Shown here piece after piece: positions 1-50,988 of a DNA stretch of 50,988 bases. Both the position numbers and the translations under genes were made by a program. How positions within the stretch are numbered: the first letter of the stretch is position 1; the number at the start of each line of letters is the position of its first letter. The notes below the pieces were generated by a model. The model was not told the origin of the DNA and did not search any database. It saw only the letters and a program-made list of their open reading frames with translations. This stretch comes from a virus (lineage: Duplodnaviria; Caudoviricetes): positions 1-50,988 of IMG/VR virus record IMGVR_UViG_3300037261_000025; one strand, written 5' to 3'.

Positions 1-171
1 GCCGCGCACGTAGCTCAGGTTGCCGCTCACGTAGCTCAGGTCGCCGCTCACGCCGGTCAGGTCGCCGCTCACGCCGGTCAGGTTGCCGCTCACGTTGCTC
101 AGGTTGCCGCGCACGCCGGTCAGGTCGCCGCTCACGTAGCTCAGGTTGCCGCTCACGCCGGTCAGGTTTCC
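1..171 (-). repeat. 21-nt coding tandem repeat, G[DN]L[TS][GNY]V[SR]
   Basis: Units such as GGC GAC CTG ACC GGC GTG AGC read directly. Confidence 0.95.
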
Positions 172-240
172 TGAAATTTTCTCGCCATTCACAAAATGCC
201 AAATTCCTTTTTGTTCAATTCTCGTAAGTGCTTTTTTCAT
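1..240 (-). CDS. Heptapeptide-repeat protein, 5' part (continues across the junction at 50980..50717; ~167 aa if joined as-is)
   Basis: ATG at 240 with AGGAG RBS; MKKALTRIEQKGIWHFVNGEKISGNLTGVSGNLSYVSGDLTGVRG...; open to the window edge. Confidence 0.85.
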   Translation of the reverse strand, partial: MKKALTRIEQKGIWHFVNGEKISGNLTGVSGNLSYVSGDLTGVRGNLSNVSGNLTGVSGDLTGVSGDLSYVSGNLSYVRG

Positions 241-408
241 GTTTACTCCTGTTGATTTCGATGGGGTAACTTTAACCAGATTTTCGGCATGGTGACATAG
301 GTAAAAACCCTAGATAAGTAAAACTACGTATAAGGGTTTTTCCCGATGCAATTTACTTGCTTAGTCGTGCAAAATCCACATCAGAAATAACTAACTTTTG
401 GAGTCCAC
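241..408. promoter_or_regulatory. AT-rich divergent early control region with three tandem ~16-bp operator-like boxes
   Basis: Lies between divergent ATGs (240 and 409); TAGGTAAAAACCCTAG 298-313, TAAGTAAAACTACGTA 315-330, TAAGGGTTTTTCCCGA 331-346; aaaaaccct/agggttttt 9-bp inverted repeat. Confidence 0.6.
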
Positions 409-1155
409 ATGAAATATGAATTTGTACCAGGCGACGAAATCACCATCGCACCAGGACGTACCGTAAAACGTATCCGTGCGCTTGTTGCTATAGAAATTTT
501 TGGAGTTGTTCCAGGGCAACTCGGCGGATACATTGAATCAGAATCCAATTTGTCACAGTCGGGCTCTGCCTGGGTGAGCGACTTTGCCAGGGTGAGCTGC
601 TCTGCCTGTGTGAGCGACTCTGCCTGTGTGAGCGACTCTGCCTGTGTGAGCGGCTCTGCCTGGGTGATCGACTTTGCCAGGGTGAGCTGCTCTGCCAGGG
701 TGAGCGACTTTGCCTGTGTGAGCGGCTCTGCCTGGGTGAGCGGCTCTGCCAGGGTGAGCGGCTCTGCCAGGGTGAGCGACTTTGCCAGGGTGAGCGGCTC
801 TGCCAGGGTGAGCGACTTTGCCAGGGTGAGCGACTTTGCCTGTGTGAGCGACTTTGCCAGGGTGAGCGGCTCTGCCTGGATGAGCTGCTCTGCCTGGGTG
901 AGCGGCTCTGCCAGGGTGAGCGACTCTGCCTTGATCGTCTGGTTTAGCCATGTAGGTTCAGAAAATGGGACACTGACCGTCTACAACGCAAAAGACAAAA
1001 CTATCGAGGTAACTCGCGGATGCTTCGAAGGGACTATTGATGAGTTTCTTGAGGCATCGGAAAAGAAACACGACGATGCTACTCATCTTGAATATCGGCT
1101 GCTGATAGAAGTAGCGTATTCGCGTATTACTCGCGCTCGTGGTGATAAAAAATGA
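409..1155 (+). CDS. Hexapeptide-repeat (left-handed beta-helix-like) phage protein
   Basis: GGAG RBS; N-terminal RIRAL..GQLGGYIESESNLSQ; ~20 S[GD][SF]A[RWC]V repeats; C-terminal GS..TL..RGCF domain. Confidence 0.88.
   Translation: MKYEFVPGDEITIAPGRTVKRIRALVAIEIFGVVPGQLGGYIESESNLSQSGSAWVSDFARVSCSACVSDSACVSDSACVSGSAWVIDFARVSCSARVSDFACVSGSAWVSGSARVSGSARVSDFARVSGSARVSDFARVSDFACVSDFARVSGSAWMSCSAWVSGSARVSDSALIVWFSHVGSENGTLTVYNAKDKTIEVTRGCFEGTIDEFLEASEKKHDDATHLEYRLLIEVAYSRITRARGDKK
574..930 (+). repeat. 18-nt coding tandem repeat
   Basis: GTGAGC(GAC/GGC/TGC)(TCT/TTT)GCC(AGG/TGG/TGT), about 20 units. Confidence 0.95.
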
Positions 1156-1325
1156 ACACATTCACACAACGCGAAAAAGAGACAGCAGAAATGCTTGTCG
1201 CTGTGGCGAAACCCGAAGTCGCCAAATACGCCGAGCCGCAAGACCGAGAGGCTGCACTTGCTGCGGTGCTTGAGCTAGCTCTTGATATTGTCGAACCATG
1301 GCGCGCAAAGGAGGAAGTGAAATGA
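1152..1325 (+). CDS. Hypothetical protein, 57 aa (not in the ORF track)
   Basis: MNTFTQREKETAEMLVAVAKPE...; ATGA overlaps with both neighbours. Confidence 0.75.
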   Translation: MNTFTQREKETAEMLVAVAKPEVAKYAEPQDREAALAAVLELALDIVEPWRAKEEVK

Positions 1326-1897
1326 ATCAGATCAAACACCGTTACACAGGCGAAGTCCTGTACGAATGCGAAGCGGGTTTAACGACTCGCCAGATGCTTG
1401 AGAAAGCAACTGCTGCTGGCGCGGACTTGCGTGGCGCGAACTTTTATGGCGCGAACTTGCGTGGCGCGAACTTGTATGGCGCGGACTTGCGTGGCGCGAA
1501 CTTGCGTGGCGCGGACTTGCGTGGCGCGAACTTTTATGGCGCGAACTTGCGTGGCGCGAACTTGTATGGCGCGGACTTGGGTGGCGCGGACTTGCGTGGC
1601 GCGAACTTGTATGGCGCGGACTTTTATGGCGCGAACTTGGGTGGCAAAGGAAAAGCAGTCGGCAGTCGGCCGTACTTCTCTATCGGTCCTATCGGCTCTC
1701 GCGCAGACACATTGGTTCTTTGGCTGACCGACAAAGGTCAGTACGTAAAAGCCGGGTGCTTTTTTGACACGCTGGAGAAGTTTGCAGAAGCTGTCGAAAA
1801 GACATATTGCGACAGTGACCACGGCAAAGAGTATCGAATGGCAATCCTGATGATGGAAGAGCACGCGGCTCTGTGGACACCGAAGGAGGAAGTATGA
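1322..1897 (+). CDS. Pentapeptide-repeat protein
   Basis: 15 x GA[DN][LF][RYG]; ATGA overlap and GAGGA RBS favour the start at 1322; C-terminal GSR..TL..AGCF domain. Confidence 0.9.
   Translation: MNQIKHRYTGEVLYECEAGLTTRQMLEKATAAGADLRGANFYGANLRGANLYGADLRGANLRGADLRGANFYGANLRGANLYGADLGGADLRGANLYGADFYGANLGGKGKAVGSRPYFSIGPIGSRADTLVLWLTDKGQYVKAGCFFDTLEKFAEAVEKTYCDSDHGKEYRMAILMMEEHAALWTPKEEV
1418..1642 (+). repeat. 15-nt coding tandem repeat
   Basis: GGCGCG(G/A)AC(TTG/TTT)(CGT/TAT/GGT) x15. Confidence 0.95.
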
Positions 1898-2175
1898 AAG
1901 ATTCCTCCAACATAGACCTTCCTGAGTGGATGGACAACTGGCCAGATGGTACGGTTAAGAGTTTTGATAATGCTTTTCTTGCTTACTTTGACGGACAGCC
2001 TTCGGTATTCGCTCCGAAAAAAGGCGAACAGTGCCCGATATCTTGCGCGATAAACGCACGGGAAACGCTCCAACGCAAGCGCACTACTGGCGAATTCGTC
2101 GATATCTCACTTCCTGGATCGTCACAAGCTGCAAAAGACAAGCACGCCATGCTCAACGGCAAGGGGTTCGCATGA
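1894..2175 (+). CDS. Hypothetical protein
   Basis: GGAGG RBS; ATGA overlaps at both ends. Confidence 0.7.
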   Translation: MKDSSNIDLPEWMDNWPDGTVKSFDNAFLAYFDGQPSVFAPKKGEQCPISCAINARETLQRKRTTGEFVDISLPGSSQAAKDKHAMLNGKGFA

Positions 2176-2390
2176 GACGTGGGAAAGCACCTCTAGGCGA
2201 GGCAAGCAGCTTCGCAAAACTCAGCAACGAGCAAGTGATGGACATTCGAAGCAAGCAGCGCCAGCGGCTGGCTATGCTCAAGTACATCCGCGAAAATCTG
2301 TCGCTTGAAGCTGTGGCAAAGCAGTACGACGTCGCACAATCAACGATAACTTGCATCAATTCTTACAGGACATGGGGGCATATTGAATGA
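2172..2390 (+). CDS. Small HTH DNA-binding protein (resembles the C-terminal HTH of phage HNH endonucleases)
   Basis: GE...AKLS..QV..IR ... VAKQYDVAQSTITCI...TW.H pattern; ATGA overlaps. Confidence 0.65.
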   Translation: MRRGKAPLGEASSFAKLSNEQVMDIRSKQRQRLAMLKYIRENLSLEAVAKQYDVAQSTITCINSYRTWGHIE

Positions 2391-4585
2391 ATCAAGACTA
2401 CGATAAGTTTGTGAATGGCAAGCGCAGATCTGAATTGGCGACAGGGCATCAACCAGGTGATCTGAACGAACATCTGTTCGACTTCCAGCATGCCATTACA
2501 TCATGGGCAATTCGGCGTGGGCGCTCGGCAATATTTGCTGATACCGGCCTTGGAAAAACTCTGATGCAACTATCATGGTCCGATGAGGTTGTTTCGCATA
2601 CGAACGGCATCGTTTTGATTCTTGCTCCATTGGCTGTATCAGAACAAACAATCGAACAGGGAAACACATTCGGAATTGAAGTAAAACGCGTTCCTCACGG
2701 AGAATCTCCATCATCGCCAGGAATCTGGATCACAAACTACGAGCGTATGGATGCGATTGATTTTGCAGAACTATCAGGTATCGTTCTTGATGAAAGCTCT
2801 ATCCTGAAATCTCACGATGGAAAGACTAGAACAAAGATCATCACGTCATGCCAGCAGGTCCAATATCGGCTTAGTTGCACAGCGACTCCATCTCCTAATG
2901 ATTTCGAGGAACTTGGAAATCAGTGCGAGTTCTTGGGAGTGATGACTCGTACAGAGATGCTGGCTACGTATTTTGTCAATGATACTGGCGATACCGGTAC
3001 ATGGCGACTGAAAGGATGGGGACAGTCCAGATTCTGGGAATGGATGGGATCATGGGCTGTGGTGCTTCGTAGTCCTGCGGATATTGGATTCGATGGATCA
3101 CGCTACGAACTTCCTGCGCTCCAGTATTTTGAGCATGTTGTCGACGTGGCCGGTCAAAGCGGCGATCTATTCGCAAAGCCAGCACTCACCATGCTGGAAC
3201 GTCGAAAGGCCCAGCGCGATAGTATTAAACAACGATGCGAGGCATTGGCAGAGATTGTGAACAGTGAACCAAATGAACCATGGCTTATCTGGTGCCACCT
3301 GAATGACGAGGCCGAATTGATAGAGTCGCTTGTCGCAGGGTCTGTGAACATCCAAGGATCTGATTCTGTCGAGTTCAAGACAAAAAACATGATGGCATTC
3401 AGTCATGGCGACTTACGTATCCTAGCCAGTAAACCAAAAATATGCGGGTACGGTATGAATTGGCAACACTGCGCAAGAATGGCATTCGTCGGACTTGATG
3501 ACTCGTTCGAGAAGTTCTACCAGGCCGTTCGTCGGTGCTATCGGTTTGGACAAAAGCGCAGTGTTCACGTCCTCGTTTTCACCGCAGAAAACGAGGGGCA
3601 AATACTTGCAAACTTGAAACGAAAAGAACTGCAACACCATGAAATGAGCGCAAATATGATTGAACACATGAAAGACATTATGAACAACGAACTGGCCGGA
3701 CAAACAAACGTGGTGGATGCATACAGAGAGGATACCCATACATCGAATAATTTCACAGTCCATCTTGGAGACTGCGTGAAATGGACTCGGCGCATGGAAT
3801 CGAACAGCATAGACTATTCCGTGTTTTCTCCACCTTTCGCCGACTTGTTCGTTTATTCAAACAGCGATCATGACATGGGAAACTGCAAAGACGATGCTGA
3901 GTTTGTCGCGCAACTTCGATTCTTGATCTCTGAGCTTTTCCGAGTCATCAAGCCAGGACGTAACGTCTCCTTCCATTGCATGAATCTTCCAACGACAAAG
4001 ATGCGCCAAGGGTTTATTGGATTGCGTGATTTCCGTGGAGACTTGATTCGTGCATTCCAAGATGCAGGATTTATCTATCACTCCGAAGTTGCTATCTGGA
4101 AAGACCCCGTAGTCGCAATGCAACGTACAAAGGCACTTGGTCTGCTGCATAAGACCATCCGCGAAAACAGCACCATGAGCCGTATGGGATTGCCTGATTA
4201 TGTTGTCACGATGCGCAAGCCTGGGGATTGCGAAGTTCGCGTTACTCATGGAGAAGATTTCCCGGTGGCATTGTGGCAAAAATATGCAAGCCCTATCTGG
4301 ACTGACATTAACCAGGGACGAACGCTCAACAAACTTCCTGCCAGGAACGAGAATGACGAGAAGCATATGTGCCCACTGCAGTTAGATGTTATCGAACGGT
4401 GCATCCATCTTTGGACAAACCCCGGTGATGTAATTTTCTCGCCTTTCACTGGCATCGGTAGCGAGGGATATTGTGCTGTGAAGATGGGGCGAAAGTTCGT
4501 TGGAACTGAACTAAAGCCGCAATATTGGGAGTTGGCATGCCAGAACATTGCTGACGCTGAGAATGAGCAAATTGGTCTTTTTTAA
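2387..4585 (+). CDS. SNF2-like helicase fused to a beta-class N4-C/N6-A DNA methyltransferase
   Basis: DTGLGKT, LDESS, CTATP and QAVRRCYRFGQ helicase motifs; then SPPF (motif IV) before PFTGIGSEG (motif I). Confidence 0.9.
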   Translation: MNQDYDKFVNGKRRSELATGHQPGDLNEHLFDFQHAITSWAIRRGRSAIFADTGLGKTLMQLSWSDEVVSHTNGIVLILAPLAVSEQTIEQGNTFGIEVKRVPHGESPSSPGIWITNYERMDAIDFAELSGIVLDESSILKSHDGKTRTKIITSCQQVQYRLSCTATPSPNDFEELGNQCEFLGVMTRTEMLATYFVNDTGDTGTWRLKGWGQSRFWEWMGSWAVVLRSPADIGFDGSRYELPALQYFEHVVDVAGQSGDLFAKPALTMLERRKAQRDSIKQRCEALAEIVNSEPNEPWLIWCHLNDEAELIESLVAGSVNIQGSDSVEFKTKNMMAFSHGDLRILASKPKICGYGMNWQHCARMAFVGLDDSFEKFYQAVRRCYRFGQKRSVHVLVFTAENEGQILANLKRKELQHHEMSANMIEHMKDIMNNELAGQTNVVDAYREDTHTSNNFTVHLGDCVKWTRRMESNSIDYSVFSPPFADLFVYSNSDHDMGNCKDDAEFVAQLRFLISELFRVIKPGRNVSFHCMNLPTTKMRQGFIGLRDFRGDLIRAFQDAGFIYHSEVAIWKDPVVAMQRTKALGLLHKTIRENSTMSRMGLPDYVVTMRKPGDCEVRVTHGEDFPVALWQKYASPIWTDINQGRTLNKLPARNENDEKHMCPLQLDVIERCIHLWTNPGDVIFSPFTGIGSEGYCAVKMGRKFVGTELKPQYWELACQNIADAENEQIGLF

Positions 4586-4590
4586 GGATA

Positions 4591-4613
4591 CGGACTCAAA
4601 TAACTGGAGTCCG
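4591..4613 (+). other. Intergenic hairpin after the methyltransferase gene
   Basis: cggactc-N9-gagtccg; no U-tract. Confidence 0.4.
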
Positions 4614-4647
4614 AATGAAAACCCAACTAGACCGCCTTGGAACGCTG

Positions 4648-4675
4648 TTGACATTTTTGAAACACGCCGGATAAT
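4648..4675 (+). promoter_or_regulatory. Sigma70-type promoter for the replication operon
   Basis: TTGACA (4648-4653), 16-nt spacer, GATAAT (4670-4675). Confidence 0.75.
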
Positions 4676-4684
4676 CCACGTTCT

Positions 4685-4766
4685 GAACCCGGCTATCCAC
4701 GGATTGATCCCCATGGAGAAAAGAGAACCCTGCTCCTGCCGTCAGTTCTTTCAAGGGATCACAGGA
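4685..4766 (+). ncRNA. Candidate structured 5'-UTR (three-way junction plus pseudoknot next to the RBS)
   Basis: GAAC/GTTC, CGGC/GCCG, TCCA-GG/CC-TGGA, GAG/CTC; loop TGATCCC complementary to GGGATCA 4755-4761 beside AGGA. Confidence 0.45.
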
Positions 4767-4771
4767 TAAAA

Positions 4772-5581
4772 ATGAACCTAACTCAACACCCTCTTAGCGG
4801 CGCATTCCCGTCAATGAACGATGCGGATTTTCTGGCGCTGAAAGACGACATAGAAAACAACGGGCAACGCGAGCCAGTCATTGTTTTAGACGGAATGGTG
4901 CTCGATGGATGGCACCGGTTTCAGGCGTGCACACAACTCGGAATGGCTGTGAAAAAGTTCACGTTCGATCCGAGCGACGATCCTGTTGCGTTCGTTCTGA
5001 GCCAGAACATGCACCGGCGCCACTTGACCGCTTCGCAGCGTGCCGCCGCCGTTGTCGCATGCTCAAATTGGTCGCCTCCACATCGTCAAAAGAAGTCCGC
5101 ACCTGGTGCGGACTTATCAAAAACAACGAAGGAACTTGCCATTATTGCGGGCACTGGGACTCGAACTATCGAGCATGCGAAAGCGGCTGAAAAGGCCGGT
5201 CTCGGAGATTTGGTGAAAGAAGGCGTAATGACCGCAAAAGAGGGAGCAAAAGTTGCATCTGGGAAGATAGATGAAAAGCCCTCAAAAGTTCTGCCAAAAC
5301 CGGAAGTCGCTTTCATAGAACACGATCAGGATAAGGTGCAGATTCTCAGCGAAGAGAATGACCGCCTGAACGACCGATTGGCTGTAGTGGCGATGGATGC
5401 CACACCAGAAGAGCGCAGCGCGGCCAAGGACACGATCGCAAGCCTTCGCGCAGAACTCAAGACCATGGGTATTGAACTGGCTGCAGTCAAGGCGTCTCGA
5501 GATAGCTTGATGATGGAGACAAACGAACTTAAAAAGCAATGTGCAAGCCAACGAAAACAGATCGAAAAGTTGACGAAATAA
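4772..5581 (+). CDS. ParB/Srx-like N-terminal domain protein with HTH and C-terminal coiled coil
   Basis: HP....FP.M..ADF.AL..DI..NGQREP...G.VLDGWHRFQAC; SQNMHRRHLTASQRA. Confidence 0.8.
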   Translation: MNLTQHPLSGAFPSMNDADFLALKDDIENNGQREPVIVLDGMVLDGWHRFQACTQLGMAVKKFTFDPSDDPVAFVLSQNMHRRHLTASQRAAAVVACSNWSPPHRQKKSAPGADLSKTTKELAIIAGTGTRTIEHAKAAEKAGLGDLVKEGVMTAKEGAKVASGKIDEKPSKVLPKPEVAFIEHDQDKVQILSEENDRLNDRLAVVAMDATPEERSAAKDTIASLRAELKTMGIELAAVKASRDSLMMETNELKKQCASQRKQIEKLTK

Positions 5582-5624
5582 TGCTCACGCCGACGAGCCA
5601 GTGTCGGTATTTTTTGGGGATTTT

Positions 5625-8600
5625 ATGAGTGAAGTTGTCCTATTTGAAGATCAAAAAGAGGTGCTAGATAAAGTGCGTTCCGCGTTTATTGAGGGCCATA
5701 GGTCTGTGATGTTGTACGCGCCAACTGGCGCCGGAAAGTGCTTAGGACGCGATACACCTGTGATGATGGCAGACGGAACCATCAAGCCGGTGCAGGACAT
5801 CATAGCTGGTGAGTTTTTGATGGGCGACGATGGCGATCCGCGCTGTGTTATGAGCACAGCAACGGGAAGAGAAATGCTCTACCGCGTGACGCCACGAAAG
5901 GGTGATTCCTATGTGGTGAATGCGAGCCATCTTCTAAGTCTGCGTGTGACTCCAGGTAGCAACGGGATCCTTCTTGCTGATGGTATGCACATTAAGCGTG
6001 GTGAAGATGTTGTCTCTGTTCGTGCAGACGTATTCGCAAGAAGCAATAGAACCGCGAAGCATTGCCTAAAGGGCTGGAGATCGGATGCTATCCAAGCGTT
6101 CATGCGCGAGGATGATGGCGAGGACCGATTGATGCCGTCATATATTCTTGGTGCATGGCTTGGAGACGGAACCTTGGGCCACGCATCGATTACGAAGCCG
6201 CGCAGCAGGATGGTTGATGAGTGGGTTGCCTATGGTAGATCGATTGGTTACGGCGTCAGTATTGACGAGTGCGATGGTCGATGCCCCACATGGTTGTTGA
6301 CGAATGGATCTGACGGGTACGCATTCAACATCGCTCAATCGTCTCTTGGCGTCATCGGGGTCTTGCAGCGCAAGCACATACCTGACGCCTATAAGTATGG
6401 CCCGCTCTCTGATCGTCTGCAACTGCTGGCAGGTCTGATTGACAGCGATGGATCAGAATCGAATGGCGGATGCGACTGGATCAGTAAGAGCGAGGAGCTT
6501 GCCCGCGACTTCGCATTCGTCTGCCGTTCAGTGGGGCTGGCGTGCTACTTGACCTATGAGAAGAAGGGAATAAAGAGTACCGGATTTGTAGGTTGGTACT
6601 GGCGGGCGAGCGTGAGCGGAGACCTATCGATCATCCCGACGCGCGACAAGATATTCCCCGAACGTCGACAGATCAAGCGGCATCTTGTCCACGGGATCAC
6701 CGTCGAGCCAATGGGAGAGGGTGACTACTTCGGTTTCGAGATCGATGGTAATCGGCTGTTCTTGCTGGGTGACTTCACGGTAACGCACAACACCGAGATG
6801 GCAATTTCCATGCTCAAAGCAACGTCGGACAAGTACAAGCGCGGGGCAATGATGCTTGACCGCATTGTTCTTTGCAATCAGACAAGCGCGCGCCTGCAGA
6901 AGTACAACATCGATCACGGCGTCATGCAGTCAGGCCATTGGCGAAATCGACCCTATGAGCGCATCCAAGTGTGTAGTGCGCAGACTCTCGAAAAGCGCGG
7001 ATCGTTCCCAGGGCTTGACCTTTTGATTGTTGATGAGTGTTTTCCTGGTGAAACGTTAATTGACACAATTGACGGCGCGCGTCGAATAGACACACTAAAC
7101 GATGGCGGTCTCATATACAATGCAATAGGTACTGGAACAGTTCGTTCAATTTTCTCGAAAACGGTGTTTCAGACATTGCTTGTAAGGATGTCAAATGGCG
7201 ACTCATTTGAATGCACAGAGGATCATCCCGTGTTCACTGACTTGGGATGGCAACCCGCTGGCGCCATGGCGCGGGGTACGAAGCTATTTCGCGGTGAAAA
7301 CTTGCGAAGTCTGTGGAGAGGAGATTCGACCGCTTGTCATAAACTCGAAAACGGAGGGAGTGATACCGGAAGCGGAAACATTATTCAATGCGCGGAAATG
7401 TTGCGGGAAATCTTGCGCCAAGAAATTGAGCAACCCGATGCACAAGCCGGAATTGCGTATGAAAATGAAGGATACGCTTCTCCGAATTGGGCACAAGCCA
7501 TTGGTGCGCGGAGGCAATGGGAAGGGCATGACGGAGACCGAGACGCTTATGTTGAGCAAGTTGCCGGTGGGGTGGGGTCCAGGCCACATTTTCAAGACGT
7601 TGAGAAGTGCGGCTCAGGGGTATCCGCATCACTACAAATTGGATCTTGCGTTTCCTATCCAAAGGCTTTGTCTGGAGTTGGATGGCGGGAGTCATCGCTC
7701 GATTGCTCGGCAAGCGCAGGACGCGAAGAAGGATGCGCTGCTAAGAGAGTTTGGGTGGAAAGTGTGCAGACTCAAGAACACCCAAGCGGTAGAACTGTTT
7801 TCAACTTGCGAGTCAGTGGACACCCTTCGTATTTTGCAAATGGCTACCTAGTCCATAACTGCCACACCCAGCGACAGCAGACAACGGAGTTCATTCGGTC
7901 GAACGAAAGCATCAAAGTCATCGGCCTATCGGCTTCACCATTCGCCGACGGACTTGGAAAGACCTATACCAAGGTCGTATCGGCAACAACCACTGCAAAG
8001 TTGGTAGACCAAAAGCGACTCGTTCCTCTGCGCGTGTTTATCGCCAAGGAAATCGACATGGCTGGAGCGAAGAAAGTCGCTGGAGAATGGTCACAGGGCG
8101 AAGCGGCAGAGCGGGGCATGAAAATAACCGGCGATGTGGTGGCTGAGTGGGTGAAGAAAACGACCGAGATTTTCGGTGGACCTCGAAAGACGATTGTGTT
8201 TTGCTCGAATGTCGCCCACGGCGCTGATCTGGCGAATAAGTTCTCGGATGCCGGGTACAACTTCGTCGCGATCAGCTACAAGGATTCTGACGAGTTCAAG
8301 GTTGATGCCGTCGCTGATTTCTCAAAGCCTGATACGGCCATTCATGGTCTGATTGCATGCGACATCTTGACCAAGGGATTTGATGTGCCTGATGTCATGA
8401 TCGGAGTCAGCGCGCGTCCGTTCACCAAGTCATTCATGAGCCACGTCCAGCAAATGGGCCGGGTGATGCGCAGCTACCCAGAAAAGGAGTTCGCAATATG
8501 GCTTGACCACTCGGGGAACTATCTCCGGTTTCAAGAGGACTGGGACGAGCTATACCACGAAGGAGTCCATGAACTTTCTGACGGAAAAGAAAAGGCAAAG

Positions 8601-8975
8601 AAAGAAAAATCCGACAAAGAAAAGGAAGCGGCAAAGTGCCCTCGATGTCATGCGCTATGGGTCGGAAAGTCCGACAACTGCGTTGCATGCGGGTATGCCA
8701 GGCCGTTCACCAGCTTGATCGAAGCCGTACCGGGTGAGATGGAAGAACTCAAGGGTGCTCCGACGAAGGATGTGAAGCAGTCATGGTATTCGCAGCTTCG
8801 CACGCTTGCGGAGAACAGAGGATATTCGAATGGCTGGGTCGCGCACAAGTACCGTACCCGTTTTGGGGTGTGGCCCAAGGGCTTGCAGGAGGTTGCGCTG
8901 CCAGTTAGCATCGAGGTCGCACGATGGGAAACAAGCCAAAGAATTGCATGGGCTAAAGGTAAGAAATCAGTATGA
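5625..8975 (+). CDS. SF2 DEAD/DEAH helicase (RadD/YejH-like) containing two inteins; ~491 aa after splicing
   Basis: APTGAGK|T, IVDE|CH, GLSASP, LTKGFD, QQMGRVMR, C-terminal CxxC..CxxC and GW.AHKY...FG.WP. Confidence 0.92.
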   Translation: MSEVVLFEDQKEVLDKVRSAFIEGHRSVMLYAPTGAGKCLGRDTPVMMADGTIKPVQDIIAGEFLMGDDGDPRCVMSTATGREMLYRVTPRKGDSYVVNASHLLSLRVTPGSNGILLADGMHIKRGEDVVSVRADVFARSNRTAKHCLKGWRSDAIQAFMREDDGEDRLMPSYILGAWLGDGTLGHASITKPRSRMVDEWVAYGRSIGYGVSIDECDGRCPTWLLTNGSDGYAFNIAQSSLGVIGVLQRKHIPDAYKYGPLSDRLQLLAGLIDSDGSESNGGCDWISKSEELARDFAFVCRSVGLACYLTYEKKGIKSTGFVGWYWRASVSGDLSIIPTRDKIFPERRQIKRHLVHGITVEPMGEGDYFGFEIDGNRLFLLGDFTVTHNTEMAISMLKATSDKYKRGAMMLDRIVLCNQTSARLQKYNIDHGVMQSGHWRNRPYERIQVCSAQTLEKRGSFPGLDLLIVDECFPGETLIDTIDGARRIDTLNDGGLIYNAIGTGTVRSIFSKTVFQTLLVRMSNGDSFECTEDHPVFTDLGWQPAGAMARGTKLFRGENLRSLWRGDSTACHKLENGGSDTGSGNIIQCAEMLREILRQEIEQPDAQAGIAYENEGYASPNWAQAIGARRQWEGHDGDRDAYVEQVAGGVGSRPHFQDVEKCGSGVSASLQIGSCVSYPKALSGVGWRESSLDCSASAGREEGCAAKRVWVESVQTQEHPSGRTVFNLRVSGHPSYFANGYLVHNCHTQRQQTTEFIRSNESIKVIGLSASPFADGLGKTYTKVVSATTTAKLVDQKRLVPLRVFIAKEIDMAGAKKVAGEWSQGEAAERGMKITGDVVAEWVKKTTEIFGGPRKTIVFCSNVAHGADLANKFSDAGYNFVAISYKDSDEFKVDAVADFSKPDTAIHGLIACDILTKGFDVPDVMIGVSARPFTKSFMSHVQQMGRVMRSYPEKEFAIWLDHSGNYLRFQEDWDELYHEGVHELSDGKEKAKKEKSDKEKEAAKCPRCHALWVGKSDNCVACGYARPFTSLIEAVPGEMEELKGAPTKDVKQSWYSQLRTLAENRGYSNGWVAHKYRTRFGVWPKGLQEVALPVSIEVARWETSQRIAWAKGKKSV
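5739..6791 (+). mobile_element. Intein 1 (351 aa) with LAGLIDADG homing endonuclease, inserted in Walker A
   Basis: GK|CLGRDT...VNASHLLS...GDFTVTHN|T; ILGAWLGDG and LLAGLIDSDG motifs. Confidence 0.95.
7038..7859 (+). mobile_element. Intein 2 (274 aa) inserted in Walker B (DE|CH)
   Basis: DE|CFPGETLI...ECTEDHPVFT...VFNLRVSGHPSYFANGYLVHN|C; no in-frame endonuclease motifs. Confidence 0.93.
7195..7851 (+). CDS. DUF559/Vsr-like (PD-(D/E)xK) endonuclease overprinted in the +1 frame inside intein 2
   Basis: AAGGA RBS 6 nt before ATG; CEVC...CCGKSC, NPMHKPE.R.KM, YKLDLA...LELDGGSH...DAKKDALL...GWKVCRL. Confidence 0.8.
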   Translation: MATHLNAQRIIPCSLTWDGNPLAPWRGVRSYFAVKTCEVCGEEIRPLVINSKTEGVIPEAETLFNARKCCGKSCAKKLSNPMHKPELRMKMKDTLLRIGHKPLVRGGNGKGMTETETLMLSKLPVGWGPGHIFKTLRSAAQGYPHHYKLDLAFPIQRLCLELDGGSHRSIARQAQDAKKDALLREFGWKVCRLKNTQAVELFSTCESVDTLRILQMAT

Positions 8976-9685
8976 GTAACACCAATTGTCGATGCGGTAT
9001 TTATTCAATTGCTACGCCGAATGGCAGTACGTACATTGGCAGCAGCAACAAAATCGAGCGCCGATGGCACGAGCACCGGAGCCTGTTGCGCCACGGCAAG
9101 CACCATTCCACGAGGTTGCAGGCAGCTTGGGATAAGCATGGTGCGGCGCTTGTGTTTTCTGTATTGATGGAATGCCCGCTGGCTGAATTGAACGAGCGGG
9201 AGCATGAGTTTATTGATCGGCTTGGCGCTAAATTGAATACGTCCACATTCGTAGAAAACGTTTGGCTTAACGAAAGTACACGGGCGAAGTTCTCGGCTAT
9301 CCACCAATCCCCCGAATGGAAGGAATCCCGTAGACGCATTGCGACCGAATCTTCAACGCGCTGGGTAGCAGTCGAGTGCAGCAATGGGACTCAGTACAAG
9401 AACATGACGGATGCGGCACGCGCTTTTGGGGTTCGCGCTGCTGGCATCGCTCATCTTGTCAGGTCGCAGCGAGTTGGAAGGCTTGGCGTCCGCTTCAAAC
9501 TACAAACAGAGTGTTGGCGCGATGTGCCGACATGGCAGGATCAGCGCGTCATTACTATGCGCCAAAACGGCAACGACAAACGCACCGATCAATCTCGCGC
9601 GCGCATGAGCGCAGCGAAGAAGGGGCGCGCCGTCAGCCCCCAATGCCTTGCGGCCGCGACTGCTGCGAATCGGAAGACTGCATGA
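8972..9685 (+). CDS. Free-standing GIY-YIG homing endonuclease with NUMOD-like C-terminus
   Basis: CGIYSI...YIGSS..IERRW.EH..LL..GKH...LQAAWDKHG; ATGA overlaps at both ends. Confidence 0.9.
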   Translation: MSNTNCRCGIYSIATPNGSTYIGSSNKIERRWHEHRSLLRHGKHHSTRLQAAWDKHGAALVFSVLMECPLAELNEREHEFIDRLGAKLNTSTFVENVWLNESTRAKFSAIHQSPEWKESRRRIATESSTRWVAVECSNGTQYKNMTDAARAFGVRAAGIAHLVRSQRVGRLGVRFKLQTECWRDVPTWQDQRVITMRQNGNDKRTDQSRARMSAAKKGRAVSPQCLAAATAANRKTA

Positions 9686-10551
9686 GCGACTTCATTGCAT
9701 TCGCCCGGTCCCACGGTGTTCTGATTGACAGGATTCAGGACGATGGAAAGTGGCACAGGGTGCCAACGGAAACTCACCCGAAGAAGAAAAACGGCGCATA
9801 TCGTCACTGCGGCACGCATGCGCACGTACAGGATCATTCGACCATGGTCGATCCAGTTCTATGGACGCCAACGGCTGAACAGGTTGCCAACATAGACCAC
9901 GAAGGAATCGCACGCCGGGCAATCGAAGCGGCGCATGAAATCCGCGTCGGCCAGGAAGGCGCTTCGAAACGTGCATCTTGGATCATGCACCAATGCGTAA
10001 TCGATGTTCATCCATACCTCGAAAGCAAGGGGTTTCCAGAAGAGCGAGGATACGTCTGGAACGATGAAAAATCAGCGAATAAAAAGCTCGTGATACCCAT
10101 GCGGATCAATGGGCAAATAGTTGGAGCACAGACCATCAGCGACAGAGAAGGATTTGAAAAAAGGTTTTTGTTCGGGCAGAGAACGAGCGAGGCAACATAC
10201 ATCATCGATAACAAGGGTCCGAAGTGGTTTTGCGAGGGCTATGCAACTGGCTTGTCCGTTCGCGCCGCCTTGCAGGCCATCAAGACCCGGTACACGTTGA
10301 TCGTCTGTTTCTCGGCTGGAAATTTGCTCAAGGTAGCACGCAACCACGGCGAAGGATTCATCGTCGCAGATCATGACAACGCGAGCCCGTTAGCGCCTCT
10401 TGAAGGCGGAATTGGCGTGAAGGTGGCCACTGATAGCGGGTTGCCGTTTTGGAGTGCTGGCGAGGCCGGTATTGACTTCAACGACTACCATCGAAAGCAT
10501 GGGCTATTCAAGGCGTCACAGGCGCTCAATGGGTTGATGATGCGACGATAG
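9682..10551 (+). CDS. DNA primase (Toprim domain)
   Basis: DGKWHRVP...KKNGAY; HPYLESKG; CEGYATG; VADHD; DFND; start set by ATGA overlap. Confidence 0.88.
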   Translation: MSDFIAFARSHGVLIDRIQDDGKWHRVPTETHPKKKNGAYRHCGTHAHVQDHSTMVDPVLWTPTAEQVANIDHEGIARRAIEAAHEIRVGQEGASKRASWIMHQCVIDVHPYLESKGFPEERGYVWNDEKSANKKLVIPMRINGQIVGAQTISDREGFEKRFLFGQRTSEATYIIDNKGPKWFCEGYATGLSVRAALQAIKTRYTLIVCFSAGNLLKVARNHGEGFIVADHDNASPLAPLEGGIGVKVATDSGLPFWSAGEAGIDFNDYHRKHGLFKASQALNGLMMRR

Positions 10552-10569
10552 ATTACCACTTTTATTGCA

Positions 10570-10753
10570 CTTGAGTGGTGGGACATAGTTTAACCGCAGC
10601 ACTCAAGGAAGATCCCCTACTGTGAGGACAGACAAGGAAGAAGGGGTAAGGGTGGCGAAGGCAGCGCCCGATTGTCGAACGGCTACCGGGTCATGTAACG
10701 GCGAGAGGCATACATGTGAAGGACTTGGACCCAAGGATGGGCTAGGTCCGTCC
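10570..10753 (+). other. Multi-hairpin intergenic element (candidate structured RNA or replication origin)
   Basis: Consecutive stems cttgagtg/cactcaag, cccct/agggg, gggtg/cgccc, catgta/tacatg, ggatgggc/gtccgtcc. Confidence 0.45.
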
Positions 10754-10786
10754 AGCTCAAGGCATTTAGAAGTTAAGGGGAAGTTA

Positions 10787-11065
10787 ATGCAGTCTGGTGG
10801 AGATTGGGAAGAATTCGAGATTCAGAGATTTCTTCGGAGAAACGATAGATTTTTGAATGAGGGTTTACCCGAATTGCAGTCAGAAGCACTTGCGCAGACA
10901 ATGCTTTATCGTGACCGAGATGGCTCTGGCGATGACCGGCGAATTTGCATTGAGTGCAAGCATATCAAAGGATCATTGTGCAGGCATCCGAAATTAAAAA
11001 TTGTGAGCCCAGTGAGATTTATTCTGAAGCGGTGCGACGGATTTGAATTGATAGGCCAAAAATGA
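10787..11065 (+). CDS. Hypothetical Cys-rich protein
   Basis: AAGGGG RBS; RDR..DDRR.C.EC.H....C...RC.GF. Confidence 0.7.
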   Translation: MQSGGDWEEFEIQRFLRRNDRFLNEGLPELQSEALAQTMLYRDRDGSGDDRRICIECKHIKGSLCRHPKLKIVSPVRFILKRCDGFELIGQK

Positions 11066-11068
11066 AAA

Positions 11069-11227
11069 ATGGAATCAGTGAAAAAAGCGCACATCGCGCA
11101 CCTGATCCGGCTGCGTCAGGCGGACCCGGAATATGCCCGATACGCGCTCGCACAGACGCTGGCGATGGACATATGGCCGGACCTGGAAGAGTGCGTGCTG
11201 AGGGCTTGGAATGATCGAGAGAAGTAA
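11069..11227 (+). CDS. Hypothetical protein, 52 aa (not in the ORF track)
   Basis: MESVKKAHIAHLIRLRQADPEYARYAL...; its TAA lies in the R' box of attC-1. Confidence 0.65.
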   Translation: MESVKKAHIAHLIRLRQADPEYARYALAQTLAMDIWPDLEECVLRAWNDREK

Positions 11228-11293
11228 CGCCAAAAATCAGGGGGACTCCGGCGGCTTTATCGCCGGAGGCTCCCCTGGATTGCCGGGTTAGCC
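11222..11293 (-). other. attC-1 integron recombination site (72 bp)
   Basis: Minus strand: GGCTAAC-ccggc-AATCCAGG...CCTGATT-tttggc-GTTACTT; 5/6-nt spacers, extra C in L'', long imperfect hairpin. Confidence 0.85.
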
Positions 11294-11780
11294 CCGGCGC
11301 AACTACGGAGACGAACATGGAGCGATTGAAATACCCAATGAGCCATGAATGGCACGTTGCGATCAACCGGCACCACGACGGAAAGATGGGAACGCCCGAT
11401 TGGAAGCGCTGGATGTACGAAGCGAAAGCGATGGCCGACGAAGTGCCGCGCATGGCACTGGTGCTCGGCAGGGAGCGGCGCGGAGAACTCGCCAAGACGC
11501 ATAAGCAATGCTCGATGAATCCGGCGGTGCCGGTGCCAAGCAACCACCTGACGTGCTGCCTCGGCGTGAAGTGCGCGGAGTGCCCGGAACTGCTGGCGAT
11601 CGACAAGATTGAGCGGGTAACGCCCGAAGACATTGACACGGCGAAGGCATGGACGTGCGCGGCGCACATTGTTTCCAAGGGCGGCGACACGATGAACGAA
11701 GGCTACCTGCTCGACGTGAGCGACCGGATGTACTGGGACAACGTGTGCGAGAGCCTGAGCCAAGGTGATGAAGGGGCTAA
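11228..11780 (-). mobile_element. Gene cassette A (553 bp), gene inverted relative to attC
   Basis: Ends complementary over 9 nt (GTTAGCCCC 11287-11295 / GGGGCTAAC 11773-11781). Confidence 0.82.
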
Positions 11781-11787
11781 CGCTTGA
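11317..11787 (+). CDS. Cassette A cargo: Cys/His-rich hypothetical protein
   Basis: GGAG RBS; TCCLG.KC.ECP, WTC..H; stop codon lies inside attC-2. Confidence 0.8.
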   Translation: MERLKYPMSHEWHVAINRHHDGKMGTPDWKRWMYEAKAMADEVPRMALVLGRERRGELAKTHKQCSMNPAVPVPSNHLTCCLGVKCAECPELLAIDKIERVTPEDIDTAKAWTCAAHIVSKGGDTMNEGYLLDVSDRMYWDNVCESLSQGDEGANA

Positions 11788-11862
11788 ATTCAGCGACCGC
11801 GCTGAAAAATAAACTACAGCGTGCCACGCTTCGGCGCGGTTCGCTGGAATGACGGGTTAGCC
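11775..11862 (-). other. attC-2 integron recombination site (88 bp)
   Basis: Minus strand: GGCTAAC-ccgtc-ATTCCAGC-gaaccgcgc...gcgcggtc-GCTGAAT-tcaagc-GTTAGCC; extra C and extra A as in canonical attC. Confidence 0.9.
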
Positions 11863-12091
11863 GCTGCCCGCGAAACAGCGCGCAACACTTGGAGAACGTG
11901 AAATGAACTACTGTGAAGCCCTCGGCAAAATACGTGAAGCGCGAGCATTATTGCAAGACGAAGCTGCAACCCCGGCAAACACGCGGGAACTGGCTATGGC
12001 AATAACAAAGCTCGACGAAGCGATCCTCTGGCGGCAAAGCGACATGCAGAAAAAAGCGCCGGTCGTGGATGGCTGCTCCATAGGCGGCTAA
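11781..12091 (-). mobile_element. Gene cassette B (311 bp), gene inverted relative to attC
   Basis: Ends complementary over 9 nt (GTTAGCCGC 11856-11864 / GCGGCTAAC 12084-12092). Confidence 0.82.
11903..12091 (+). CDS. Cassette B cargo: Acb2/Tad1-like helical-hairpin protein (putative cyclic-nucleotide sponge)
   Basis: GGAG RBS; RELAMAITKLDEAILW resembles the RE..A.T.(L/V)EEA.(M/L)W pattern of Tad1-like proteins. Confidence 0.6.
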   Translation: MNYCEALGKIREARALLQDEAATPANTRELAMAITKLDEAILWRQSDMQKKAPVVDGCSIGG

Positions 12092-12142
12092 CGCAATGTC
12101 TAGCGCAACTGCGACATAACGTCGCCACGGCCAAGTTATAGA
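12089..12142 (-). other. attI-like cassette receptor site 1
   Basis: GTT crossover without an attC hairpin; gapless homology to 46503-46556. Confidence 0.65.
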
Positions 12143-12160
12143 TCAACTGGAGAATTTGAA

Positions 12161-12820
12161 ATGACCAAAGACATGATCGAACGCCTGCGCGATGGGTACG
12201 TATCGCGGGCCAAGCGATGGTCTGGTGATACCCACTCAGGGCTCGAAGGTGGCGAGGTTGACGTAGCAGCTACGGAATACCTGATGAAAGCAGCCGCCGA
12301 CGAACTCGAAGCCTCTGCCAAGCGCGAAGTGGCGCTGGCGGCTAGGGTTGCGGAGTTGGAACGTGAGTGCTATGCAACAACTAACACCATTGGACGCAAG
12401 GAAGTTGCCATCTTCACAAAGAAACACCACTCTACCTCGCAGCAGGAGCAAAACATGAGTAACGAAAAAGTGCTGATTGATCGGGCGCTGGTGGAGCAGG
12501 CAGTTGCGAGCATTTACGTAGCGTTTGGTGATTGCGCGCTGCTTAGAGGATTTAACGCCGAACTCGCTGCCAGTCCTGCTGCAACCAACGCCTTCAACCC
12601 AGAAGCCGAACGCACTGCTGCGTACAACGTCATTGCCGCTAGGGACAGACACATCGCAGAGCTTGAAGCCGAACTCGCGGCGGTCAGGAGTCAGGAGCCA
12701 ATTGGCTACGTCAGTGAAAACGATTGGAGTTGTGCATATCTGCATCATGACAATACACCAGGAAATCCCGTGTACGCAGCAGGCGGGGCACAGGAGAAGA
12801 AGTCACGCCCTCCGCTGTGA
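12161..12820 (+). CDS. Hypothetical protein (ead/ea22-like coiled-coil segments; possible internal start at 12455)
   Basis: GGAG RBS; ARVAELE and HIAELEAELAA..QEPIGYV; second CAGGAG-ATG at 12455. Confidence 0.65.
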   Translation: MTKDMIERLRDGYVSRAKRWSGDTHSGLEGGEVDVAATEYLMKAAADELEASAKREVALAARVAELERECYATTNTIGRKEVAIFTKKHHSTSQQEQNMSNEKVLIDRALVEQAVASIYVAFGDCALLRGFNAELAASPAATNAFNPEAERTAAYNVIAARDRHIAELEAELAAVRSQEPIGYVSENDWSCAYLHHDNTPGNPVYAAGGAQEKKSRPPL

Positions 12821-13015
12821 TTTCCTACGCTCAACTTCAAAATGGAGCGTCATTCTCCGCCGTTTCTCGTGATTCTCCACGGCAACTCTGATTCCGAGCG
12901 CCATGTTCCCGTCCCCTATTCGACGGGCATGGTAGGCGTGCCAAGCGCTAAGTCTCACTGAGAACGCATCCATTGCATCCATGTGTCGCTTCCTCCGTTC
13001 TTCTTGAATATCCAT
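12803..13015 (-). CDS. Hypothetical protein, 70 aa
   Basis: CAGGAGG RBS before MDIQEERRKRH. Confidence 0.65.
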   Translation of the reverse strand: MDIQEERRKRHMDAMDAFSVRLSAWHAYHARRIGDGNMALGIRVAVENHEKRRRMTLHFEVERRKSQRRA

Positions 13016-13123
13016 GGTGACCTCCTGTAATACAGGCTTGTAGCACGTATCGATGACTTCTGATGTACGGTAGCGCACACTGAATATGCCGCCGATTTGT
13101 GCGGTCATTTCAAAGGAATCATC

Positions 13124-13816
13124 ATGGCAGACATCGTTACCGGCACCGTCACGGGCCAACTTGACACTACTGCACTCTTGCAAGCTGACGCTGACATTCG
13201 TCGTGAAGCTGCAATCTACACCGCCGACATCCGGCGCGAAACCGCTAAAGAAGCTTCGGACCTGACCGACACTGTGAAAACCGCAGGATGGGCAAACAGC
13301 GACCGCACCGGCACCGAAGCGGATCGCATCGTGGCGCAGGATACGGCGTATTTCATTGCGAATCAGTCGCAGACTTTCGCTAACGCGACCGCTCTGGCTG
13401 CTCTCAAAGCTGGTACCGACATGTCGTTCGCAAACACCATGGCGGCTATCGCTGCGTCGGCTCAAGCGGGCCAAGCCGCTACCGCCCTTGAAGGTGCCAA
13501 GAATGCTGCCGCTACGGCCCTGGGTCAAGCGCTGCTTACGCAGGCAGTTATGGGCGATGGGGCGACTACCCGCGCACTCATCAACACGCTGAAGATGGAA
13601 GACCTGAACCGCTCCTTGACCGAGCGCCATGCGGAGATCGTCGAACAACGTGGCGATGCTCGTCGCTATCAGGACGGGTTCAACAACAGTCAGGTGAACG
13701 CGCTGTCTTCGCAGATCAATGCGCTTCATAGCCAGTTCCAGCAAGCAACCCAAAAGACCGTGAACTTCGGTACCATGGGAGCGGCTACCACTTCCAACGC
13801 TAACAACGTGGCGTAA
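13124..13816 (+). CDS. Ala/Thr-rich coiled-coil hypothetical protein
   Basis: AAGGA RBS; MADIVTGTVTG...; codon usage looks like a highly expressed gene. Confidence 0.8.
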   Translation: MADIVTGTVTGQLDTTALLQADADIRREAAIYTADIRRETAKEASDLTDTVKTAGWANSDRTGTEADRIVAQDTAYFIANQSQTFANATALAALKAGTDMSFANTMAAIAASAQAGQAATALEGAKNAAATALGQALLTQAVMGDGATTRALINTLKMEDLNRSLTERHAEIVEQRGDARRYQDGFNNSQVNALSSQINALHSQFQQATQKTVNFGTMGAATTSNANNVA

Positions 13817-13821
13817 TCATG

Positions 13822-13855
13822 TTCTCCGCCGCAGTCACTTGGGTGTGGTGGAGAA
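13822..13855 (+). other. Intergenic 12-bp hairpin
   Basis: ttctccgccgca / tgtggtggagaa with G-U pairs. Confidence 0.45.
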
Positions 13856-13878
13856 TCTCAACTTTAAGGAGGATTCGT

Positions 13879-14109
13879 ATGACACTTACCGAACAAGCTA
13901 CTCAAGATGCCCAGGCCGTCACCCAGGCACAAACAGCGCTCACAATAGCAACTAACAGGGCCACCACAAGCGCTGCCGCACTTGCCACAATGCAGCCATC
14001 CGTAGGCATGCTGGCGGACATTGAATCCGAACTGGCAAAACTAGACTCCGCAGCCAGCGCAATACTGCTTGAAACTATGGCGAAACTGAAAGCGCTGCTG
14101 AACGTGTGA
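13879..14109 (+). CDS. Hypothetical coiled-coil protein
   Basis: AAGGAGG RBS before MTLTEQATQDA. Confidence 0.75.
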   Translation: MTLTEQATQDAQAVTQAQTALTIATNRATTSAAALATMQPSVGMLADIESELAKLDSAASAILLETMAKLKALLNV

Positions 14110-14110
14110 T

Positions 14111-14581
14111 CTATTTCGGCCACGCCTGCTGATACATCATCGAATCTGCGGCGTGGGCGTCAGCTTCTGCTGAGATTCGTCCACCAGTTTGCGCCATTGT
14201 GCCGAGTACGGTTGTGCAGGCTGTGAGGCTCGCGGCAATGGCATCGCGGGTAGCTGTGCTTGCACCGGTACGGATGGTTTGCAGGGTGGTGTCGAGCAGC
14301 CTACCAGACTGAGCAGCAGCAGTGGCAGCAGCAGCCAGTACCTGGCGTTGTTTGTCAGCTTGTTTTTCGGCATCATCTTTCTCCTTTTGTTGTCTGATTT
14401 CAGTGGCTCTCTGTGCAGTAGCGTCAGCCAGTCTCTGGGCATCCCACTGTGCCTGCACCCGCGCTGCGCCGATGCTCTGCTGGTACGTCGTGTCCAGGTG
14501 CCGCAGGTAGAACGCACCGGCCAGCAGCGCGGCGATGATGATGGCGTCTAGAACGTATTTGTAGGGTCCGAGGAAGTTCAT
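14111..14581 (-). CDS. Rz: i-spanin (Rz-like)
   Basis: N-terminal TM followed by Ala-rich coiled coil; downstream of the lysin; embeds a lipoprotein gene. Confidence 0.8.
   Translation of the reverse strand: MNFLGPYKYVLDAIIIAALLAGAFYLRHLDTTYQQSIGAARVQAQWDAQRLADATAQRATEIRQQKEKDDAEKQADKQRQVLAAAATAAAQSGRLLDTTLQTIRTGASTATRDAIAASLTACTTVLGTMAQTGGRISAEADAHAADSMMYQQAWPK
14137..14376 (-). CDS. Rz1: o-spanin lipoprotein (Rz1-like), fully embedded in Rz
   Basis: AAGGAG RBS; signal peptide with LVGC lipobox; Pro-rich mature part. Confidence 0.82.
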   Translation of the reverse strand: MMPKNKLTNNARYWLLLPLLLLSLVGCSTPPCKPSVPVQAQLPAMPLPRASQPAQPYSAQWRKLVDESQQKLTPTPQIR

Positions 14582-14678
14582 GGGTTCGGTCCTTTCAGCC
14601 ATTGGCATATCTTGCGCCACACATACAAAAATCCGATGAGTAGAACGCACCATCCTATGCCAACCAAATGTCCCCAGG

Positions 14679-15062
14679 TCATGGCGTCACCTTGATGGCT
14701 TTGTCGGCACTGTTGAACAGGTTCGTCCGAACACCCCTGGACAAGATGATGCACCCTTCGGATGCGTTACCAGGATTTGAAATCGAATCGCCGTGCACGC
14801 GGAAAGTGGACCGACCGAACATTTCATTCGACGGATCAGGAATCAGGAGGATCGCGAACGGGCCGAGCTTCGGGCTATCCTCTGTCTCGGTGAAGGTATA
14901 AATGCCTCTCGGCAGCGGTCCGATGCACGGCTGATCCTGCATGTCTGGTGCGTTCTTGCCTTCTGGGTTCTTTCCGCAGTTTCCCCCGGCGTAGCCGTGC
15001 GCAACAAGGTTGCCATTCGGATCGGTCAGCGCCCCGCTACTTTGAGAATATGTCCAACTCAT
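14679..15062 (-). CDS. Tlde1/DUF2778-like L,D-transpeptidase-fold protein, putative endolysin
   Basis: GYAG, GPLPRG.Y, FRVHGD, ASEGCI; located between holin-like genes and spanins. Confidence 0.78.
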   Translation of the reverse strand: MSWTYSQSSGALTDPNGNLVAHGYAGGNCGKNPEGKNAPDMQDQPCIGPLPRGIYTFTETEDSPKLGPFAILLIPDPSNEMFGRSTFRVHGDSISNPGNASEGCIILSRGVRTNLFNSADKAIKVTP

Positions 15063-15298
15063 GATTTATCCTTGTCCAGTGTTTGCTGTTTCTGATTCAG
15101 CACTCGGGCAGCGACCTCGTGCATGATAACCACAGCACCGTAAGCAGCAACGAACCACTCGGTCAGAGTCCCGGTCTTTATCTCGTGACACAGGCCGTAT
15201 GTCAAGGCTGCTTTCCCGATGTTCGACCAAATCATCGTCTCCCGCAGCTTCCCTGTTTTGTGGTCCACCCATAAGTCGCGCCAGTGCCATTCACTCAT
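15059..15298 (-). CDS. Putative holin
   Basis: Two hydrophobic segments; D..TG.L..T..WSNIG; ATGA overlaps. Confidence 0.6.
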   Translation of the reverse strand: MSEWHWRDLWVDHKTGKLRETMIWSNIGKAALTYGLCHEIKTGTLTEWFVAAYGAVVIMHEVAARVLNQKQQTLDKDKS

Positions 15299-15711
15299 TT
15301 GTGTATCGCCTTCAGAAGTTCTTGGACAAACCCGCTCCACATCCACGCGGCGAACAGCCCCAGCAGCCCGAGCCCCGCCCATTTTGCCCCCGCGATTCGC
15401 ATCTCCTTCCAAAACTCAGCTTGTTCCTCAGCCTTGCGGATCGCCGCCTCATGGGCACGCCGGTGTCCATCCCAGTCACCATCGGGTACGGCTTGCTGCG
15501 CGATCTTCTCCAGAGTGGCATCAAGGTCTATGCGGTAACTCTCCATGTGGTCTGACACTTTCTGGTCGAGATGCACCAGCCCTGCATAAGTGCGCTTCAC
15601 CAGCGCCAGTACGGGATCATTCAATCGGCGTTGCGGGTGCCCCGGATGCGTGTCCTCAAACCCGTCGAATGGTGACGGCGCAGTCTCACCAAAGATGTCT
15701 TGTTCACTCAT
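15295..15711 (-). CDS. Membrane-anchored lysis-region protein (holin/antiholin-like)
   Basis: Single C-terminal TM (WAGLGLLGLFAAWMW). Confidence 0.6.
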   Translation of the reverse strand: MSEQDIFGETAPSPFDGFEDTHPGHPQRRLNDPVLALVKRTYAGLVHLDQKVSDHMESYRIDLDATLEKIAQQAVPDGDWDGHRRAHEAAIRKAEEQAEFWKEMRIAGAKWAGLGLLGLFAAWMWSGFVQELLKAIHK

Positions 15712-15753
15712 TTCAGAAACGTAGCTCCATAGAGTATTGCAGGAACGCCTAGA

Positions 15754-16011
15754 TTACGTGGGCTCAACTGGGCCACCGCCGCCGCCAACGTTGACGACCG
15801 CGCCAAGCGCCACCGGCTGAGCAGGCTGAGGCGGCAACGACTCGGGAAACAGGTGATGCCAGTTCGACAGGATGTCTGACTTCAGCACTTCGATTTCCGC
15901 TTCTAGCCAAGGCTTGGCAGACGCTACGGCAGCTTCGAGCTTCGCTTTTTCTAGAGCTAGATCGCCCTCGATTGCAGCGATGCGGGTTTGGATGCTTTGA
16001 ATGATATTCAT
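15754..16011 (-). CDS. Hypothetical protein
   Basis: AAGGA RBS; N-terminal coiled coil. Confidence 0.7.
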   Translation of the reverse strand: MNIIQSIQTRIAAIEGDLALEKAKLEAAVASAKPWLEAEIEVLKSDILSNWHHLFPESLPPQPAQPVALGAVVNVGGGGGPVEPT

Positions 16012-16020
16012 GGGTTTCCT

Positions 16021-16332
16021 TTAGTGTAAATAAGTCAACGAGAGAATTATTGCAGGTATCGCGGCTGTTACAACGGTCTTTCCGACACACATGAACAAAG
16101 ACTCGTTCTTCGGTGGCATGAAGTCACCCACCTTTTTCACGGCACACAGTCCACCGACGAGCACCGTAGCTATGAGGAAACAGAATTGCCACGGGAATGC
16201 AAATTGGTGGATACCTACGCCGATTAGGACGCCAAGACCACCGCCGTAGGCAAAGTGATTGACCCACGCGCCCCCAGGTAGTTGCGGAACGGAGTCAAGT
16301 AAAGCCGAAAGTTTGGCCAGTGATGTGTTCAT
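16021..16332 (-). CDS. Small membrane protein (3 hydrophobic segments)
   Basis: NHFAYG then hydrophobic helices; ATGA overlap. Confidence 0.7.
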   Translation of the reverse strand: MNTSLAKLSALLDSVPQLPGGAWVNHFAYGGGLGVLIGVGIHQFAFPWQFCFLIATVLVGGLCAVKKVGDFMPPKNESLFMCVGKTVVTAAIPAIILSLTYLH

Positions 16333-17657
16333 TGTGCGATTCCTAGAGTGTGAGAGCCACCCAACGCGGCGCGTAGGTAAGTCTTGGTGGAGTAATTCAC
16401 GGGGGTGATCGAGCCGAACTGTGCCCCATACTGCACTGGTGAGTTCGCGTACACCACAGTGGTTGTGACGGTGATCACTGGCGGGGCGTTGATAATAATG
16501 CTGCTGTATTGGTAGTTAATCGTCGTCAAAGACGCGATTTCCAGAGTACTGTTTTGATTTGCGTAGATATTGCTCGGAACACGGGTGGTCAGCAGCACCG
16601 CGCTGAACGAGTATGGCACTGTGGTGCCTGTCCCAAGCTGGCCGCTGACGTTCGCGCCCTGTACGGCCATCAGAGTATATCCACTTACACCAGGAACACC
16701 AGTCCCATGCGCGGTGCACACAGTATGATTATCCCCGCACGCGGCGGATAGATACGTGTAACCTAAGAACAGCCCGGTCATTCTGATTCTCGTGGGGGAC
16801 ATGTAGTATGCAGGCCAAACTGGTATGAACCCGCCCTGTGCCATCTGCCCGTTTGAATTAGACCCCCAGCTCCATAGAGACCCGTCCGCTTTGACGACCG
16901 CTGAGTGAGCACCGCCACATGCGGACGTCACAGGGGCTGCGGCATTGAGCCAGTCCGTAAGTACACCAACCTGAGTCAATGTGCTGCGGTTCGTCGTGTC
17001 CCCCTGCCCAAGTTGACCGCTTGAATTGAGCCCGCACATCCACAACGTGCCGTCTTGCTTAATCGCCAAACTGAACCCATTGCCCGTGCAGATTGCGGCC
17101 CAGGTAGTCAGTGCACCGATCTGCGTAGGGCTCAGGATATTTCCCGCTGGCGCGGTGCCGCACTGACCGTAGGTGTTGTCCCCCCAAGCCCATAAAGTGC
17201 CGTCCGTCTTGATAGCCAGCGCGTGGGTGTAGCGGCAGGATACTGACTGCCAAGTGGTCAGCGCTCCAATCTGAGTAGGGACGGTGAGTTGTGTGGTGTT
17301 GCCCTGGCCCAGTTGCCCGAATGAATTACCGCCCCATGACCACAGCGTACCAGTGCCTTTGATGGCATGGCTGCTGACTGTGCCCGCACCAAGTGCTTGC
17401 CACTCTTTAACAGCGCCTATCTGCACAGGGCTTGCAGGGGCCACGGCCACCAGAGATCCATTGCCGCACTGTCCGTTCGTGTTCGCACCCCAAGCCCAGA
17501 GCGTTCCGAGCGAAGTGCTCCCGCTGGGGGCCACGGGTGGAGGGCTAACCGCTGGCACGCTACCCGCTTGCAGTTGCAGCATTTGGTCAAGGCCCCATAC
17601 GCCTGCTGTACTTGGCGGGGAGGAACTGATATTGCTACCTAAACAACGGAGGGACAT
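16329..17657 (-). CDS. RCC1/BLIP-II repeat beta-propeller protein (tail or receptor-binding candidate)
   Basis: Repeated AIK.DGTLW.WG.N..GQLG. Confidence 0.85.
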   Translation of the reverse strand: MSLRCLGSNISSSPPSTAGVWGLDQMLQLQAGSVPAVSPPPVAPSGSTSLGTLWAWGANTNGQCGNGSLVAVAPASPVQIGAVKEWQALGAGTVSSHAIKGTGTLWSWGGNSFGQLGQGNTTQLTVPTQIGALTTWQSVSCRYTHALAIKTDGTLWAWGDNTYGQCGTAPAGNILSPTQIGALTTWAAICTGNGFSLAIKQDGTLWMCGLNSSGQLGQGDTTNRSTLTQVGVLTDWLNAAAPVTSACGGAHSAVVKADGSLWSWGSNSNGQMAQGGFIPVWPAYYMSPTRIRMTGLFLGYTYLSAACGDNHTVCTAHGTGVPGVSGYTLMAVQGANVSGQLGTGTTVPYSFSAVLLTTRVPSNIYANQNSTLEIASLTTINYQYSSIIINAPPVITVTTTVVYANSPVQYGAQFGSITPVNYSTKTYLRAALGGSHTLGIAQ

Positions 17658-17659
17658 AG

Positions 17660-18838
17660 TCAGGCTCTCGTGAAGACAGACAGCGCTGCGACCAGCTGAC
17701 TACCTGCATAGACAGTAGATAAGTCGGGGCTGATCGCGATACCATAACCATTGTTTGTCGAAGCTATGGTCGCCGGGGTCATCAGTGTTAGCACACTTGA
17801 TGTCAGATTTCTACTGAACTGTGATATCGTGCTCAGTGCACCGTTAACATTAAGTGAATATAGATTCAGGTTATCTCCACTGACACAAATGTTGAACGAG
17901 GTGGCTCCTGTCTGTCCGGTGGGAATAGTGGCCGGGGACAAAGCTGTCAACAGCCCGGTTGCCGGGTCCCTACCGAATTGGGATATTGTGAGTGCTGAGG
18001 TCGACGACACATACACCCCTAGTCCGTCTGGACTTATCGCAATGTCCTTGCTGTTTGTAGCCAGTGCGGTCGTTGGAGTACCCAACGCTGTCAACAAACC
18101 TGTGGAAGTATTTCTAGAGAACTGGTAAATCAGGGTGTTCGACGAGCTGACACTGTACACATGTGCCCCATCAGGGCTGACCACTAATGATTGCCCGGAG
18201 ACCCCGGAATATGAAGCTACGGAGGGTGGAACTAGTGCTGCGAGCGCTCCTGTAGTCGGATTACGAGACATCTGATAGACGCCACCAGAATACCCGCCGA
18301 AATATAAAGACAGTCCGTCCGGTGACATGCACATCTCGCGTGTGCTCGAACCTCCGGTATTCGCAGAGATGGTGCCGCCTGCCGTAAGCAATCCAGTGGC
18401 GGTATCACGGGAGAACTGCTGGATGACAAAGGCGCCGTACCCGAGGACGTAGAAGAATTTTCCATCCGGACTGATGAGGGCGCCGGATGCGATTCCAGGA
18501 CAACTGACCGTGGCGGGAGTCAGTGGGGTCAATGTACCATTGGCGGTGTTTCTTGAGAATTGCGCGACCACTGACCCTGATTCTTGGATCACATACACGA
18601 ACTTACTGTCAGGACTTACGACGATGTTCATTGGCTGCGTTCCACCAGCAACTGTAACAGTTGCTGGTGTGGCCGCAGCCAACAGACCACCATAAACTAA
18701 TGTGTGGGGCCAATTCCCCGATTTAAGATACGGAAATACTTGGCCGAGCGTCCACATCCCTGGCGCGGCACCGAGAAGCCCCCCGACAGGAATTACCGGG
18801 GTTTTTGTGATCAGGCCACCAACCCAGCGCTCAGTCAT
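17660..18838 (-). CDS. Lactonase/YncE-like beta-propeller protein (tail or receptor-binding candidate)
   Basis: Repeated SPDG..VY and QFSR..TG.LT blades. Confidence 0.82.
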   Translation of the reverse strand: MTERWVGGLITKTPVIPVGGLLGAAPGMWTLGQVFPYLKSGNWPHTLVYGGLLAAATPATVTVAGGTQPMNIVVSPDSKFVYVIQESGSVVAQFSRNTANGTLTPLTPATVSCPGIASGALISPDGKFFYVLGYGAFVIQQFSRDTATGLLTAGGTISANTGGSSTREMCMSPDGLSLYFGGYSGGVYQMSRNPTTGALAALVPPSVASYSGVSGQSLVVSPDGAHVYSVSSSNTLIYQFSRNTSTGLLTALGTPTTALATNSKDIAISPDGLGVYVSSTSALTISQFGRDPATGLLTALSPATIPTGQTGATSFNICVSGDNLNLYSLNVNGALSTISQFSRNLTSSVLTLMTPATIASTNNGYGIAISPDLSTVYAGSQLVAALSVFTRA

Positions 18839-18840
18839 GA

Positions 18841-19215
18841 TTACTGCATCACTTCGTAAGAAGCGGTGTAGCTGAGGCCACTGGCTGTGCCGGATTGAAC
18901 AACCAAAGACTGGTTCTCGTTAAGATAGACCGTAGTGGTCTTGTCAACGATGATCAACGACGCACTGATTGGCACTGGTACTGCGCTGGCTATGGGGTAG
19001 CTGGTGCCCGCGCCGGACGCCAAGGAATTGATGGCTAGCGTAGCATTGACCGTGGCCGCGCCGTTGACATTGGCCGCTACCACCTGATTCACTTTGAGTA
19101 GCTGATTCGACCCGATGGCGTTTGCTACCAGTACGTTGGCCGTGGTGTTGGCAGGGGTCAACTCGGCATTGGTGCCGGTGATGCTCGTAAGGTTGAGTAA
19201 ATTCGGAGTTGTCAT
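18841..19215 (-). CDS. Putative virion or tail accessory protein
   Basis: AAGGA RBS; beta-rich composition; position in the tail region. Confidence 0.7.
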   Translation of the reverse strand: MTTPNLLNLTSITGTNAELTPANTTANVLVANAIGSNQLLKVNQVVAANVNGAATVNATLAINSLASGAGTSYPIASAVPVPISASLIIVDKTTTVYLNENQSLVVQSGTASGLSYTASYEVMQ

Positions 19216-19224
19216 GGTGAGTCC

Positions 19225-20187
19225 TTAAAGTCCAAAGATCATCGCCATGGCGAGCGCCCGGCTATTACTGAGCACCGCCGTGCTTACTGTCTGCCGCACA
19301 AGAATTTGTGTGGCACCTGGAAGCACGACCACTTGACTTACCCAGCCGCTGGTCACGTCGCCCGCCACAAGGGCGGTATACCCCCCTGCGGATGTCCCTT
19401 TGACCAGCGGTAGTGCGGCCAGTCCGCTGATCGCCAGCGTGGGTGACGCGCCGCAAGTAGAGTTAAAGGTCACATCGAAGTGCATGCCTGCCGGGGTCGC
19501 GGCAATTGCGGGTGACGGGGTGAGCGTATATGCGGTTGAAGTGCCGCCCGTAGTGAACGCCACCGGTGTCTGGGCTTGATAGGTAGCGCTACTCAACACC
19601 GTGGCCGGTAGGCTGGTGGGGGACGCGCTCAAGATACTGTACTGCATCACCGACGCGCCAGAGTCCAGCGCGATGCTATCATTGGTGACCACTACGGTGG
19701 TGATCCCGGCCCCGAAGCTACTGGACACAATAGTGCCGTAAGCCAACCCGCCAGAGACCGTGAGCTTGACCCGACGCAGCGCTTGCAGGATTGCGGTCTG
19801 GTCGCCAGTCACCGAGAAGCTGGTGGCGCTGATATAGGTTGGAACACCGCCCAACAGCCATTCGGCAGCGTTCACCTGAGTGTAAGACGCATCGTTGATG
19901 CCGGACACGTTGTCCATCGAATAACCGATCTGGTTGCCCAGAGAATCAGTGATGACGAACTTGTACTTGGTTCCGGCTGCGAGCCATATTTCTTGTTGAG
20001 GTCTGCCACCCGCATCGAGTTGCATTGGATTCGCATTGGCCACGCCCTGGGACGGGTCTGTCCAAGTAGGGGCCAATGATGTTGACCCAGCCAAATAAGT
20101 CCAGAGTTGCCCGCCAGCAGCAGGGAGCCCGGAATTGGTGAAAACCTGAGCGCCTGCCCCGAAGAATGGTGCGAGAAATGCGCTCAT
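19225..20187 (-). CDS. Tail fibre or tailspike with head-binding-like N-terminus
   Basis: FT..G.P.AGG.L.TY.AG....TW.D.....NANP..LD..GR; Thr/Ser-rich. Confidence 0.72.
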   Translation of the reverse strand: MSAFLAPFFGAGAQVFTNSGLPAAGGQLWTYLAGSTSLAPTWTDPSQGVANANPMQLDAGGRPQQEIWLAAGTKYKFVITDSLGNQIGYSMDNVSGINDASYTQVNAAEWLLGGVPTYISATSFSVTGDQTAILQALRRVKLTVSGGLAYGTIVSSSFGAGITTVVVTNDSIALDSGASVMQYSILSASPTSLPATVLSSATYQAQTPVAFTTGGTSTAYTLTPSPAIAATPAGMHFDVTFNSTCGASPTLAISGLAALPLVKGTSAGGYTALVAGDVTSGWVSQVVVLPGATQILVRQTVSTAVLSNSRALAMAMIFGL

Positions 20188-21521
20188 GTTGCGGCCTCAT
20201 ATTCAAAATGGGTGGCGTACCCGTGCTTGTGGAAGTCCGGCAATTGCTTTTCCATGCTCTCGCCCACATCGTCCCGCAGACCCATGTTGCTGATGTGGAG
20301 TTGCTTCGCTGTCTTATAAGCCCGTTCAGCCGCCTGCTTCACATCTTTGCCGTACCCCGTCACCACCATCACATAATCGCCGGAAGTGTTCCATGTCGGG
20401 CGCTTCACAACCTTTTCGCCCTCCATGTCAGGCATGATGTCGATCTTGATGGATTGCGGGTGCAGGTGCTTCTTGTTGCCCTTGGTTACCCCGTAAACAG
20501 GAACGCCGGACACTTCTTTCTTTGTGGCATTTCCGTGGGGAAAGTCACCGTGAACGAGCACGATGCAGCAACCAATGTCTTTCTTGAATGTGGTCGTGTC
20601 CTTGCCCTTGAGTGCGTCGATCATCCACTGGGCGGGATCACCTTCAATGGACCCCAACATCATATTGAATATGGGCCAACCGGGGCGGCAAGTCCATTCA
20701 AGGACCCATGCCTTGCCGTCTTTGTCGATCATGAACCCGATCGCGACATCACCACTATGTCCGTGCTTGAGAAGCTCTTTCTCCAACTTGGCGAGTGTTT
20801 CTTCCCCAAGTTTGGATTTTTCGACAAACGCCGCGATGGTCCCCATCTCACCTGTGTTGGGGCCGAAATTTCCGGACATCAGCTTCTTGTGCTCGAAGGA
20901 TTCGTTATATGGTCCCACGAAGCCATCACGCCCGAACCAACGGCTAACCCCAAGTTCCATGCCGCCGTCCACAAAGTCCTGCAGCATCACATCGCCCTTG
21001 GGCTCTTGCTTCAGGCCGACCATTCGATCGATCCATCCAATCATATCAGCAGGGCTTTTGGAGCAATACGTCAACGCTTTGTTTTCATTGTCCCCCATCG
21101 TCTTGAAAACGAAACGCTTGCTTGTCTCTTCAACATGCTTCTTGGCCTCAGACATGTTCTTGAATGTCTTGTAGGGTGCGACATTCAATCCCGCCGCCGC
21201 GCAGATGTCCAGTCCAGTTTTACGGTCAATTTCGAGCTTTGCGCTTTCAGGGCTAGGTCCGAACACTGGAGCACCGCGTTTTTTGAAGAACGCCAAGCGT
21301 TCGATGAACATGTCATTGGATGTCGGGAAAATAAGGTCCGCCCATTTCACATGGGATACCCAGTTCGCGACCTTTTCAATCCCCTTGAACCCGTCGCCGG
21401 TCTGTTTTGAGATTGAAGGCTTGTCGGCAAGGAACCACTTCACCTCATGTCCGGCCTGGACGCAACGCCACGCGAAGGACAAACCAACTCCATCGCTGTC
21501 AATGATCAGGATTTTTGCCAT
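20184..21521 (-). CDS. PurD (GAR synthetase)-like ATP-grasp ligase
   Basis: FGPS..SA.LE, EHKKL..G..GPNTGEMG, LEWT.R.G.P; lacks GGREH. Confidence 0.8.
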   Translation of the reverse strand: MAKILIIDSDGVGLSFAWRCVQAGHEVKWFLADKPSISKQTGDGFKGIEKVANWVSHVKWADLIFPTSNDMFIERLAFFKKRGAPVFGPSPESAKLEIDRKTGLDICAAAGLNVAPYKTFKNMSEAKKHVEETSKRFVFKTMGDNENKALTYCSKSPADMIGWIDRMVGLKQEPKGDVMLQDFVDGGMELGVSRWFGRDGFVGPYNESFEHKKLMSGNFGPNTGEMGTIAAFVEKSKLGEETLAKLEKELLKHGHSGDVAIGFMIDKDGKAWVLEWTCRPGWPIFNMMLGSIEGDPAQWMIDALKGKDTTTFKKDIGCCIVLVHGDFPHGNATKKEVSGVPVYGVTKGNKKHLHPQSIKIDIMPDMEGEKVVKRPTWNTSGDYVMVVTGYGKDVKQAAERAYKTAKQLHISNMGLRDDVGESMEKQLPDFHKHGYATHFEYEAAT

Positions 21522-23500
21522 TATTGAAGAGTCTCCTTGACTTGCTTGCCTATTTTATGCGACTTATGGGCTTGCTTTGCGTATTTTGCCACCGTGGCTA
21601 CGGGCAGCGGGAGGCCAAAGTGACTACTCGCGATCGTGTCAATCATCGCCGAGATAACCGTCGCTGTGTTGGATGTGTTCACTGCGTCAGGCACTGCAAC
21701 GAAGATATCCTTCACGATGCCGTTCATGTCGCGGATTTTCTCTGCGCCTTTCTTGCCGAACAGGAAGTCTAGCTTGCCGTCTTTGTCCATTTCTCGCACC
21801 CACGCATCCAGCTTCGCAGGTGATGGTACCGGCGTGCCGCGCTCGTCTCGGCCAACGTTCTTTGTGACTTCGTCGCGCACATTGCGCAGCGCGGCCCCCT
21901 GGATCTCTGACCATGCTTGCTTACCTGCGTCACCCCCTGCAAGTAGAGACGTACGCACCTGTTCAATAGAATCGAGTGGAGCCTTGAGAATGTGGTCGAC
22001 TACACGTTCCGTGGCAACAGAAGCATCGGTAGTGCCTGGCTTTGACGCGAGCAACTGCTTCACCAGACCTTGACGCTCGAACTCGGCTCCGTACTGCGCT
22101 CGCAATTTGCGCGCAGCTTTGTACAGATCACCACCGGCGTATTCGGTAGAACCGTCAATGAGCTTTTTCATCGCGATTCCGTGCACATCGTCTGGTGTGC
22201 CTGGTGTGATATTTTTATTGATCAGCTTGCGTATGTCTTCCAGTTGGTTGATTGGGAGAGTTCCTTTTCCCGTAGGGTCGTTCTTGGCGATTTGCTCCTC
22301 GACTACCTTGGTGATAGGGGCGAGCTTGTCTTTCACCGTAGGCGTTAAGTCTTCAAGATACACCTGAAGTGCCCCGTAAGGCACTTCCTCTGCCATATGG
22401 CCGGATTCCTCCGCATCCTTGTACGCTTTGCTGATGGCGTTTCTCGCTGACTTTGCACGCGTCATGAGAGCACCCTTCACAGCGGAACCTGCGCCATGTC
22501 GGTCTGTGGCGAACGCTCCCGTATTATCGACCCATGCGTCAAAATTACCGATTACCTGCTGACGAAGGTCTGCCATGCGCTCGCGAATGGGTTGCCCCTC
22601 GATTGGCATCTTCGCGGTTTCCTTTTCGAACCTCTGATCTGCAAAGTCCCGGCTCTTCATTCCCTTGGTCAGCGCCATCGGAACATCCATGCTCTTTGCT
22701 CGCATGTCTCGCACGGTGGCCTGATCTACGCCAGAGGCCCCCACGGATCCAGGTCTTGGCGCTTGGTCACGTGCATTTGCTGTGATGTTTATTGTGGGTG
22801 GAGATTTGGTGAGTGCTTCTGCTGAGCTTATAGCTGGTTTCTTGGCCAGAGCGGACCCTAATTCAGCGGCGCTTGGAACCTTCACTGGGGATTTCAGTGT
22901 CAGCGCACCAACCATTGGAACTACTGCACCACCGATGGCTTCTCCGGCAGCTTCATTGCCAAAGGAGCGGCCAGCAGCGCCGCCAATCTTCGTCCAACCT
23001 TCAGATGCCATTTCAAACGGAGCGGCGACGGCCTGAGACAACTTTTTACCTTCAGGTGACTCTGGCTGGTATGCGCCTTGTTGGACCGATTTCACGACAT
23101 TTGCACCTTTGTCCATCGCCGTATCGAAGTCCTCGCCAGCACCTCCGAATGTCGCTGGTGTCATTCCGTACATAGCACGACCCGCCCCGGCAAGTCCGCC
23201 GACGATTGATCGACCCAACCCCGAAGCCATGGTGTGCGCCGTCTCCACGACAGCGTTTGCGGCTTTTTGTGCGCCAGCGGCAGTAGCTTTTTGCTCTTCT
23301 CGAGTCGGTGTGGCGCGGACCTTCGGGCGCGTCATATCAGGAATAGGCGTGTTGTCGTCCCATTCGCTGACGTCGTGGGATGTGTCCTCTGGCGCGGCTT
23401 GAAGGTGCGTCGGCATGTCATCCGCAGGAACTGCCTGCAGATGATCCGGCATGTCTTCGACTGGAACAGGCTTGGCAGAGCTGGTCATTGTTTTCACCAT
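21521..23500 (-). CDS. Internal virion (DNA ejection) protein
   Basis: Large helical Ala-rich protein; third of three large genes after the gp10-like gene. Confidence 0.7.
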   Translation of the reverse strand: MVKTMTSSAKPVPVEDMPDHLQAVPADDMPTHLQAAPEDTSHDVSEWDDNTPIPDMTRPKVRATPTREEQKATAAGAQKAANAVVETAHTMASGLGRSIVGGLAGAGRAMYGMTPATFGGAGEDFDTAMDKGANVVKSVQQGAYQPESPEGKKLSQAVAAPFEMASEGWTKIGGAAGRSFGNEAAGEAIGGAVVPMVGALTLKSPVKVPSAAELGSALAKKPAISSAEALTKSPPTINITANARDQAPRPGSVGASGVDQATVRDMRAKSMDVPMALTKGMKSRDFADQRFEKETAKMPIEGQPIRERMADLRQQVIGNFDAWVDNTGAFATDRHGAGSAVKGALMTRAKSARNAISKAYKDAEESGHMAEEVPYGALQVYLEDLTPTVKDKLAPITKVVEEQIAKNDPTGKGTLPINQLEDIRKLINKNITPGTPDDVHGIAMKKLIDGSTEYAGGDLYKAARKLRAQYGAEFERQGLVKQLLASKPGTTDASVATERVVDHILKAPLDSIEQVRTSLLAGGDAGKQAWSEIQGAALRNVRDEVTKNVGRDERGTPVPSPAKLDAWVREMDKDGKLDFLFGKKGAEKIRDMNGIVKDIFVAVPDAVNTSNTATVISAMIDTIASSHFGLPLPVATVAKYAKQAHKSHKIGKQVKETLQ

Positions 23501-25248
23501 TTCATATCAGGTAAAGGCGTGTTGTCATCCCACTCGCTTGTTGAGTACACCCAAGCACCATTTTTGAATACCATCGGCTTGCCTGACTTTGATACGCTTG
23601 TCGCGCCTTCCTTTGTCGTAACTGATCCTCCGAGCGCCTTAATTTCACGTTGAATGCCTTCAATGTCGGATTGTGCTCGCGCTTTTGCCGATGGGTCTGT
23701 CGCGGTGGCGGCTTCCTTTTGCGCCTTAACCAACTCTTGGTTCATGATCTCAAGTTGGCCAGACTTTGCGTCTGATCCGGGACCGTGCTTCGGGGTGAGT
23801 TTCTCGCGCACCGCCTCCGAACCTTGGACGTTGGCCTTCACTTCCTTCTCCACCATAGCCAGCGCGGCCTCGTATGCCTCTTTTGATTCCGCCGTTTGCA
23901 GCAGGTGCATTGCCTCGTTCAGCGCGGTGACGTTTGATCCTCCTCGGCTGATGACCTGCTGGTACTCGCTGGCGATGCCTTGGTTTGCGATCTTGAGCGC
24001 TTTTAGGTTTGGGTCGCTGAGTTTTGCGTCTCCATATTGCATGAGTTGGTTCCACGGAACAAACGATCCACGGTCCACCTTGGCAGAGGCTTCGCGTGCG
24101 TTGGCGATGAGGCGCGGGATTGTCGCTTCGACCGACACCATTGATCCGGCACGGTGCCCGGATGTCACAGCTGCAGCAAGGTCGAACTTACGCTGCGCCT
24201 GGCCGCTTGCGACGTCTTCCGCCGTAATTCCCATGGACGCCGCCCACTTGATGACGTTTTGCTGATAGGTCTTGTCCAGTCCGCGCAGGCTGGACGGATT
24301 TTGAATCCATTGCCCAACGGCAAGCGATCGCTCCTTGTCGCCTATCTGCGATTCTGGGACGCCTTGCAGCTTGGCAGCAGCGGAGCCTGCGCCCTTTGAA
24401 AGCAGCATTTTCTTTTGCTCGTCGAACGATTCTTGCGTGATTTCGCCAGCGTCCAACTTGTCCTGAAGTGTGCTCAGCGCAAGTCCTTCCTTGCCCTGCT
24501 TCATGATTTCGGTTTGCGTCTCGGTCCTGTTTACCGATGCCTGTTCCTTCTTGAGGTCGAGAGCGGCTTTTGTGACGGCTGACTGATGGCTGATCACGTC
24601 CCGGCTGTGCGACCACTGTTCCGGTGTCCACTGCGCCATGGCGGCGAGTCGTTCAGGCGGAATTCGTGGCTGTTTAGTCACTGGATCGATGTCGTTTTTG
24701 CGCATCTCAAGGGCTGCAGCTTTTGCCGCTTCGAACGCAGCCGCAGCTTCTTCCGTTGACTTCCCGCTTGACAAAGCATCTTGATACGCAGTCACCGGCC
24801 CAGCCATGTCTCTACCGAGTTCAGCGAGTTGCTCTTTTTGTTGGTTAAGCTGGCGCTCGTCAAGTGCTGCGAGTTTGATCTTTGCGGTGTCGGTGGACGC
24901 AGTCAGGTCTGATTTTCTCTTGATCAGGTCTTGCATCCCCTTGGGGCTGAGTTGTGGACCAACTTCCTTAATCAGTTGGTCCATACCTTCAGGGCTCGCC
25001 ATGTTGATGCCAGAGGCTTGTGCGGCCTTCAAGATCGCAGTATCACTGGCCTCAGTGTCGCGGGCAGTTTGAGCCTGATTGTATTCACCGATCCCCTCCG
25101 CCAACGAATATGCCTGCGCGGCATTCTTCATCGGGTCGATGATCGGGAATGGCTTGACTCCCATCGGGATATTGGGATCAACCGGCGTCAAATGTTGCGG
25201 CATGATGCCGACCGAGGCACCTTCAGCGGGGAGGTTGTAGTCTGGCAT
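23494..25248 (-). CDS. Internal virion (DNA ejection) protein
   Basis: Helical and Ala/Gln-rich; C-terminal SKSGKPMVFKNGAWVY. Confidence 0.7.
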   Translation of the reverse strand: MPDYNLPAEGASVGIMPQHLTPVDPNIPMGVKPFPIIDPMKNAAQAYSLAEGIGEYNQAQTARDTEASDTAILKAAQASGINMASPEGMDQLIKEVGPQLSPKGMQDLIKRKSDLTASTDTAKIKLAALDERQLNQQKEQLAELGRDMAGPVTAYQDALSSGKSTEEAAAAFEAAKAAALEMRKNDIDPVTKQPRIPPERLAAMAQWTPEQWSHSRDVISHQSAVTKAALDLKKEQASVNRTETQTEIMKQGKEGLALSTLQDKLDAGEITQESFDEQKKMLLSKGAGSAAAKLQGVPESQIGDKERSLAVGQWIQNPSSLRGLDKTYQQNVIKWAASMGITAEDVASGQAQRKFDLAAAVTSGHRAGSMVSVEATIPRLIANAREASAKVDRGSFVPWNQLMQYGDAKLSDPNLKALKIANQGIASEYQQVISRGGSNVTALNEAMHLLQTAESKEAYEAALAMVEKEVKANVQGSEAVREKLTPKHGPGSDAKSGQLEIMNQELVKAQKEAATATDPSAKARAQSDIEGIQREIKALGGSVTTKEGATSVSKSGKPMVFKNGAWVYSTSEWDDNTPLPDMKW

Positions 25249-25255
25249 GTTGGTC

Positions 25256-27391
25256 CTAGATGTAGAGATTCGGGTCTACGGCAGGGTTGTAATTCGGATC
25301 AGTGATCGGAGCCGTGTACGCACTCGGGTTATTTCCACCACCGGCCACAGCGTTCGTCACACCACTTGGAAGACCCAAGTTCGGGTCAGTCGCGGGAGTC
25401 GCCGACCCCATGGTGTTCGTGTTCACCCCAGGGATCGTAGGGATCGCCCCGTTCTTACTAGCCGCCGCCGTGCCGAGAGTACCCAGAATACCTTGAGCAT
25501 TCAGACTATTGCCCACGGCACCGGCACCAGCAGCAAGGATATTCGCAGCACCGGCCAACCCAGCAGCATTAGCATTGGCCGCACCAGTGATCCCGCCTGC
25601 CTGCGCGTTAGCTGACCCAGTGACGCCCGTAGCCAAATCCTTCGCACTGCCCATTGTGCCCGCCGCCGTGGCCTGAGCCGCGTTCGTGGTGCCCGTGGAC
25701 AAATCTGTGCCGATTGCGGCCTGCGCAGTGCCGATACTGACACCGGCTTGGGACAGTGCGCTTTGTAACTGGGCGGTTGACACCTGCCCAGTTTGCACCA
25801 TATTCTGCAAAGCACCGAGAGACAAATTGTTCTGTTGCAGCCATTGATTGAATGCCTGCTGTTCGTATTGTGCCGCGTTTGCTTGACCGAATTGCACCAG
25901 CCCCTCATTGGTGTTCGAGGTCAGCAGTCCACCCTTCGCGGCAGCGCTGTTTTGAATGGTGTTCATCCCTTGTTCTTGGGCGAACTGCATGGCTGGCGTG
26001 TTCTGAGCATCCGCCATCGTAAAGGGTTTATTGAATTGCCCGCCCGGTTGAAGCCCAGCGGATAGAGTCTTGAGCGCATCGGTGCCCGCAGTCATGTAAG
26101 GCTGTTGATTCGTGGTCTGGGTGGCGAGAGTGGACTTCGCAGTGTCGATCGCTGCATTTTGACCCGCAACCTGCTGTTGTGCCCCTTGCAGTGCTCCGGT
26201 AGACAAGGTACCAGCAGCACTCAGCGCAGCATCCGATTGCATCTTCGCGGCCTGGGTCGAGGCTGCGGACAATACCGCCGCCGCATCCGTGGCCCCTGTG
26301 GCCTGAAGTGCCCCCGCCTGAATCGCAGCAGCAGCCGCGCCCGCGATGCCTGCCGCGTTGATCAGGTTCGTGGCCCCGCCGCCCAAAGCTTGGAGCGCAC
26401 CGGTAGCAAGGGCACTTTCTGCGGCGGTCATAGCCTTTCCCGTAGCTGCCTTGGTGAGCGCAGCCTGTTGGGCCGGGGACAATAGCGATGTACTTGCGGC
26501 CACTGGGGACCCCGTGACACCAGTGGCCGCACCGGCGTCAGCAGCCGCTTGCTGCCCAGTGATGCCGAGTTGAGAACTCGCTGCCTGACTGTCCACCGCA
26601 GGATTAAACACGGACGGGGTCGCTCCTGCTGCCGAAGACGCTAAACCTTCGGCCATTGTCGGGGCGGACGTAACGCCAGTGGTGGCAATTGCGGCATCAG
26701 CAGCGGACTGACTGCCGGTGATTCCAAGAGCGGAGCTGGCGAGTTGAGAATCCACCGCAGGATTGAATACAGCAGGAGCCGCAGAAGCAGCAGCATCGGC
26801 ACCACCCACTGCAGCAGCCCCCTCTCCGCCCATCATCGCACCACCAATCGCACCGCCTGAAACAATGGCCGCGCCGATGGGGACTACAGTGTTTATCACC
26901 GGGGCAAGGACACTATTTTCAAAGTGATTGATGGCACCCCAGAACCCGCCTTCAGGGGCCTGCATTGTGATGAGTTGGCCATTAGAGCCATCGGCGTTCA
27001 ACACCTGGGAATCACCATTCGGGGCGGTGATGGAGAAAGATGCCGGTGCGGCCCCCGTCATCTGGCCAGTCGGACCGGCATTACCATTGCCTGAATCCTG
27101 ACCAGCTGTCGCAGGAGTGTAAGTAAACCCCGGTGTGTTCACCATTTTGGCAAGCCCCGGATTCGCCTGCTGCCAGTTTTGATATAACGTCGCTATCTGC
27201 GCCTTCGTGAGCGGATTGTCTGCGCCCTGACCCGGCACATACTCTGGGACTTGTTGGGCAGTGTACGCCGCTTGCACTTCTGGGGTGCTATTGAACCAAG
27301 CAGGTACGCCAGCGGGCGCGGCTACCTGTTGCGGTGCCGCCATCCCGGAAGCCATGGAAAGTGGGGTAGTCGCACTCTGAATAGTCGCCAT
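25256..27391 (-). CDS. DNA transfer/pilot protein (P22 gp7-like)
   Basis: Gly/Ala-rich; QPY...G..AL...F..EQG...IQNSAAAKGGL.S; internal duplication of VFNPAVDSQ.ASS.LGITG. Confidence 0.72.
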   Translation of the reverse strand: MATIQSATTPLSMASGMAAPQQVAAPAGVPAWFNSTPEVQAAYTAQQVPEYVPGQGADNPLTKAQIATLYQNWQQANPGLAKMVNTPGFTYTPATAGQDSGNGNAGPTGQMTGAAPASFSITAPNGDSQVLNADGSNGQLITMQAPEGGFWGAINHFENSVLAPVINTVVPIGAAIVSGGAIGGAMMGGEGAAAVGGADAAASAAPAVFNPAVDSQLASSALGITGSQSAADAAIATTGVTSAPTMAEGLASSAAGATPSVFNPAVDSQAASSQLGITGQQAAADAGAATGVTGSPVAASTSLLSPAQQAALTKAATGKAMTAAESALATGALQALGGGATNLINAAGIAGAAAAAIQAGALQATGATDAAAVLSAASTQAAKMQSDAALSAAGTLSTGALQGAQQQVAGQNAAIDTAKSTLATQTTNQQPYMTAGTDALKTLSAGLQPGGQFNKPFTMADAQNTPAMQFAQEQGMNTIQNSAAAKGGLLTSNTNEGLVQFGQANAAQYEQQAFNQWLQQNNLSLGALQNMVQTGQVSTAQLQSALSQAGVSIGTAQAAIGTDLSTGTTNAAQATAAGTMGSAKDLATGVTGSANAQAGGITGAANANAAGLAGAANILAAGAGAVGNSLNAQGILGTLGTAAASKNGAIPTIPGVNTNTMGSATPATDPNLGLPSGVTNAVAGGGNNPSAYTAPITDPNYNPAVDPNLYI

Positions 27392-27401
27392 TTTTTGTCT
27401 T

Positions 27402-27809
27402 TCAATAGAGCCTGTACCAAGTGGCGTTGACTGCTGAATAGGTGAACGCTATGCCGATCCCTGCGGCCAATCCAGCGGGGGCGTTCATCACGGTCACACC
27501 AGACGGAGGCGTCAAAGTCAGAGCGGTGATCGCCTGGGTCGATGATAACCGCCACTCCATGCCTTCATACGGGTTCGTCGGCAATAGAACTGCACCAGTA
27601 GCCAACCCAGCAGCAGGCGTCAGAATCAACTTGCTTGTGGCAGGGAGGGCTTGAATACTGAACCCGGTAACCGGGGCCACATACTGCGCGGCGTAGTGGT
27701 ACTGGACGCCAAACAGAATCTTTGCCGCATCAGCAAACCACAGCCGCCACACGGACGACAGATTGAAGTTTGCGGTGACCACCGGGGCGGTGAATGGTGT
27801 GCTTTTCAT
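27402..27809 (-). CDS. Hypothetical tail-module protein
   Basis: Position; ATGA overlap. Confidence 0.7.
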   Translation of the reverse strand: MKSTPFTAPVVTANFNLSSVWRLWFADAAKILFGVQYHYAAQYVAPVTGFSIQALPATSKLILTPAAGLATGAVLLPTNPYEGMEWRLSSTQAITALTLTPPSGVTVMNAPAGLAAGIGIAFTYSAVNATWYRLY

Positions 27810-29233
27810 TGTGGTATGTCCGCATTAGCCGATACGATGACAAACGGGATCGGGTCCGTCATCGTGAACCGCAGAACAAAGTCCGTCGTGCTACCGAGCC
27901 TGTCCCATTTCACGCGGGGGGTGCGATATTGTCCAACACGTCCCATTGTACGAAGACGAGGACTGCCGAACGTGTCCCCGCCATCCTTGGAAACTGTCAA
28001 TTCAATATGGTAATTCGATGCCTCTGGCACGACTCCAGAATCCATCTCCAGCTGCAATTCTGCGATACTGAATTCTAGACCACCGTTCCTCAAGTGCTTG
28101 CTTGTGGCTTGCCTGAATAGAGCCTGACCACCATCGGAATAGGCCAGCGCCGACAAGTAGGATAGCTTGGTCGTGGACTTGTCCCACACAAGGGTTTTGC
28201 TGTTGAATATCACAGCGCCATCCGCGAAATGCCGGGCCGGAGTGACGCCGGTTTGTACCGAACTCCAAATCCCAGTCGTGGCGTCAAGCAAGATTGACCG
28301 GTTCGCTGTCGGAAACGTCAACTGGTACATGCTGTGGCCATTGACTGTGTAGGACAATCCCACGGCATCGGCCAATGATTGGGTAGCGCTGAGCAATGTC
28401 AGGTAATCCTCAACGTCCGACGTACTTACGCGGTTCGGTGTCAGGCTGGATGTCAGTTCAAGAGAAAATACCCCGATCCCCCCGCCATCATCGACACCCA
28501 GAAACATCAATGACTTGTCCACAGGAGTCGGGCTGTACTTCGCGACAAGACCATAAGGCTGCGACGAGCCAGACACAAATTGAAACGGCATCGGGCTAAG
28601 CCCCGCGTCTTGCCAGAATTCAATATTCGACGTTCCGAAGGCGATCAGCAAGCTCCCGAATCCTGATATCGAATAAAGCAAATCCGAATGCTGTTCCTTT
28701 GTAAAGTACATCGACGCACCCAGAGCAGTCCATGTCATCCCGTCAAGAGCTGCACTCACATATGCGGCCCGAGACAAAGGGGATTCAACGATGAACCGGC
28801 CACTTAGTTCGAAAACAGTCGTTGCCCCGTTCGGAAAGTTCACATCACTGATCTGAGCCAACACGCCAGTGGCGATCGTGACGATATATCCCTTCGCACC
28901 GTCCACGATCATCAACTGCGCGTAATTGTCCTGCATCTGGACCCGGTTCACATTGGTGGTGAGAACCCCTAAAGCTGTTGTCACACCGGTCACAGTCACC
29001 GAGTAGACAGTCGCGCCCGCCACAACATAGAGCACCGCACCAACGACTCTGGCACCGCGAATAGGGGAGCCAGGAATATCGATCCAAGGGAAAGACCCTG
29101 GCGTACCTCGAACTGAAATCTTCGTGCCACCAGACTCTTTGCGTACGTCATAATAACAATTCACCAGCAATTCAGACGCCAGAGCGTTAGATGATGCGTG
29201 AAAACCTGTGCCAAAGAGGTCGATTGGTTTCAT
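27806..29233 (-). CDS. Packaged DNA stabilisation protein / tail hub (P22 gp10-like)
   Basis: N.Y...TPG, FG..NIEFW, GH..YQLTFP, S.DGG.TFG, G..GQY..RV.W.RLG. Confidence 0.82.
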   Translation of the reverse strand: MKPIDLFGTGFHASSNALASELLVNCYYDVRKESGGTKISVRGTPGSFPWIDIPGSPIRGARVVGAVLYVVAGATVYSVTVTGVTTALGVLTTNVNRVQMQDNYAQLMIVDGAKGYIVTIATGVLAQISDVNFPNGATTVFELSGRFIVESPLSRAAYVSAALDGMTWTALGASMYFTKEQHSDLLYSISGFGSLLIAFGTSNIEFWQDAGLSPMPFQFVSGSSQPYGLVAKYSPTPVDKSLMFLGVDDGGGIGVFSLELTSSLTPNRVSTSDVEDYLTLLSATQSLADAVGLSYTVNGHSMYQLTFPTANRSILLDATTGIWSSVQTGVTPARHFADGAVIFNSKTLVWDKSTTKLSYLSALAYSDGGQALFRQATSKHLRNGGLEFSIAELQLEMDSGVVPEASNYHIELTVSKDGGDTFGSPRLRTMGRVGQYRTPRVKWDRLGSTTDFVLRFTMTDPIPFVIVSANADIPQ

Positions 29234-30186
29234 GAATAGTCGCCAGACTGAAAATATCTCGTCTCTATTTCCGCGTCTTTTTTCTGTGCGATGGCCAAAG
29301 ACGCGGTGAAATTTTCAGACATCACCGGCGTCCATGTCGCATTGAACATGGGGCCGGATTCTTTCGTCAGAGCCCAGCATAACGGTCGATACCATTCCTG
29401 AGGGTAATACGGTAAATCCGTGCTGTTGACGAAGTCCTGTACGGGCTCCATGTATGTCAACACGATATGCTTTGTCATGTCAGCGCACCCGGCCACATCA
29501 ACATAAACGTAACTAGACCCAAGTTGGTTCTCATAATATACCGCACCAGGATCACTGACATTCGTCGGAGCCATCTTGCTGGGCAACCAATCATAATCCC
29601 GCGACTGCAAGATGCTTAGTGGATTGTCATTCAAATTGATATCACGTAATACGGCAGCCTCAATACTCAGTGGCTGTTGCGGTGTAGCCGTGTAGGAATA
29701 CACCACCTGATTCGCAGCGGACGAACTCGGCAAATTCGTGTTGAGGTACGCCACCCCTGCATTGATCAGGGATACCGTGGACCAGAACAGGTCGCCCGTG
29801 TCGAGTTCTACGCCGATATTGGCTCCGACCGTAACACCTGTGGTCGACGCAAGAACCAACGCACCTGCGCCCGCTGGAGCAGCAGCAGTTGTCGTTGTCT
29901 GGACGTAACTGGAAGCCCAACCAACGGCTGTCGGTCCCACCGCATACTGGCCGGTGAACGCCCGCAAGAACAGGTGCCCGCGCTTTCGAGTCCAAACCTT
30001 CAGTCCTGGTGCGAAATCTGTTTTTCCCATCCACTGCTTGCAGATGAGATTGAGTTTGCGCACCATGTCCACCATGATAACCGGGTCAATCGGGTCATAT
30101 CCGTCGATCTTCTTGTTGTTCAACAACGCCTCGCGGACAATATCGTCCCGAGTGACGAAGAACGAATATGAACCGCTAGTCGTCAT
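29230..30186 (-). CDS. Head-to-tail adaptor (P22 gp4-like)
   Basis: DIVREAL...LN...W; P.EW...L.W.L; immediately upstream of the gp10-like gene. Confidence 0.7.
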   Translation of the reverse strand: MTTSGSYSFFVTRDDIVREALLNNKKIDGYDPIDPVIMVDMVRKLNLICKQWMGKTDFAPGLKVWTRKRGHLFLRAFTGQYAVGPTAVGWASSYVQTTTTAAAPAGAGALVLASTTGVTVGANIGVELDTGDLFWSTVSLINAGVAYLNTNLPSSSAANQVVYSYTATPQQPLSIEAAVLRDINLNDNPLSILQSRDYDWLPSKMAPTNVSDPGAVYYENQLGSSYVYVDVAGCADMTKHIVLTYMEPVQDFVNSTDLPYYPQEWYRPLCWALTKESGPMFNATWTPVMSENFTASLAIAQKKDAEIETRYFQSGDYS

Positions 30187-30542
30187 ACCACAACACCATA
30201 GTTTTCCACGCCCAACTCGTGGGCCATCAGATGCTCAATCATCATGGCGAACCGATGCTCCTTGCGATATGGAGCATCTGGCAGGTCGCCGGGCTCGCCC
30301 TCACAATCCTCGGCGGCGAAGTCAAAATCATCGACCTGCTTCTGAGTAATCAAACGCTTGCGGCACAACAGCACCTCAACAAGTTCATGCAGCGCGATAA
30401 GGTTCTGGTGGTCATCTGTCGGCATCTCTGGGACATCGTTAGACACCTTGATGATCAGGTCCCCGGCAGCGTCAAAATACCAGTCCCCCAGTGTGTCGTA
30501 ACGCTGTTCACTGGACGGCACCTTGAGGATGTGAATGTTCAT
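30183..30542 (-). CDS. Hypothetical protein with HExxE motif
   Basis: QRYDT.GDW, LHELVE, PGD..DAPY..EH..A..IE; ATGA overlaps. Confidence 0.72.
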   Translation of the reverse strand: MNIHILKVPSSEQRYDTLGDWYFDAAGDLIIKVSNDVPEMPTDDHQNLIALHELVEVLLCRKRLITQKQVDDFDFAAEDCEGEPGDLPDAPYRKEHRFAMMIEHLMAHELGVENYGVVV

Positions 30543-32119
30543 GCTGCGTCCCGATCTGGAATGCCGAGTTTTGCATCGATAAACTGTTCCAAGTGCCAAT
30601 AAACCTCTTCTTTGGAGATATCTGATTGACACTGCGCCGTGCCTGTTTCTTTGTCTTGTGTGCAGTGTTCCCACCCGTAATGCATCATGTGGCAGGCCGG
30701 TGCTTCATCATCGCCACGGCCCTTGCACTTTGTGCCCTTGCTCTGTAGCGATACGGTGTTTGTCCAGTCGCGGGTAAGATTTTCTTCCGTACTGTGAGAC
30801 AAGAAAACCACCTTCGGCATGGCCTCTGTGGCAACGGCATTGAGCACGCCAGTCTCTGGGCCGATGACCAAATCGGCATCCATAGCGAAGCTCAACGTCT
30901 GACGAATCGACCACTTCCCGCAAGTTTTGACAACACGGGATTCCTTCTCCCAGCCCGCCTCAAGGATGTACGCCTCAGGCCCGCCACAAAGCACAACATC
31001 GACTTCCTTGTAGTTCAACATCAAAGCGGCAATGATCGCGTCAAGCCCAGCCCAGGTCTTGTGCACTGATGATCCGGCGAGACTCCAAAGAACCACAAAC
31101 TTTCCCATCCGTGCCCGAGTTTTCCGCGCCCATGCACGCTCGTCTAACGTGGTATGGAACTTGACGCGAAGCTCATACGGAACACCGGCCAGCTCGTGCT
31201 GGTGTTGCACGTAGTTGTGATTCATGTACTTGTGACGCAGCGCCGGGTGCCAAACTGCGTGGGCGGTGCGCTTGGGCATGGCCAAAAACGTGCCCTCGAC
31301 GGATTCGCTCAGGTTGATGAACTTGGTATATTTCTTGGCCTGCCATGCCCAAAAGTCACCGAGGTGGGCATTTGGCACCTGGTCCTTGTCCAGCAGCATG
31401 ATCTTGCTGATGTAGGGGTCTTCAGTGATGATGTCGGCACCTGGGTTGCTCGTCATTAGCGTGATGTGATACCCCTGCTTGCTGAGCGAGGTCCAAACAC
31501 TGGACGACTGAAGAAGGTCGCCATACGCCCCAAATCGGCACACAAGCGCAGTTTTTTCTGGCTTGGTCATCTGCCAAGATTGGTCTGTGGCTTTGCTCTG
31601 CAGCTTCTTGAAAATCAGCAACATGGAGTATTCCATGTCCTCGTTTCGTTCCTGACACTCGATCAAGTCCCATCCCTTGCGTTCCGACATCACATCAATG
31701 ATGTCCTTGGGCAGGAAGTCCTGTTTGTGGTCTGGATTCGCGCCTGGTTGGCCGACATTAGGATAGAAGTCTTTGTGCGGCAGATACAAAATCATGAACC
31801 CGCCAACCTTCACTAAACGCCACCATTCGTGCAGCGCAGCCTGCCAGTTGGTGATGTGCTCCAAAAGATGACTTGAGTACACGAAATCCATTGACTGGCT
31901 GGCGAAGATGTCCATCTTCTCGCAAGTCTCGACGCGAACATCTGGCTGAATGGTGTGCCCGAACTGCTCATGGTTCCCGTTGTCAACAGAGATCACATGG
32001 GGGAGTACTTTGAAAGTCCCCGCCCCAAGATCAACTCCCCTGCCTCGGAGATACGGGGCCACTTCCCAGCAAATTTTCTTGCTCTCAGCGACGTATGGAA
32101 GGTCAATGCTCCAAACCAT
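30539..32119 (-). CDS. SAM methyltransferase / GT9 (heptosyltransferase-like) glycosyltransferase fusion
   Basis: DLGAG, YSSHLLEH, W.R..K.GG; then RFGAYGD, HKTW, DLVIGPETG...A. Confidence 0.85.
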   Translation of the reverse strand: MVWSIDLPYVAESKKICWEVAPYLRGRGVDLGAGTFKVLPHVISVDNGNHEQFGHTIQPDVRVETCEKMDIFASQSMDFVYSSHLLEHITNWQAALHEWWRLVKVGGFMILYLPHKDFYPNVGQPGANPDHKQDFLPKDIIDVMSERKGWDLIECQERNEDMEYSMLLIFKKLQSKATDQSWQMTKPEKTALVCRFGAYGDLLQSSSVWTSLSKQGYHITLMTSNPGADIITEDPYISKIMLLDKDQVPNAHLGDFWAWQAKKYTKFINLSESVEGTFLAMPKRTAHAVWHPALRHKYMNHNYVQHQHELAGVPYELRVKFHTTLDERAWARKTRARMGKFVVLWSLAGSSVHKTWAGLDAIIAALMLNYKEVDVVLCGGPEAYILEAGWEKESRVVKTCGKWSIRQTLSFAMDADLVIGPETGVLNAVATEAMPKVVFLSHSTEENLTRDWTNTVSLQSKGTKCKGRGDDEAPACHMMHYGWEHCTQDKETGTAQCQSDISKEEVYWHLEQFIDAKLGIPDRDAA

Positions 32120-32131
32120 GGATGCTCCTTT

Positions 32132-32316
32132 TTAGAATCTGACAAACGCCTTTTTGCACGCCGGTGCGTACTAAAGTCGGCCGGAAAACAACTCGTCCAC
32201 TGCTGCATTGGCGCGGTCATGTAGCCGTAATCATCGAACCAAATTATCCCACCTGTCACCATCATCGTCGATAAATAATTTTCCGACTCTTTGATTGCCT
32301 TGTACTGATGAAAGGA
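32132..32316 (-). pseudogene. Remnant of a TylF/MycF-like O-methyltransferase (C-terminal part)
   Basis: No start; QYKAIKES..YLSTMMVTGGIIWFDDYG, then a frameshift to ANAAVDELFSGRL*YAPACKKAFVRF*. Confidence 0.65.
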
Positions 32317-32658
32317 TCAAGTTACGCTCCAGATTGATCCTCCCTTTGCCCTGCCATCGGACATTTTTACGCCCTGATCGGCAGCAGCGGTTTTGACCTT
32401 TGCCCAATCCAGTCCTCGAAATCCGCACTCTTTGTAGATGTTGGACTGAGCCACCTGGCCACCAGACAACATGGAGCGAACAAAATCGGATTCAGGAGTA
32501 CCAGAACTGTCGGCAGTTTCAGGGATCTCATCAGCGATAGCCGGAACCCCCGAAACAACAACAGAACCATCGCCAGCGAACAACACTCCATCTTGTTCAT
32601 AAGCAGCTGTAGGGTGGCCCCAGATCGCGCCGTGGGGCTTTTTTGGATCGAATTTCAT
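32317..32658 (-). CDS. Hypothetical protein
   Basis: MKFDPKKPHG.IWG...YEQDG.LF..DG. Confidence 0.7.
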   Translation of the reverse strand: MKFDPKKPHGAIWGHPTAAYEQDGVLFAGDGSVVVSGVPAIADEIPETADSSGTPESDFVRSMLSGGQVAQSNIYKECGFRGLDWAKVKTAAADQGVKMSDGRAKGGSIWSVT

Positions 32659-32689
32659 GATAATATATTCATGGTTGAGATGGCGCATA

Positions 32690-33784
32690 TTACTCTTCTG
32701 TACCGAAAACATATCCGCTGAGAGTCTGTGTCGCTGTGCCCGTGGCAGTCAGTACATTATTCGCCGCAGCACTCAATATTCCGTTGCCCATCGGAGGGCT
32801 GATGATCGTACCAGCAGCAGTTCCGAATGGGATGACCAATATCGTCGTACCCGCCGTATTGTCCTTGATGGTGATGTTTCCGGCAACTGTACCTGCCGTC
32901 AACACGAACCCCATTAGGCGAAATCTCCGACCAGATGCGGGAGTCCAGATGGTCGCCTCGGCTGCGACTGAAACAGCAGTTAGATTGATGAATACCCCCG
33001 GTTGTCGCTGACGTAACAAAACCTGACCGTTATATAACATCGGGTAAGTAGACCCGCTATCGATGATCGTGGCCCCAAAGAATCGAATGGTCGGCGCAAC
33101 TAACGGCGGCGACGTATGATTGATCGCATGCATCCTGACCGGAAGATTGATGGTCGCCGGGCCGACGATCTGAACACTGGCAACAGGCTCTTCTATGTCA
33201 TTGATAAAGAAGTATGTGACATCCGCCCGCACACGGCAATAGATCAAATGCGGGGCACCGTCGATAACATAACTAGTCAAGTCCTTTATCACTGTTCGGA
33301 CATTAGTATTGTAGTAGACCGCACTGAACGTACCATCAATGGCACGTTCAAACCCTATCGCATTGGCAAGTGGCGTAGACGCAGTGAATGACGCATTAGG
33401 AGTACCTTGGCCAAAGAAGGCATTCACATTCAGAGGCAATAGGACCCCATTGCCCGCCTCAAACTGAACGATGGTGGCAGCATTCAAGGCGGAAGACCCA
33501 ACGGAGTAGAAATTTTCAATGGATGCCAAAGCAGCGGCGTTACTTGCAGTGGTCCCGACAGTAAGAACCAGCAATCCCCCGCCCTGCGTCGCCACGCCAG
33601 TGCCGCCCAACGTTGACACCCATCGATATACGGTGTCAATGGTTGTCCCGTCGAACTGATCACTCAACAAACTCGACCCCTCAGAGGTCACGGTCAAATG
33701 ACCACCAGGATCCACAAACGCCCGCTGTAACTGATTCCTACTTTGGATAGATGTTATTTGCGTGGTGGCTGAAAGCGGTAACAT
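32690..33784 (-). CDS. Putative structural protein (beta-rich)
   Basis: Long ORF in the head module; Thr/Ala/Gly-rich. Confidence 0.7.
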   Translation of the reverse strand: MLPLSATTQITSIQSRNQLQRAFVDPGGHLTVTSEGSSLLSDQFDGTTIDTVYRWVSTLGGTGVATQGGGLLVLTVGTTASNAAALASIENFYSVGSSALNAATIVQFEAGNGVLLPLNVNAFFGQGTPNASFTASTPLANAIGFERAIDGTFSAVYYNTNVRTVIKDLTSYVIDGAPHLIYCRVRADVTYFFINDIEEPVASVQIVGPATINLPVRMHAINHTSPPLVAPTIRFFGATIIDSGSTYPMLYNGQVLLRQRQPGVFINLTAVSVAAEATIWTPASGRRFRLMGFVLTAGTVAGNITIKDNTAGTTILVIPFGTAAGTIISPPMGNGILSAAANNVLTATGTATQTLSGYVFGTEE

Positions 33785-33786
33785 GG

Positions 33787-34164
33787 TCAAATTCGATCAA
33801 GGTAATTGTTACGCTCCACAAATCCTACGTTCCCCAATTCATCCTTAGCTTCGCCGTAGAACAAATCGATGTGTTCGCCACCATATTGGTCGTCAGTGGC
33901 TTTCATGTCAAGTCGGTTGAACCCCTGGACGAAAGCCTTGGGCTTCAGGCCATCGGACACGTCGGTATTTCCGCCAAACCCGTTGGCAAATTCGTACTTG
34001 CCGTGAATCTGGGTCTTCGGCATGCGGTTGAACTTGGCCGTGGCTTCGGACGTCATGCACCCATCAGTGCATCGGGCGCTGTCTTGCGTGGCCCAGTTGT
34101 TTGCCGGTTCGTGCCCCTCATTTTTCGGAGGAACCGTGATTTGGAATTTCTCTGCGAGGCTCAT
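33787..34164 (-). CDS. Hypothetical protein
   Basis: AAGGAG RBS. Confidence 0.75.
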   Translation of the reverse strand: MSLAEKFQITVPPKNEGHEPANNWATQDSARCTDGCMTSEATAKFNRMPKTQIHGKYEFANGFGGNTDVSDGLKPKAFVQGFNRLDMKATDDQYGGEHIDLFYGEAKDELGNVGFVERNNYLDRI

Positions 34165-34175
34165 GATTGCTCCTT

Positions 34176-34201
34176 AAAAAATCTGGGGCCGAAGCCCCAG
34201 A
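34176..34201 (-). terminator. Rho-independent terminator
   Basis: tctggggc-TTCG-gccccaga followed by TTTTTT on the minus strand. Confidence 0.85.
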
Positions 34202-34204
34202 CTC

Positions 34205-34588
34205 TCAGTTTGCCGAACCTTTGGGCTTGTAGTCCTCGCGCAAATCGCGGGGCTCCGGGCTCCAACCGTCAGACGGGAAGCTGACGCCGCCCGAATAGGT
34301 TTCCAGTTTCATGTCGCGAATGTCGCGCATTGGCTGGTCGTTGATATCCATGCCGGGCGGCATGATGTTGAGCTTCGCGGCTTCACCGAAGGCGGTTCCC
34401 TTCTTGACGATGTAGTCATCGGTGCTGGCCTGAAAACCAGACTTTTCACCAATATCGTCGTGAGTACCACCAAGATTCATGACTCCGGAATCAACGCCCT
34501 CGAAGGGCTTCCCGAACTTCTGGTCCTTGCCGATTTGCCCCATGTATTTCTGGCCCTTGCCAGCGGGGAGATTGGGTTTCACTGCCAT
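34205..34588 (-). CDS. Hypothetical protein
   Basis: AAGGAG RBS. Confidence 0.75.
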   Translation of the reverse strand: MAVKPNLPAGKGQKYMGQIGKDQKFGKPFEGVDSGVMNLGGTHDDIGEKSGFQASTDDYIVKKGTAFGEAAKLNIMPPGMDINDQPMRDIRDMKLETYSGGVSFPSDGWSPEPRDLREDYKPKGSAN

Positions 34589-34599
34589 GATGGTTCTCC

Positions 34600-35157
34600 T
34601 TATGCAGTTACGTTGGCGAGCGGCAACACATTGTATTCCAGCGCGATGGCCAGGACGCTGGAAGCATCCGTACCACGTTGGACGTACAACTGATCGCCCT
34701 GATTGACGGTGAAACCACCAGTGTACGGGTAAGTACCCGCGCCTGCCTGGGCTTGACCAGTGGTGGCCGTACCATTGAGCGCAACACTGTTCGTGAACCC
34801 AGCCAGCCCGGTTTGCGTGCCGGTCGCCGTACCGTTGTACAACGACGCCACGAATGGACCGTAAGTACTGGTCGTGAGTGAGGGGGACGCGCCCGCAGCG
34901 GCGTTGTTCATCACGCGGATCACCGAATACGTGTCAGCGGACACGGCAGTCACCGTGGACGTGCCGTTGTACAAGGTAGCGGTGCTGGTGGAAGCGGCCA
35001 CAGTGACTTGCGACACCGTAACAGCAAACACTTGTAGTGCCGTAAACGCGATGAACTTGCTCGTCGCAGCAGAAGCACCGGCAGCGAGGGCCGGGAATAC
35101 ATGGGCCACGCGGGCCAAATACGAGGGGTGGTCATACCCCATGCTTTTCGTTGTCAT
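34600..35157 (-). CDS. Putative capsid decoration protein
   Basis: Directly downstream of the major capsid gene; Thr/Ala-rich; GGAG RBS. Confidence 0.65.
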   Translation of the reverse strand: MTTKSMGYDHPSYLARVAHVFPALAAGASAATSKFIAFTALQVFAVTVSQVTVAASTSTATLYNGTSTVTAVSADTYSVIRVMNNAAAGASPSLTTSTYGPFVASLYNGTATGTQTGLAGFTNSVALNGTATTGQAQAGAGTYPYTGGFTVNQGDQLYVQRGTDASSVLAIALEYNVLPLANVTA

Positions 35158-35210
35158 TTCAAATACTCCAATTATATGCGGACCTCTCCCACATTATTTA
35201 CGGTTTGAAT

Positions 35211-35236
35211 GGCCGGTGGGAGTAGGTCCACCGGCC
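35211..35236 (-). other. GC-rich hairpin after the major capsid gene
   Basis: ggccggtgg/ccaccggcc; the loop can pair with 35181-35191. Confidence 0.55.
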
Positions 35237-35258
35237 CCGCGCTTTGGAAATTATCAGG

Positions 35259-36248
35259 TTAAACCAGCGAGTCCCACTTCACGATCCGCGCATTTGCGGC
35301 CAACGTGTGAACGATGCCGAAGCCGCCCATGTAGTACCACGCGACGCCCTTGGACCGGCCGAAGTCAGTGGGGATCTTGCCGCGCATTTCTTCCGGCACC
35401 GCAATCGCTTCCGCCACCGTATCATTGCCGAAGAAGAAAATCCAGTCGGACTTGCCTTGCGACCAACCGACCATATCACCACCAGCAGCGGTCGAAATAC
35501 CTGTGGTACCGATGCCCTTGGCGATGTTGGTTTGTTCCACATAACGGCAATTTTCGTAACGACCAATTTCACCATTCATGATGAGCTTGAAGCCGGTGTC
35601 CGAATATTGGTGGATGGTTTCGAGGTTGTTCTTGAAGGCGCGCAGCGTGGTGGGCCAAGCGAGCGCATAGTAGTCATCACCCAAGTACGCGGGAATGTTG
35701 CGCTCCTTCATCAAGTCAACCATCGACTTCGCGTGGGCGTTGTTGTAGGCGACCGTATTGGTGCCGGTCACAGTGCCGTTGGTGTACAGCGTGAGCGCGG
35801 CAACATCGGTACCGCCGACCGGAATCGCACGCAGCAGCGTTTGATTGAACTGATTCCAGGACATGCGGTCGAAAGACTTCACGGCGTCGTTCTTCAGAAC
35901 CTTTTGCACCAATTCCATCACCGGGAACTTGGACAGATTGTCCAGTTTGCCCGAGTACGGCACCGAGTTGCCAGCTTCCGTGATCGTCAGAGTACCTTGA
36001 ACGATCGTGAAGTTGGATTCGGGCATCGTGTTGGTTTCCGTCAACACACCACCTGCGGTGGCGACGTCAGAGAACACGTCCCAGGTGAAGATATCCCCCT
36101 TTTTCTTGCCTTGCTGACTCGCATCGCGAACGTCACAGAACTGGCGGAATTTCACCAGCGGCTGTACGGACATCCGCAACACGTTCGAAAGTTGGCGCGA
36201 GTACATGAACCCGCCCAACGAATTAACTGCCCAAACTTGACCTGCCAT
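35259..36248 (-). CDS. Major capsid protein (HK97 fold)
   Basis: 329 aa after portal and scaffold; G..L.E..T.P, E.GNSV, GEIGR.E..R.VE, DFGR..G.AWY. Confidence 0.85.
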   Translation of the reverse strand: MAGQVWAVNSLGGFMYSRQLSNVLRMSVQPLVKFRQFCDVRDASQQGKKKGDIFTWDVFSDVATAGGVLTETNTMPESNFTIVQGTLTITEAGNSVPYSGKLDNLSKFPVMELVQKVLKNDAVKSFDRMSWNQFNQTLLRAIPVGGTDVAALTLYTNGTVTGTNTVAYNNAHAKSMVDLMKERNIPAYLGDDYYALAWPTTLRAFKNNLETIHQYSDTGFKLIMNGEIGRYENCRYVEQTNIAKGIGTTGISTAAGGDMVGWSQGKSDWIFFFGNDTVAEAIAVPEEMRGKIPTDFGRSKGVAWYYMGGFGIVHTLAANARIVKWDSLV

Positions 36249-36269
36249 GATCTGGCTCCTTAAAGATGA

Positions 36270-37247
36270 TTAATGTTGTGTCGGGGAGCCCGCCATCCAT
36301 TGCGGGCCACCGCGAGACTTCGCGATACCGGCGATGATGTCGGACATCGACTCTTCGACTTCCGGTTCAACCAAAGACACCGTTTTTTGGGACGCTGGTT
36401 TCGGCGCGGGCGTTGCCGCTTGCTTGCGAGCCAATTTATCCACAGGTTGGACAACGGGGGGCGCAGCGGCTTGGGTCTTTTTCGCTACCCAAGCACGCAA
36501 CGAATCACCGATATCCTTATACCGGACATCATACGGTCGGGTATCGCCAGCCGCAATCAATTTAGCGTCAGTTTCCTGGGCCAAGTTGTTGAGGATGGGG
36601 TCGCCCACGATGTCCGCATAATCCTTGCGGTATTGTTGGATCGCCTGATTGAACGTCAGCCGGTCATCAATCATCTTGGCAATGTCGGCAGTCGAAACTG
36701 ATGGACTCCCACGAAGCAATGCATGTACCGCTGCTGCCGCCTCTTCTTCACTGCCCATTTGTAGCGCGCGGGCAAACGCAAGGTCGTCATCGACCGTATC
36801 CGGCGCAGGGTCCGCAACTACGGATGCCTGCGCTTTCTGGATTTGTTCCTGCCGCAAGCGCGATGCCTCGGCAAGATAGTTATCTGCTGCCTCGACCTTA
36901 CTGGCGGTGACCAGCCAGTCATCGAGGGACTTTGTGACCTCACGGCCATTCACCTTGCGGGTGATCATCTGGGGGGCGGGAGGTGCCGTGTCAGACTCAC
37001 GGGCAAGAGCCTCAATGGCGGCATCGGCCTCCGGGTCTGCAACGGTGTCATCGGTCAGTTGCACTTGCGTGCCATCGTCCTGCTGGACTGTGAATTTTTC
37101 CGTCGTCCCGTCGTCGTTGATACTGACGTAGTCGTCGGCATGCGCTGCGTCGTTGGCGTCGTTGATCTTTGCCAGCATCGCCAGTCGTGCATTGTTGCCA
37201 GAGCCCACCGCTTCGCCGTCGTTGTTTGTTCCGTCTTCGAGTGCCAT
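36270..37247 (-). CDS. Scaffolding protein
   Basis: Acidic and helical; KVNG.E...S.D; located between portal and capsid; AGGAG RBS. Confidence 0.78.
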   Translation of the reverse strand: MALEDGTNNDGEAVGSGNNARLAMLAKINDANDAAHADDYVSINDDGTTEKFTVQQDDGTQVQLTDDTVADPEADAAIEALARESDTAPPAPQMITRKVNGREVTKSLDDWLVTASKVEAADNYLAEASRLRQEQIQKAQASVVADPAPDTVDDDLAFARALQMGSEEEAAAAVHALLRGSPSVSTADIAKMIDDRLTFNQAIQQYRKDYADIVGDPILNNLAQETDAKLIAAGDTRPYDVRYKDIGDSLRAWVAKKTQAAAPPVVQPVDKLARKQAATPAPKPASQKTVSLVEPEVEESMSDIIAGIAKSRGGPQWMAGSPTQH

Positions 37248-37248
37248 G

Positions 37249-37530
37249 TCAACTCCTATCGTCAATAATGTTAATCGCCTGCAATCCATCAGCTACGGCA
37301 TCAGATAGCCATTTTGCTATCGAGTTGGCCTGTACGATAGTATTTTGCAATTGTCGCACCTTTTCTATATCCGAGCAATCGACACTCAAAAACTCGCATT
37401 GAGCCTCGTCTTTTTGGTCTCTCGCCCTTCCTAGCAGGTATATCCCGATGTCTGAATTTAGAAACGACTCGACCTGCTTGCCGAACACGGCTCGACGGAT
37501 CATCACTGCCTCTTCTTCGCCGTCAGTCAT
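37249..37530 (-). CDS. Hypothetical protein (post-portal)
   Basis: ATGA overlap with the portal gene. Confidence 0.75.
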   Translation of the reverse strand: MTDGEEEAVMIRRAVFGKQVESFLNSDIGIYLLGRARDQKDEAQCEFLSVDCSDIEKVRQLQNTIVQANSIAKWLSDAVADGLQAINIIDDRS

Positions 37531-39782
37531 GCTGCAACCCCTTGAGACATTGGCTGCTGCGGTTCAGTAGATGGGGACTGTGCCAGCGTGTGCTGGTGCG
37601 CAAGGTTCATCTTCGCCACGTCATGAGCGACTCCGTGGTCTTGCTCACGGATGGCCCGCAGGTGTGTCGTGGCGGTGCGCAAGTTGTTTCCTTCTTCCTT
37701 GATCTGAGTATCTTTGAGCTTTGTTTCTGCCGTGATCTTGGTGGCTTCGAGCTTGACTTGGTGGCCTGTCATCTTTTCCTGCACCTTGGCATTTAGGTCT
37801 TGAATGACCTTTGCCTGCTTTTGCAGTTGGTCCTGTAGATGCGCGATATTGGGGTCGTCGTTGGTGAAGAATCGACTGCCGTCGCTGTATCCCATGTGCC
37901 CGAAAATCTCTTTCCCGATCTCTGCCAGGTTCAGTCCTGGGACGGGCTCCTTAACCATTCCGATGTAGGTTTGCATGCCTGCGAGGAACTTCTGCAGCTT
38001 CATCTGCGGGTCGGTCGCACCCATACCGACGTTGACCGTGAGGGTGAGTTCTTTTTCCAGTAGCTCGTCCGTCACCTCGTCAAGACCGAACTTCTGCATC
38101 AACTGAGCTTTCTTCGCGACCAGCGAAAGAATCGTCTTGTCGGTCTCGTATTTCTGCTCAAGCAACACCAGTTGGCGAAGTATCGGCTGTACGAACGTCT
38201 CCACGTAAGTGCGCAGCAGGTACTCCACAAGCGTTCCGGTTGACTGCTGCAAGATAGCCATGTTGCGTGCCGGTCCTGCAATGCCTTTGTCGGCCATGAC
38301 CTGCCCGGCGCTGAAGTTGCCAAGCAGGTCGTTCATGTCATTGTCGATACGGCCCTGTTCTTCGTATGCGCTTGCTGTAACGTCTGGCCACGTAATTTCG
38401 CGTACATCGGATTGTGGGTCTTCCATCATCACCGCGCCGCCTGGTACGTTGCGCATGAGACCTGAAATGTCCACGTCTCGCCCGCGCTTCACAAACCATT
38501 TTTTGTTCAGTACAAATTTGACGTTATCAATGCGCTGATTCGCGACTTCGTTGGCTTCCTCGCTGAGTCCCTTGCCGAGCATCGGCAGAGAGGAAGGCAT
38601 GATCCTGTGCGTCTCGATGATGCAGTGGCCCATGACATAGGGGCGCTGTCCATGAAATACGGTTTCAATCAACGGACGAGGTGACGTGAGCAACGCCTTG
38701 TCGCTGAGCGTGTAAAACTCCACATCCGACCCGTCGCGCCGGTGAATGTGGCGCTGCACCCAGATGATTTCGTAGTCCGGCAGAGACTTCCCGTCTGGTG
38801 CATACGGGTCTTCTCGGTCCTTTCCGCGTGCCGACCTAGTGCTGTCAGACATCGTGTCGGTTGCGCTGCGAAGCAGTCCTTCACCGAGTCTGCGCCATAC
38901 TCCCTGTTCCATCTTTTCCATCACGTCCATGACGTACATCGGGATAAGCTGTATCACGTATGGACTGGAGTTGATCGGGTCCATCCAGTTCGCTCCAGGA
39001 TCGATGCGAAGATTCTCGATCGGGAACAAATCCACTACTGGCTTGTCTACCTTTGGCTTTGGTGCTTCAACGGACACCGGTGCTGCGCCGAACGCCTTGT
39101 ATTCGTCAAGGCTTGGCGGATCGAGCGGGTCGCCTCCAGCGGGTTGCGTCAATTGAGGAAGAACCGACTCAGCACCTTCTGGCAACTTCGCGGCTTCCTG
39201 GTCTGGGTATTCCTCGTCGGTCTGGGCTGCTCCCATCGAAATCGGGCCTTCTGGCTCAGGCTCTGACCGTTCGTCTGATGCCTGATAGTCCCAGTAAATA
39301 TGCGCGCACGCAACGCCGACTGTCTGGGCATCCTGCAATCCGCCCAACACAACCTGATACCAAGGGATCGACTTTGTAAGTCGGTACTGAAGCAACTCCT
39401 TCATGATGGTGGCGCTGGCCACCTCCACCTTGTTGCTAGGGTCCAGTGCCGTCACACTGGTGGTGTCCATGTTGCTGAAGAAAGCAGCCGCAGCGGCGGC
39501 TTCGTTCTTTCGGATGATGGCGCGCATCTTTGGTCGGTAAAGCCTGCTGCGCTTCTCAAATGCGGCTGTGTTGTACTTGCTGTCCCCGGCGTGCTGATTG
39601 TTGAATGCGCGGATCGAGTCGTCCCAGTTCTTTCGGTAGTTGTTGTCCACGTAGGACGTACTGTCTCTGTAGGCGTCTTGCGCACGCTTGAGCCAGTCAC
39701 CGTCACCGTAGCCACCGGACTGTCCGTCTTGCGGGCCTTGTTGCGCGGTAGGGGCGAGGTTGTTTTGGTTGATGACGCCCAT
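37527..39782 (-). CDS. Portal protein
   Basis: 751 aa; N....NQRIDNV...LN; C-terminal coiled coil; upstream of scaffold and capsid. Confidence 0.82.
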   Translation of the reverse strand: MGVINQNNLAPTAQQGPQDGQSGGYGDGDWLKRAQDAYRDSTSYVDNNYRKNWDDSIRAFNNQHAGDSKYNTAAFEKRSRLYRPKMRAIIRKNEAAAAAAFFSNMDTTSVTALDPSNKVEVASATIMKELLQYRLTKSIPWYQVVLGGLQDAQTVGVACAHIYWDYQASDERSEPEPEGPISMGAAQTDEEYPDQEAAKLPEGAESVLPQLTQPAGGDPLDPPSLDEYKAFGAAPVSVEAPKPKVDKPVVDLFPIENLRIDPGANWMDPINSSPYVIQLIPMYVMDVMEKMEQGVWRRLGEGLLRSATDTMSDSTRSARGKDREDPYAPDGKSLPDYEIIWVQRHIHRRDGSDVEFYTLSDKALLTSPRPLIETVFHGQRPYVMGHCIIETHRIMPSSLPMLGKGLSEEANEVANQRIDNVKFVLNKKWFVKRGRDVDISGLMRNVPGGAVMMEDPQSDVREITWPDVTASAYEEQGRIDNDMNDLLGNFSAGQVMADKGIAGPARNMAILQQSTGTLVEYLLRTYVETFVQPILRQLVLLEQKYETDKTILSLVAKKAQLMQKFGLDEVTDELLEKELTLTVNVGMGATDPQMKLQKFLAGMQTYIGMVKEPVPGLNLAEIGKEIFGHMGYSDGSRFFTNDDPNIAHLQDQLQKQAKVIQDLNAKVQEKMTGHQVKLEATKITAETKLKDTQIKEEGNNLRTATTHLRAIREQDHGVAHDVAKMNLAHQHTLAQSPSTEPQQPMSQGVAA

Positions 39783-40129
39783 TAGAGTTTCACCTGCAGT
39801 TCATTGGCAACGGAAAACGGCAAACCTTCATTGCGTTTCACGCCTACGGCTCGGTCATCGTACAAAGCAATCATGCCGCTGTCCTTTTTGTTTGTGATCT
39901 GCAGCACCTTACCGATGTGTTCGTTGCACCACTTCCGAATGGCTGGATGCGGGGCACGGGCAGTGAAGATGCGAACTTCGTAGCCAGCCTTTATCCATCC
40001 TTTGACCTTCCCAACCATGGGCGCGATGGGCTTTCCGACATGTTCATCACCACGATACTCATCGTAGTAGGCCAACGTACCGTCGAGATCCACCCCAATC
40101 CACTGATCATGAAAGTCATCTTTCTTCAT
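39782..40129 (-). CDS. HAD-superfamily phosphatase-like protein
   Basis: WIGVDLDGTLA, IFTAR, K...M..LYDDRA. Confidence 0.82.
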   Translation of the reverse strand: MKKDDFHDQWIGVDLDGTLAYYDEYRGDEHVGKPIAPMVGKVKGWIKAGYEVRIFTARAPHPAIRKWCNEHIGKVLQITNKKDSGMIALYDDRAVGVKRNEGLPFSVANELQVKL

Positions 40130-40293
40130 AACTCGCTACACGCTTTCGTGAATTCAGGCCACCACGAGGCATTCTGGTGCGCAAAAATCCAGCTAACCAT
40201 AACCAAGGTCGCGGGCTTACGGTCCTTGTCCTGGATGTAGTCGATGATAGATGACAGCATCGGCCACTCAGGGAGGGATTTGAATTTTCCCAT
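40126..40293 (-). CDS. Hypothetical protein
   Basis: TGATG and ATAA-type overlaps with neighbours. Confidence 0.5.
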   Translation of the reverse strand: MGKFKSLPEWPMLSSIIDYIQDKDRKPATLVMVSWIFAHQNASWWPEFTKACSEL

Positions 40294-40553
40294 CAAGAGA
40301 ATGACTCGTCCCACTTCTTGCCGAGTTCACCCTTGTCTACTCCGCCGTTGGAGTTTGAAGCACCAGCTTCATCAAGTACCTTCTTCATCCTATCATTCCT
40401 GTCCTTGATGACTTCAATGGTGCTCTTGGATTTGGCAGGAGCAGACGCAGCAGGCTTAGGTTTCGGTTCCTCGGTGAACTTCTCCTTTGGGCTGGTGATC
40501 TTTTCCCAGAGAGATTTCTCTTTCTTGGGAGGTTCAAGGTCTGGAAGTGGCAT
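40293..40553 (-). CDS. Hypothetical protein
   Basis: GGAG RBS before MPLPDLEPP. Confidence 0.65.
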   Translation of the reverse strand: MPLPDLEPPKKEKSLWEKITSPKEKFTEEPKPKPAASAPAKSKSTIEVIKDRNDRMKKVLDEAGASNSNGGVDKGELGKKWDESFS

Positions 40554-40555
40554 GA

Positions 40556-40858
40556 TTATCTCCGTTGAATTTGACCGAAATGCTGATTCCAAGGCTGACC
40601 GACTTCGCCCGCATTGTGCCCGGCTTGCTGGAGGTGGGCGGGCTGGGCCATGCCGACAGGGGAGGCCATCTGCGCAGGTTGTGCCGCATTGACTCCCTGA
40701 TGAACAGCCTCCCCGACTGCGGCGCGAATCGGCGCGGCCATTCCCACAGGCGCGGCCATTGGTTGTTGTGCTTGAATATGTGCGGGACCGGCCATCCCAA
40801 CAGCCGGTGCTGCGGGTTGCGGACCAAATGCCCGGACTGCGTTTTGAATACTTGCCAT
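40556..40858 (-). CDS. Low-complexity Ala/Gln/Pro-rich protein
   Basis: AGGAG RBS; repeated VGMA.P. Confidence 0.65.
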   Translation of the reverse strand: MASIQNAVRAFGPQPAAPAVGMAGPAHIQAQQPMAAPVGMAAPIRAAVGEAVHQGVNAAQPAQMASPVGMAQPAHLQQAGHNAGEVGQPWNQHFGQIQRR

Positions 40859-40866
40859 GTTGACTC

Positions 40867-41220
40867 CTAATTCAGTTGATACTCAGCGCCGAACTCACCA
40901 TTCCAACGACCACGAGGCAAACCCATGCGCTCCAATAATTCGCCACCAGCCAGCATGGCCATATGTGCGAGTGCCTTTGGCGTGAACCCCTTGCCGCCAT
41001 CGATTGTGTAACCGTACCGGGCGTCACCAGCCATGTGCTTTACCACCAGCGTCATGCCCGGAGCCCATCCGACCATCCACGGGTGGTCAGGATAGGCCTT
41101 GCACAGCAACGTGGCCACCTCTTTGGCCTTGTGCTCCATCTCGATTGATTCTGCGTCTACAGACGTAACCTCGACGGTCTGCACGTCAACATCGATTTGC
41201 CGGTCGTGAATATTGCTCAT
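40867..41220 (-). CDS. Hypothetical protein
   Basis: L...YP.HPW.V ... AGGELLER..LPRG. Confidence 0.75.
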   Translation of the reverse strand: MSNIHDRQIDVDVQTVEVTSVDAESIEMEHKAKEVATLLCKAYPDHPWMVGWAPGMTLVVKHMAGDARYGYTIDGGKGFTPKALAHMAMLAGGELLERMGLPRGRWNGEFGAEYQLN

Positions 41221-41423
41221 GACACCAATGGGGATGGGTTCGGAATGAGGACGGGTTTCGGCTCAGCCACAGGGGCCTGGGAGGCGGTATCGGTAGCGAT
41301 GTTGTACGCAGCATTGGCTTGGACCGCAGCAATTCCGTCGAGTCTGCCTTGTTCGTATACCGCTTGGACAGCCGCCTCATGGGAATGGCTGAAGTTCTCA
41401 GCGTAGGTTTGCAGTGGGCTCAT
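41217..41423 (-). CDS. Hypothetical protein
   Basis: GGAG RBS; ATGA overlap. Confidence 0.65.
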   Translation of the reverse strand: MSPLQTYAENFSHSHEAAVQAVYEQGRLDGIAAVQANAAYNIATDTASQAPVAEPKPVLIPNPSPLVS

Positions 41424-41498
41424 GTGTGCTCCGTTGGTTTGGCGGAATTATGCCGTAGTCTTTTGCTGTGATAATGATTATTCTGTTCGCTGCTTCTA

Positions 41499-41708
41499 TC
41501 ATGCCAAGTTCGGATTGTAAATACCTGTGTTGTTTTTGTCTGTGGAATCGTACTTGCGCCCGTTGCTGAACTCATAGACTCCGTGGTCTGGCGCATTGAA
41601 CTCGCTTCCCCATGCGCGCTGAGCCAGTTCGTTCCATGATATCGCTCTAGAGACAACCGCGTTCCCGAGGTTGTTGATGTTAACTGCTGCGGGTGGATTC
41701 GTTGCCAT
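41499..41708 (-). CDS. Hypothetical protein
   Basis: GGAG RBS before MATNPP. Confidence 0.65.
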   Translation of the reverse strand: MATNPPAAVNINNLGNAVVSRAISWNELAQRAWGSEFNAPDHGVYEFSNGRKYDSTDKNNTGIYNPNLA

Positions 41709-41901
41709 TTTGGTTCTCCATGAATCTCTCGAATACCTCAATGCTGGCGCTCAGCGCGTCCACATCATCCCTGACATTTTGCACGTCATGCTCCATGTTC
41801 GACAGCGCCTGACTACGCATTTTCAGCCTTTCGCGCATTTGTTTCAACTGGCTTTCGATCAGTTGGCGCGGCGTGGGTTCACGGTTCAATAGACTGGTCA
41901 T
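41680..41901 (-). CDS. Hypothetical coiled-coil protein
   Basis: ORF track; operon packing. Confidence 0.6.
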   Translation of the reverse strand: MTSLLNREPTPRQLIESQLKQMRERLKMRSQALSNMEHDVQNVRDDVDALSASIEVFERFMENQNGNESTRSS

Positions 41902-42088
41902 GCCCCAAATCCTTCAAAATTCCGACCAGGCGGCTGATGATCTTCACAGAGTTTCCGGTGCACTCAATGCGGGAGCGCTCGCCTTCTATCTTCGTGTACG
42001 TGAATCCCGCCACAATGGTGTCGCCGCGCATAAGGCGTGCAACAACTTCTGTGTGCTCCAAACCATCAGGTGTATTCTGGCTCAGCAT
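41879..42088 (-). CDS. Hypothetical protein
   Basis: Fills the gap after terL; start uncertain. Confidence 0.4.
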   Translation of the reverse strand: MLSQNTPDGLEHTEVVARLMRGDTIVAGFTYTKIEGERSRIECTGNSVKIISRLVGILKDLGHDQSIEP

Positions 42089-43709
42089 ATGATGGCTCGT
42101 TGCGTTTTGGGGCCATCGGCTCCATGTCATAAATTCGGGCCGCAGCGTCGATTGCGTCCTTCAGACCGTGCGGAAAGTAGTGGAATTGTAGCTTCAATTG
42201 CGCAGTTAGGTCATACATATTACCGTGCTCATCCTTCCGTCGGATTTGCCGAGCGATTCGGTAGTCGTATCCAGTTCCGGCCATCTGGCGCTGGTTTCTG
42301 GTGAGATTTTTCTCATCCGTCTCATAGGGCAGGAAGAACTTGTGCGACTTGCAGTCTGGCACCAGCCGCTGCACGCGGTCCGTCTTTGAGCCCTCGCCGT
42401 CACGTGGCCAAGCCAACTCCTTTACTTCAAATCGCGGTCGATCTGGCAACCGCATTTGCTCCTTAAAGTAGTCTAGATCAGCCTGTGCACCGAAAGACTC
42501 GTAGCCCATCTTGACCTGCTGCACGCCTGTGGCGTTTTGCCACTTTATGTACATCCGGGAAAAGTTCTCCCACCGCTCCTGCAGGTCCATTTTGTGGTTG
42601 AAGCCATCCAAAAGATACTTGTTGTTCCCGGCGTCGATGCCGATGACAATGATTGCTGTGTTTGCGCTGTCCTTTTTCTTTGACCGAGCCGGATCGCACA
42701 GGACGTACACAGCCAGCGTCTCGGGCCTGACCTCGTAGACCTGCAGGTCAGTGATGTCAAAGATGCGTTGCTCTCCTGACAGCGGATTTTGAAGGTACTG
42801 ACAAGCAATGTCGCTGTCGGTGTTCTTCAATAGCCTTTTCTCCCACTCACCCTGCGGGAAATACACCGGTCTACCCTCTCTTGTGCCGTCATGCGTGGCC
42901 GGGTAGATGCGCGGCTTCAGGGCTCCACGGGAAATAACCCAGTCATAGGTGTCAGCGTAGGAGTATCGAGTCCCGATCATCCATTCTTCGCCGCCAACCG
43001 TCCCAAGCGATTGACTCAGCGAGTATGCGTTTGTGGTCTTTTCGCTTTGCTCTGGAGTGGAGACTGATTTGTCTGTGACAACATCGTCGTATATCCTGAG
43101 TCGATAGTGTTTACCTATGGGCTGGCCGTCAATCAGGCCAGATGCCTCGACCGTGGCCTCCTTGGAGTTGCCCTTGCGCTTGACTACGATCCCGTCAGTC
43201 GACCACCGCTGTGCCTGCTTGCTTGGGTCATCCCAGAGTATTTCCGGGAAAGCCGCCTTTAGACGACCATTTGTCTCTAGCTCGACCTTGATCTGCCGCA
43301 GGAAGTCCACCGCAAGTGTGCCGACATTGCTAAAAATGCCGATTGTGATCTCTGGGTCTTGGAGGATTCGCTGGATTGACCCACCGAATGTAATCACGGT
43401 ACTCTTGTAATGCTCTCTGGCCCATAGATCAATGTGCCCTGCTGGGTCTGCTTCTACCTCCCGACAGCGAGCATAGATCCACGGATGTAGCATGTCCTTG
43501 CGTGCGCACATCTGGACGAGCAGAAAGTACCTATCCCACAAGCACAGCGCACGAACGCCTGTGATGTCCTTGCCGCCGTCTGTGATACGGTCCCACGCGG
43601 CGAACAACTCAGACCCGAACGGGAGGTCCTGAGTGGCGAGTCTCATCGACCGTCGAGTTTCTCGGCTAAATGGATCACCAGAATCCACAGCGCCATACCC
43701 AATACCCAA
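42066..43709 (-). CDS. terL: Terminase large subunit
   Basis: AREHYKST (Walker A variant), G.HY...YDD, IGTRY...D.Y, DPA..K..SANTA, KTDRV, DAIDA; start uncertain. Confidence 0.88.
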   Translation of the reverse strand: MGIGYGAVDSGDPFSRETRRSMRLATQDLPFGSELFAAWDRITDGGKDITGVRALCLWDRYFLLVQMCARKDMLHPWIYARCREVEADPAGHIDLWAREHYKSTVITFGGSIQRILQDPEITIGIFSNVGTLAVDFLRQIKVELETNGRLKAAFPEILWDDPSKQAQRWSTDGIVVKRKGNSKEATVEASGLIDGQPIGKHYRLRIYDDVVTDKSVSTPEQSEKTTNAYSLSQSLGTVGGEEWMIGTRYSYADTYDWVISRGALKPRIYPATHDGTREGRPVYFPQGEWEKRLLKNTDSDIACQYLQNPLSGEQRIFDITDLQVYEVRPETLAVYVLCDPARSKKKDSANTAIIVIGIDAGNNKYLLDGFNHKMDLQERWENFSRMYIKWQNATGVQQVKMGYESFGAQADLDYFKEQMRLPDRPRFEVKELAWPRDGEGSKTDRVQRLVPDCKSHKFFLPYETDEKNLTRNQRQMAGTGYDYRIARQIRRKDEHGNMYDLTAQLKLQFHYFPHGLKDAIDAAARIYDMEPMAPKRNEPSYAEPEYT

Positions 43710-43718
43710 AAAGCATGA

Positions 43719-43922
43719 TCAGTCCAGGCTTGAGCCGTTGTAAGCCGTGCGCTTCTGGTATGCCTGATCACACATGATGTGATCCTCCAGCTTCTGCGCC
43801 ATTTCTCGATTGGGCGTCTTGTGGATCATACCGTCCAGCTCGTAGGAGCCGGTCAGGTCGCTGATGCTGCGCCAGTCTTTCGGGCAGCACTGGTGGTTTG
43901 AGTAGGTTTTCAGCTTTCTCAT
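43719..43922 (-). CDS. Hypothetical protein
   Basis: GGAGG RBS; ATGA overlap. Confidence 0.6.
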   Translation of the reverse strand: MRKLKTYSNHQCCPKDWRSISDLTGSYELDGMIHKTPNREMAQKLEDHIMCDQAYQKRTAYNGSSLD

Positions 43923-44404
43923 TTGCCCTCCAATTTTTTGTTAGCGTAGCTCCTAAGATCATCCTGAGACATGAGCGGGATGGACACCTCGTTATTGACC
44001 TGCACCGCCACGGCTGGAGCCTTTCCGACGAGATTTTCCTTCGCCGCGTTGATTGTAGCCGACCTGTGGCGGTAGTCGGTTTGGTCTTCGCAGTCTGCGG
44101 CCATTGCTTGTGCGACATTTTCTAGCGCCATCTTAGCAAGGTACTCCAGGCGCTTAGATATGATCGTGACCGTCTCCTCGACGGCGGTCACGATGCGGTC
44201 ATCTTGGGCCTGGAGGGCGCGTCGATATTCGATACCGGCGGTCACGATTGGTGCGACATCTTGCTCGACGCCTTTGCAGAGCTTATTTACGGCACCCTTG
44301 CTTACACCGTGCTTATCGGATATCTGACTCTGGCTCATCTGCCCCAATCGCCAGTCTGTGACGATAGCACTTGATATGGCTTTGTCTAGCGGTTTTGCTG
44401 CCAT
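43919..44404 (-). CDS. Terminase small subunit candidate
   Basis: N-terminal HTH (SQSQISDKHGVSKGAVNK), helical middle, AVQVNN tail; upstream of terL. Confidence 0.65.
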   Translation of the reverse strand: MAAKPLDKAISSAIVTDWRLGQMSQSQISDKHGVSKGAVNKLCKGVEQDVAPIVTAGIEYRRALQAQDDRIVTAVEETVTIISKRLEYLAKMALENVAQAMAADCEDQTDYRHRSATINAAKENLVGKAPAVAVQVNNEVSIPLMSQDDLRSYANKKLEGK

Positions 44405-44489
44405 GTTTGGTCCTTTGATGTGCCCGCGCAGGCTACACGATGGGTTTGGCTTGTCGCCTGGGTTGAGTCATGCGTGCGGGGCGAGTGTA

Positions 44490-44699
44490 TTATGACGCTG
44501 TTTCGGATATTTCGAACAAACTCAACTGCCCGTCGGCATGCTTGATCACCCGACGGCGCGACACCACTCTCGCCGTATTTTCTTTGCCCGTGCTGAGCCC
44601 CATCTTAGCCGCGCAGACCGGCCCGAATGAGCACCCGGATATTGTCATCACCGTTGCGGTTTGTAGGGGTCGGCTACAGCGGGAACAGCGCAGAGTCAT
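44490..44699 (-). CDS. Small zinc-finger protein
   Basis: CSRCSRPL...GPVCA. Confidence 0.65.
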   Translation of the reverse strand: MTLRCSRCSRPLQTATVMTISGCSFGPVCAAKMGLSTGKENTARVVSRRRVIKHADGQLSLFEISETAS

Positions 44700-44701
44700 G
44701 G

Positions 44702-45001
44702 CTAAGCGAACATCCCTAGTTCTGAGCGTGTTTCCTGAGCCCACTGCCGCCCGATCTTCATGGCTTCGGCGCGTGGGAACAGAATATATCGATCGTAGCT
44801 GGCGTGGCATCCAAGGATTCCGGGACGCGTGCAGCACAGAGGAAATGTCATTCTGTCGTCGGCCTTGATCGCTTTACCATCTGGCGGCAAGTGCGCGGCT
44901 TGGCTGTATCCATGGATTCCGCACTGCTTGCACGGTAGCGCTGCTACCAGTCGTCGGTACGACTCAGAGCGCATTGGGTTTGACTTTGGGCGGGCGGTCA
45001 T
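44702..45001 (-). CDS. HNH-like zinc-binding protein (DUF968/Ref-like)
   Basis: LPCKQCG...AAH...K.DD...PLC...CH..YD. Confidence 0.72.
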   Translation of the reverse strand: MTARPKSNPMRSESYRRLVAALPCKQCGIHGYSQAAHLPPDGKAIKADDRMTFPLCCTRPGILGCHASYDRYILFPRAEAMKIGRQWAQETRSELGMFA

Positions 45002-45053
45002 GATTTCCCCTTCGTTGCAAGAACAATTTCCAGGCATCCGGATTTGGGTGTGT

Positions 45054-45293
45054 TTAAGGCGTTTTAGGCATACGCACAATGAGCGCAGACTTGATTCTAA
45101 AAAGCTCCCACATTGCCGGGTGCATACGCCGGTCTCCAGCCTCCCATTGCTGCCACGCACGGCACGTAGAGTGCACCAGGGCAGCAGCAGCGGTTTGAGT
45201 AAGTCCCGCGATGGCTTCGCGTGCCGCTTTGATTTCTTCTGGCGTAGGATTTGAAGAAGGCCCTTTCGGGCCTCTGTTTGGGTGTGCTGTCAT
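45054..45293 (-). CDS. XRE-family HTH regulator
   Basis: EIKAARE..GLTQTAAAALV....RAWQQWEAG.R.M.PA.WELF. Confidence 0.85.
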   Translation of the reverse strand: MTAHPNRGPKGPSSNPTPEEIKAAREAIAGLTQTAAAALVHSTCRAWQQWEAGDRRMHPAMWELFRIKSALIVRMPKTP

Positions 45294-45297
45294 GGTT

Positions 45298-45612
45298 TTA
45301 CAGAGTGGCTACTAAGCCGCCCCATGCATATCCTTTTTCGCACATTTCCATCAATTTCTGAAGGCTTATAGACTTGTCAGCAATCATTTCATGAGTGCCT
45401 TCAAAGTCGATTCCTTGTCCACCAGCAGCGTCAAATGCAGAAGTCAGGCATTCCTGAGCGGCGCGAAGATAGGCGGCTTTTGCTGCGGCTTCAAACAGGC
45501 TGTAGACAAATTTTTCTTCGCGATTTCCAAGCAGGGTTTTTGCTGGCTTTGCAGGCATTAGAGCGGCGATGCTGGCGGCAGCTTGAATCATGGCATCTTG
45601 AGTGGTAGACAT
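45298..45612 (-). CDS. Hypothetical protein (TIR-element cargo)
   Basis: AAGGA RBS. Confidence 0.72.
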   Translation of the reverse strand: MSTTQDAMIQAAASIAALMPAKPAKTLLGNREEKFVYSLFEAAAKAAYLRAAQECLTSAFDAAGGQGIDFEGTHEMIADKSISLQKLMEMCEKGYAWGGLVATL

Positions 45613-45674
45613 TTTGATTTCCTTAGCCCCTGTACCCGAGGCGCGGTGGTCAGCGATTTTGCTGGCCTGAATGA

Positions 45675-45708
45675 ATTATATATCGAAATACGAGCATTGC
45701 GCGTATTT
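45675..45708 (-). promoter_or_regulatory. -10 box and palindromic operator
   Basis: TATAAT on the minus strand at 45675-45680; aaatacgagcattgcgcgtattt 45686-45708 is a one-mismatch palindrome. Confidence 0.6.
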
Positions 45709-45738
45709 GTGAAAAATAAAAACACACCAAAATCCGGA

Positions 45739-46197
45739 TCACCCAATTTCCCCAGTTTCTGGGTCTGTTACCCACTGCGCGGATTCCCGAAGCTCCACGC
45801 CGTTTTGCGCTGCCCACGCCATCACGTATTCAACCAGGCTTGAAAGACGCGCCTTGCTCATCCTGGCCGTACTCTCGCGAATGTTTACCGCCTCATTCTC
45901 AAGGCCAGGCACAAACTCTGCGCCCTCTCGCGTAGCCACGGAATGGGCCGAAACGAACAAAACTTTCCATTCCGTGGCGCTGCGCTTCTTACCCATCCAT
46001 TCGGCCTGTGCGGCCACGTCGGCAAAAAGCGCGTGCAGCAGCCGGTTTTGCGCGCTGGATCGCGTCTCCTTGCGGATTTCGAGTGTCAGGCGGTTCCGGG
46101 CCATGAGCATGGATTTCGCCCACTCCCACGCGAGCTTGATGACTTGCCAAGCCTGCACCGGCTCCCACAAACGGGCAGTGAACTTTTCTTCGGTCAC
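45739..46197 (-). CDS. ninB: NinB-family recombination protein
   Basis: RS..QN.LLHA...DVA.Q..W.G......WK..F...PGL.G..V....ST..MS. Confidence 0.88.
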   Translation of the reverse strand: MTEEKFTARLWEPVQAWQVIKLAWEWAKSMLMARNRLTLEIRKETRSSAQNRLLHALFADVAAQAEWMGKKRSATEWKVLFVSAHSVATREGAEFVPGLENEAVNIRESTARMSKARLSSLVEYVMAWAAQNGVELRESAQWVTDPETGEIG

Positions 46198-46484
46198 GGT
46201 ATACCCCTCAGCACTTTCAGCGACCGCAGCGCCGCATCAACTGAATCGACCATCGCCACGGGCAATCCCTTTGCTTCTTCGGCCTGCTTCGCGTTCATGC
46301 CTTTTCGGCCATAGCCTGTTTTCGCATTTTTTACCTCAAAATACATACACACCTCCGATTCGTTTGTTGCCCATACTTGCAGGTCATAGGGCTGGTGAAC
46401 CACCTTTACCCGTGCGCCAGCCTTTCGGAGTGCTTCAACGATGGTTTTTTGGTTTCCGTCAACCCTGCGGGCGTATCGTGTCAT
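46194..46484 (-). CDS. PD-(D/E)xK nuclease (VRR-NUC or resolvase-like)
   Basis: RVD.NQ..IV.ALR..GA.V...DL....EVK. Confidence 0.75.
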   Translation of the reverse strand: MTRYARRVDGNQKTIVEALRKAGARVKVVHQPYDLQVWATNESEVCMYFEVKNAKTGYGRKGMNAKQAEEAKGLPVAMVDSVDAALRSLKVLRGIP

Positions 46485-46499
46485 TTTTATTTTTCCATT

Positions 46500-46556
46500 C
46501 GCTCTATAACGTCTCCACAGACAAGTTATAGAGCGGTTGCGGTTTATATTGCGTTA
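46500..46556 (+). other. attI-like cassette receptor site 2
   Basis: cgctctataac-N14-gttatagagcg then GTTGCG...attgcG|TT; homologous to 12089-12142. Confidence 0.65.
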
Positions 46557-46976
46557 TGTGCGTTCCCACAGAATCGAGTTCCGTCCAAGCTGCACGGCCT
46601 TGGCGCATTGCACCTCGTCAAACTCGCCTATATGGGCTTCTCCCTTCCCGAGATTCATCAATACCGCGAGGTGTGAATACACCTCGTGTCTGCGTAGTCG
46701 GCCTTCGCGCCAGTAAGGGTCAATGGCCGCGTGTGCCGCTTGCTTCGCCGTTCTCAGTTGCGCGTTTGCCAGCCTACCGAGTGGTCTGGTGCCGTCGCCG
46801 TAGCCGTTGCCTGCTTTGTGGCATCCAACGTAAGCACCACATGGCACACAGCGCCAAAACCTCAAGGCTTCAAGGTCTGGGCGGTGCGGGTAAATGTCTG
46901 CGCCCGTTGCCAGTACCGCAGGCGTTCCGCAGTAGTGGCACATAACAGGTCGCTCAATCTGATTCACTTCGTTCAC
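46554..46976 (-). CDS. Cassette C cargo: zinc-finger protein (DUF3268-like)
   Basis: C.YCG...IYPHR.DL...C..C.AYVGCH...PLG.LAN..LR..K..AH...DP.W...HIG.FD...C. Confidence 0.8.
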   Translation of the reverse strand: MNEVNQIERPVMCHYCGTPAVLATGADIYPHRPDLEALRFWRCVPCGAYVGCHKAGNGYGDGTRPLGRLANAQLRTAKQAAHAAIDPYWREGRLRRHEVYSHLAVLMNLGKGEAHIGEFDEVQCAKAVQLGRNSILWERT

Positions 46977-46991
46977 AGCTTATCTCCAGCG
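46554..46991 (+). mobile_element. Gene cassette C (438 bp), gene inverted relative to attC
   Basis: GTTATGTGC 46553-46561 complementary to GCACATAAC 46938-46946. Confidence 0.75.
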
Positions 46992-46997
46992 TTAGAT
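46940..46997 (+). other. attC-3 (58 bp, partly degenerate)
   Basis: ACATAAC-aggtc-GCTCAATC-tgattcacttcgttcaca-GCTTATC-tccagc-GTTAGAT; two L-box mismatches. Confidence 0.7.
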
Positions 46998-47007
46998 CGC
47001 ATAATCT

Positions 47008-47346
47008 TCATGCCAAAATACAAATTCCCGCCAGCAGCACAATGCACACAGCGAAAGTCCCGATAGTCCAAGCTGAGTCTTTCCAGTGCCATGCTGTGTC
47101 CTCGTCCAACTCGTCATCCATCGTGATAGGCATCGGTGATTCGTCGCGGGTTGTAAGGTTTTGCTCCAGCTTCCAATGCTTTGATAGCTCTACACAAAGT
47201 TTCTGGCCAATCGGAGTTAGCGTATGCATCATGGGTGGCCTTGGCGCTTGCGTGCTGGATGCGTACTCTTCATCCGCGCAGCAGGTGCAGTCGCGGCCTT
47301 GCCGACAATTTCCTAGACATGGGCTATTAAACATGGGTTCTTCCAA
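47008..47346 (-). CDS. Hypothetical protein with C-terminal TM
   Basis: C.GNC.QGR.C; C-terminal hydrophobic helix; start uncertain. Confidence 0.6.
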   Translation of the reverse strand: MEEPMFNSPCLGNCRQGRDCTCCADEEYASSTQAPRPPMMHTLTPIGQKLCVELSKHWKLEQNLTTRDESPMPITMDDELDEDTAWHWKDSAWTIGTFAVCIVLLAGICILA

Positions 47347-47399
47347 TGGTTGGCGCGCAGCAGCGGGGTCTAGGGTGCTGCGCGTTGGTCCCGAAAAAA

Positions 47400-49118
47400 T
47401 TAGGCGGCCTGTTTGATCTGGATAGCCTGGATATGAGACACGAGGCGCATGCAGATCATCGGGAAGTCGCTCTCTCGAAAGAGCTTCGCGTTGCGCTCAG
47501 TGGTCGCATCGAATCCCAGGTTCGATAGGAATTCGGCGGAAAGCGAAAAGCCAAGGCGCTCTGCGATCTGTCCTAGTTTCAGAGTCGGAGCGGATTGCGT
47601 CATCGCTTTTGCAACCGGTGTCGGCATGATTGCAACCACTTCGGCGAACGTCACAGCGCTGGCTACAGACTGCGCTGGCGCTGGTGTCGGTACTACCACG
47701 GCTTGGGCCGCTGTAATCGCATCCTGGACCTTCTTTTCGGCATCGGCCCGCGCCGCCGTCTCACGCTCGATCTTCGCAAGCTCTTCGGCACGGATCGCGG
47801 CGCGCTGGGCTTCTTCTTTGCGCTGCACCTCGGCCTGGTGCTCGGCGATGCGCGACTTCACCAGCATGTTCAGGTCATCAGGTGCCTTCTGCACGATCGT
47901 TCCGGTATCGGCGAACAAGAACGCGTGATCCTTCGCCAGCTCACGCAGCGTGCCGAGATTGATCTGGATTTTGTCGGCCACGGCATTGGCTTCGATCTTG
48001 CAGCGCGCCAGCTCAGTGGCCACTTTGTCGCGCATGCTGTCGATACTTTTCAAGCCCTTGACCACGGTCTGAAACTCGGTCTGAATAGTAGGCAAGTATG
48101 GTTTTCCAAGGCGCTCGTTCAGGCCGCGCATGTGCGTGATAAATTCCGCTGAAGCGTCTCCGATGATCTTGGTGCGGCGGTTTTCCTTTTCCACCTTGAC
48201 GAGCTTTTCCACCAGCAGCCGGTTGGTGCGCGCCGTCTCGCGGTACAGGCCCACGGTGCGGCGCATGCTGTCGATACTCTCGGTCTGAGCCAGAGCGCCG
48301 TTCTCGGCTGCGTCCAGCGCTTCCTCGGCGGTCTTGAGCGTCTTCACCGTTGCTTCGAGGTCCGCGAAGTCTTGATCGGTTTCTGGCGTCTTGTTGATTC
48401 GGTTGACGTAGGCCGTCAGTGCCGTGCCGAAGGCTTCTAGGTTGTCCACAAGAGCGATAGAACCGTTGACTTGTATCGAGACGGAAGGCAGCGACATTTG
48501 CGGCTTGGAGACTGGAGCCAGAACGACTTCGGCGGGAATGTAGGCGGCTAGGTCTTTGGCGAATTGATGCCAGCCTGCAATCAGCGCATCGCGGCGTTCT
48601 GGTCGAGACTGATACCAGACACCACGGGTGTTTTCTTCGGTGCCGTCCGATGTGGTGAAGTACGCCTCAGATCCACCGCACACTAGTATCTGTTGTTCAA
48701 GTTGCCAATAGTAATGCGGCTCAAGTTCGCCAGAATTTATGGCCTCGACAAGCAATGCGTTCCATAGCTTATTTTCCCACGGCCTGGATTCGTCCATCGT
48801 CAGGCCGTCAAAGCTCGCCAGAAGCGGCAGTCCATTGATGTTCAATGTTCCTGTGCATGGATATAGTTCTTCGCCGAAATATTTTTCGACGATTGGACGG
48901 GCGGCAGCTTCGGCGGCGTGGCCAGCGTAGAACAAGCGCTGTTTCGCTGGGTCGATTTCCGCATCAACGATACGCTCTGCCTTTGCTTTCAGCAGGGCGG
49001 ACCGTGTTTGATATTTACTCACTCCCATCATGGCCGGTGCTTCGCTGGCCGTGAAGTGGTCTGCGCGGATTGCCATCCACTTGGCGCTTCCTTGATGTAC
49101 GTTGCTCAATGTTTCCAT
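47400..49118 (-). CDS. YqaJ-like (lambda Exo family) exonuclease with long coiled-coil extension
   Basis: QGS..W..IR...TASEA..MMG.S.Y, GH..E, ASFDG, WENK, YYWQ..QQ. Confidence 0.88.
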   Translation of the reverse strand: METLSNVHQGSAKWMAIRADHFTASEAPAMMGVSKYQTRSALLKAKAERIVDAEIDPAKQRLFYAGHAAEAAARPIVEKYFGEELYPCTGTLNINGLPLLASFDGLTMDESRPWENKLWNALLVEAINSGELEPHYYWQLEQQILVCGGSEAYFTTSDGTEENTRGVWYQSRPERRDALIAGWHQFAKDLAAYIPAEVVLAPVSKPQMSLPSVSIQVNGSIALVDNLEAFGTALTAYVNRINKTPETDQDFADLEATVKTLKTAEEALDAAENGALAQTESIDSMRRTVGLYRETARTNRLLVEKLVKVEKENRRTKIIGDASAEFITHMRGLNERLGKPYLPTIQTEFQTVVKGLKSIDSMRDKVATELARCKIEANAVADKIQINLGTLRELAKDHAFLFADTGTIVQKAPDDLNMLVKSRIAEHQAEVQRKEEAQRAAIRAEELAKIERETAARADAEKKVQDAITAAQAVVVPTPAPAQSVASAVTFAEVVAIMPTPVAKAMTQSAPTLKLGQIAERLGFSLSAEFLSNLGFDATTERNAKLFRESDFPMICMRLVSHIQAIQIKQAA

Positions 49119-49120
49119 TT

Positions 49121-49876
49121 TCAAGACTCCATATCGATTGTTGATTCACTGGCCCGAACCATGGCGATCTGTTCTTCGCTCATGATGGCTTTGCTTGACA
49201 CCATGGCGATGATCTGTTCAGCACTCTTTCGTCCTGAATTGATCAGTCCGCGCCAGATGCAGAGATTCTTTTGGAACGCTTCATCGGAGTAGTTTGGAAG
49301 TGCTGCCGTCGCTGCGAGCTTCGCGATGATCTCGCCGGTCGATGGGTCGATGGTCTTTGACGGCGCGGTATTCTCAATAATCCGCTCGGCTTCGTCAACG
49401 TCATAGATTCCGCCAAAACCAAACGCGATACGAGCGCACTGAATCATTGCTTTGTGGCGCAGCATTCGGTATGGGTGACTATCCCAAGGCTTCACTCCTG
49501 GTCGCCTGCATTCGGCCATCCACTCCGTTAGCTTTGTCGGGTGAGTACGGTCTTTACGGTAGATCGTGCAGGTGCATGAATCGGCGGTTTGCTCAAAATC
49601 CATTCCATCAAATTGAGGGTTTGTGTTAATGATTCGACTCCATCCGTCAACTCCAACAACCGGGACGATGCCGCCTTTGTCCGGAAACGCATAAATTTCC
49701 TTGGTCCAAGGGTTCAGCTTGTATTGCCCGGCGACGATTAGCAGTGCGGACAACTGAGCGTCTGTCACATCTCCCTTGAAGGCAGTTGACTTGAGTACCT
49801 GATAAAGCTCTTCGCTCTTTGGAAGATCAAAACGAGTAGCAAGCTCGTTGATCTGTGTGGTGATTAGATTGCTCAT
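49121..49876 (-). CDS. bet: Red-beta (Bet) single-strand annealing protein
   Basis: QY.LNPWTKEIYAFPDKGGIVPVVGVDGW.RIIN, HP.RMLRHKA.IQCAR.AFGF.GIYD.DEAERI. Confidence 0.92.
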   Translation of the reverse strand: MSNLITTQINELATRFDLPKSEELYQVLKSTAFKGDVTDAQLSALLIVAGQYKLNPWTKEIYAFPDKGGIVPVVGVDGWSRIINTNPQFDGMDFEQTADSCTCTIYRKDRTHPTKLTEWMAECRRPGVKPWDSHPYRMLRHKAMIQCARIAFGFGGIYDVDEAERIIENTAPSKTIDPSTGEIIAKLAATAALPNYSDEAFQKNLCIWRGLINSGRKSAEQIIAMVSSKAIMSEEQIAMVRASESTIDMES

Positions 49877-50014
49877 AATTTCCTCGTTGGTTAAAGTGTT
49901 CTTGCTAGTGTTTCCACCAACACTTTGAGAATAGGTTTCAGGAGAAGAGTTCGTCCTGATTCGTATGGATGGTTGAGAATCAAACAGCCAATATTTGAAG
50001 TATCAACCATGATT

Positions 50015-50242
50015 TCAGTGCAAAGTTCGTAAGTGAGTAATCGCTATCGACGGACTGCGCATAGATTCGACAAACTCACCATCAAAATAAATGTCAAAAA
50101 CCCCTTGACACAGCGCCATGCGGGTTTGCGCAGAAGTTAGTGCCCACTCTCGCTCTACACCGCATAGATATTGGCTAGAATTTCCACCAAGTTCAGCAAT
50201 TGTTTCTGCAACCCAATGGTGAAAATAGGTAGGATTCTTCAT
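50015..50242 (-). CDS. Hypothetical protein
   Basis: ATGA overlap. Confidence 0.6.
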   Translation of the reverse strand: MKNPTYFHHWVAETIAELGGNSSQYLCGVEREWALTSAQTRMALCQGVFDIYFDGEFVESMRSPSIAITHLRTLH

Positions 50243-50490
50243 TTCGCGCTCACCGTCGCTACGGCTCCGAGCCCGGTGTGCATCTGGCATGAGATCGTCT
50301 GATCGTCCAGCCACTTCGCATACGCACCAGGTCCGCAGATTTCCTGTGCCGCCATCTGCTTGCGGCGCTCGGACATTTGCTGGCGCTGTGCATCGCCGGT
50401 GAAGTCAACATTGTCATCCAGGTGGAACGACAGGCCGAGTATCAGCGCCAGAAGTGCGGCGGCGAGCCAGTTGAATTTTGTTTGGTTCAT
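50239..50490 (-). CDS. Small membrane-anchored protein
   Basis: N-terminal TM; CGP.A...W; ATGA overlaps. Confidence 0.7.
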   Translation of the reverse strand: MNQTKFNWLAAALLALILGLSFHLDDNVDFTGDAQRQQMSERRKQMAAQEICGPGAYAKWLDDQTISCQMHTGLGAVATVSAK

Positions 50491-50714
50491 GCGAACACTC
50501 CCACAAGCGGCCCAGGCATGCCATGGTCACGACCGCCGAACTTCGCATCGACGTAGCTATACCAGATCGCGCCGTTTTTATCGACCTCTGCCTGCAGTTT
50601 ATGCAACTCGCGCAGCTCGTCACGTCCAGCACGATAGACAGTGTTGTCGTCGCTGAACTCGAATTTCCAGTCCATGCTCTCAAGTGCTTTTTGATATTGC
50701 TCTCGTGTAGTCAT
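50487..50714 (-). CDS. Hypothetical protein
   Basis: GGAG RBS; L...DW.FEFSDD..VY..G. Confidence 0.7.
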   Translation of the reverse strand: MTTREQYQKALESMDWKFEFSDDNTVYRAGRDELRELHKLQAEVDKNGAIWYSYVDAKFGGRDHGMPGPLVGVFA

Positions 50715-50716
50715 GT

Positions 50717-50988
50717 TTACTCCGAAATCAAGTCGCTGATGGCGATTACTGAAGAGCGTTCTTCGTCTGTTATTTCGCAATCATCAATGTCGCCGCGCAC
50801 GCCGGTCAGGTCGCCGCGCACGCCGGTCAGGTCGCCGCGCACGCCGGTCAGGTCGCCGCTCACGCCGGTCAGGTTGCCGCTCACGTTGCTCAGGTCGCCG
50901 CGCACGCCGGTCAGGTCGCCGCGCACGCCGGTCAGGTCGCCGCTCACGCCGGTCAGGTTGCCGCTCACGTTGCTCAGGTCGCCGCGCA
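50717..50988 (-). CDS. Heptapeptide-repeat protein, 3' part (joins 240..1)
   Basis: GDLTGVR/GNLTGVS repeats, then DDCEITDEERSSVIAISDLISE*. Confidence 0.85.
   Translation of the reverse strand, partial: RGDLSNVSGNLTGVSGDLTGVRGDLTGVRGDLSNVSGNLTGVSGDLTGVRGDLTGVRGDLTGVRGDIDDCEITDEERSSVIAISDLISE
50789..50988 (-). repeat. 21-nt coding tandem repeat (continuation of 1-171)
   Basis: Same unit as at the window start. Confidence 0.95.

What the first reader, a model, noticed from the sequence alone, without database searches (positions are those of the whole stretch)
7038..7859. Intein whose homing endonuclease is overprinted in the +1 reading frame
Seen: intein 2 has intact splicing blocks, but its in-frame middle has no recognisable domain. 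The +1 frame holds a 218-aa ORF (7195-7851) entirely within the intein, with its own AAGGA RBS, a Cys cluster, an NPM..PE.R.KM segment and a DUF559/Vsr-type nuclease motif (DLA...LELDGGSH...D..KD..L...GW.V.R). Both frames stay open for 657 nt. Inference: splicing and homing are decoupled by dual coding. I recall alternative-frame intein endonucleases being reported recently in actinobacteriophages, so it may not be unprecedented, but standard annotation would miss it.
Basis: partly seen in the sequence, partly recalled or inferred. Interest (0 to 1): 0.8.

Follow-up and report, generated by a model that had tools for sequence, protein, structure and literature searches.

The report
Intein with endonuclease gene overprinted out-of-frame
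A self-splicing protein insert in a phage helicase gene carries its own DNA-cutting "homing" enzyme as a separate gene written in a shifted reading frame over the insert's middle, and the same hidden layout recurs, unannotated, in many other phages.

Summary
No experiment has tested it.

- **Layout.** Intein 2 (7038-7859, 274 aa) sits in helicase motif II (DE^CH). It has canonical splicing residues. Its in-frame middle has no domain hit and is predicted disordered.
- **The +1 ORF.** ORF 7195-7851 (218 aa) passes Pfam DUF559 (32.5 bits, cut-off 20.6). It folds confidently as a zinc-ribbon, helical and Vsr-like nuclease protein.
- **Not chance.** Given the endonuclease (HEN) protein, the host frame stayed open in 0 of 20,000 resamplings.
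- **Recurrence.** The layout recurs in 80 of 80 and 79 of 80 IMG/VR loci found through the HEN. It recurs in 74 of 79 loci found through the intein alone, and in 3 of 3 GenBank phages inspected, where only the helicase is annotated.
- **Selection.** Third-position variability switches from the host frame to the +1 frame across intein nt ~211-750. Omega there is 0.08-0.21 in the +1 frame and 0.6-3.1 in frame 0.
- **Mobility.** Close helicase relatives lack the intein. One pair of inteins is far younger than its exteins.
- **Precedent.** Out-of-frame intein endonucleases were reported in 2025-26 preprints (antisense Vsr-like, frame-3 EndoVII-like, +2 LAGLIDADG). I found no report of a sense-strand +1 DUF559 type. 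I rate it a new variant of a known kind.

The parts
5601..8975 (+). Helicase precursor ORF (1124 aa). It is a phage SF2 DNA helicase carrying two inteins; the spliced product would be 499 aa.
   Evidence: phrog_16 E 4.9e-54; Pfam ResIII and Helicase_C. Intein-less relatives have ORFs of 503-585 aa.
7032..7037 (+). GAT GAG, the DE of Walker B / motif II. These are the last extein codons before intein 2 and form the left half of the presumed homing site.
   Evidence: Intein-less relatives read DE|AH or DE|CH here. 76 of 78 loci with a mapped N-junction have the junction directly after DE.
7038..7859 (+). Intein 2 (274 aa, frame 0): Cys1, block B T60-x-x-H63, C-terminal H273-N274, then +1 Cys.
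   Evidence: Foldseek on the model gives gp41-1 intein 6qaz at E 7.5e-8, TM (target) 0.85.
7038..7307 (+). N-terminal splicing lobe (intein aa 1-90).
   Evidence: AF2 pLDDT 88-98. The most variable codon position is frame-0 position 3 up to intein nt ~210.
7308..7754 (+). Frame-0 read-through linker (intein aa 91-239). It has no domain hit and is predicted disordered. The only constraint I detected in this frame is the absence of stop codons.
   Evidence: Pfam. AF2 pLDDT below 50 for residues 97-113, 133-194 and 201-234. Apparent frame-0 omega 0.6-3.1. Hydrophobic content matches resampling, 0.235 against 0.231.
7755..7859 (+). C-terminal splicing lobe (intein aa 240-274, blocks F and G).
   Evidence: AF2 pLDDT 94-98. 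Third-position variability returns to frame 0 from intein nt ~750.
7183..7187 (+). AAGGA Shine-Dalgarno-like motif, 7 nt upstream of the HEN ATG. Its first three bases, TAA (7183-7185), close the +1 frame three codons before the ATG.
   Evidence: A core SD motif lies within -18..-4 of the first ATG in 34 of 66 unique inteins, against 369 of 2126 background ATGs. A +1-frame stop lies within 6 codons upstream in 41 of 66.
7195..7851 (+). The +1-frame gene for a 218-aa DUF559/Vsr-like homing endonuclease. The ATG is built from the frame-0 dipeptide N-G (aAT Ggc). The TAG stop (7849-7851) is built from the L-V of block G (cTA Gtc), 8 nt before the intein end.
7303..7416 (+). HEN zinc-ribbon-like module. 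C37, C40 and C74 are invariant and C70 is conserved in at least 90% of 67 sequences.
   Evidence: AF2 pLDDT 83-93 with short beta hairpins.
7432..7494 (+). HEN helical NPMH...R.K...TLK.IGH segment, a likely DNA-binding motif. Its resemblance to NUMOD motifs is recalled from memory and was not tested.
   Evidence: Conserved N80, P81 and H100; modelled as a helix at residues 85-98. NUMOD motifs in the N-terminal parts of EDxHD endonucleases are described in PMC3239194 (passages read).
7507..7788 (+). HEN nuclease domain (RGGNG ... YKxD ... ExDGxSH ... DxKKD ... GWxVxR..N).
   Evidence: Pfam DUF559 over residues 137-198. Invariant or near-invariant D150, E161, D163, H167, D176, K179, R192 and N195 in 67 sequences. 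Profile against PDB sequences: 3hrl at E 1.7e-4. Foldseek: 3hrl probability 0.99 and I-Bth0305I 3r3p probability 0.98.
7860..7865 (+). TGC CAC, the CH of motif II. This is the +1 nucleophile Cys and the right half of the presumed homing site.

Best explanation
Intein 2 is a working cis-splicing intein whose homing endonuclease is a separate gene overprinted in the +1 frame.

- Frame 0. Ribosomes translating the helicase read straight through the intein. The two splicing lobes (about 90 and 35 aa) fold around a roughly 145-aa disordered linker, the intein excises itself, and motif II is restored as DECH.
- Frame +1. Ribosomes that start internally at AAGGA-N7-ATG (7195) on the same mRNA make a 218-aa protein. 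It has an unstructured leader, a Cys4 zinc-ribbon, a helical DNA-binding segment and a DUF559/Vsr-like nuclease domain.
- Homing. By analogy with I-Bth0305I, this enzyme would cut intein-less helicase alleles (DE^AH or DE^CH) of co-infecting phages. Repair from the intein-bearing copy would then spread the intein and the endonuclease together.

What is shown: both frames are open; the +1 frame is under purifying selection in the middle of the intein and frame 0 at its ends; the layout is conserved across hundreds of phage contigs; and the intein is sporadically distributed and in one pair much younger than its exteins.

What is inferred: internal translation initiation, nuclease activity, target specificity and splicing competence.
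For: 1. Family and fold. Pfam DUF559 scores above its cut-off. The AF2 model has mean pLDDT 80.1. Low confidence is confined to residues 1-18, a loop around 101-110 and about the last 18 residues; the first and last of these overlap the intein's splicing blocks. Foldseek gives DUF559 protein 3hrl at probability 0.99 and homing endonuclease I-Bth0305I (3r3p) at probability 0.98, TM (target) 0.65.

2. Dual open frames are not chance. Across 66 unique inteins I observed 0 host-frame stops, where synonymous resampling of the HEN codons gives a mean of 8.1 per locus.

3. The layout is conserved.
- 80 of 80 IMG/VR loci kept (of 183 confirmed), at 32-68% HEN identity.
- 79 of 80 loci kept (of 334 confirmed) in a second, more distant sample; 12 of these are shared with the first sample.
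- 74 of 79 loci found through the frame-0 N-terminal splicing lobe only.
- 3 of 3 GenBank phages inspected: Pseudomonas phage MR14, Corynebacterium phage phi673 and Vibrio phage CP-T1.

4. Selection switches frame.
- The most variable codon position is frame-0 position 3 in the exteins and in intein nt 1-210 and 750-822. It is frame-0 position 1, which is HEN position 3, for nt 211-750 (13 sequences).
- An independent group of 9 inteins of 347-352 aa shows the same switch.
- Nei-Gojobori omega in the middle is 0.08-0.21 in the +1 frame, computable in 6 of the 7 pairs analysed (an eighth chosen pair was dropped because one contig was too short), and 0.61-3.06 in frame 0 in all 7.
- A natural variant in a peat metagenome differs at 3 sites in the overlap. 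All 3 fall at HEN position 3 and are synonymous in the HEN; 1 of 3 is synonymous in frame 0 (my reading of the codons).

5. The intein looks competent. C1, T60, H63, H273, N274 and the +1 Cys are present. The splicing lobes have pLDDT 88-98, and the best structural match is the gp41-1 intein.

6. Mobility.
- The five nearest C-extein relatives (63-85% identity) lack both inteins.
- For L010 against L011, dS in the intein middle is 0.064 while dS in the C-extein is about 2 (N-extein dS was saturated and not computable).
- The same intein-HEN unit sits after the Walker B DE in ResIII/Helicase_C helicases, an SNF2 ATPase, a helicase-methylase fusion and a large terminase.

7. Internal start. The first ATG lies at intein nt 154-163 in 38 of 66 unique inteins. 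SD-like motifs are enriched (34 of 66 against 17% background), and a +1-frame stop lies within 6 codons upstream in 41 of 66.
Against: - There is no direct evidence that the +1 ORF is translated, that its product cuts DNA, or that the intein splices.
- PHROGs gives no hit for the ORF.
- By sequence the link to the characterised EDxHD enzyme is not significant (3r3p, E 0.67), and all Foldseek E-values for the whole model are above 0.001.
- The window's own intein 2 scores below Pfam's cut-offs for intein families (Vint 21.1 against 27; Intein_splicing 16.4 against 35.8).
- The SD-like motif is absent in 32 of 66 unique inteins, and in the distant loci the first ATG may not be the true start.
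- Nei-Gojobori omega values are biased when frames overlap.
- The loci are related to one another, so the counts are not independent events.
- No intein-less joint was seen in the four metagenome runs laid on the window.
- No sigma-70-like promoter lies upstream of the ORF. This fits translation from the helicase mRNA but does not show it.
Confidence: 0.85

Rival explanations
1. The +1 nuclease is real and selected but is not a homing enzyme. It might serve the phage in another way, for example in host DNA degradation, repair or anti-defence, and merely be lodged in the intein.
For: DUF559 is a family of unknown function with many non-mobile bacterial members. The exhaustive search found 1554 representatives at E up to 0.001. 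No cleavage data exist.
Against: The gene is almost always inside an intein: 80 of 80, 79 of 80 and 74 of 79 loci. The single free-standing relative (L119) abuts an intein-less helicase of the target type. The unit has moved between different ATPase genes, always after the Walker B DE, and is younger than its exteins in one pair. The domain order, DNA-binding region then Vsr-like nuclease, matches I-Bth0305I.
Confidence: 0.07
2. The endonuclease is made by programmed ribosomal frameshifting out of frame 0. The product would be a fusion of the N-extein, the N-lobe of the intein and the nuclease, with no independent initiation.
For: One database protein, P0019 (522 aa), is exactly such a fusion: ResIII, then the intein N-lobe, then DUF559, ending at the HEN stop. 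It comes from a single contig.
Against: In the window, TAA closes the +1 frame three codons before the ATG. A +1-frame stop lies within 6 codons upstream of the first ATG in 41 of 66 unique inteins. The ATG position and an SD-like motif are conserved. HEN residues 1-18 are unstructured. P0019 may equally be a frameshift mutant or a sequencing error.
Confidence: 0.04
3. The +1 ORF is a decaying relic of an endonuclease, and the intein is effectively a mini-intein with a long junk linker.
For: Relatives without an endonuclease exist. L252 has a 322-aa related intein with no HEN hit in any frame, and L244 keeps only the nuclease core.
Against: Omega in the +1 frame is 0.08-0.21. Third-position periodicity follows the +1 frame in two independent groups. 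Nineteen columns are invariant across 67 sequences, among them proposed catalytic (D150, H167, D176) and zinc-binding (C37, C40, C74) positions. The fold is confident.
Confidence: 0.02
4. The layout is an assembly or sequencing frameshift artefact, and the endonuclease is really an in-frame intein domain.
For: In-frame forms of the same nuclease exist inside inteins of UvrD-like helicases (P0020-P0022).
Against: Frame 0 is open across the whole ORF here and in hundreds of independent contigs, where resampling gives a mean of 8.1 stops per locus. The same sequence is found in contigs of other public runs, with no insertions or deletions over the parts they cover. Three finished GenBank phage genomes show the same layout.
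Confidence: 0.01

Closest known systems
Non-canonical actinobacteriophage inteins with out-of-frame or antisense endonucleases (Gosselin, Arsenault and Gogarten, bioRxiv 10.1101/2025.01.02.630785; abstract and passages read)
   Same: A contiguous intein carries its endonuclease as a separate ORF overlapping an in-frame region with no predicted structure. The host frame is kept open. The authors propose an origin by invasion of an intein by a free-standing endonuclease gene, and note that annotation pipelines miss such genes.
   Different: Their Vsr-like endonucleases are antisense, and their only same-strand case is an EndoVII-like enzyme in frame 3. Their non-canonical cases sit in DNA polymerase, minor capsid, terminase and thymidylate synthase genes. 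Here the enzyme is DUF559/Vsr-like, on the sense strand in frame +1, after the Walker B DE of helicases and other ATPases, mostly in non-actinophage metagenomic phages. The ORF also runs into both splicing lobes. I could not see their supplementary tables.
Cyanobacterial dnaX intein with an out-of-frame LAGLIDADG endonuclease (Phillips, DeSimone and Gogarten, bioRxiv 10.64898/2026.09.14.751524; passages read)
   Same: A sense-strand overlapping ORF with SD-like motifs lies over a disordered in-frame middle. dN/dS is low in the endonuclease frame and raised in the intein frame.
   Different: That case has a LAGLIDADG enzyme in a +2 ORF, in a cellular dnaX gene.
Fractured genes: split inteins with a free-standing Vsr-like or GIY-YIG endonuclease gene between the halves (Dassa et al. 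2009, PMC2677866; passages read)
   Same: The order on one strand is the same: N-intein, endonuclease, C-intein. The endonuclease 3' end overlaps the C-intein coding region (6-69 bp there, about 100 nt here). The nuclease is Vsr-like. The best structural match of this intein is gp41-1, which I recall, without checking it in any call, to be one of the split inteins of that paper.
   Different: There the host frame is broken into two ORFs and splicing occurs in trans. Here frame 0 runs through, so splicing is in cis. One relative found here, L246, is a true fractured form with the same +1 geometry.
I-Bth0305I, prototype of the EDxHD homing endonuclease family (Taylor et al. 2011, PMC3239194; abstract and passages read; PDB 3r3p)
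   Same: An N-terminal DNA-binding region is followed by a C-terminal Vsr-like nuclease. The fold match has probability 0.98 and TM (target) 0.65. Conserved E, D, H and D residues are present.
   Different: I-Bth0305I is encoded in a group I intron, and its N-terminal region carries NUMOD2/HTH motifs rather than a Cys4 ribbon. The sequence match is not significant (E 0.67).

Membership tests
Intein (class 1, Hint fold) | N-terminal Cys/Ser, block B TxxH, C-terminal HN, and a Cys/Ser/Thr at extein position +1 | tested here: met
   C1, T60-x-x-H63 and H273-N274 are followed by Cys. C1, H63, H273 and N274 are invariant in 59 aligned inteins.
Intein (class 1, Hint fold) | An in-frame insertion at a conserved site that is absent from close homologues of the host protein | tested here: met
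   Five helicase relatives at 63-85% C-extein identity read DE|AH or DE|CH with no insert.
Intein (class 1, Hint fold) | Hint fold / profile match | tested here: met
   Foldseek gives 41 PDB matches at E up to 0.001, led by inteins and intein-like domains; the best is gp41-1 intein at E 7.5e-8. The window's Pfam scores are below the cut-offs (Vint 21.1/27, Intein_splicing 16.4/35.8), but relatives pass (for example L038 46.9, L048 60.5).
Intein (class 1, Hint fold) | Protein splicing activity | not testable with these tools
   Needs expression of the precursor.
DUF559 (Pfam PF04480) | Score above Pfam's gathering threshold | tested here: met
   32.5 bits against 20.6, E 8.4e-8, residues 137-198. 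All 18 database homologues carry precomputed PF04480.
Vsr very-short-patch repair endonuclease family proper | Sequence-profile membership and a Vsr fold | tested here: inconclusive
   No Pfam Vsr family hit at E up to 1. Foldseek against 1cw0 gives probability 0.66, TM (target) 0.37. It is Vsr-like in fold class only.
EDxHD homing endonucleases (I-Bth0305I type) | Composite E/D/H/D catalytic residues on a Vsr-like core, with an N-terminal DNA-binding region | tested here: inconclusive
   E161, D163, H167 and D176 are conserved, and the fold probability against 3r3p is 0.98. The sequence E-value is 0.67, and I made no residue-by-residue mapping onto I-Bth0305I.
EDxHD homing endonucleases (I-Bth0305I type) | Site-specific double-strand cleavage of the element-free allele | not testable with these tools
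   Needs an enzyme assay.
Inteins with an out-of-frame (overprinted) endonuclease | The endonuclease ORF lies within the intein borders in another frame, the host frame is uninterrupted, and the in-frame middle lacks a fold | tested here: met
Inteins with an out-of-frame (overprinted) endonuclease | Purifying selection in the endonuclease frame | tested here: met
Fractured genes (split intein plus a free-standing endonuclease gene) | The host gene and intein are broken into two ORFs | tested here: not met
   Frame 0 is continuous over 5601-8975. The relative L246 does meet this feature.

The most novel reading that the evidence does not exclude
This window may represent a large, so far undescribed class: a mini-intein that targets the Walker B DE of phage ATPases and has captured a zinc-ribbon/DUF559 endonuclease gene in the +1 frame with a fixed geometry. 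In that geometry the start codon is built from a (D/N)G dipeptide just before block B, and the stop codon from the L-V of block G.

The class would be the cis-splicing missing link in a series whose members all occur in the same family:
- a free-standing endonuclease gene beside the intein-less target helicase (L119);
- the overprinted contiguous intein (the great majority of loci);
- a split-intein fractured gene (L246);
- an in-frame endonuclease domain (P0020-P0022).

If so, a single frame-0 stop codon or a small indel would convert one architecture into another. That would make the origin of both split inteins and canonical endonuclease-bearing inteins directly testable.
Probability: 0.45. 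Interest if true: 0.75.

Novelty: new variant of a known kind. Interest (0 to 1): 0.62.

Why it matters
- **Annotation.** A real, selected nuclease gene is hidden inside annotated helicase genes. In all 25 listed records, of 40 matching GenBank phage records, only one CDS is annotated under the match.
- **Dual coding.** This is one of the clearest natural cases of it. About 220 codons are read in two frames, with selection handed from one frame to the other and back.
- **Biology of the element.** Splicing and homing are uncoupled. Endonuclease dosage can be set by its own ribosome-binding site, independent of helicase output.
- **Evolution.** The same family also holds free-standing, split-intein and in-frame forms. 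It therefore offers a concrete series for the "splicing first, endonuclease later" model of intein evolution and for the origin of naturally split inteins, which are important protein-engineering tools.
- **Host switching.** The unit sits after Walker B in several ATPase families. This supports the idea that nucleotide-binding motifs are stepping stones for intein host switching.

Tried and rejected
- PHROGs gave no family for the +1 ORF.
- blastn of the intein against GenBank phages found nothing; the protein-level search did.
- Alignments A1 and A4 were too diverse to seed locus scans. I used narrower alignments A2 and A6 instead.
- Genome contigs: the single-protein scan found nothing. The A2 scan found only two partial relatives, L082 (Endozoicomonas atrinae) and L083 (a Nitrosomonadales MAG), which I did not analyse further.
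- The promoter scan found no sigma-70-like site upstream of the ORF on the + strand.
- I tested whether the frame-0 linker is selected for low hydrophobicity. Observed 0.235 against 0.231 after synonymous resampling of the HEN; observed was lower in 28 of 66; Wilcoxon p 0.055. There is no evidence for such selection.
- Reads and contigs: four runs laid showed no intein-less joint. One 232-nt contig from an RNA library covers 6845-7076 only, the N-extein/intein junction. It says nothing about the +1 ORF and may derive from DNA.
- The 206-codon alternative-frame ORF 20554-21171 and its host ORF 20142-21407 had no Pfam hit. I treated it as a chance open frame and did not follow it up.
- The first automatic count of "interrupted" +1 frames (20 loci) was an artefact. 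The HMM envelopes ran over the stop codons that flank the ORF. I corrected this by scoring the longest open segment.
- Not used: complex prediction, the protein-atlas search, the metagenome-contig scan and the listing of cluster members.
Full report
**What is there.** The window is a complete 50,988-base IMG/VR virus record (CheckV completeness 100%). ORF 5601-8975 encodes a 1124-aa phage SF2 helicase precursor (phrog_16 E 4.9e-54; Pfam ResIII and Helicase_C). It carries two inteins.
- Intein 1 (5739-6791, 351 aa) interrupts Walker A (GAGK|C...HN|TE). It has Hom_end_hint and weak LAGLIDADG hits.
- Intein 2, the subject here, is 7038-7859 (274 aa). It lies between the DE and the CH of motif II.

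The spliced product would be 499 aa. Intein-less relatives have ORFs of 503-585 aa.

**Observation check.**
- A 218-aa ORF (7195-7851) lies in the +1 frame, wholly inside intein 2.
- AAGGA lies 7 nt upstream of its ATG.
- It has a cysteine cluster, an NPMH...R.K.. segment and an ELDGGSH...DAKKD...GWKV motif.
- Pfam places it in DUF559 above the curated cut-off (32.5 against 20.6 bits, E 8.4e-8).
- In frame 0 the middle of the intein has no domain hit.

The double open frame is not chance.
- Shuffling the order of the intein's frame-0 codons reached a +1 run of at least 221 codons in 1 of 20,000 trials.
- With the HEN protein held fixed, frame 0 stayed fully open in 0 of 20,000 synonymous resamplings and in 0 of 20,000 codon shuffles.
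- Synonymous resampling of frame 0 reached the observed run in 633 of 20,000 trials. This higher figure means the frame-0 amino-acid sequence has itself been shaped to avoid +1 stops.

**The layout is conserved.** I took three samples of IMG/VR contigs.
1. Searching with a HEN alignment gave 183 confirmed relatives, of which 80 were returned (32-68% identity).
   - In 80 of 80 the frame in which the HEN is +1 has no stop across the match and belongs to an ORF of 465-2781 aa.
   - The third sense frame has 2-21 stops.
2. A more distant HEN alignment gave 334 confirmed relatives, 80 returned, 12 of them shared with the first sample.
   - 79 of 80 are overprinted in the same way; 77 have a recognisable HN|C/S junction next to the HEN stop.
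   - One, L119, is free-standing.
3. To remove the bias of searching with the HEN, I searched with the frame-0 N-terminal splicing lobe alone. This gave 108 confirmed relatives, 80 returned, of which 79 were analysable.
   - 74 have one uninterrupted +1 segment covering HEN profile positions 40 or lower to 195 or higher.
   - One keeps only the nuclease core and two are cut by a contig end.
   - One, L246, is a split form with an intact HEN.
   - One, L252, has no HEN in any frame.

Across 66 unique inteins I observed no host-frame stop, where synonymous resampling gives a mean of 8.1 per locus.

GenBank phages also carry the HEN. Forty records match. In all 25 listed records the only annotated feature under the match is one helicase, hypothetical or P-loop CDS. 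In the 3 records I inspected (Pseudomonas phage MR14, Corynebacterium phage phi673, Vibrio phage CP-T1) a 211-249-aa HEN ORF sits in frame +1 of the annotated helicase CDS. It lies between ...DE|CF and HN|CHH and is not annotated.

**Which frame is under selection.**
- In an ungapped set of 13 inteins of 274 aa, nucleotide diversity is highest at frame-0 codon position 3 in both exteins and in intein nt 1-210 and 750-822. It is highest at frame-0 position 1, which is HEN position 3, for nt 211-750.
- An independent group of 9 inteins of 347-352 aa shows the same switch at about nt 271 and back at about nt 990.
- Seven pairs were analysed for Nei-Gojobori omega (an eighth chosen pair was dropped because one contig was too short). 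In the middle, omega is 0.08-0.21 in the +1 frame (computable in 6 of the 7) against 0.61-3.06 in frame 0 (all 7). In the exteins and in intein nt 1-156, frame-0 omega is 0.04-0.37. These estimates are biased by the overlap, so I treat the periodicity as the sturdier result.
- A variant contig in a peat metagenome differs from the window at 3 positions in the overlap (7278, 7512, 7662). Reading the codons, all 3 are HEN third positions and synonymous in the HEN, and 1 of 3 is synonymous in frame 0.

**Structures.**
- The HEN model has mean pLDDT 80.1. Confidence is below 50 for residues 1-18 and 216-218 and low (block means 57 and 51) over about the last 18 residues, the stretches that overlap the splicing blocks; a loop around residues 101-110 averages 59.
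- Its core comprises short beta hairpins around the cysteines, helices, and an alpha/beta nuclease domain. C37, C40 and C74 are invariant, and C70 is at least 90% conserved.
- Foldseek's best PDB matches are the DUF559 protein 3hrl (probability 0.99), I-Bth0305I 3r3p (probability 0.98, TM target 0.65) and Vsr 1cw0 (probability 0.66). All whole-model E-values are above 0.001.
- By sequence profile, 3hrl scores E 1.7e-4 and 3r3p scores E 0.67.
- The frame-0 intein model has pLDDT 88-98 for residues 1-90 and 94-98 for residues 240-274. It is below 50 for 97-113, 133-194 and 201-234.
- The best structural match of the intein model is the gp41-1 intein (6qaz, E 7.5e-8, TM target 0.85).

**Geometry of the overlap (75 units with both junctions mapped).**
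- In the core group the HEN ATG is at intein nt 157. It is built from a (D/N)G dipeptide just before block B.
- The HEN stop is exactly 8 nt before the intein end in 42 of 75 units. It is built from the L-V of ...LVHN.
- In the window, TAAGGA provides both the stop that closes the +1 frame three codons upstream and the SD-like motif. TGAGG does the same in many relatives.
- Of 66 unique inteins, 38 have the first ATG at nt 154-163. A core SD motif is present in 34, against 17% of background ATGs. A +1-frame stop lies within 6 codons upstream in 41.
- The only frame-0 constraint I could detect in the middle is openness. Its hydrophobic content equals what the HEN sequence imposes.

**Mobility.**
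- The five nearest C-extein relatives (63-85% identity) lack both inteins. They read DE|AH (three) or DE|CH (two).
- For L010 against L011, the intein middle has dS 0.064 while the C-extein has dS about 2 and both exteins dN about 0.1 (N-extein dS was saturated). The intein is much younger than its host genes.
- In 76 of 78 loci with a mapped N-junction, the junction follows the Walker B DE.
- The hosts include ResIII/Helicase_C helicases, an SNF2 ATPase, a helicase-methylase fusion and a large terminase.
- The window's own SNF2-methylase gene (2387-4585) has the empty form, VLDE|SSILKS, of a site occupied in L069, L072 and L075.

**An architectural series in one family.**
- Free-standing: L119 has a 213-aa HEN gene that overlaps the start of an intein-less DEAH helicase by 35 nt.
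- Overprinted contiguous intein: the great majority of loci.
- Split (fractured) form: in L246 frame 0 is interrupted, the N- and C-parts remain in one frame, and a 407-aa HEN in frame +1 overlaps both.
- In-frame domain: P0020-P0022 are UvrD-like helicases in which the HEN core lies in frame between the splicing lobes.
- One frame-fused truncated protein, P0019.

**What is known.**
- Dassa et al. 2009 (PMC2677866, passages read) described split inteins with a free-standing Vsr-like endonuclease gene between the halves.
- Taylor et al. 2011 (PMC3239194, abstract and passages) showed that I-Bth0305I, of that lineage, is a dimeric site-specific homing endonuclease.
- Gosselin et al. (bioRxiv 2025) report antisense LAGLIDADG, antisense Vsr-like and same-strand frame-3 EndoVII-like endonucleases in actinophage inteins.
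- Phillips et al. (bioRxiv 2026) report a +2 LAGLIDADG ORF in cyanobacterial dnaX inteins.

Full-text searches turned up no report of a sense-strand +1 DUF559/Vsr-like endonuclease inside a contiguous intein, nor of this Walker-B-targeting family.

**Mechanism and verdict.** The best reading (about 85%) is dual coding that uncouples splicing from homing. Frame 0 yields a cis-splicing intein with a disordered linker. Internal initiation on the same mRNA yields a separate homing endonuclease that targets empty DE^(A/C)H alleles. Translation, cleavage and splicing remain inferred. The rivals are a selected nuclease with a non-homing role, frameshift fusion, a decaying relic and an artefact; each is disfavoured by the evidence given above. 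I rate the finding a new variant of a recently recognised kind, notable for its breadth and for linking four endonuclease-intein architectures.

Noticed in passing
window 5739-6791: A second intein (351 aa) in the same helicase interrupts Walker A (GAGK|C...HN|TE). It has Hom_end_hint (E 1.3e-16) and weak LAGLIDADG_3 / Hom_end hits. Both ATP-binding motifs of one helicase are therefore occupied by inteins, and the close relatives L084-L088 lack both.
   Followed up: partly
window 8972-9685: A free-standing GIY-YIG endonuclease gene (Pfam E 1.4e-8) starts 4 nt before the helicase stop codon. It is a third mobile-element-type nuclease at this one locus.
   Followed up: partly
window 2387-4585 (site at about 2789): An SNF2-like helicase / N6_N4 DNA methylase fusion reads VLDE|SSILKS. 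This is the empty form of a site that carries a related intein with a +1 HEN in L069, L072 and L075 and, in a similar helicase-methylase, in L056.
   Followed up: partly
L246:482-4780: A true fractured-gene relative. The N-part ORF (482-2851, which also contains a LAGLIDADG-type intein) ends inside the intein. A 407-aa HEN with many CxxC repeats (2634-3857, frame +1) overlaps it by 218 nt and overlaps the C-intein/C-extein ORF (3752-4780, same frame as the N-part) by 106 nt.
   Followed up: partly
L119:3358-5626: A free-standing 213-aa HEN relative lies immediately upstream of, and overlaps by 35 nt, an intein-less DEAH helicase gene. It is a possible ancestral state in which the endonuclease targets its neighbouring gene.
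   Followed up: partly
P0020, P0021, P0022 (database proteins): UvrD-like SF1 helicases carry an intein after ...IDE| whose DUF559 core is in frame between the splicing lobes. In the passages I read, Gosselin et al. say Vsr-like intein-associated endonucleases had been reported only with split inteins.
   Followed up: partly
window 20554-21171 (+), and minus-strand reverse-complement coordinates 2323-2973: Two other long alternative-frame open runs (206 and 217 codons) lie inside longer ORFs. The first and its host ORF have no Pfam hit. The second was not examined.
   Followed up: partly
L082, L083: These are the only cellular-genome matches of the HEN in the species-representative collection: an Endozoicomonas atrinae contig and a Nitrosomonadales MAG contig. 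Both are partial (residues ~75-215, 45% identity). I did not check their context.
   Followed up: no

Follow-up and report, generated by a model that had tools for sequence, protein, structure and literature searches.

A two-cassette array of the integron type in the early-gene region of a tailed phage

The window, which is the whole stretch of DNA analysed, is a 50,988-bp record of the 51 kb genome of a tailed phage with an SU10-type portal, for which a CheckV completeness of 100 is reported. Within the early-gene region, positions 11228-12091 hold two tandem cassettes of the integron type, each composed of an attC hairpin and, behind it, a small ORF on the plus strand. Upstream lies an ORF of 52 aa (11069-11227, plus strand), one of the entries in the ORF list, the TAA of which (11225-11227, within the plus-strand motif AAGTAAC) abuts the outer crossover AA|C. 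Cassette A (553 bp, 11228-11780, plus strand) carries ORF A (11317-11787, plus strand), also taken from the ORF list, which encodes a conserved Cys-rich protein of 156 aa; in gene sense this cassette reads C, hairpin 1, GTTAGCCCC, ribosome-binding site, ORF A and GGGGCTAA. Cassette B (311 bp, 11781-12091, plus strand) reads C, hairpin 2, GTTAGCCGC and ORF B (62 aa, 11903-12091, plus strand), and ends in GCGGCTAA, its last triplet being the TAA of ORF B (12089-12091). Hairpin 1 (attC-1) occupies 11220-11295 and hairpin 2 (attC-2) 11773-11864, both with the attC bottom strand on the plus strand of the window. Every cassette, when read in gene sense, opens with C and the hairpin and closes with TAA, and the crossover AA|C falls directly behind this TAA. 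The initial annotation had described the array on the minus strand, and its layout was recovered when the sequence was re-read: attgcG|TTAGCCGC, ORF B in antisense, GCGGCTAAC, hairpin 2 ending in GCTGAAT-TCAAGC-GTTAGCCCC, ORF A in antisense, GGGGCTAAC, hairpin 1 and finally G|TTACTT. It was also correct in equating the attC top strand with the minus strand of the window.

A third, single cassette (cassette C) is found on the minus strand at 46554-46991, in the other arm of the genome. It consists of a decayed attC site (46938-46999) and a 140-aa zinc-finger ORF (46554-46976) that matches DUF3268 at E 1e-29 and also phrog_1934, and its ends are GTTATGTGC and GCACATAAC. In cassettes A, B and C alike the 9-nt ends are complementary at 9 of 9 positions, so that, as expected of gene cassettes, they are able to rebuild one attC in a circle.

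An attC site has its extrahelical bases on a single strand, and this is the recombinogenic bottom strand, the substrate of integron integrases. Hairpins 1 and 2 are both imperfect hairpins bounded by AAC and GTT boxes (R''/R'), with unpaired spacers of 6 and 5 nt and, on the 3' arm only, two extra bases in the geometry 3 bp, extra base, 5-6 bp, extra base; the two extrahelical bases had been annotated for attC-2, and hairpin 1 has two likewise. On the plus strand hairpin 2 reads GGGGCTAAC, GCTTGA, a stem with an extra T and G on its 3' arm, GACGG and GTTAGCCGC. The boxes of hairpin 1 are AGAAGTAAC on the 5' side, a hybrid with the phage backbone, and GTTAGCCCC on the 3' side. When folded as DNA, hairpin 1 gave -19.8 kcal/mol (z -3.04; 1 of 200 shuffles as good) and hairpin 2 gave -27.8 kcal/mol (z -5.76; 0 of 200 shuffles as good); the hairpin of cassette C has lost its fold (z 0.02). 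A looser scan for AAC...GTT ranked by folding energy recovered only hairpin 2, amid much noise.

The attC site of aadA1, a classical integron cassette in In2 of plasmid R100 (NC_002134), has the same AAC/GTT boxes and unpaired spacers of 5 and 6 nt. Read from R100, the site has a C and an A as extra bases on its coding-strand 5' arm, in a 3 bp / 6 bp arrangement, and its bottom strand, like that of the phage sites, has an extra G and T spaced by 5-6 bp. Complementary cassette ends and a stop codon in or beside the box are also shared, and the plus strand of the window is the mirror image of the aadA1 coding strand down to the GCTTGA spacer. In contrast, the aadA1 gene lies on the attC top strand with its attC after it, whereas the phage gene lies on the bottom strand with its attC before it. 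The phage also differs in having no intI, and an attI in the phage is putative at most.

We then scored the sites with a covariance model, R1, built on 31 training sites from other loci, none of them from the window. Its training alignment (A4) is paired in 95.5% of cells, a percentage that is partly circular since the site scanner used for R1 training demands a stem and two bulges; 12 of 13 stem pairs are changed on both sides. Over 150,207 bases R1 gave seven matches at E<=1, distributed over R100, phage TJE1 and the window. The best match was the aadA1 attC of R100 (69.5 bits), and three sites were found in TJE1 (43.3, 36.8 and 28.5 bits). Passages of PMC9892861 give the same number, three, for the attC sites of the TJE1 CALIN, two of which were tested there. 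In the window, hairpin 2 scored 59.3 bits (E 9e-11) and hairpin 1 scored 43.0 bits (E 4e-7), both on the plus strand, and the third match was the site of cassette C on the minus strand (32.5 bits, E 9e-5). Judged by their structure and by a model that also finds known attC sites, hairpins 1 and 2 appear to be integron attC sites, with recombination at them predicted. The R1 scores, the folds and the paired ends together uphold the two tandem attC cassettes that had been proposed.

The organization of the array can be followed in other loci that carry homologues of ORF A. Of 77 such loci, 33 have R1-type sites flanking the homologue. In the 44 of 77 loci where the search gave no site at E<=0.001, the ORF A gene therefore also exists outside cassettes. 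The extrahelical bases and the spacer lengths are retained over 127 sites, and the hairpin loop encloses both the start codon and the ribosome-binding site at 18 of 90 sites. The GTT box before ORF A is complementary to the AAC box at its end, and the two boxes co-vary among homologues, the pairs seen being GTTAGCCCC/GGGGCTAAC, GTTATACCC/GGGTATAAC, GTTAGCCCT/AGGGCTAAC, GTTAGACAT/AGGTCTAAC and GTTAGGCCT/GGGCCTAAC. Mean box complementarity over 32 distinct loci was 7.31 of 9 positions compared with 6.37 after shuffling, and the observed value was reached in 0 of 5000 shuffles. The upstream hairpin tends to travel with ORF A, being common to 10 of 209 locus pairs against 2 of 209 for the downstream hairpin. 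If crossover took place solely at AA|C, hairpin 1 should move together with ORF A; yet 197 of the 209 pairs have neither hairpin in common. The window likewise shares neither hairpin with loci L010, L002, L004 and L005.

The position of the crossover relative to stop codons was also considered, since the initial annotation held that the AAC/GTT core doubles as a stop codon and that insertions never disrupt the upstream gene. At the outer crossover, G|TT on one strand and AA|C on the other, the core does coincide with the TAA of ORF 11069-11227. This ORF had no homologue but itself among 5.8 billion proteins and no Pfam or PHROG match, and it is consequently only a putative gene. The claim does not extend to the second array (46554-46991), which is placed 14 nt beyond the TGA that ends the upstream ORF 47008-47346 and not on a stop codon. 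Within the first array, the TGA of ORF A itself (11785-11787) sits past the junction, 5-7 nt inside cassette B; shuffling therefore alters a gene end, which goes against the second part of the claim. Relatives of ORF A differ in their C-terminal tails. Homologues without attC flanks, and homology boundaries away from the crossover points, had been set beforehand as grounds for rejecting the proposal. By this test the proposal was not refuted: attC flanks are present beside ORF A homologues, and the stretch homologous to the closest ORF A loci reaches as far as position 11781, the AAC box of hairpin 2. On the left, this stretch begins near 11287, with the GTT box of hairpin 1, whereas the crossover had been predicted at 11227|11228. 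Cassette B, next to an attI-like site, had been named as the latest arrival. This order is conjectural: the phage has no intI, and insertion by attC x attC recombination would give the opposite one.

Usually, although not obligatorily, the ORF of a cassette lies on the attC top strand and precedes its attC. This layout was found neither in the window nor in the related loci: the genes are on the attC bottom strand, behind the attC, at 3 of 3 R1 matches in the window and at 127 of 127 in the 77 ORF A-related loci. The arrays of R100 and TJE1 have the reverse polarity. Two tests of the coding strand were indecisive, namely the longest ORF per strand (38 versus 24), since antisense frames remain open in GC-rich DNA, and the proportion of ORFs ending on the TAA of the box (33/68 versus 31/67). 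Pfam families at the related arrays settled the coding strand as the bottom strand, with 10 families in 43 ORFs on that strand and 0 in 34 ORFs on the other. In the parts of the literature that were searched, no description was found of consistent bottom-strand coding such as that at the 127 sites and in one complete integron, and the passages searched of PMC9892861 contain nothing on such a polarity.

One ORF A cassette adjoins a true intI, in the same orientation. It lies on a contig (L226) of a Pseudomonadales metagenome-assembled genome (MAG) and is flanked by R1 matches. The IntI scores 415 bits (cut-off 265) and starts 46 nt after the TAA of the cassette. This adjacency is the one indirect sign that an integron integrase may recombine such sites.

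A 75-nt element is located at the head of both phage arrays, in the position that the attC polarity would assign to an attI. Copy 1 (12089-12163, plus strand) starts exactly at TAA|C and reaches the ATG of gene 12161-12820, and copy 2 (46482-46556, minus strand) likewise starts at TAA|C directly after cassette C. The copies are identical in 51 of 75 ungapped columns (12089-12163 plus against 46556-46482 minus, alignment A5), and copy 2 contains a perfect inverted repeat, GCTCTATAAC and GTTATAGAGC, with a fold z of -3.48. There are two copies only in the phage genome. A 14-base pattern searched for in viral contigs gave at least 118 stretches, none of which was related after filtering. We also considered the element as a decayed attC, the next gene being a cassette, and rejected this, as no matching CTATAAC box ends either downstream gene and R1 had no match there at E<=1. 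In excerpts of bioRxiv 10.1101/2022.09.11.507474, IntI is described to insert cassettes at minimal 5'-GWT-3' sites in the genome at near-canonical frequency. The phage arrays resemble such attG insertions in that the cassettes stand at nothing more than a GTT/AAC triplet, away from any integron platform, and by analogy this is the simplest route by which a host integrase might load a phage genome. The arrays differ from attG insertions in that both abut one 75-nt element at the identical nucleotide, which suggests a preferred landing site over random GWT.

The proteins encoded by the array were compared with known families. ORF A has 475 homologues at E<=0.001 with invariant Cys/His columns; it has no Pfam and no PHROG match, and its AlphaFold model (pLDDT 77.6) gave no PDB fold match at E<=0.001. 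ORF B is predicted to form a two-helix hairpin with the SRE..T..eA..W motif of the Tad1/Acb2 sponges (PF24729; PDB 7uav, 8kbb and others). Its match to PF24729 (E 1.4e-4, 22.4 bits) is under the gathering cut-off of 27 and does not place it within the Acb2/Tad1 family; 12 of 20 members of the ORF B family match PF24729 at E<=0.01. In the PDB profile search all entries returned were Tad1, including one deposited under a different name (E 0.15-0.32), and in Foldseek, among the matches listed, all ranks through 20 were Tad1, with an rmsd of about 1 A over 44 columns and E about 0.2. ORF B differs from the solved Tad1 chains in its length of 62 aa versus 115-138 aa. By sequence and model ORF B is a weak candidate for a counter-defence protein like the Tad1/Acb2 hairpin, all scores being sub-threshold. 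Fifteen viral loci with distant relatives of ORF B contained no attC-like site at E<=0.01. The cargo of the related arrays includes DNA methyltransferases.

Six-frame searches of the whole 50,988-bp record gave no match at E<=1 to PF00589 or TIGR02249, that is, to a tyrosine recombinase or integron integrase. Since the phage encodes no tyrosine recombinase, the array, with two R1 matches 478 nt apart, is classified as an integrase-less attC cluster (CALIN: at least two nearby attC sites, no intI) and not as a complete integron, in which intI stands beside the array. Such clusters are already known in phages (Qi et al. 2023, Front Microbiol, PMC9892861). Passages of that paper describe the same arrangement, at least two attC sites around small ORFs and no intI, with DNA methyltransferase cargo as in the arrays related to the present one. 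In TJE1 the genes run antisense to the bottom strand, which is the classical cassette layout, whereas here the bottom strand is the coding strand. The searches made yielded neither an empty site nor a near relative of the phage. Region 10600-12900 had a single weak 114-nt DNA match among GenBank phages, the ORF A protein had no match there, and a 219-aa neighbour gene had no relative among viral contigs. The primase-like gene led to one distant locus (L008) with other gene content and without an attC-like site. A tyrosine recombinase in the record of L005 was examined as a possible integron integrase and proved to be an ordinary phage integrase without a TIGR02249 match.

We believe that 11228-12091 is best explained as a two-cassette CALIN that was loaded by a host integrase, a reading to which we assign a probability of about 80%. 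A host integron integrase acting in trans would have placed the cassettes into the GTT/AAC site ending ORF 11069-11227, and the same enzyme could also excise or swap them. The cassette genes would be read by transcription running through from phage promoters, and their products, the widespread Cys-rich phage protein of ORF A and the candidate counter-defence protein of ORF B, would serve accessory functions.

Three other explanations were weighed against this one. Chance inverted repeats in GC-rich intergenic DNA have a negligible probability. In its favour, the word GGCTAAC is not over-represented genome-wide (6 versus 3.2 expected, with 6 reached in 8 of 100 shuffles). On the other side, 11287-12092 alone contains four of the six occurrences, and the fold z values and R1 E values of the two hairpins and the recurrence of the same architecture in 33 of 77 loci refute this explanation. 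We also find it very improbable that the hairpins are RNA-level phage elements (terminators, RNase III sites or translational control) that resemble attC by convergence. They do stand on the transcribed sense strand between genes, some loops hold a ribosome-binding site and start codon, and attC sites themselves are thought to contain weak terminators, according to passages of PMC9892861. However, no T run follows the stems, the boxes pair cassette-wise and not hairpin-wise, L226 has such a cassette beside its IntI, and R1 ranks a textbook attC first and also finds three sites in TJE1, a phage of which two attC sites were tested in PMC9892861.

The remaining alternative is unlikely, although less so than the other two. 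It holds that in phages the attC-derived sites now serve mainly as short shared linkers, at the boxes of which phage homologous recombination swaps ORFs without an integron integrase. The homologous stretch in the window and its nearest ORF A loci indeed extends only from the GTT box to the AAC box, with replacement of both hairpins, and 197 of the 209 locus pairs have no hairpin in common. The boxes and adjoining spacers (GACGG-GTTAGCC, CTAAC-GC) recur in many sites, and the phage has a YqaJ-type exonuclease domain at 47400-49124. Box-only exchange, however, gives no cause for the boxes of one ORF to stay complementary while they co-vary among loci, and it is at odds with the retention of extrahelical bases and spacer lengths across the 127 sites and with the intact IntI adjoining such a cassette in L226.

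Within the interpretation as a host-loaded CALIN, the polarity could have a further meaning, which we put forward as a tentative and rather doubtful extension. The cassettes may belong to a separate, phage-adapted pool with bottom-strand genes that passes to and fro between phages lacking an integrase and integrons of the same polarity in bacteria, such as that in L226, and through its two copies of a conserved 75-nt attI-like landing pad the phage may borrow the host integrase. The cargo of such a pool would be phage accessory or counter-defence genes (DNA methyltransferases, Tad1/Acb2-like hairpins, DHH phosphoesterases), and the genes, being on the attC bottom strand, would therefore be read by transcription towards and not away from the integrase side.

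The polarity bears on the origin of the cassettes, on their expression and on the ease of attC folding. Excerpts of recent work show that integron cassettes store bacterial anti-phage defence systems. If phages store accessory, possibly counter-defence, genes as cassettes, both sides share one recombination currency, and if this is true a host integrase could reshuffle phage genomes during infection. For the discovery of gene function, whatever sits between such sites is a candidate phage accessory gene.

An integron-cassette reading of array 1 is supported, with a probability of about 80%. Both gaps beside ORF A (156 aa, 11317-11787, + strand) are occupied by imperfect hairpins with ends reading ...AAC and GTT.... 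Folded as single-stranded DNA, hairpin 1 reached -19.8 kcal/mol (z -3.04; 1 of 200 shuffles was equally good) and hairpin 2 reached -27.8 kcal/mol (z -5.76; 0 of 200). The two tandem cassettes seen in the initial annotation were confirmed in the sequence. Cassette A (11228-11780) has GTTAGCCCC after its hairpin and the terminus GGGGCTAA|C, while cassette B (11781-12091), which carries ORF B (62 aa, 11903-12091, +), has GTTAGCCGC and GCGGCTAA|C. In both, the ends are complementary at 9/9 positions, as expected if a circular cassette rebuilds one attC.

In order to examine the hairpins as attC sites, a covariance model, R1, was built from an alignment of 31 scanner sites in other loci, with the window, plasmid R100 and phage TJE1 excluded. 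In this alignment 95.5% of cells were paired under the stated structure, a figure that is partly circular because the scanner required pairing. Both-sided changes occurred in 12 of 13 stem pairs, and the covariation score was 0.544 compared with 0.134 for shuffled alignments (reached by 0 of 500 shuffles). Searching 150,207 bases (window, R100 and TJE1) gave seven matches at E ≤ 1: the aadA1 attC of R100 (13473-13536, +, 69.5 bits), hairpin 2 (11773-11864, +, 59.3 bits), hairpin 1 (11220-11295, +, 43.0 bits), a third window site (46938-46999, -, 32.5 bits) and TJE1 sites at 1014-1077, 242-295 and 1460-1521 (all -; 43.3, 36.8 and 28.5 bits). PMC9892861 gives the TJE1 CALIN, an attC cluster without integron integrase, three attC sites, and reports attI1 recombination under IntI1 for five of six phage attC sites assayed. 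We also observed that the loop word GCTTTAT(C) is common to hairpin 1 (11253-11260) and to the otherwise unrelated hairpins of two other loci, L010 and L005.

The orientation of the sites can be read against R100. On the coding strand, the attC 3′ of aadA1 reads TGTCTAAC-AATTC-GTT[C]AAGCCG[A]CGCCGC-loop-GCGGCGCGGCTTAAC-TCAAGC-GTTAGAT, so that this top strand has the 5-nt spacer first, the 6-nt spacer second and two extra bases on the 5′ arm. The window + strand mirrors this order: the 6-nt spacer (GCTTGA in hairpin 2) precedes the stem, whose 3′ arm carries the extra T and G, and the 5-nt spacer and GTT come last; the + strand is therefore the attC bottom strand. The minus-strand hairpin reading made initially matches the sequence, the minus strand being the attC top strand. 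A strict attC-geometry scanner placed the attC of aadA1 antisense to that gene, and hairpins 1 and 2 on the window + strand. In the window and related loci, 359,537 bases together, the ORF A-sense strand carried 100 such sites and the other strand 8 poor ones.

Two crude tests of the coding strand were undecided. The deciding test was a Pfam search, strand by strand, with the longest ORFs of cassettes other than those of ORF A. On the model-sense strand 43 ORFs matched 10 families, compared with 0 families for 34 ORFs on the opposite strand. The matches were methylases (N6_N4_Mtase three times, C-5 DNA methylase, MT-A70), phosphoesterases (DHHA1 twice, DHH), DUF7448, DUF2528, a zinc ribbon, Acb2_Tad1_hairpin and UPF0020. 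In R100 and TJE1 the genes lie opposite to the strand of the R1 matches, whereas in ORF A arrays they lie on the model-sense strand. Consequently, ORF A-type arrays, including that of the window, are coded on the attC bottom strand. These C-5, N6/N4 and MT-A70 methylases and the DHH/DHHA1 phosphoesterases are cargo of related arrays, in L005 (4508-6869) and in cassette ORFs of further loci; the phage integrase at 7241-8455 in the L005 record is an ordinary one, not of the integron type.

ORF A had 475 homologues at E ≤ 0.001, and no family or fold match to it was found. Among the encoding loci retrieved (7 viral and 80 metagenome), many share the cassette architecture, and their ends co-vary, as in GTTAGCCCC/GGGGCTAAC, GTTATACCC/GGGTATAAC, GTTAGCCCT/AGGGCTAAC, GTTAGACAT/AGGTCTAAC and GTTAGGCCT/GGGCCTAAC. 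Over 32 distinct loci the mean end complementarity was 7.31/9, a value lowered because the script chose the wrong AAC box in L010, L005 and L003, compared with 6.37 when partners were shuffled (0 of 5000 shuffles reached 7.31). Of the 87 loci, 77 were searched with R1; ten apparent duplicates were omitted (L003, L011, L024, L035, L041, L042, L057, L064, L066 and L072). All 127 matches at E ≤ 0.001, of which 31 are training sites, fell on the ORF A-sense strand. By our count from the table they are confined to 33 loci; the other 44 have none, and therefore ORF A also occurs as an ordinary phage gene.

The boundaries of homology were compared between the window and L010, L002, L004 and L005, in which ORF A protein identity is 81-94%. 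Identity per 20-nt bin was 65-100% from ~11290-11330 through 11789, and at background (0-60%, one bin 80%) past 11790 and before ~11290. Homology had been predicted to stop at the crossover points; this was found at the right edge (11780|11781), but the left edge lies at the GTT box of hairpin 1 rather than at 11227|11228. Among 209 locus pairs with ORF identity of at least 75%, the upstream hairpin was common to 10, the downstream hairpin to 2 and neither to 197. Bottom-strand crossovers alone do not account for such frequent hairpin replacement, to which top-strand events, or homologous exchange within the boxes, may have contributed. A unit of hairpin plus ORF fits the 10:2 bias and the start codons, accompanied by a Shine-Dalgarno word, that lie within the loop of 18 of 90 distinct attC-like sites, mostly long ones (loci include L018, L021, L026, L030, L036, L038, L054, L075 and L088). 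The putative ORFs starting there read out via the 3′ arm and GTT box, with similar N-terminal peptides, e.g. ...TPA.VGS..GLG....

The geometry of array 1 fits insertion exactly at a stop codon, also proposed initially: the 52-aa ORF at 11069-11227 (+) ends ...AAG TAA|C. No homologue of this ORF was found. The fit does not extend to a second array, whose insertion point is 14 nt past the TGA of the upstream ORF 47008-47346. The stop of ORF B is exactly the last TAA of cassette B. With bottom-strand genes, any cassette ORF ending in the box ends TAA|C, a consequence of the AAC core that equally accounts for stops in R″ of top-strand cassettes. ORF A itself extends 7 nt into cassette B, and the tails of its relatives vary with the neighbour. 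The claim that insertions never disrupt a gene is overstated, and that of cassette B as latest arrival was not supported. In the subfamily to which this ORF A belongs (window 11773-11787 and the equivalent position in L001, L004, L005 and L010), the frame was seen to bypass the box TAA and stop inside the next cassette, so that the C-terminal tail is set by the neighbour and proteins measure between 150 and at least 172 aa.

The second array is the single cassette marked by the third R1 match (46991 to 46554, minus strand). Its cargo is a 140-aa DUF3268 zinc-finger protein and its ends are complementary at 9/9 positions (GTTATGTGC / GCACATAAC), while its hairpin has decayed and no longer folds (z 0.02). 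A 75-nt element lies 3′, in gene sense, of both arrays (12089-12163, +; 46482-46556, -), and the two copies agree in 51 of 75 ungapped columns. Both begin, to the nucleotide, at the array-ending TAA|C and extend to the ATG of the next gene, which for array 1 is a 219-aa ORF (12161-12820, +). No third copy was found in the window genome, nor the element outside this genome. It occupies the attI-equivalent position; an attI-like landing pad is one candidate role for it, and a phage promoter is another.

ORF B is predicted to form a two-helix hairpin (pLDDT 82.5). Every Foldseek hit listed through rank 20 was Tad1 (rmsd ~1 Å over 44 columns, 27-36% identity, E ~0.2), its family profile matched only Tad1 chains in the PDB (E 0.15-0.32), and 12 of 20 relatives matched PF24729 at E ≤ 0.01. 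ORF B is a candidate Tad1-like protein, all of these scores lying below formal thresholds.

The window is one entire virus record (50,988 bp) with a CheckV completeness of 100; its genes run on the + strand as far as ~14.1 kb and on the opposite strand thereafter. The phage encodes an SU10-type portal, a helicase with Hint domains, an SNF2-methylase fusion, a YqaJ exonuclease, a GIY-YIG ORF and a Toprim protein. The 1124-aa helicase (5601-8975, +; ResIII / Helicase_C) is split by Hint and homing-endonuclease-associated Hint domains, and therefore probably contains an intein; the GIY-YIG ORF (8972-9685) is directly 3′ of it. The fusion (2387-4585, +; 732 aa) joins an SNF2/DEAD-type helicase to an N6/N4 DNA methylase domain. 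No tyrosine recombinase was found in the window.

Phage CALINs are a kind already known, since they have been published (PMC9892861). Full-text literature searches found no paper describing phage-associated arrays with their genes on the attC bottom strand, a landing element shared between arrays or Tad1/Acb2-like cassette cargo.

A scan of genome contigs found ORF A at only nine loci, all in metagenome-assembled genomes. In one of them, L226 (titled Pseudomonadales MAG), the 8.5-kb contig with ORF A also encodes, on the ORF A strand, an IntI with a score of 415.1 bits against a cut-off of 265; 46 nt separate the ORF A TAA|C from the IntI ATG, and R1 matches lie 5′ of ORF A on the same strand. 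Position of the integrase relative to attC polarity is as in R100, and it is the L226 cassette gene that is reversed. In a neighbouring, classical control, L236 (titled Candidatus Accumulibacter MAG), the order is attC, first-cassette ORF on the other strand, GCCTAAC and intI. We also observed that L226 1440-3700 forms a complete integron, in which an intact intI adjoins the co-oriented ORF A cassette, and that adjacent cassette ORFs apparently lie on the same strand as well. For the cassettes of the phage, we infer a host integrase acting in trans.

Follow-up and report, generated by a model that had tools for sequence, protein, structure and literature searches.

How could gene cassettes of the integron type be kept, and perhaps exchanged, in a phage genome without an integron integrase? 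The question is raised by two loci in the window, a viral record of 50,988 nt, at which hairpins resembling attC sites stand next to small genes. Bacteria are known to capture genes by means of integrons, in which the bottom strand of attC folds into a bulged hairpin recognised by the integrase IntI; host integron integrases are stress-induced, and the small early genes of phages are mosaic. In our reading, to which we assign a probability of about 0.6, the window holds three attC sites (two intact, one decayed) that bound three inverted cassette-like units, and the exchange of these units most likely occurs via IntI acting in trans.

A covariance model (R1), derived solely from 15 aligned elements (alignment A3) that come from the window and from five further phage contigs, was applied with filters off to both strands of all 50,988 nt. 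It gave three matches and nothing further below E 0.7; sites 1 and 2 are seed members of the alignment and so match by construction, and site 3 lies outside the seed.

11221-11294, plus strand: attC site 1, bottom strand on the gene-sense strand; R1 49.2 bits, single-strand DNA fold z -3.4
11225-11228 and 11287-11293, plus strand: ends of attC site 1, R' (TAA/C, the slash marking the predicted crossover) and R'' (GTTAGCC)
11774-11863, plus strand: attC site 2, bottom strand on the plus strand; R1 47.2 bits (versus 11.1 bits on the minus strand), fold z -5.6
46939-46998, minus (gene-sense) strand: attC site 3, degenerate, bottom strand on the minus strand; R1 24.9 bits, E 0.0011, two non-standard pairs

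The ends of attC sites follow the mutually complementary consensus motifs RYYYAAC (inverse core) and GTTRRRY (core), and the hallmarks of these sites are a single-strand hairpin, an unequal unpaired central spacer and extrahelical bases on one arm. Complementary ends of this type are present in the window sites; R' (GGCTAA/C) pairs with R'' (GTTAGCC) across 7 nt in site 2, and the pairing is limited to the TAAC and GTTA part in sites 1 and 3. On the gene-sense strand each element opens with TAAC and a 6-nt spacer, continues into a stem whose 3' arm carries two bulged bases, and closes with a 5-nt spacer and GTTA. The hairpin with its 6- and 5-nt unpaired spacers and extrahelical bases is found in sites 1 and 2, for which 0 of 200 shuffles fold equally well, and not in site 3 (z -0.3), where 66 of 200 shuffles are equally good, so that the L''/L' stem claimed for this site is not confirmed. 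The canonical R''-L''...L'-R' geometry that the original prediction gave to all three sites holds, by R1 and by folding, for sites 1 and 2, and lacks confirmation for the stem of site 3. Sites 1 and 2 are intact; site 3 looks decayed.

The sites are intergenic and lie on the transcribed strand, as would be expected of RNA hairpins (processing sites, attenuators or terminators) that merely resemble attC, and Qi et al. (2023, PMC9892861), citing earlier work, describe attC sites themselves as believed to harbour weak terminators. Such an explanation is brought close to refutation by the behaviour of R1 on known integrons. Run without filters on both strands of 50 kb from plasmid R100, this phage-only model singles out one significant match, at 13474-13535 on the plus strand (36 bits, E 3.5e-6; the runner-up scores 12.8 bits). 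It is the aadA1 attC, with which R1 aligns end to end, between aadA1 (13539-14327, minus) and qacEdelta1 and on the strand of intI1 (14476-15489, plus). R1 also locates arrays next to integron integrases: all five viral records that match TIGR02249 have R1 sites ~350-930 nt 5' of intI and on the same strand, and of 66 bacterial integron loci 18 contain such sites, which in 13 loci are 5' of intI on its strand and in five 3' on the other strand. A sense-strand T-run terminator is absent from all three window sites. A search of Rfam, which has no attC family, over the window returned only the Betaproteobacteria-1 RNA at the gathering threshold and nothing meaningful at the attC sites at E<=5.

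Conservation of the fold was assessed in the best 150 viral matches, where 97.7% of cells are in standard pairs compared with 81.3% in shuffles, and double-sided changes occupy 276 cells compared with 81.5 (0 of 500 shuffles reach 276); slid controls pair at 27-41%. Compensatory changes affect 9 of 13 pairs, and the pairs between AAC and GTT are invariant or nearly so among 145 distinct copies. The hairpin sites are real and belong, by their structure, to the attC family; their orientation, the lack of a recombinase, the grouping into arrays and the homology breaks at the crossover are separate observations. A blastn search of site 2 against plasmids gave only fragments at E>=0.7, three of them beside aacA34, and has no evidential value.

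Because the R100 match is antisense to aadA1 and the arrays stand 5' of integron integrases, the window sites are attC read on the bottom strand; with that strand on the gene-sense side, the window genes are inverted relative to canonical cassettes. The predicted antisense relation of genes and attC is therefore upheld by the aadA1 control, and the genes are indeed co-oriented with the surrounding phage operon, as had been proposed. Integron In2 on R100 shares the attC geometry and the crossover in the TAA/C or G/TT core with the window; unlike the window, which has no intI and carries its genes on the attC bottom strand, In2 possesses intI1 and attI1, and its cassette gene is antisense to that strand. 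In the window the attC bottom strand coincides with the phage coding strand, each site standing just upstream of a small gene. The predicted crossovers fall between 11227 and 11228, 11779 and 11780, and 12091 and 12092 on the plus strand, and between 46992 and 46991 and 46554 and 46553 on the minus strand; they delimit three cassette-like units.

11228-11779, plus strand: unit B, 552 nt; attC 1, leader and a Cys-rich 156-aa ORF (11317-11787)
11780-12091, plus strand: unit A, 312 nt; attC 2, leader and a 62-aa ORF (11903-12091)
46554-46991, minus strand: unit 3, 438 nt; attC 3 and a DUF3268 zinc-finger ORF (46554-46976)

Circles of 553, 311 and 438 bp had been anticipated; the last size agrees, and by the crossover points the other two units measure 552 and 312 nt. 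The 156-aa ORF, whose last 8 nt extend into the following unit, has no match in Pfam, PHROG or NCBIfam; homologues of its product (55-90% amino acid identity) were found in seven loci, and DNA homology around the gene is restricted to ~11251-11807. The stop codon TAA of the 62-aa ORF doubles as the TAA of the following TAA/C. This ORF has a weak, sub-threshold similarity to PF24729 (Acb2/Tad1 hairpin; 22.4 bits versus a cut-off of 27) and no relatives among the related loci collected. The DUF3268 ORF matches PF11672 (E 1.1e-29) from residue 10 onwards, and its translation probably begins from the ATG at 46944, within R''. In a 91% identical homologue (locus L001) the shared DNA spans only 46553-46947, and the gene is fused to a different N-terminus with no hairpin at the junction.

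Their inversion with respect to ordinary cassettes bars the ORFs from using the integron promoter Pc, and neither locus has a sigma-70-like promoter of its own; the units are thus most likely transcribed by read-through from early or recombination-module transcripts of the phage. Terminator-like sites number four at locus 1, compared with 2.3 expected, and zero at locus 2. The PeSL cassettes of T4-type phages also consist of small early genes between repeated stem-loops and are shuffled without a dedicated recombinase; PeSLs are promoter-plus-terminator units rather than integron sites, whereas the window loci are devoid of a promoter-like site.

The prediction that no tyrosine recombinase would be recognisable was confirmed by a six-frame profile search of the whole window, in which tyrosine (PF00589), integron (TIGR02249), serine (PF00239) and Y1 (PF01797) recombinases gave no match at E<=1; intI, which would mark a complete integron, is absent both beside the arrays and from the rest of the record. 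The record is rated 100% complete by CheckV with 'linear' topology, and both of its ends lie inside one 21-nt tandem repeat, so a small gap is possible despite this rating. The two attC sites of locus 1, 553 nt apart in a record without intI, make it a CALIN, and the single site of locus 2 makes it a SALIN.

Clusters of attC sites without an integrase, in virulent phages among others, were published in 2023 by Qi et al. (PMC9892861), who reported them as rare (17 CALINs among 10,705 phage genomes, cultured or deposited) and described recombination by IntI1 of five of six phage attC sites tested. DNA methyltransferases are among the cargo described there, as in one array of the present collection, and the cassettes of TJE1 and PH101 are oriented as in bacterial arrays. 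The present set differs in comprising one attC type in at least 116 uncultured viral loci, most ORFs of which occupy the bottom strand of attC; the passages of Qi et al. considered here hold no statement on the strand of ORFs relative to attC, a point on which the figures and supplements of the paper may bear. Phage CALINs are already known, and the window adds a variant with inverted genes, a habit that looks widespread among uncultured phages and is little described. Loot et al. (preprint, 10.1101/2022.09.11.507474) describe SALINs, single cassettes that IntI inserts at non-att genome sites (attG); these can be excised again and are expressed if a resident promoter is close by. This is consistent with locus 2 of the window and with cassettes in a genome that lacks attI; the SALINs concern bacterial genomes, and the passages of the preprint considered here describe neither a phage case nor a bias towards inverted ORFs.

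Among viral sequences the R1 type amounts to at least 432 matches in at least 116 loci (at least 300 in at least 78 loci, plus 132 in 38 loci), and a strict sequence pattern recovers 118 stretches in the viral_contigs set. Arrays reach ~13 sites among the matches listed and often lie downstream of recET; in each of five whole records the sites are confined to one cluster of 1-2.6 kb. Relative to the R1 sense strand (the attC bottom strand, so that sense means inverted), 100 ORFs of viral arrays are sense, 24 antisense and 101 undecided, compared with 6, 18 and 28 in bacterial intI loci (Fisher p 2.4e-7), by a GC3-weighted count with a crude ORF caller that leaves 45% of intervals undecided and treats related arrays as independent. 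An orientation count by longest ORF was dropped as too ambiguous in G+C-rich DNA. IntI was found above the cut-off in three of 50 array-bearing viral records and in none of the 13 that are at least 90% complete; a tyrosine recombinase 1.8 kb from the array of G004 proved to be a generic integrase rather than IntI.

These distributions bear on whether the sites are inert relics, that is, pieces of a host chromosomal integron that entered in a single event of illegitimate recombination, have been passed on ever since, and carry hairpins with no present role. The decay of site 3 and the lack of an integrase in the window would suit such an origin, and illegitimate recombination has been proposed as the route of entry into phage genomes (Qi et al. 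2023, PMC9892861, section 3.4). Random pick-up predicts, however, either both orientations or the bacterial one, in conflict with the sense excess of the viral arrays. The arrays recur at a syntenic position beside recET, phages without DNA similarity in the flanks carry the same 156-aa gene between attC sites, and sites 1 and 2 are intact; we regard the relic explanation as improbable.

Comparison with relatives showed the alternative cargo that had been expected, with homology breaks at the predicted crossover. Of 508 homology end-points, 110 are no more than 10 nt away from a predicted crossover, compared with ~4% in shifted controls, and 68 no more than 5 nt; 46 of 248 homology blocks start at the crossover, 38 of them containing the whole hairpin. 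Phages that share 156-aa genes at 82-90% identity have strongly divergent hairpins upstream of them. In run X3 a contig tracks the window up to 11230 and continues with a different attC-like sequence; its right-hand break is at 12133, within a 27-nt repeat, instead of between 12091 and 12092. All runs aligned with the window are contigs, and stretches without cover (such as 12019-13263 in X2) and a single 156-nt 'skip' in X13 (side 26, likeness <95) are uninformative. Breaks on the 3' side at TAA/C coincide with stop codons, so that coding constraint alone could account for them. The relatives L010-L012 (primase 35-63% amino acid identity) have no R1 site in ~11 kb each and are too diverged for a base-level comparison of empty sites; a megablast comparison of 10500-13000 with deposited phages returned nothing, and a related-locus search with the neighbouring 219-aa gene found no relative.

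Under strict IntI action breaks are expected at TAA/C only, yet 60 of the 248 blocks start just after the hairpin (R'' or leader), about as many as at the crossover, which leaves room for ordinary homologous recombination. The attC-derived hairpins could serve as short conserved linker repeats, their semi-conserved flanks (TAACGC... and ...GGGTTAGCC plus leader) allowing genes to be swapped by RecET-type annealing with no integrase. Breaks at both conserved flanks agree with this, as do the absence of IntI from most array-bearing phages and run X13, in which the attC 3' flank and leader (11276-11319) are attached to a different gene. In eight loci (L076, L079, L044, L068, L078, L032, L106, L120) homologues of recE and/or recT are also followed directly by co-oriented R1 sites, an arrangement repeated at window locus 2. 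The conserved flanks are, however, just ~10-20 nt long, the 68 end-points within 5 nt of the crossover are sharper than expected of homologous exchange, and compensatory change maintains the bulged hairpin over hundreds of copies, which homology patches alone would not need. We consider annealing between linkers unlikely, less so than the relic origin. Exchange by IntI in trans, which may be ongoing, would draw the enzyme from a host chromosomal integron or a related intI-bearing phage, and the putative reaction would be attC with attC or attC with a secondary site. Counted against it are the blocks that start past the hairpin, the divergent hairpins upstream of similar 156-aa genes, the unfolded site 3, the L001 fusion lacking a hairpin, the X3 break at 12133 and the rarity of IntI in array-bearing records.

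A broader picture can be offered tentatively. Uncultured phages, probably of Burkholderiales-type hosts, might keep an integron branch of their own, with arrays in the early or recombination module and 'backwards' cassettes, their ORFs on the attC bottom strand and hence dependent on phage read-through, instead of Pc, for expression. The cargo would be of the counter-defence kind, for example orphan DNA methyltransferases (four of ten sense ORFs in the G052 array encode methyltransferases), and would be traded by IntI from a minority of phages or from the host; in the present phage both loci would use a private 75-nt module for docking. If the inverted orientation is an adaptation, the cassette pool would be one made for phages rather than bacteria. 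Such a system could provide a mechanism for the mosaicism of small early phage genes; stress-induced host integron integrases could reshuffle infecting phage genomes, and the attC model would offer a simple sequence handle for harvesting candidate counter-defence genes from viromes.

The module follows the last unit at each locus.

12089-12165, plus strand: module copy 1, from TAAC through the 27-nt repeat (12116-12142) to the ATG of gene 12161-12820
46480-46556, minus strand: module copy 2, from TAAC through the 27-nt repeat (46506-46532) to the ATG of gene 46194-46484

The 27-nt repeat (two matches versus zero expected) is part of the 75-nt module, which abuts the last TAA/C of both arrays in the same orientation and is private to the lineage: besides the two window copies, scans with unbroken window stretches found one in a metagenome contig (L242), none in viral_contigs and none in 2.2 Mb of related loci, integron loci among them. 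Absence from those 2.2 Mb led to rejection of the 27-nt repeat as a general attI, the site that a complete integron has at the promoter-proximal end of its array; its region is a putative docking site. Copies 1 and 2 align without gaps (56 of 87 columns identical), and in the three-way alignment with the L242 copy homology begins exactly at TAAC in all three and ends sharply at the next ATG. Copy 1 has no R1 match and no significant fold (z -0.6); copy 2 forms a strong hairpin with 10-bp arms and a 14-nt loop (z -4.5). An opposite orientation of the 27-nt repeat relative to the two arrays was ruled out, as the flanks are colinear and only the 14-nt centre is flipped.

The window, an entire IMG/VR virus record of 50988 nt, is a tailed phage, rated 100% complete by CheckV with topology class 'linear'. 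Its genes are transcribed rightward up to ~14.1 kb and leftward over the remainder, and include the following features:

2387-4585, rightward, helicase-methylase fusion
5601-8975, plus strand, helicase of 1124 aa split by a Hint/intein domain (PF05203, E 1.3e-16)
9376-10551, rightward, primase
10568-10691, plus strand, full-length Betaproteobacteria-1 RNA (Rfam, 87 bits, E 8.6e-15)
35259-36248, leftward, major head protein
42066-43709, leftward, large terminase
45739-46197, leftward, NinB/Orf
47400-49124, leftward, RecE
49121-49876, leftward, RecT

A betaproteobacterial host is hinted at by the Betaproteobacteria-1 RNA, situated between the primase gene and the ORF 10622-11065, ~530 nt upstream of the first attC site. 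Positions 1-234, 508-1011, 1372-1690 and 50729-50983 are occupied by long tandem repeats that stay in frame, with periods of 21, 18 and 15 nt; occurrence of the 21-nt family at both record ends probably reflects an assembly break within a single repeat-rich gene, the genome being circular or permuted. Profile searches of the window found no tyrosine, integron, serine or Y1 recombinase, in agreement with the original remark that no tyrosine recombinase is recognisable.

Homologues of the 156-aa gene (11317-11787) are encoded in seven other viral loci with 55-90% amino acid identity, and DNA similarity between the window and these loci does not extend beyond the gene and its margins (~11251-11807). 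The gene is immediately preceded by a hairpin element in five of the seven loci, a sixth being truncated by the contig start, and is followed by a second element within ~60 nt in five of the seven. The common layout consists of TAACGC, ~6 nt, a sequence-variable hairpin, ~5 nt and GTTAGCC. An alignment of 15 elements, two of them window sequences and the other 13 taken from five contigs, gave an RNAalifold consensus with compensatory changes at 6 of 12 pairs and was used to build a covariance model, R1. With filters off, R1 identified three sites in the window, all on the gene-sense strand, and no other match below E 0.7:

11221-11294, plus strand, attC site 1 (seed member)
11774-11863, plus strand, attC site 2 (seed member)
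46939-46998, minus strand, attC site 3 (outside the seed)

Sites 1 and 2 fold as single-stranded DNA far beyond shuffled sequences, and the fold of site 3 is no better than shuffles. The proposal of attC-geometry sites at two loci is upheld by all three R1 matches and by folding at the first locus, with the fold of site 3 standing against it. Neither a promoter-like site at either window locus nor a sense-strand terminator at the attC sites was detected.

The strict IUPAC pattern of the element matched 118 stretches in viral contigs. At E<=0.001, R1 gave at least 300 matches in 78 viral loci and 132 more in the other 38 loci. L036 and L052 were left out as duplicates of L013 and L016, and the counts include some near-duplicate contigs. 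Among the best 150 viral matches, 97.7% of cells are paired compared with 81.3% in shuffles and 27-41% in slid controls, and double changes occupy 276 cells against 81.5 expected, a value reached by none of 500 shuffles; alignment of these matches to R1 itself somewhat favours the structure. Several loci carry 11-13 sites with a spacing of ~460 nt, and in five whole records every site falls within one cluster of 1-2.6 kb. Eight loci, like window locus 2, have co-oriented sites on the downstream side of RecE and/or RecT homologues. One locus (L028) has two arrays on opposite strands, with five sites at 219-2162 (minus) and nine at 8641-12927 (plus).

The relation of these elements to attC was assessed on known integrons. 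Across 50 kb of the R100 plasmid (both strands, filters off), the sole significant R1 match is the aadA1 attC (36 bits, E 3.5e-6; next best 12.8 bits). Since this match lies on the intI1 strand, antisense to aadA1, the R1-sense strand corresponds to the attC bottom strand. A search of 50 array-bearing viral records, mostly longer ones, for the integron integrase model TIGR02249 produced seven matches at E<=0.001, three of them above the 265-bit cut-off (G036, 441 bits; G027, 359; G052, 269). In these three records and the two strongest partial cases (G019, G038), R1 sites are located ~350-930 nt 5' of intI on the intI strand. The G036 integrase (441.5 bits) retrieved 80 bacterial integron loci; R1 was run on 66, the 14 short ones being left out, and found 77 sites in 18 loci, which makes it a type-specific rather than universal attC detector. 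Sites are 5' of intI on the same strand in 13 of the 18 and 3' on the opposite strand in five. The top bacterial scores come from Burkholderiales; Limnobacter olei (L160) has 15 sites 5' of intI on its strand, and a Rubrivivax MAG with sites 5' of intI (L150) encodes an integrase retrieved at 83% identity. Two Thermoanaerobaculia MAGs (L188, L207) contain, above position 11000 on the minus strand, long arrays of very uniform ~98-nt sites 3' of intI on the opposite strand, an integrase arrangement reversed relative to R100.

Gene orientation was scored in intervals of 120-1500 nt between adjacent sites (448 sites used, identical intervals counted once) using the longest ORF with a GC3-minus-GC2 weighting.

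Orientation of intervals relative to the R1 site
Viral arrays: sense 100, antisense 24, undecided 101
Bacterial intI loci: sense 6, antisense 18, undecided 28

The two groups differ (Fisher's exact test, odds ratio 12.5, p 2.4e-7); with a rough ORF caller and related arrays, the p-value overstates independence. Homology agrees with the count: in the array of G052, which adjoins a genuine integrase, 4 of 10 sense ORFs have Pfam DNA-methyltransferase domains and none of 10 antisense ORFs has any match, and the window genes on the sense strand encode DUF3268 (E 1.1e-29) and the 156-aa family, which is conserved. With the bottom strand set by R100, the claim that the window genes are antisense to canonical attC holds for both. 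The array of G052 (24303-35865, L094), which includes four orphan DNA methyltransferase genes, and all the genes flanking it lie on the intI strand and point towards intI. That the units are inert relics is less likely: this would suit site 3 but neither the orientation bias nor the synteny. The best reading is that the units represent genuine attC cassettes, whose genes would be expressed by read-through and whose exchange would depend on an IntI provided in trans.

Clusters of attC in phages are already known, and the inverted-ORF arrays would be a variant on them. Among 10,705 phage genomes, Qi et al. 2023 (PMC9892861) reported three complete integrons, one In0 and 17 CALINs; they also showed recombination of five of six phage attC sites by IntI1. 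Loot et al. (preprint, 10.1101/2022.09.11.507474) showed that IntI drives insertion into genome sites other than att, and described SALINs. No description of phage attC arrays with inverted ORFs was found in the main text of openly accessible articles and preprints.

Cassette-wise exchange would leave break-points at the predicted crossover, TAA|C. In an all-against-all comparison of array-bearing viral loci (blocks of 150-1500 nt, >=75% identity, near-syntenic pairs dropped), 68 of 508 block ends fall within 5 nt of it and 110 within 10 nt, compared with 2-4% in shifted controls. The crossover is the end of 58 of 248 blocks, where a stop codon usually stands; 46 of 248 begin there, 38 with the whole hairpin inside, and coding constraint does not account for these starts. 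Another 60 begin only past the hairpin, at the outer box R'' or the leader. This mixed pattern keeps alive the main rival, RecET-type exchange via conserved hairpin flanks. The block of the 156-aa gene has its right edge, predicted at 11779|11780, at 11782-11790 in L014-L017, at 11807 in L013 and at 11765 in L018; its left edge at 11251-11302 means that the hairpin is not common to the window and its relatives. The DUF3268 block common to the window and L001 extends from crossover to R'' (46553-46947). At L001 2839-3402, a DUF3268 domain 91% identical to that of the window continues in frame from an unrelated N-terminal extension of ~57 aa with Ala-Leu repeats, and the start of this ORF is where an R1 site ends. 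Among assembled sequencing runs, a Logan contig of X3, a run from another study than the possible source of the window, matches the window at 11103-11230 and continues into a different attC-like sequence, a second resumes the match at 12133, and in X4 and X13 the 156-aa gene is joined to other hairpins. Overall, the arrangement originally observed is confirmed, and its interpretation as IntI-mediated shuffling at phage docking sites is supported only in part.

The 27-nt 'attI-like' repeat at both loci is real, and unique to the window genome among 2.2 Mb of related loci. On the gene-sense strand the two junctions align gaplessly over 87 nt with 56 identical columns, beginning at TAAC and reaching the ATG of the gene that follows. 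Only the 14-nt centre is flipped (12121-12134 versus 46511-46524; 5/14 identical as aligned, 11/14 when reverse-complemented), flanked by inverted arms of 5-10 bp; template switching at the quasi-palindrome or a short conversion patch are possible causes. A third copy occurs in the metagenome contig L242, which has no R1 site, and none in the viral contigs. In all three copies TAAC is the exact start of the homology and ATGAC its end, and the genes differ on both sides. An attI would show such a sharp left edge at TAA|C, but not a right edge that is just as sharp, nor would it be as rare as this module or contain the X3 break. A role as docking site is possible but less likely than not.

A recurrent leader follows R'' (window 11294-11316), comprising GGCGCAAC, a few nucleotides and GGAGA before the ATG. 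It is also present in L014, L016 and L017 upstream of position 3001 and in the X13 contig over 11276-11319, with different genes behind it. The CGCAAC motif occurs in both window copies of the junction module as well, where L242 reads CGAAAC.

Follow-up and report, generated by a model that had tools for sequence, protein, structure and literature searches.

Results

Gene layout and features of the two loci

The window, by which we mean the whole stretch of DNA analysed, is an entire IMG/VR virus record of 50,988 nt that is rated complete. A plus-strand reading frame that runs off the right end resumes in frame at the left end, and both ends carry the same 21-nt repeats; we therefore read the genome map as circularly permuted. 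The genes lie in two divergent arms, which originate near 50.3-50.5 kb and converge at 14.11 kb. The plus arm carries genes for three tandem-repeat proteins, a helicase/methyltransferase, a ParB-like protein, a 1124-aa helicase, an HNH endonuclease and a primase, together with small ORFs. On the minus arm we found genes for Bet, a RecE-like exonuclease, a DUF3268 zinc-finger protein, NinB and HNH, a 96-aa ORF between the DUF3268 and NinB genes, and, in addition, terminase, portal-region, head, ejection, tail and spanin genes. About 22 intergenic gaps in the window are at least 35 nt long. No DNA match to the window was found among cultured phages, none of which has a large terminase more than 26% identical to that of the window. 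Near-identical contigs occur in three peat-metagenome runs from three studies, one of which may be the source of the record.

Six-frame searches of the window for tyrosine recombinases (PF00589) and serine recombinases (PF00239) returned no match to either family, with positive controls in 14/14 and 13/14 genomes, respectively. With neither recombinase in the phage, a host integrase would need to act in trans.

The analysis centred on two intergenic sites, each holding one copy (E1 or E2) of a short element next to integron cassettes. G/TT denotes a joining point between G and TT.

11221-11293, minus strand: attC2, 73 nt; model R2 44.3 bits, E 3.4e-8
11317-11787, plus strand: 156-aa cassette ORF, antisense to the attC top strand; no Pfam domain
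11775-11862, minus strand: attC1, 88 nt; model R2 55.6 bits, E 7.5e-11; fold z -6.0
11903-12091, plus strand: 62-aa cassette ORF, antisense to the attC top strand; 23 homologues besides itself
12091-12092, minus strand: joining point of site 1, G(12092)/TT(12091-12090), where paralogy with site 2 begins
12089-12165, plus strand: E1, running from the stop of the 62-aa cassette ORF through a 69-nt spacer (12092-12160) to the start of the 219-aa ORF
12116-12139, no strand assigned: site 1 hairpin module, 5-bp arms 12116-12120 and 12135-12139 around a spacer at 12121-12134
12161-12820, plus strand: 219-aa ORF, starting 19 nt past the E1 hairpin; no family match
46194-46484, minus strand: 96-aa ORF, starting 19 nt past the E2 hairpin and followed by NinB; unrelated to the 219-aa ORF
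46480-46556, minus strand: E2, running from the stop of the DUF3268 ORF through a 69-nt spacer (46485-46553) to the start of the 96-aa ORF
46500-46535, no strand assigned: site 2 hairpin module, perfect 11-bp arms 46500-46510 and 46525-46535
46553-46554, plus strand: joining point of site 2, G(46553)/TT(46554-46555)
46554-46976, minus strand: DUF3268 zinc-finger ORF, a Pfam family, listed from a GTG; cassette between E2 and attC3
46940-46997, plus strand: attC3, 58 nt, weaker; model R2 31.0 bits, E 4.5e-5

E1 and E2 are paralogues

The original prediction aligned 12089-12142 without gaps to the reverse complement of 46503-46556 and reported 24 of 32 and 8 of 8 identical positions on either side of a 14-nt spacer. 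The strings lie at these coordinates, and an ungapped alignment reproduced the figures (37/54 in total, made up of 24/32, 5/14 in the spacer and 8/8). The similarity proved to be longer than reported, covering 77 nt rather than 54: it runs ungapped from the TAA stop to the ATGAC of the next gene, with 53/77 identities (12089-12165 against 46556-46480), and both intergenic spacers are exactly 69 nt. The sequence shared by E1 and E2 starts at 12092 and 46553, and the TAA before it is part of the cassettes.

Taken by itself, the 24/32 block does not stand out from other inverted matches of 30 nt in the window (I3, for example, covers 32 nt at 75%), which would suit the view that E1 and E2 resemble each other by chance. 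Against this, the 77-mer reached 29 at its best local match elsewhere in the window, and 150 dinucleotide shuffles of it gave a mean score of 14.0, a standard deviation of 1.3 and a maximum of 17, so that 0/150 reached 29. The copies are also equal in length and equally placed relative to the stop and start codons, and we consider a chance resemblance scarcely credible. An nhmmer search recovered the two copies and no others in the window. The proteins that flank E1 are unrelated to those that flank E2, which ruled out duplicated genes as the cause of the similarity. We conclude that E1 and E2 are real paralogues. Within the element, short GTT-containing repeats lie upstream of the joining point at a spacing of 11-12 nt. 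Both ends of the element carry AAC- and GTT-type boxes, and at site 2 the inner box pairs with the terminal one.

attC-bounded cassettes adjoin both elements

One 7-mer core occurs six times in the genome, and four of the six copies fall inside 11287-12092 on alternating strands. A core-pair scan placed 11775-11862, now attC1, at the top of 528 candidates, and a weak BLAST match then led from attC1 to a class 1 integron on a plasmid. The arms of attC1 match those of the aacA34 cassette attC in a class 1 integron at 23/26 and 18/24 positions, and the two sites have two extra bases on the same arm. Their joint alignment and consensus fold gave an R stem, an unpaired spacer and an L stem with bulged bases; the attC anatomy used for this comparison follows the accessible portion of Nivina et al. 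2016.

A first covariance model (R1) found canonical attC arrays in relatives of the phage, and a second (R2) was trained on 37 attC matches from these relatives, with no window sequence included. Over both strands of the window (102 kb), R2 returned exactly three attC sites at E<0.01. As a control, R2 was applied to a class 1 integron, whose two attCs it found (56.7 and 30.7 bits) and placed on the gene-sense strand, so the polarity call is sound. The weakest link of the three is attC3, which the cruder model R1 scored at 12.5 bits (E 0.32) and which by itself gave no significant fold (z +0.65 and +0.49). In the gene sense, attC3 adjoins from upstream the DUF3268 ATG at 46944, which is the likely true start of that ORF. 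Locus 1 thus holds two attCs, 482 nt apart, and locus 2 holds one, with no integrase in the phage. The surroundings are a CALIN (at least two attCs) at locus 1 and a SALIN (one attC) at locus 2.

G/TT joins lie on the minus strand at 11228/11227, 11781/11780 and 12092/12091, and on the plus strand at 46553/46554 and 46991/46992. The boxes that flank the 156-aa, 62-aa and DUF3268 genes are exact reverse complements of each other, at 7/7 positions in each case and 9/9 for DUF3268. In the arrays of relatives, 20/22 neighbouring box pairs are complementary at six or more of seven positions. The 7-mer at the site 2 join and the first box of attC3 are exact reverse complements of each other, and extending them gives 9/9. 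Each site had been proposed to start at a cassette crossover, and we indeed found a G/TT join at both. The case is strong at site 1, and at site 2 the crossover depends on attC3 (31.0 bits, E=4.5e-5), whose own fold is not significant. A search for adjacent attC cassettes had been suggested as a check, and attC-bounded cassettes adjoin both sites. Read along the attC top strand, each copy of the element heads its array, immediately before the first cassette.

All three cassette genes in the window are antisense to their own attC top strand; in a class 1 integron, cassette genes are sense to it. Because G/TT lies on the strand antisense to phage transcription, the attC top strand of each entering cassette would be antisense as well, and presumably only cassettes with an oppositely running gene would be expressed and retained, which would account for the inverted polarity of the three cassettes. 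The relatives show this antisense polarity too. Among the ORFs on the RecE strand that tile their arrays are those for a D12 adenine methyltransferase, a second methyltransferase and a PAPS-reductase-domain protein, and no matches were found for the ORFs on the opposite strand of these arrays. Of the cassette genes in the window, the 62-aa ORF has a weak match, below the Pfam cut-off, to the Acb2/Tad1 hairpin domain. The 156-aa ORF belongs to a widespread family (475 proteins at E<=0.001), and its protein had no match in the phage or plasmid collections.

The hairpin module and its flipped spacer

The two copies differ most in the hairpin module. At site 2 the arms are perfect over 11 bp, and the spacer (46511-46524) contains an inner stem of 4 bp and has the opposite orientation to that of site 1, where only 7/11 positions of the extended arms pair and the fold is not significant. 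Folded as RNA or single-stranded DNA, site 2 formed a strong 11 + 4 bp hairpin (z between -5.0 and -3.9, with -5.0 and -4.4 for the module), and site 1 gave no strong hairpin (z -0.03 to -1.5; z -0.5 and -0.6 for the single-stranded DNA folds). A further proposal, that an ATAAC-N14-GTTAT palindrome serves as an extra binding or recombination module, found no support, with a strong hairpin at site 2 only.

The predicted flip of the spacer stood. The 14-nt spacers match at 5/14 positions directly and at 11/14 when one is inverted, for which the binomial probability of at least 11/14 is 4e-5, and inversion lifts the E1/E2 total to 59/77. On the plus strand the two modules accordingly appear as a 27-nt direct repeat, 89% identical (family D19). 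The spacer is mostly an inner palindrome offset by 2 nt, so its orientation is read from about six asymmetric positions, in a 4-nt centre and a 2-nt bulge.

An invertase-driven switch of the Hin/Gin type was ruled out by the absence of PF00239 and PF00589 from the phage. A 14-nt segment is also far too short for invertase synapsis. By analogy with known mutations, the flip would require no recombinase, and template switching between short inverted repeats would suffice. Such switching can invert a spacer and homogenise its arms in a single event, as described in the accessible part of PMC8604942. We propose that the flip may be a by-product of replication template switching between the short inverted arms, in which the arms at site 2 were perfected; arms that match at 11/11 positions at site 2 and 7/11 at site 1 fit this homogenisation. 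Spacer inversion and arm homogenisation are common to this module and to the mutations in PMC8604942 and PMC8794818, which, in the portions available, concern yeast genes and RNA hairpins, with the phage or integron context absent. The event proposed here is drawn from two copies of the element.

Control elements and RNA structures

We considered whether the elements could have an ordinary role in expression. Neither a sigma-70-like promoter nor an intrinsic terminator was found at 12089-12165 or 46480-46556. Rfam scans with gathering and E-value thresholds gave no match to a known RNA family at the sites, and a host REP-like repeat was ruled out because the hairpin pattern had 0 matches in both genome contigs and viral contigs.

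The layout could also recall the RNA control sites of two divergent early operons, such as nutL/nutR of lambda or put of HK022. There is one copy per divergent arm, each is oriented with transcription, and a linear motif is followed by a hairpin. Under that explanation both copies should yield a similar RNA. The RNA hairpin, however, was seen at site 2 only (z -5.0, against z -0.03 at site 1), and the unequal folds exclude an RNA element common to both copies. The loop is reverse-complemented between the copies, so that the RNAs differ, the Rfam scans were negative, and the sites are 3.8 and 12.6 kb from the divergent control region. We regard nut- or put-like control sites as very improbable.

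The elements are not present-day attC sites

Neither R1 nor R2 gave a full-length match at E1 or E2. At the elements R2 caught bare hairpin arms only (11.4 and 10.0 bits, E 1.8 and 3.8), and we found no L-box stem, extrahelical bases, overall hairpin or covariance score of an attC. We conclude that E1 and E2 neither score nor fold as attC sites. The hairpin arms do resemble R boxes. Both ends of the element are attC-like, with an inverse-core-type box at one end and GCG before G/TT at the other, and the attC-equivalent part is 56-57 nt long, inside the range of the relatives' attCs, which makes a scrambled attC plausible.

The main rival to a docking site is accordingly a decayed attC: a short ancestral attC whose interior was scrambled and which was then duplicated, with the G/TT joins inherited and no present function. 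In one version, for example, template switching would have built the hairpin from an R box and its flank. Several observations fit. Read in the gene sense, the element takes exactly the place of an attC, with one box overlapping the stop codon and a GTTAT-type box 19 nt before the ATG, and attC1 and attC2 likewise end shortly before the next ATG (40 nt and 23 nt). Relatives' attCs include boxes of the element's type and are commonly as short as 50-57 nt, and the element's hairpin arms by themselves are caught by both attC models as bare R boxes. By eye, truncated relics in the closest relative (L133) share the opening 8-9 letters of the element, a resemblance that is not significant. In addition, one metagenome contig has a GC-rich, palindromic loose end beyond 46545.

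Other observations run against decay. There is no full-length model match in the orientation of the array and no L-box pairing, and the site 1 fold is not significant. The similarity between the copies goes on for 19-24 nt after the part equivalent to an attC and takes in the ribosome-binding region and the start codon, and homologous attCs of unrelated cassettes lack such extended similarity. The far ends of the would-be cassettes with the 219-aa and 96-aa ORFs have no complementary box (the 7-mer that should stand there is present just once in the window), and a dead attC could not be copied by an integrase. On balance we consider a decayed attC a serious rival, though somewhat unlikely.

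The loose end mentioned above comes from the metagenome contigs at the site 2 join, which is bridged only in run X1, the possible source run. Contigs from X2 and X3 have fewer than 31 letters on the element side of site 2 and so give no independent confirmation. The X3 contig follows the window to 46545, 9 nt past the join, and then diverges; if real, this divergence would be a breakpoint away from G/TT.

Comparison with attI and attG sites

The elements share several properties with attI. Along the attC top strand each stands first in its array, G/TT is the join to the first cassette (G12092/TT to the attC1 cassette and G46553/TT to the attC3 cassette), the site is of the duplex type rather than a folded hairpin, as judged from the missing full-length attC match, and GTT repeats lie upstream. 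The scheme of attI1 comprises L, R, DR1 and DR2, and attI1 in locus L215 has four GTTA-containing boxes. Unlike attI1, the element has no intI anywhere in the phage (PF00589 is absent), is present in two copies per genome, has no sequence similarity to attI1 and contains a palindromic module that attI1 lacks. An element without intI in cis counts against an attI reading.

The closest published category is the attG site. According to the available text of the preprint 10.1101/2022.09.11.507474, attG sites receive cassettes outside integrons with no nearby integrase, are cleaved at G(A/T)T, recombine as duplex DNA and give rise to SALINs or small CALINs. Here, too, G/TT stands at both joins, attCs are present and there is no integrase. 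The same text describes attG sites as very numerous, weakly specific and located in bacterial chromosomes; in the present case the target lies in a phage and the same base of two paralogous copies was used.

In another explanation, the duplicated unit is an ordinary intergenic 5' leader (hairpin plus ribosome-binding site), kept in two copies for regulation or through mosaicism, and the cassettes are non-specific attG-type insertions at GWT. Only insertions directly behind a stop codon would survive selection. In favour of this, the unit runs exactly from stop to start, 69 nt twice, with the ribosome-binding region included, and both loci are mosaic junctions relative to relatives. A TAA stop followed by C makes GTT on the other strand, and GWT suffices for the integrase at secondary sites, where it recombines duplex DNA (10.1101/2022.09.11.507474, in the part available). 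Yet independent joins at the homologous base of the sole two copies, among about 22 gaps of at least 35 nt, would be unlikely without a target preference, and the hairpin structure is not conserved between the copies. The absence of a promoter-like sequence or intrinsic terminator at either site also weighs against a leader. So does the reconstructed site 1 target, where the bases past the attC2 join lack the attG-hotspot motif CRGM at +6 to +9, a motif known only for IntI1 (in E. coli). If selection favours insertions right behind a stop codon, use of the same base twice is less improbable than a uniform model would have it. We nonetheless judge an ordinary leader with non-specific insertions to be unlikely.

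We return to docking. The sites had been proposed to be dedicated docking sites rather than random secondary insertions. The attC cassettes, the G/TT joins and the attI-like place of the elements support this in part; the absence of an integrase gene, and of any homologue in the loci and collections scanned, goes the other way. Two joins at the same base of two paralogues argue against random secondary insertion, and from the sequence a docking function for a host integrase is plausible.

Searches for further copies

No homologue of the element was found by profile and consensus scans in 94 related loci (917,689 nt). One of them, L171, had a single match to the hairpin expression, which is the chance level. 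Exact-pattern scans of viral, genome and metagenome collections found none; these required about 20 conserved bases and would miss divergence of the order seen between E1 and E2, and the collections leave out near-identical records. A combined degenerate pattern had 0 matches in the same three kinds of collection, and a pattern anchored on the 3' end of DUF3268 had 0 in metagenomes. The module-A pattern matched at least 115 stretches in viral contigs, about the number expected by chance on our own estimate, and none of 115 loci had the hairpin.

Relatives and a large inversion

attC matches (E<=0.001) were present in 10/80 loci of RecE relatives, and the attCs downstream of RecE all lie on the strand opposite RecE. 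Their lengths range from 50 to 124 nt, with short ones (50-57 nt) common. No attC was found in nine DUF3268 loci or in the loci L213 and L214. Among five attC-bearing phage records, none had a tyrosine recombinase (0/5) and one had terminal repeats.

The closest relative, L133, shares Bet-RecE at 76-83% nucleotide identity and a block homologous to window 12850-13462 at 69%. In L133 the two are co-oriented with attCs between them, and in the window they lie on opposite strands. L213 has the primase, then a homologue of 10622-11065, then NinB, and L214 has a helicase/methyltransferase homologue followed by a homologue of the 96-aa ORF on one strand. From these gene orders and orientations, the window differs from its relatives by an inversion. 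Homology with relatives breaks off at the joining point: DUF3268 matches record G001 at 90% identity across 46553-46947 and no further. In G001 this homologue lies in an ordinary overlapping-gene context with neither attC nor element, as does the homologue of the 96-aa ORF in L214.

The breakpoints of this inversion would be either E1 and E2, through homologous exchange, or attC2 and E2, through an integrase-type event at G/TT. Taking attC2 and E2 as the breakpoints would bring back one array downstream of RecE, the arrangement of the relatives, together with a lambda-like layout. Near 8608 and 10478 of L133, truncated attC relics open, by eye, with the element's 8-9 letters, at local alignment scores of 11-14, which equal background.

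Discussion

Our best explanation, to which we give a little less than even chances, is that each site is a non-attC end-piece of a small integron cassette array in an integrase-free phage. The spacer would be, or would once have been, a duplex target of the attI-like or attG-hotspot type; by definition the closest category would be the attG hotspot, and in place and use the element would be attI-like. attI sites may themselves have evolved from attG hotspots, as the authors of 10.1101/2022.09.11.507474 suggest in the portion available. A host integron integrase acting in trans would have joined cassettes on two occasions, at the same base of both copies. In one of these events, an attC may have recombined with the element and thereby inverted about 34 kb.

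A more far-reaching version is doubtful at present. In it, the 69-nt element would be a phage-borne attI without an integrase, a dedicated pad with which a lambdoid-like clade of environmental phages borrows the integron integrase of its host. The pad would capture and reshuffle accessory and anti-defence genes as inverted-polarity cassettes from a pool adapted to phage transcription, and recombination of an attC with the second pad would have turned round about 34 kb of the genome and so transferred the late genes out of the replication arm into the recombination arm.

Phages with integron parts have been described. Seventeen CALINs (attC clusters without an integrase) in phage genomes are reported in the accessible text of Qi et al. 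2023 (PMC9892861), with inverted GTTRRRY-like motifs at their boundaries, in one case a hairpin terminator, which are proposed to aid incorporation. The arrays here resemble them in being integrase-free attC clusters with boundary motifs and with methyltransferase genes in cassettes, here in the relatives. That text, as available, has no homologous boundary elements at two loci, no systematic antisense polarity of cassette genes and no arrays fixed at a conserved place downstream of recombination genes. Already published, then, are attC arrays in phages and the insertion of cassettes at non-classical genomic sites, the latter in preprint 10.1101/2022.09.11.507474 as far as its text is available. 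Relative to these accessible portions, paired homologous non-attC end-pieces at two arrays in one phage appear to be new, as do cassette genes consistently antisense to attC polarity, and a link between arrays and a large genome inversion was not found in the available published descriptions of phage CALINs and attG sites.

Integrons are known as gene-capture devices of bacteria, and reports of attC clusters in phages are recent. If the elements are relics of dead attCs, the window would add another phage CALIN with a neat example of a template-switch inversion. A separate cassette pool adapted to phages would be indicated by the antisense polarity, which is consistent across the window and its relatives. 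The two sites mark or adjoin the ends of the large inversion that separates the window from its closest relative, which would tie integron-type recombination to the architecture of the phage genome. The methyltransferase and PAPS-reductase-domain genes of relatives, together with the small Acb2/Tad1-like gene here, suggest a role in swapping accessory genes, and a true docking function would give the phage modular exchange of its early accessory genes. If the phage does keep specific docking sites, phages would be active users of the cassette pool and not merely its accidental carriers.

Cassette genes are antisense to the attC top strand in the window and in relatives

All three cassette genes in the window (11221-12092 and 46554-46997) were found to be antisense to the attC top strand. 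Among the related phage loci, three ORFs supported by Pfam matches (a D12 adenine methyltransferase, a PAPS-reductase domain and a methyltransferase) had the same orientation. In contrast, the genes of the class 1 integron that served as our control had the opposite polarity.

Antisense cassette ORFs in relatives
L193, 8571-9443
L151, 8289-9365
L151, 10156-10770

Of 80 loci from phage relatives that encode RecE, 10 contained canonical attC arrays, with up to nine attC sites per array (L133, L135, L147, L148, L151, L157, L162, L191, L193 and L206; for example, L157 8879-12317 and L162 8788-12103). Most of these arrays lay 1-5 kb downstream of RecE and on the strand opposite to it. A tyrosine recombinase was absent from all five array-bearing phage records checked, one of which had terminal repeats.

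One cassette ORF, of 62 aa (11903-12091, +), weakly matched the Acb2/Tad1 hairpin domain (E 1.4e-4; 22.4 bits, under the cut-off of 27), and the Acb2/Tad1 Pfam domain was carried by 1 of its 23 homologues. Based on this match and the domain-bearing homologue, the ORF may be a relative of an anti-defence sponge.

Contig 16 of X3, another peat-metagenome run, matched the window over 46545-47414 and then departed from it in 12 letters, which are GC-rich and palindromic. The contig may represent a variant in which another sequence, perhaps attC-like, follows the DUF3268 cassette, with the first 9 nt past the join in common. Separately, in L133, the closest relative, the ends of several genes are followed by short hairpin elements (near 8608, 10072 and 10478). 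By eye, their first 8-9 letters are nearly the same as those of the 69-nt element present in two copies in the window, with one core box missing, though the alignment score was not significant; they look like truncated attC relics.

Gene order suggests an inversion between the two elements

Relative to L133, the block downstream of the first element copy is inverted with respect to Bet-RecE.

Window segments and their L133 counterparts
12850-13462, block downstream of site 1; L133 13175-13782
47509-49889, Bet-RecE; L133 5255-7682

In loci L213 and L214, genes of the replication arm are also linked to NinB and to the 96-aa gene. Together with the block orientation, this linkage suggests an inversion of about 34 kb with breakpoints at or next to both elements. 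Conservation with L133 is 69% across the 276-nt "gap" (12821-13096) that follows the 219-aa ORF. This stretch appears to contain a small ORF on the minus strand, divergently oriented to the 239-aa gene; the latter may therefore have its own control region.

Host and lifestyle

The Rfam family Betaproteobacteria-1 RNA gave a full-length match at 10568-10691 (+), directly 3' of the primase gene, with 87 bits against a gathering score of 49.4; the ORF overlapping it had a homologue for residues 59-145 only. This RNA match hints at a betaproteobacterial host.

Tandem repeats of 21, 18 and 15 nt build three adjacent ORFs (1-234, 409-1897 and 50478-50988). One of these spans the record ends, so a repeat is probably where the assembly of this circularly permuted genome was interrupted. 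The whole 50,988-nt genome lacks an integrase of any kind and carries a ParB-like gene (4772-5581). The phage may have a lytic lifestyle or be maintained as a plasmid prophage.

Follow-up and report, generated by a model that had tools for sequence, protein, structure and literature searches.

attC sites are usually regarded as non-coding structures which are read by the integrase, and cassettes lying the wrong way round are regarded as silent unless they bring a promoter. In chromosomal integrons, species-specific attC families such as the Vibrio repeats occur as near-identical elements with sharp edges between unrelated ORFs, and arrays of the Vibrio type are long, are located beside an integrase and have their ORFs on the top strand. 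According to the article text of Qi et al. 2023, integrons or integrase-less clusters of attC sites occur in 21 phages, and IntI1 was able to recombine five out of six attCs of phage origin, with attC-aadA7 serving as benchmark (PMC9892861). A coding function within an integron recombination site has been described for attI1, where ORF-11 comprises a site-encoded GGAG, an ATG and an 11-codon ORF and, as outlined in the text of a review, drives the translation of cassettes without an initiation region of their own, sometimes as a fusion (PMC8876359).

The phage locus described here resembles both systems in part. Like the integrase-less phage clusters (CALINs) described in the text of Qi et al., it concerns attCs that occur without an integrase in virulent or temperate phages with methyltransferases among the cargo (PMC9892861), and methyltransferases adjoin the copies of our site as well. 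With ORF-11, ORF-17 and ORF-18 of attI1, as far as the review text characterizes them, it shares a recombination site which is equipped with GGAG, a near start codon and about 11 codons; these ORFs, however, belong to an attI, are located on the top strand and serve the first cassette only (PMC8876359), whereas our site, which we refer to as the leader site, is of the attC kind, is read from the bottom strand and travels with many cargos. The article text of Qi et al. mentions neither an attC-encoded RBS, start codon or N-terminus nor uniformly bottom-strand ORFs, while its supplement may list relatives (PMC9892861). Similarly, a literature search returned no attC in which an inverted ORF begins, which does not prove its absence. 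attCs in phages were thus reported in 2023; an attC harboring the start of an inverted ORF is apparently a new variant.

Results

Structure of the locus

The stretch of DNA analyzed here (the window) is a whole virus record of 50,988 bp, rated 100% complete by CheckV. Its region from 42 to 51 kb consists of a single early/packaging operon on the minus strand in the order RecT (49121-49876), a RecE-like YqaJ nuclease (47400-49124), an ORF of 112 aa, the DUF3268 gene, an ORF of 96 aa, NinB, HNH, and the small and large terminase subunits; RecT and the RecE-like nuclease are next-door neighbors of the leader site in this phage. The 112-aa ORF (47008..47346, minus strand) has a hydrophobic C-terminus and no match in Pfam or PHROG, and its stop is located 31 nt before the GTG start codon of the gene under study. 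The latter, an inverted cargo gene on the minus strand (46554..46976), encodes a zinc-finger protein of 140 aa, which was identified as DUF3268 by Pfam (PF11672, E 1.1e-29, 103.7 bits versus a gathering cut-off of 28.4) and also matches phrog_1934 (E 5e-43).

The attC-family element of the leader type spans 46931..47004 on the minus strand, based on the scores of the two models R1 and R2 described below, and has a conserved core of about 55 nt (46943-46997). Its R' core GTTAGAT (46991..46997, plus strand) fits GTTRRRY. At the other end, GCACATAAC (46938..46946, plus strand) contains the R'' core ACATAAC, in which AAC is kept and which departs from RYYYAAC once, by an A at one Y position; the same base creates an ATG on the minus strand (46943-46941), the alternative start that had been proposed within R'', which is indeed present and in frame. 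A Shine-Dalgarno motif GGAG (46987-46984, minus strand) is followed by a 7-nt spacer and the GTG start codon (46976-46974), located in the L''/variable part of the attC, and from there eleven attC-encoded codons (46944..46976; start codon plus NEVNQIERPV) run in frame into the DUF3268 body. The TAA stop of the gene (46556-46554, minus strand) resides inside GTTATGTGC (46553..46561, plus strand), the left cassette boundary with G|TT, and GTTATGTGC and GCACATAAC form an exact 9-bp inverted repeat. All strings listed by an earlier reading of this DNA from its letters alone (the sequence-only reading) were found in their places. Following the integron rule, the cassette extends from 46554 to 46991, and the canonical crossover G|TT of the leader site would be located at 46991|46992.

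Judged alone, the site does not stand out. The window contains 74 GTTRRRY motifs versus 83.7 +/- 10 in shuffles, six core pairs 40-140 nt apart versus 6.7 expected, and 150 exact 9-bp inverted repeats 100-600 nt apart versus 123 +/- 15 in simulations. The leader site also lacks the stable single-strand fold that is a trait of attCs: its ssDNA fold amounts to -3.4 and -0.8 kcal/mol (z -0.02 and +1.29), both the 60-nt and the 78-nt site gave background energies when folded as DNA and as RNA, and 90.6% of the 3396 60-nt windows of the genome fold at least as well. Scans for promoters, terminators and Rfam families returned nothing at the leader site, and a BLAST search of the region against phage genomes returned a distant DUF3268 gene only. 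More distant DUF3268 homologues have ordinary Shine-Dalgarno flanks. In the complete phage, there are no matches to TIGR02249 and none to PF00589 (tyrosine recombinase) at E<=1, and PHROG annotation of 51 further ORFs revealed no integrase or tyrosine recombinase; a complete integron, with intI and attI beside the array, is not present in this phage.

Leader copies in related records

Pattern scans of viral contigs identified the element of about 55 nt, with sharp edges, in 14 viral records, and including the window and the metagenome contig L011 there are 17 copies from 16 records; the window itself contains no further copy. Upon alignment of the copies with their flanks, conservation begins and ends abruptly at both core ends, and the AAC and GTT ends are present in 15 of 16 aligned copies. 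GGAG and a spacer of 6-7 nt occur in 17/17 copies, a pattern which was demanded by the regular expression of the search. The start codon is GTG in 11 and ATG in six of the 17 copies, the frame is open in all of them, and the resulting peptide reads M-[SN]-E-[AVT]-N-x-[IV]-[ED]-R-P-V. Furthermore, two frames are closed by stop codons of the element that lie immediately ahead of its start codon or overlap with it.

The cargos of at least 25 aa behind the leader fall into seven unrelated clusters, comprising DUF3268, phrog_12600, two different 83-aa proteins, a 128-aa protein, a Cys-rich protein and the N-terminus of a methyltransferase. Three further cargos consist of one that is cut by contig ends, one 22-residue tail and one leader-only ORF; in L086, the leader stands alone as an ORF of 12 codons. 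Thus, the 'domesticated cassette' of the sequence-only reading is not a one-off event, as the site is a member of a widespread subfamily in front of many cargos. The copies are located in co-directional early operons with RecT, YqaJ, AlpA, NinX, dNMP kinases and several DNA methyltransferases. In one of the records (G001), an integron integrase (TIGR02249, 454 bits versus a cut-off of 265) is encoded at the extreme contig end, 1.7 kb from the leader gene and on the same strand; none of the other 14 related viral records contains an integron integrase above the cut-off (1/15 overall). The leader pattern had no match in 401 sampled bacterial genomes of one class, leader plus DUF3268 body as a pattern had none in viral contigs, and R1 gave one weak match in five bacterial genomes carrying DUF3268 homologues.

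Two close relatives of the DUF3268 gene reveal the borders of the homologous block. In L011, the protein is 90% identical to that of the window, and the start codon is ATG at the position of the GTG, with the same GGAG and spacer. DNA homology between L011 and the window extends from TAAC at the outer end of the site, where it stops at the R' core, to TAAC at the gene stop within GTTATGTGC and no further, so that the common block is the same as the cassette defined by the integron rule; a degenerate second copy of the site follows the gene in L011. L002 (91% identical) possesses the DUF3268 body without this leader, and here homology begins exactly at the R'' core within GCACATAAC and likewise ends at the stop in GTTATGTGC. 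With both relatives, homology therefore breaks at core sites. With regard to the start codon, three leader copies with two kinds of cargo have no Met after the leader, and hence translation must start at the codon of the leader in these cases. The 11-residue extension is also kept, with no internal Met, in the close protein relatives P0004 and P0006.

Covariance models and family membership

A model built from 16 leader copies (R1) scored the leader site of the window with 79 bits, while the next match in the window reached 10.3 bits. In 15 viral records, 32 places reach E<=1 with R1, among them groups of 3-4 neighboring copies that span 0.8-1.8 kb in G004, G005, G007 and G012. The weaker matches are strong imperfect palindromes with the same ends, folding at up to -20.0 kcal/mol, and arrays of 2-4 such hairpinned relatives occur in leader-bearing records. 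For the 16 copies, RNAalifold predicted a weak consensus hairpin, but compensatory change was evident. The nucleotide preceding the start codon pairs with the middle base of codon 6, as A-U in seven, U-A in six, G-C in two and C-G in one copy and with none broken, and compensatory changes affect three of the six inner-helix pairs, counts which overstate independence since the structure was derived from the same, related sequences. The two further covarying pairs close a GAA loop. In this structure 97.3% of the cells pair, versus 90.0% in shuffles, none of 500 of which reached this value, and versus 26-41% when the partners were slid, figures to which the same overstatement applies.

A second covariance model (R2) was built from five plasmid aadA attCs only, with the fold of aadA2 as structure, and was applied without filtering to the window on both strands; its E-values are rough, as the five attCs are closely related with an effective number of 1.53. 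A score under an attC model had been the check proposed by the sequence-only reading, and the leader site reached 25.0 bits with an, again rough, E of 4.8e-4 (46931-47004, minus strand only), the second-best match of the window. The best one is located at 11776-11862 on the plus strand (31.4 bits, E 9.5e-6), and beyond the three matches at 11776, 46931 and 11225 none was found below E 2. In the alignment of the leader site to R2, 16 of 22 model pairs form, and both single-base bulges of the site are located at the positions of the model. Of the six broken pairs, the inner stem accounts for three, the L boxes for two and the R box for one, and the two L-box pairs agree with the two mismatches that had previously been noted there. 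Across 21 related loci, R2 returned 40 rows corresponding to 30 distinct places, as ten were repeated in overlapping loci. The combination on which the sequence-only reading would have been given up, a background score and homologues without such flanks, was thus not found in either part.

Relation to aadA attCs and polarity

Direct BLAST searches of the leader site and of the second site of the window (attC-2, see below) against plasmids returned chance-level matches only (E >= 2 for the leader site), and the link to known attCs hence requires a profile or an intermediate copy. Such a copy, L112:700-772 from one of the arrays, is 77-82% identical over 63-70 nt to sequences in at least 5000 plasmids. 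In 5/5 inspected plasmid records, the match immediately follows the stop codon of aadA (aadA2, aadA13, aadA25, aadA7 and aadA11) and is on the opposite strand; in one of these records it resides between intI1-aadA2 and qacEdelta1-sul1. The PLSDB tables list no attC features, and we take the stretch following aadA to be the attC of the cassette, as is established for class 1 integrons and conforms to the benchmark role of attC-aadA7 in Qi et al. (PMC9892861). By these sequence comparisons, the leader site is placed in the same sequence family as the aadA attCs. Both have in common the AAC/GTT core ends, the L boxes, the two single-base bulges, the GAA loop and 5-nt unpaired spacers. Their folds differ, with -19.4 kcal/mol for the aadA2 attC compared to -3.4 kcal/mol and 16 of 22 model pairs for the window site, and, unlike in aadA cassettes, no integrase or recognizable attI is located near the latter.

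The alignment also determines the polarity. The phage sense strand matches the antisense strand of aadA in each of the five plasmid examples, and every site of the window scores on a single strand, namely the coding one of its operon. The attC bottom strand thus corresponds to the sense strand of the phage, and compared to normal cassettes the cargo has the inverse orientation, as had been claimed from the letters alone and is now borne out by the plasmid polarity (5/5) and the strand-specific R2 scores. In aadA cassettes the ORF is on the top strand and ends before the attC, in agreement with the normal cassette organization of a top-strand ORF with its attC at the 3' side; the DUF3268 ORF departs from this, as it occupies the bottom strand and has its start within the attC. 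A crossover at the gene-proximal end of the leader, by which the site would be the attC of the upstream cassette, had also been considered and was dropped once the aadA alignment had fixed the polarity.

The second array and the X elements

The best R2 match of the window, at 11776..11862 (plus strand), is a canonical attC-like site and probably identical to the site designated attC-2 in the sequence-only reading; it folds as DNA to -27.4 kcal/mol (z -5.0). A weaker attC-like hairpin, attC-1 (11225..11290, plus strand; R2 13.2 bits, E 0.64), folds to -19.2 kcal/mol (z -3.6). Two copies of a further element of about 54 nt, X, are located at 46502..46556 (minus strand) and, at the same end of this Array 1, at 12089..12141 (plus strand), and share 48 of 77 columns without gaps. 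The former includes a hairpin (46500-46535; z -5.3, 0/200 shuffles fold as well) which is unique as a repeat in the window and shows no consensus terminator or promoter and no match in Rfam. This X copy had been described as attI-like, a designation for which we found no support: the phage has no integrase, X is matched by neither R1 nor R2, and similarity to the class 1 attI1 region is lacking (29-98 of 300 shuffles score as well). However, the paralogue does occupy the corresponding end of Array 1. No copies of X were detected in the other fetched loci.

Discussion

We consider it probable that the stretch 46943-46997 belongs to the attC family and that its opposite strand provides an inverted cargo gene with RBS and start codon, as the sequence-only reading had proposed. 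The R2 score, the chain of homology to the aadA attCs, the polarity and the comparative evidence on the start codon all point in this direction. According to this model, the phage would carry the leader attC in a small, integrase-less, CALIN-like cluster, with the attC bottom strand acting as the sense strand of the early operon. The inner part of the attC would have been remodelled into a translation initiation region, consisting of GGAG and a start codon 6-7 nt further on, with ten more codons up to the R'' core, from where the reading frame would carry on into the cargo ORF; the first 11 residues of the DUF3268 protein would then stem from the recombination site. Translation of the window gene probably starts at the GTG at 46976. 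The landmarks of an attC, i.e. the AAC/GTT ends, unpaired spacers, two single-base bulges and the GAA loop, are kept in the leader site, which pairs much more weakly than the canonical copies. The positions at which homology to relatives breaks further suggest that cassettes have moved at G|TT in the past. Either an integron integrase provided in trans by the host or homologous exchange among the repeats might have brought about such movement.

To what extent the leader site may still recombine, for which the sequence-only reading had proposed an ongoing loss, is addressed by the folds. The nine leader copies that were folded as DNA range from -3.4 to -9.4 kcal/mol, compared to -5.1 to -20.0 kcal/mol for copies of the hairpin type, and none of the other eight folds as weakly as the window copy (-3.4 kcal/mol, z 0.4). 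This fits a reduced recombination, and based on the predicted folds the present-day efficiency of the leader site may be reduced. On the other hand, the occurrence of the variant with many cargos together with the compensatory changes implies that the leader site may still move, and from the sequence comparisons we would argue that the leader variant is, or recently was, functional as a unit.

Two further readings appear possible, if doubtful. In the first, the element would descend from an attC and be inactive towards integrase, serving instead as an intercistronic linker, that is, as a portable module for RBS, start and coupling and as a homology patch of about 55 bp, through which recombination of the RecT/RecE type would shuffle early genes; we regard this as a tentative alternative. 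It would be in line with the genes of RecT and a RecE-like nuclease, which are encoded a short way upstream in the window and also near the leader copies of L086 and L087, with the presence of an integron integrase in just one of 15 related viral records and not in the window, and with the inversion of all ORFs relative to cassette polarity. Similarly, the stops in two frames before or overlapping the start codon are as expected for a coupling device, the start codon resides inside the covarying small helix, and the folds of the leader copies are weak. However, the site retains the canonical landmarks, among them the two single-base bulges, which are relevant only to recognition by the integrase, array neighbors of the hairpin type resemble the aadA2 attC in their fold, and the junctions are located at core sites and are not scattered inside the repeat. 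In addition, phage-borne attCs were recombined by IntI1 in trans according to the article text of Qi et al. 2023 (PMC9892861).

In the second reading, which we would likewise rate as conceivable and not as likely, sites of the leader type are still fully competent attCs in which coding and recombination uses coexist. The near-identical variant is found before at least seven unrelated cargo families in 16 records, the compensatory changes keep the inner helix, bulges and spacers are kept, and some leader copies have a minimum-free-energy fold of attC shape, e.g. L107:2957-3017 with -9.4 kcal/mol. In the window, however, the copy is the weakest of nine and six of 22 model pairs are broken, and the same phage possesses sites that fold to -27.4 and -19.2 kcal/mol.

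It is improbable that the 11 residues represent a functional N-terminal tag, such as a signal for targeting or degradation, so that protein function would explain the conservation. While the frame is open in 17/17 copies and some changes are synonymous or conservative (S as AGC/AGT, E as GAA/GAG, I/V, A/T/V), at residue 6, where Q, R, L and T occur, the choice follows the base before the start codon by the rules of base pairing and not the type of residue, the leader occurs alone as a 12-codon ORF in L086, and the hairpin-type relatives do not have the peptide. Finally, the view that both the phage gene and its RBS are ordinary and that the attC-like strings arose by chance, to which the background levels of motif counts and fold, the commonness of 9-bp inverted repeats, the lack of an integrase in the phage and the ordinary Shine-Dalgarno flanks of other DUF3268 homologues would conform, is hardly tenable any longer, as it was overturned by the 17 sharp-edged copies before unrelated genes, the hairpin relatives in arrays, the match to aadA attCs and the R2 score.

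Going beyond the attC-encoded start itself, it might be speculated, with considerable caution, that these phages run a cassette system of their own on upside-down attCs, with expression from early promoters, a portable start module, exchange in trans and docking at X. If this was true, the start module would allow any promoterless ORF without RBS to be expressed wherever it has landed, phages infecting the same cell would swap cassettes with each other and with host integrons through a host integrase or phage RecT/RecE, and the paired X elements would be phage docking sites. Apart from this speculation, the attC-encoded start itself implies that annotation pipelines will mis-start such genes, and attC finders tuned to stable hairpins may overlook sites of the leader type. 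The recombinogenic strand of this conserved attC variant carries a second code, comprising RBS, start codon and N-terminus, and a single sequence of 55 nt would be under the dual constraint of DNA folding and translation. Such an arrangement would provide a handle on how ORFs and attCs are joined, an open problem of cassette genesis, and a concrete route for the trade of genes between phages and integrons.

A second mini-array and other repeats of the window

Positions 11069-12160 of the window hold a second mini-array, all members of which lie on the plus strand. It begins with a 52-aa ORF, which is followed by an attC-like hairpin (11225-11290), a 156-aa ORF whose TGA falls within the next member, namely a canonical attC-like site (11776-11862), a 62-aa ORF, and a copy of the X element (12089-12141), the hairpin element that the sequence-only reading had described as attI-like at its paralogous position; a 219-aa ORF beyond this copy is the last member. 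The cargo genes of this array have a GGAG and an ATG of their own, located 3' of each site.

Further repeats were observed outside the arrays. A strong palindrome at 47326-47385 (about -16.7 kcal/mol as DNA) is located in the gap between the stop of the RecE-like gene and the start of a 112-aa ORF, and was matched by neither of the two attC models, that built from 16 leader copies (R1) and that built from five plasmid aadA attCs (R2). The most stable 60-nt fold of the genome, at -24.8 kcal/mol, is found within a structural-gene region (18643-18669), where the two arms of a 13-bp inverted repeat match perfectly and are separated by 1 nt. The ORF at the end of the window (50717-50988, minus strand), which extends past the end of the record, consists of tandem 7-residue repeats resembling GDLTGVR/S.

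Sites and neighboring genes in related loci

In the metagenome contig L011, the element is present a second time, in degenerate form, directly 3' of the DUF3268 stop (457-526, plus strand; 12.4 bits with R1, 15.8 bits with R2). The resulting order of site, gene and site remnant is the one that would be produced if a circle had been inserted through site-to-site recombination. In L002, where the DUF3268 body occurs without the leader, a hairpin-type site is present at 2277-2349 (plus strand; R2, 24.7 bits), and the ATG at its end opens a 187-aa frame (2339-2902, plus strand) that places about 57 additional codons, including an Ala-Ala-Leu repeat, ahead of the DUF3268 body.

The related viral record G001 (locus L092; 12.9 kb, approximately 16% complete) encodes, at C1:11907-12848, a true integrase of the integron type (TIGR02249, 454 bits). 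The gene is situated at the extreme contig end, the attI side lying beyond the contig; a leader-bearing gene is found 1.7 kb away on the same strand, and the ORFs between the two overlap by 4 nt. Only one attC-like match lies on the strand opposite the leader copy of its record, namely that of L113 (63-120, minus strand) in viral record G008, where 6 kb separate the two.

In relatives, the sites are surrounded by clustered DNA methyltransferase genes: L094 has a C5 methylase immediately upstream, L104 contains three N6/N4 methylase ORFs, and in L088 the leader is fused to a methylase N-terminus that reaches a stop after 36 residues.

Finally, in one 94%-complete phage record (L086, 2998-3036, minus strand), the leader is a free-standing ORF of 12 codons ending in TAA, and the ATG of the next gene follows 11 nt downstream. 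This arrangement is a natural uncoupled form of the leader module.
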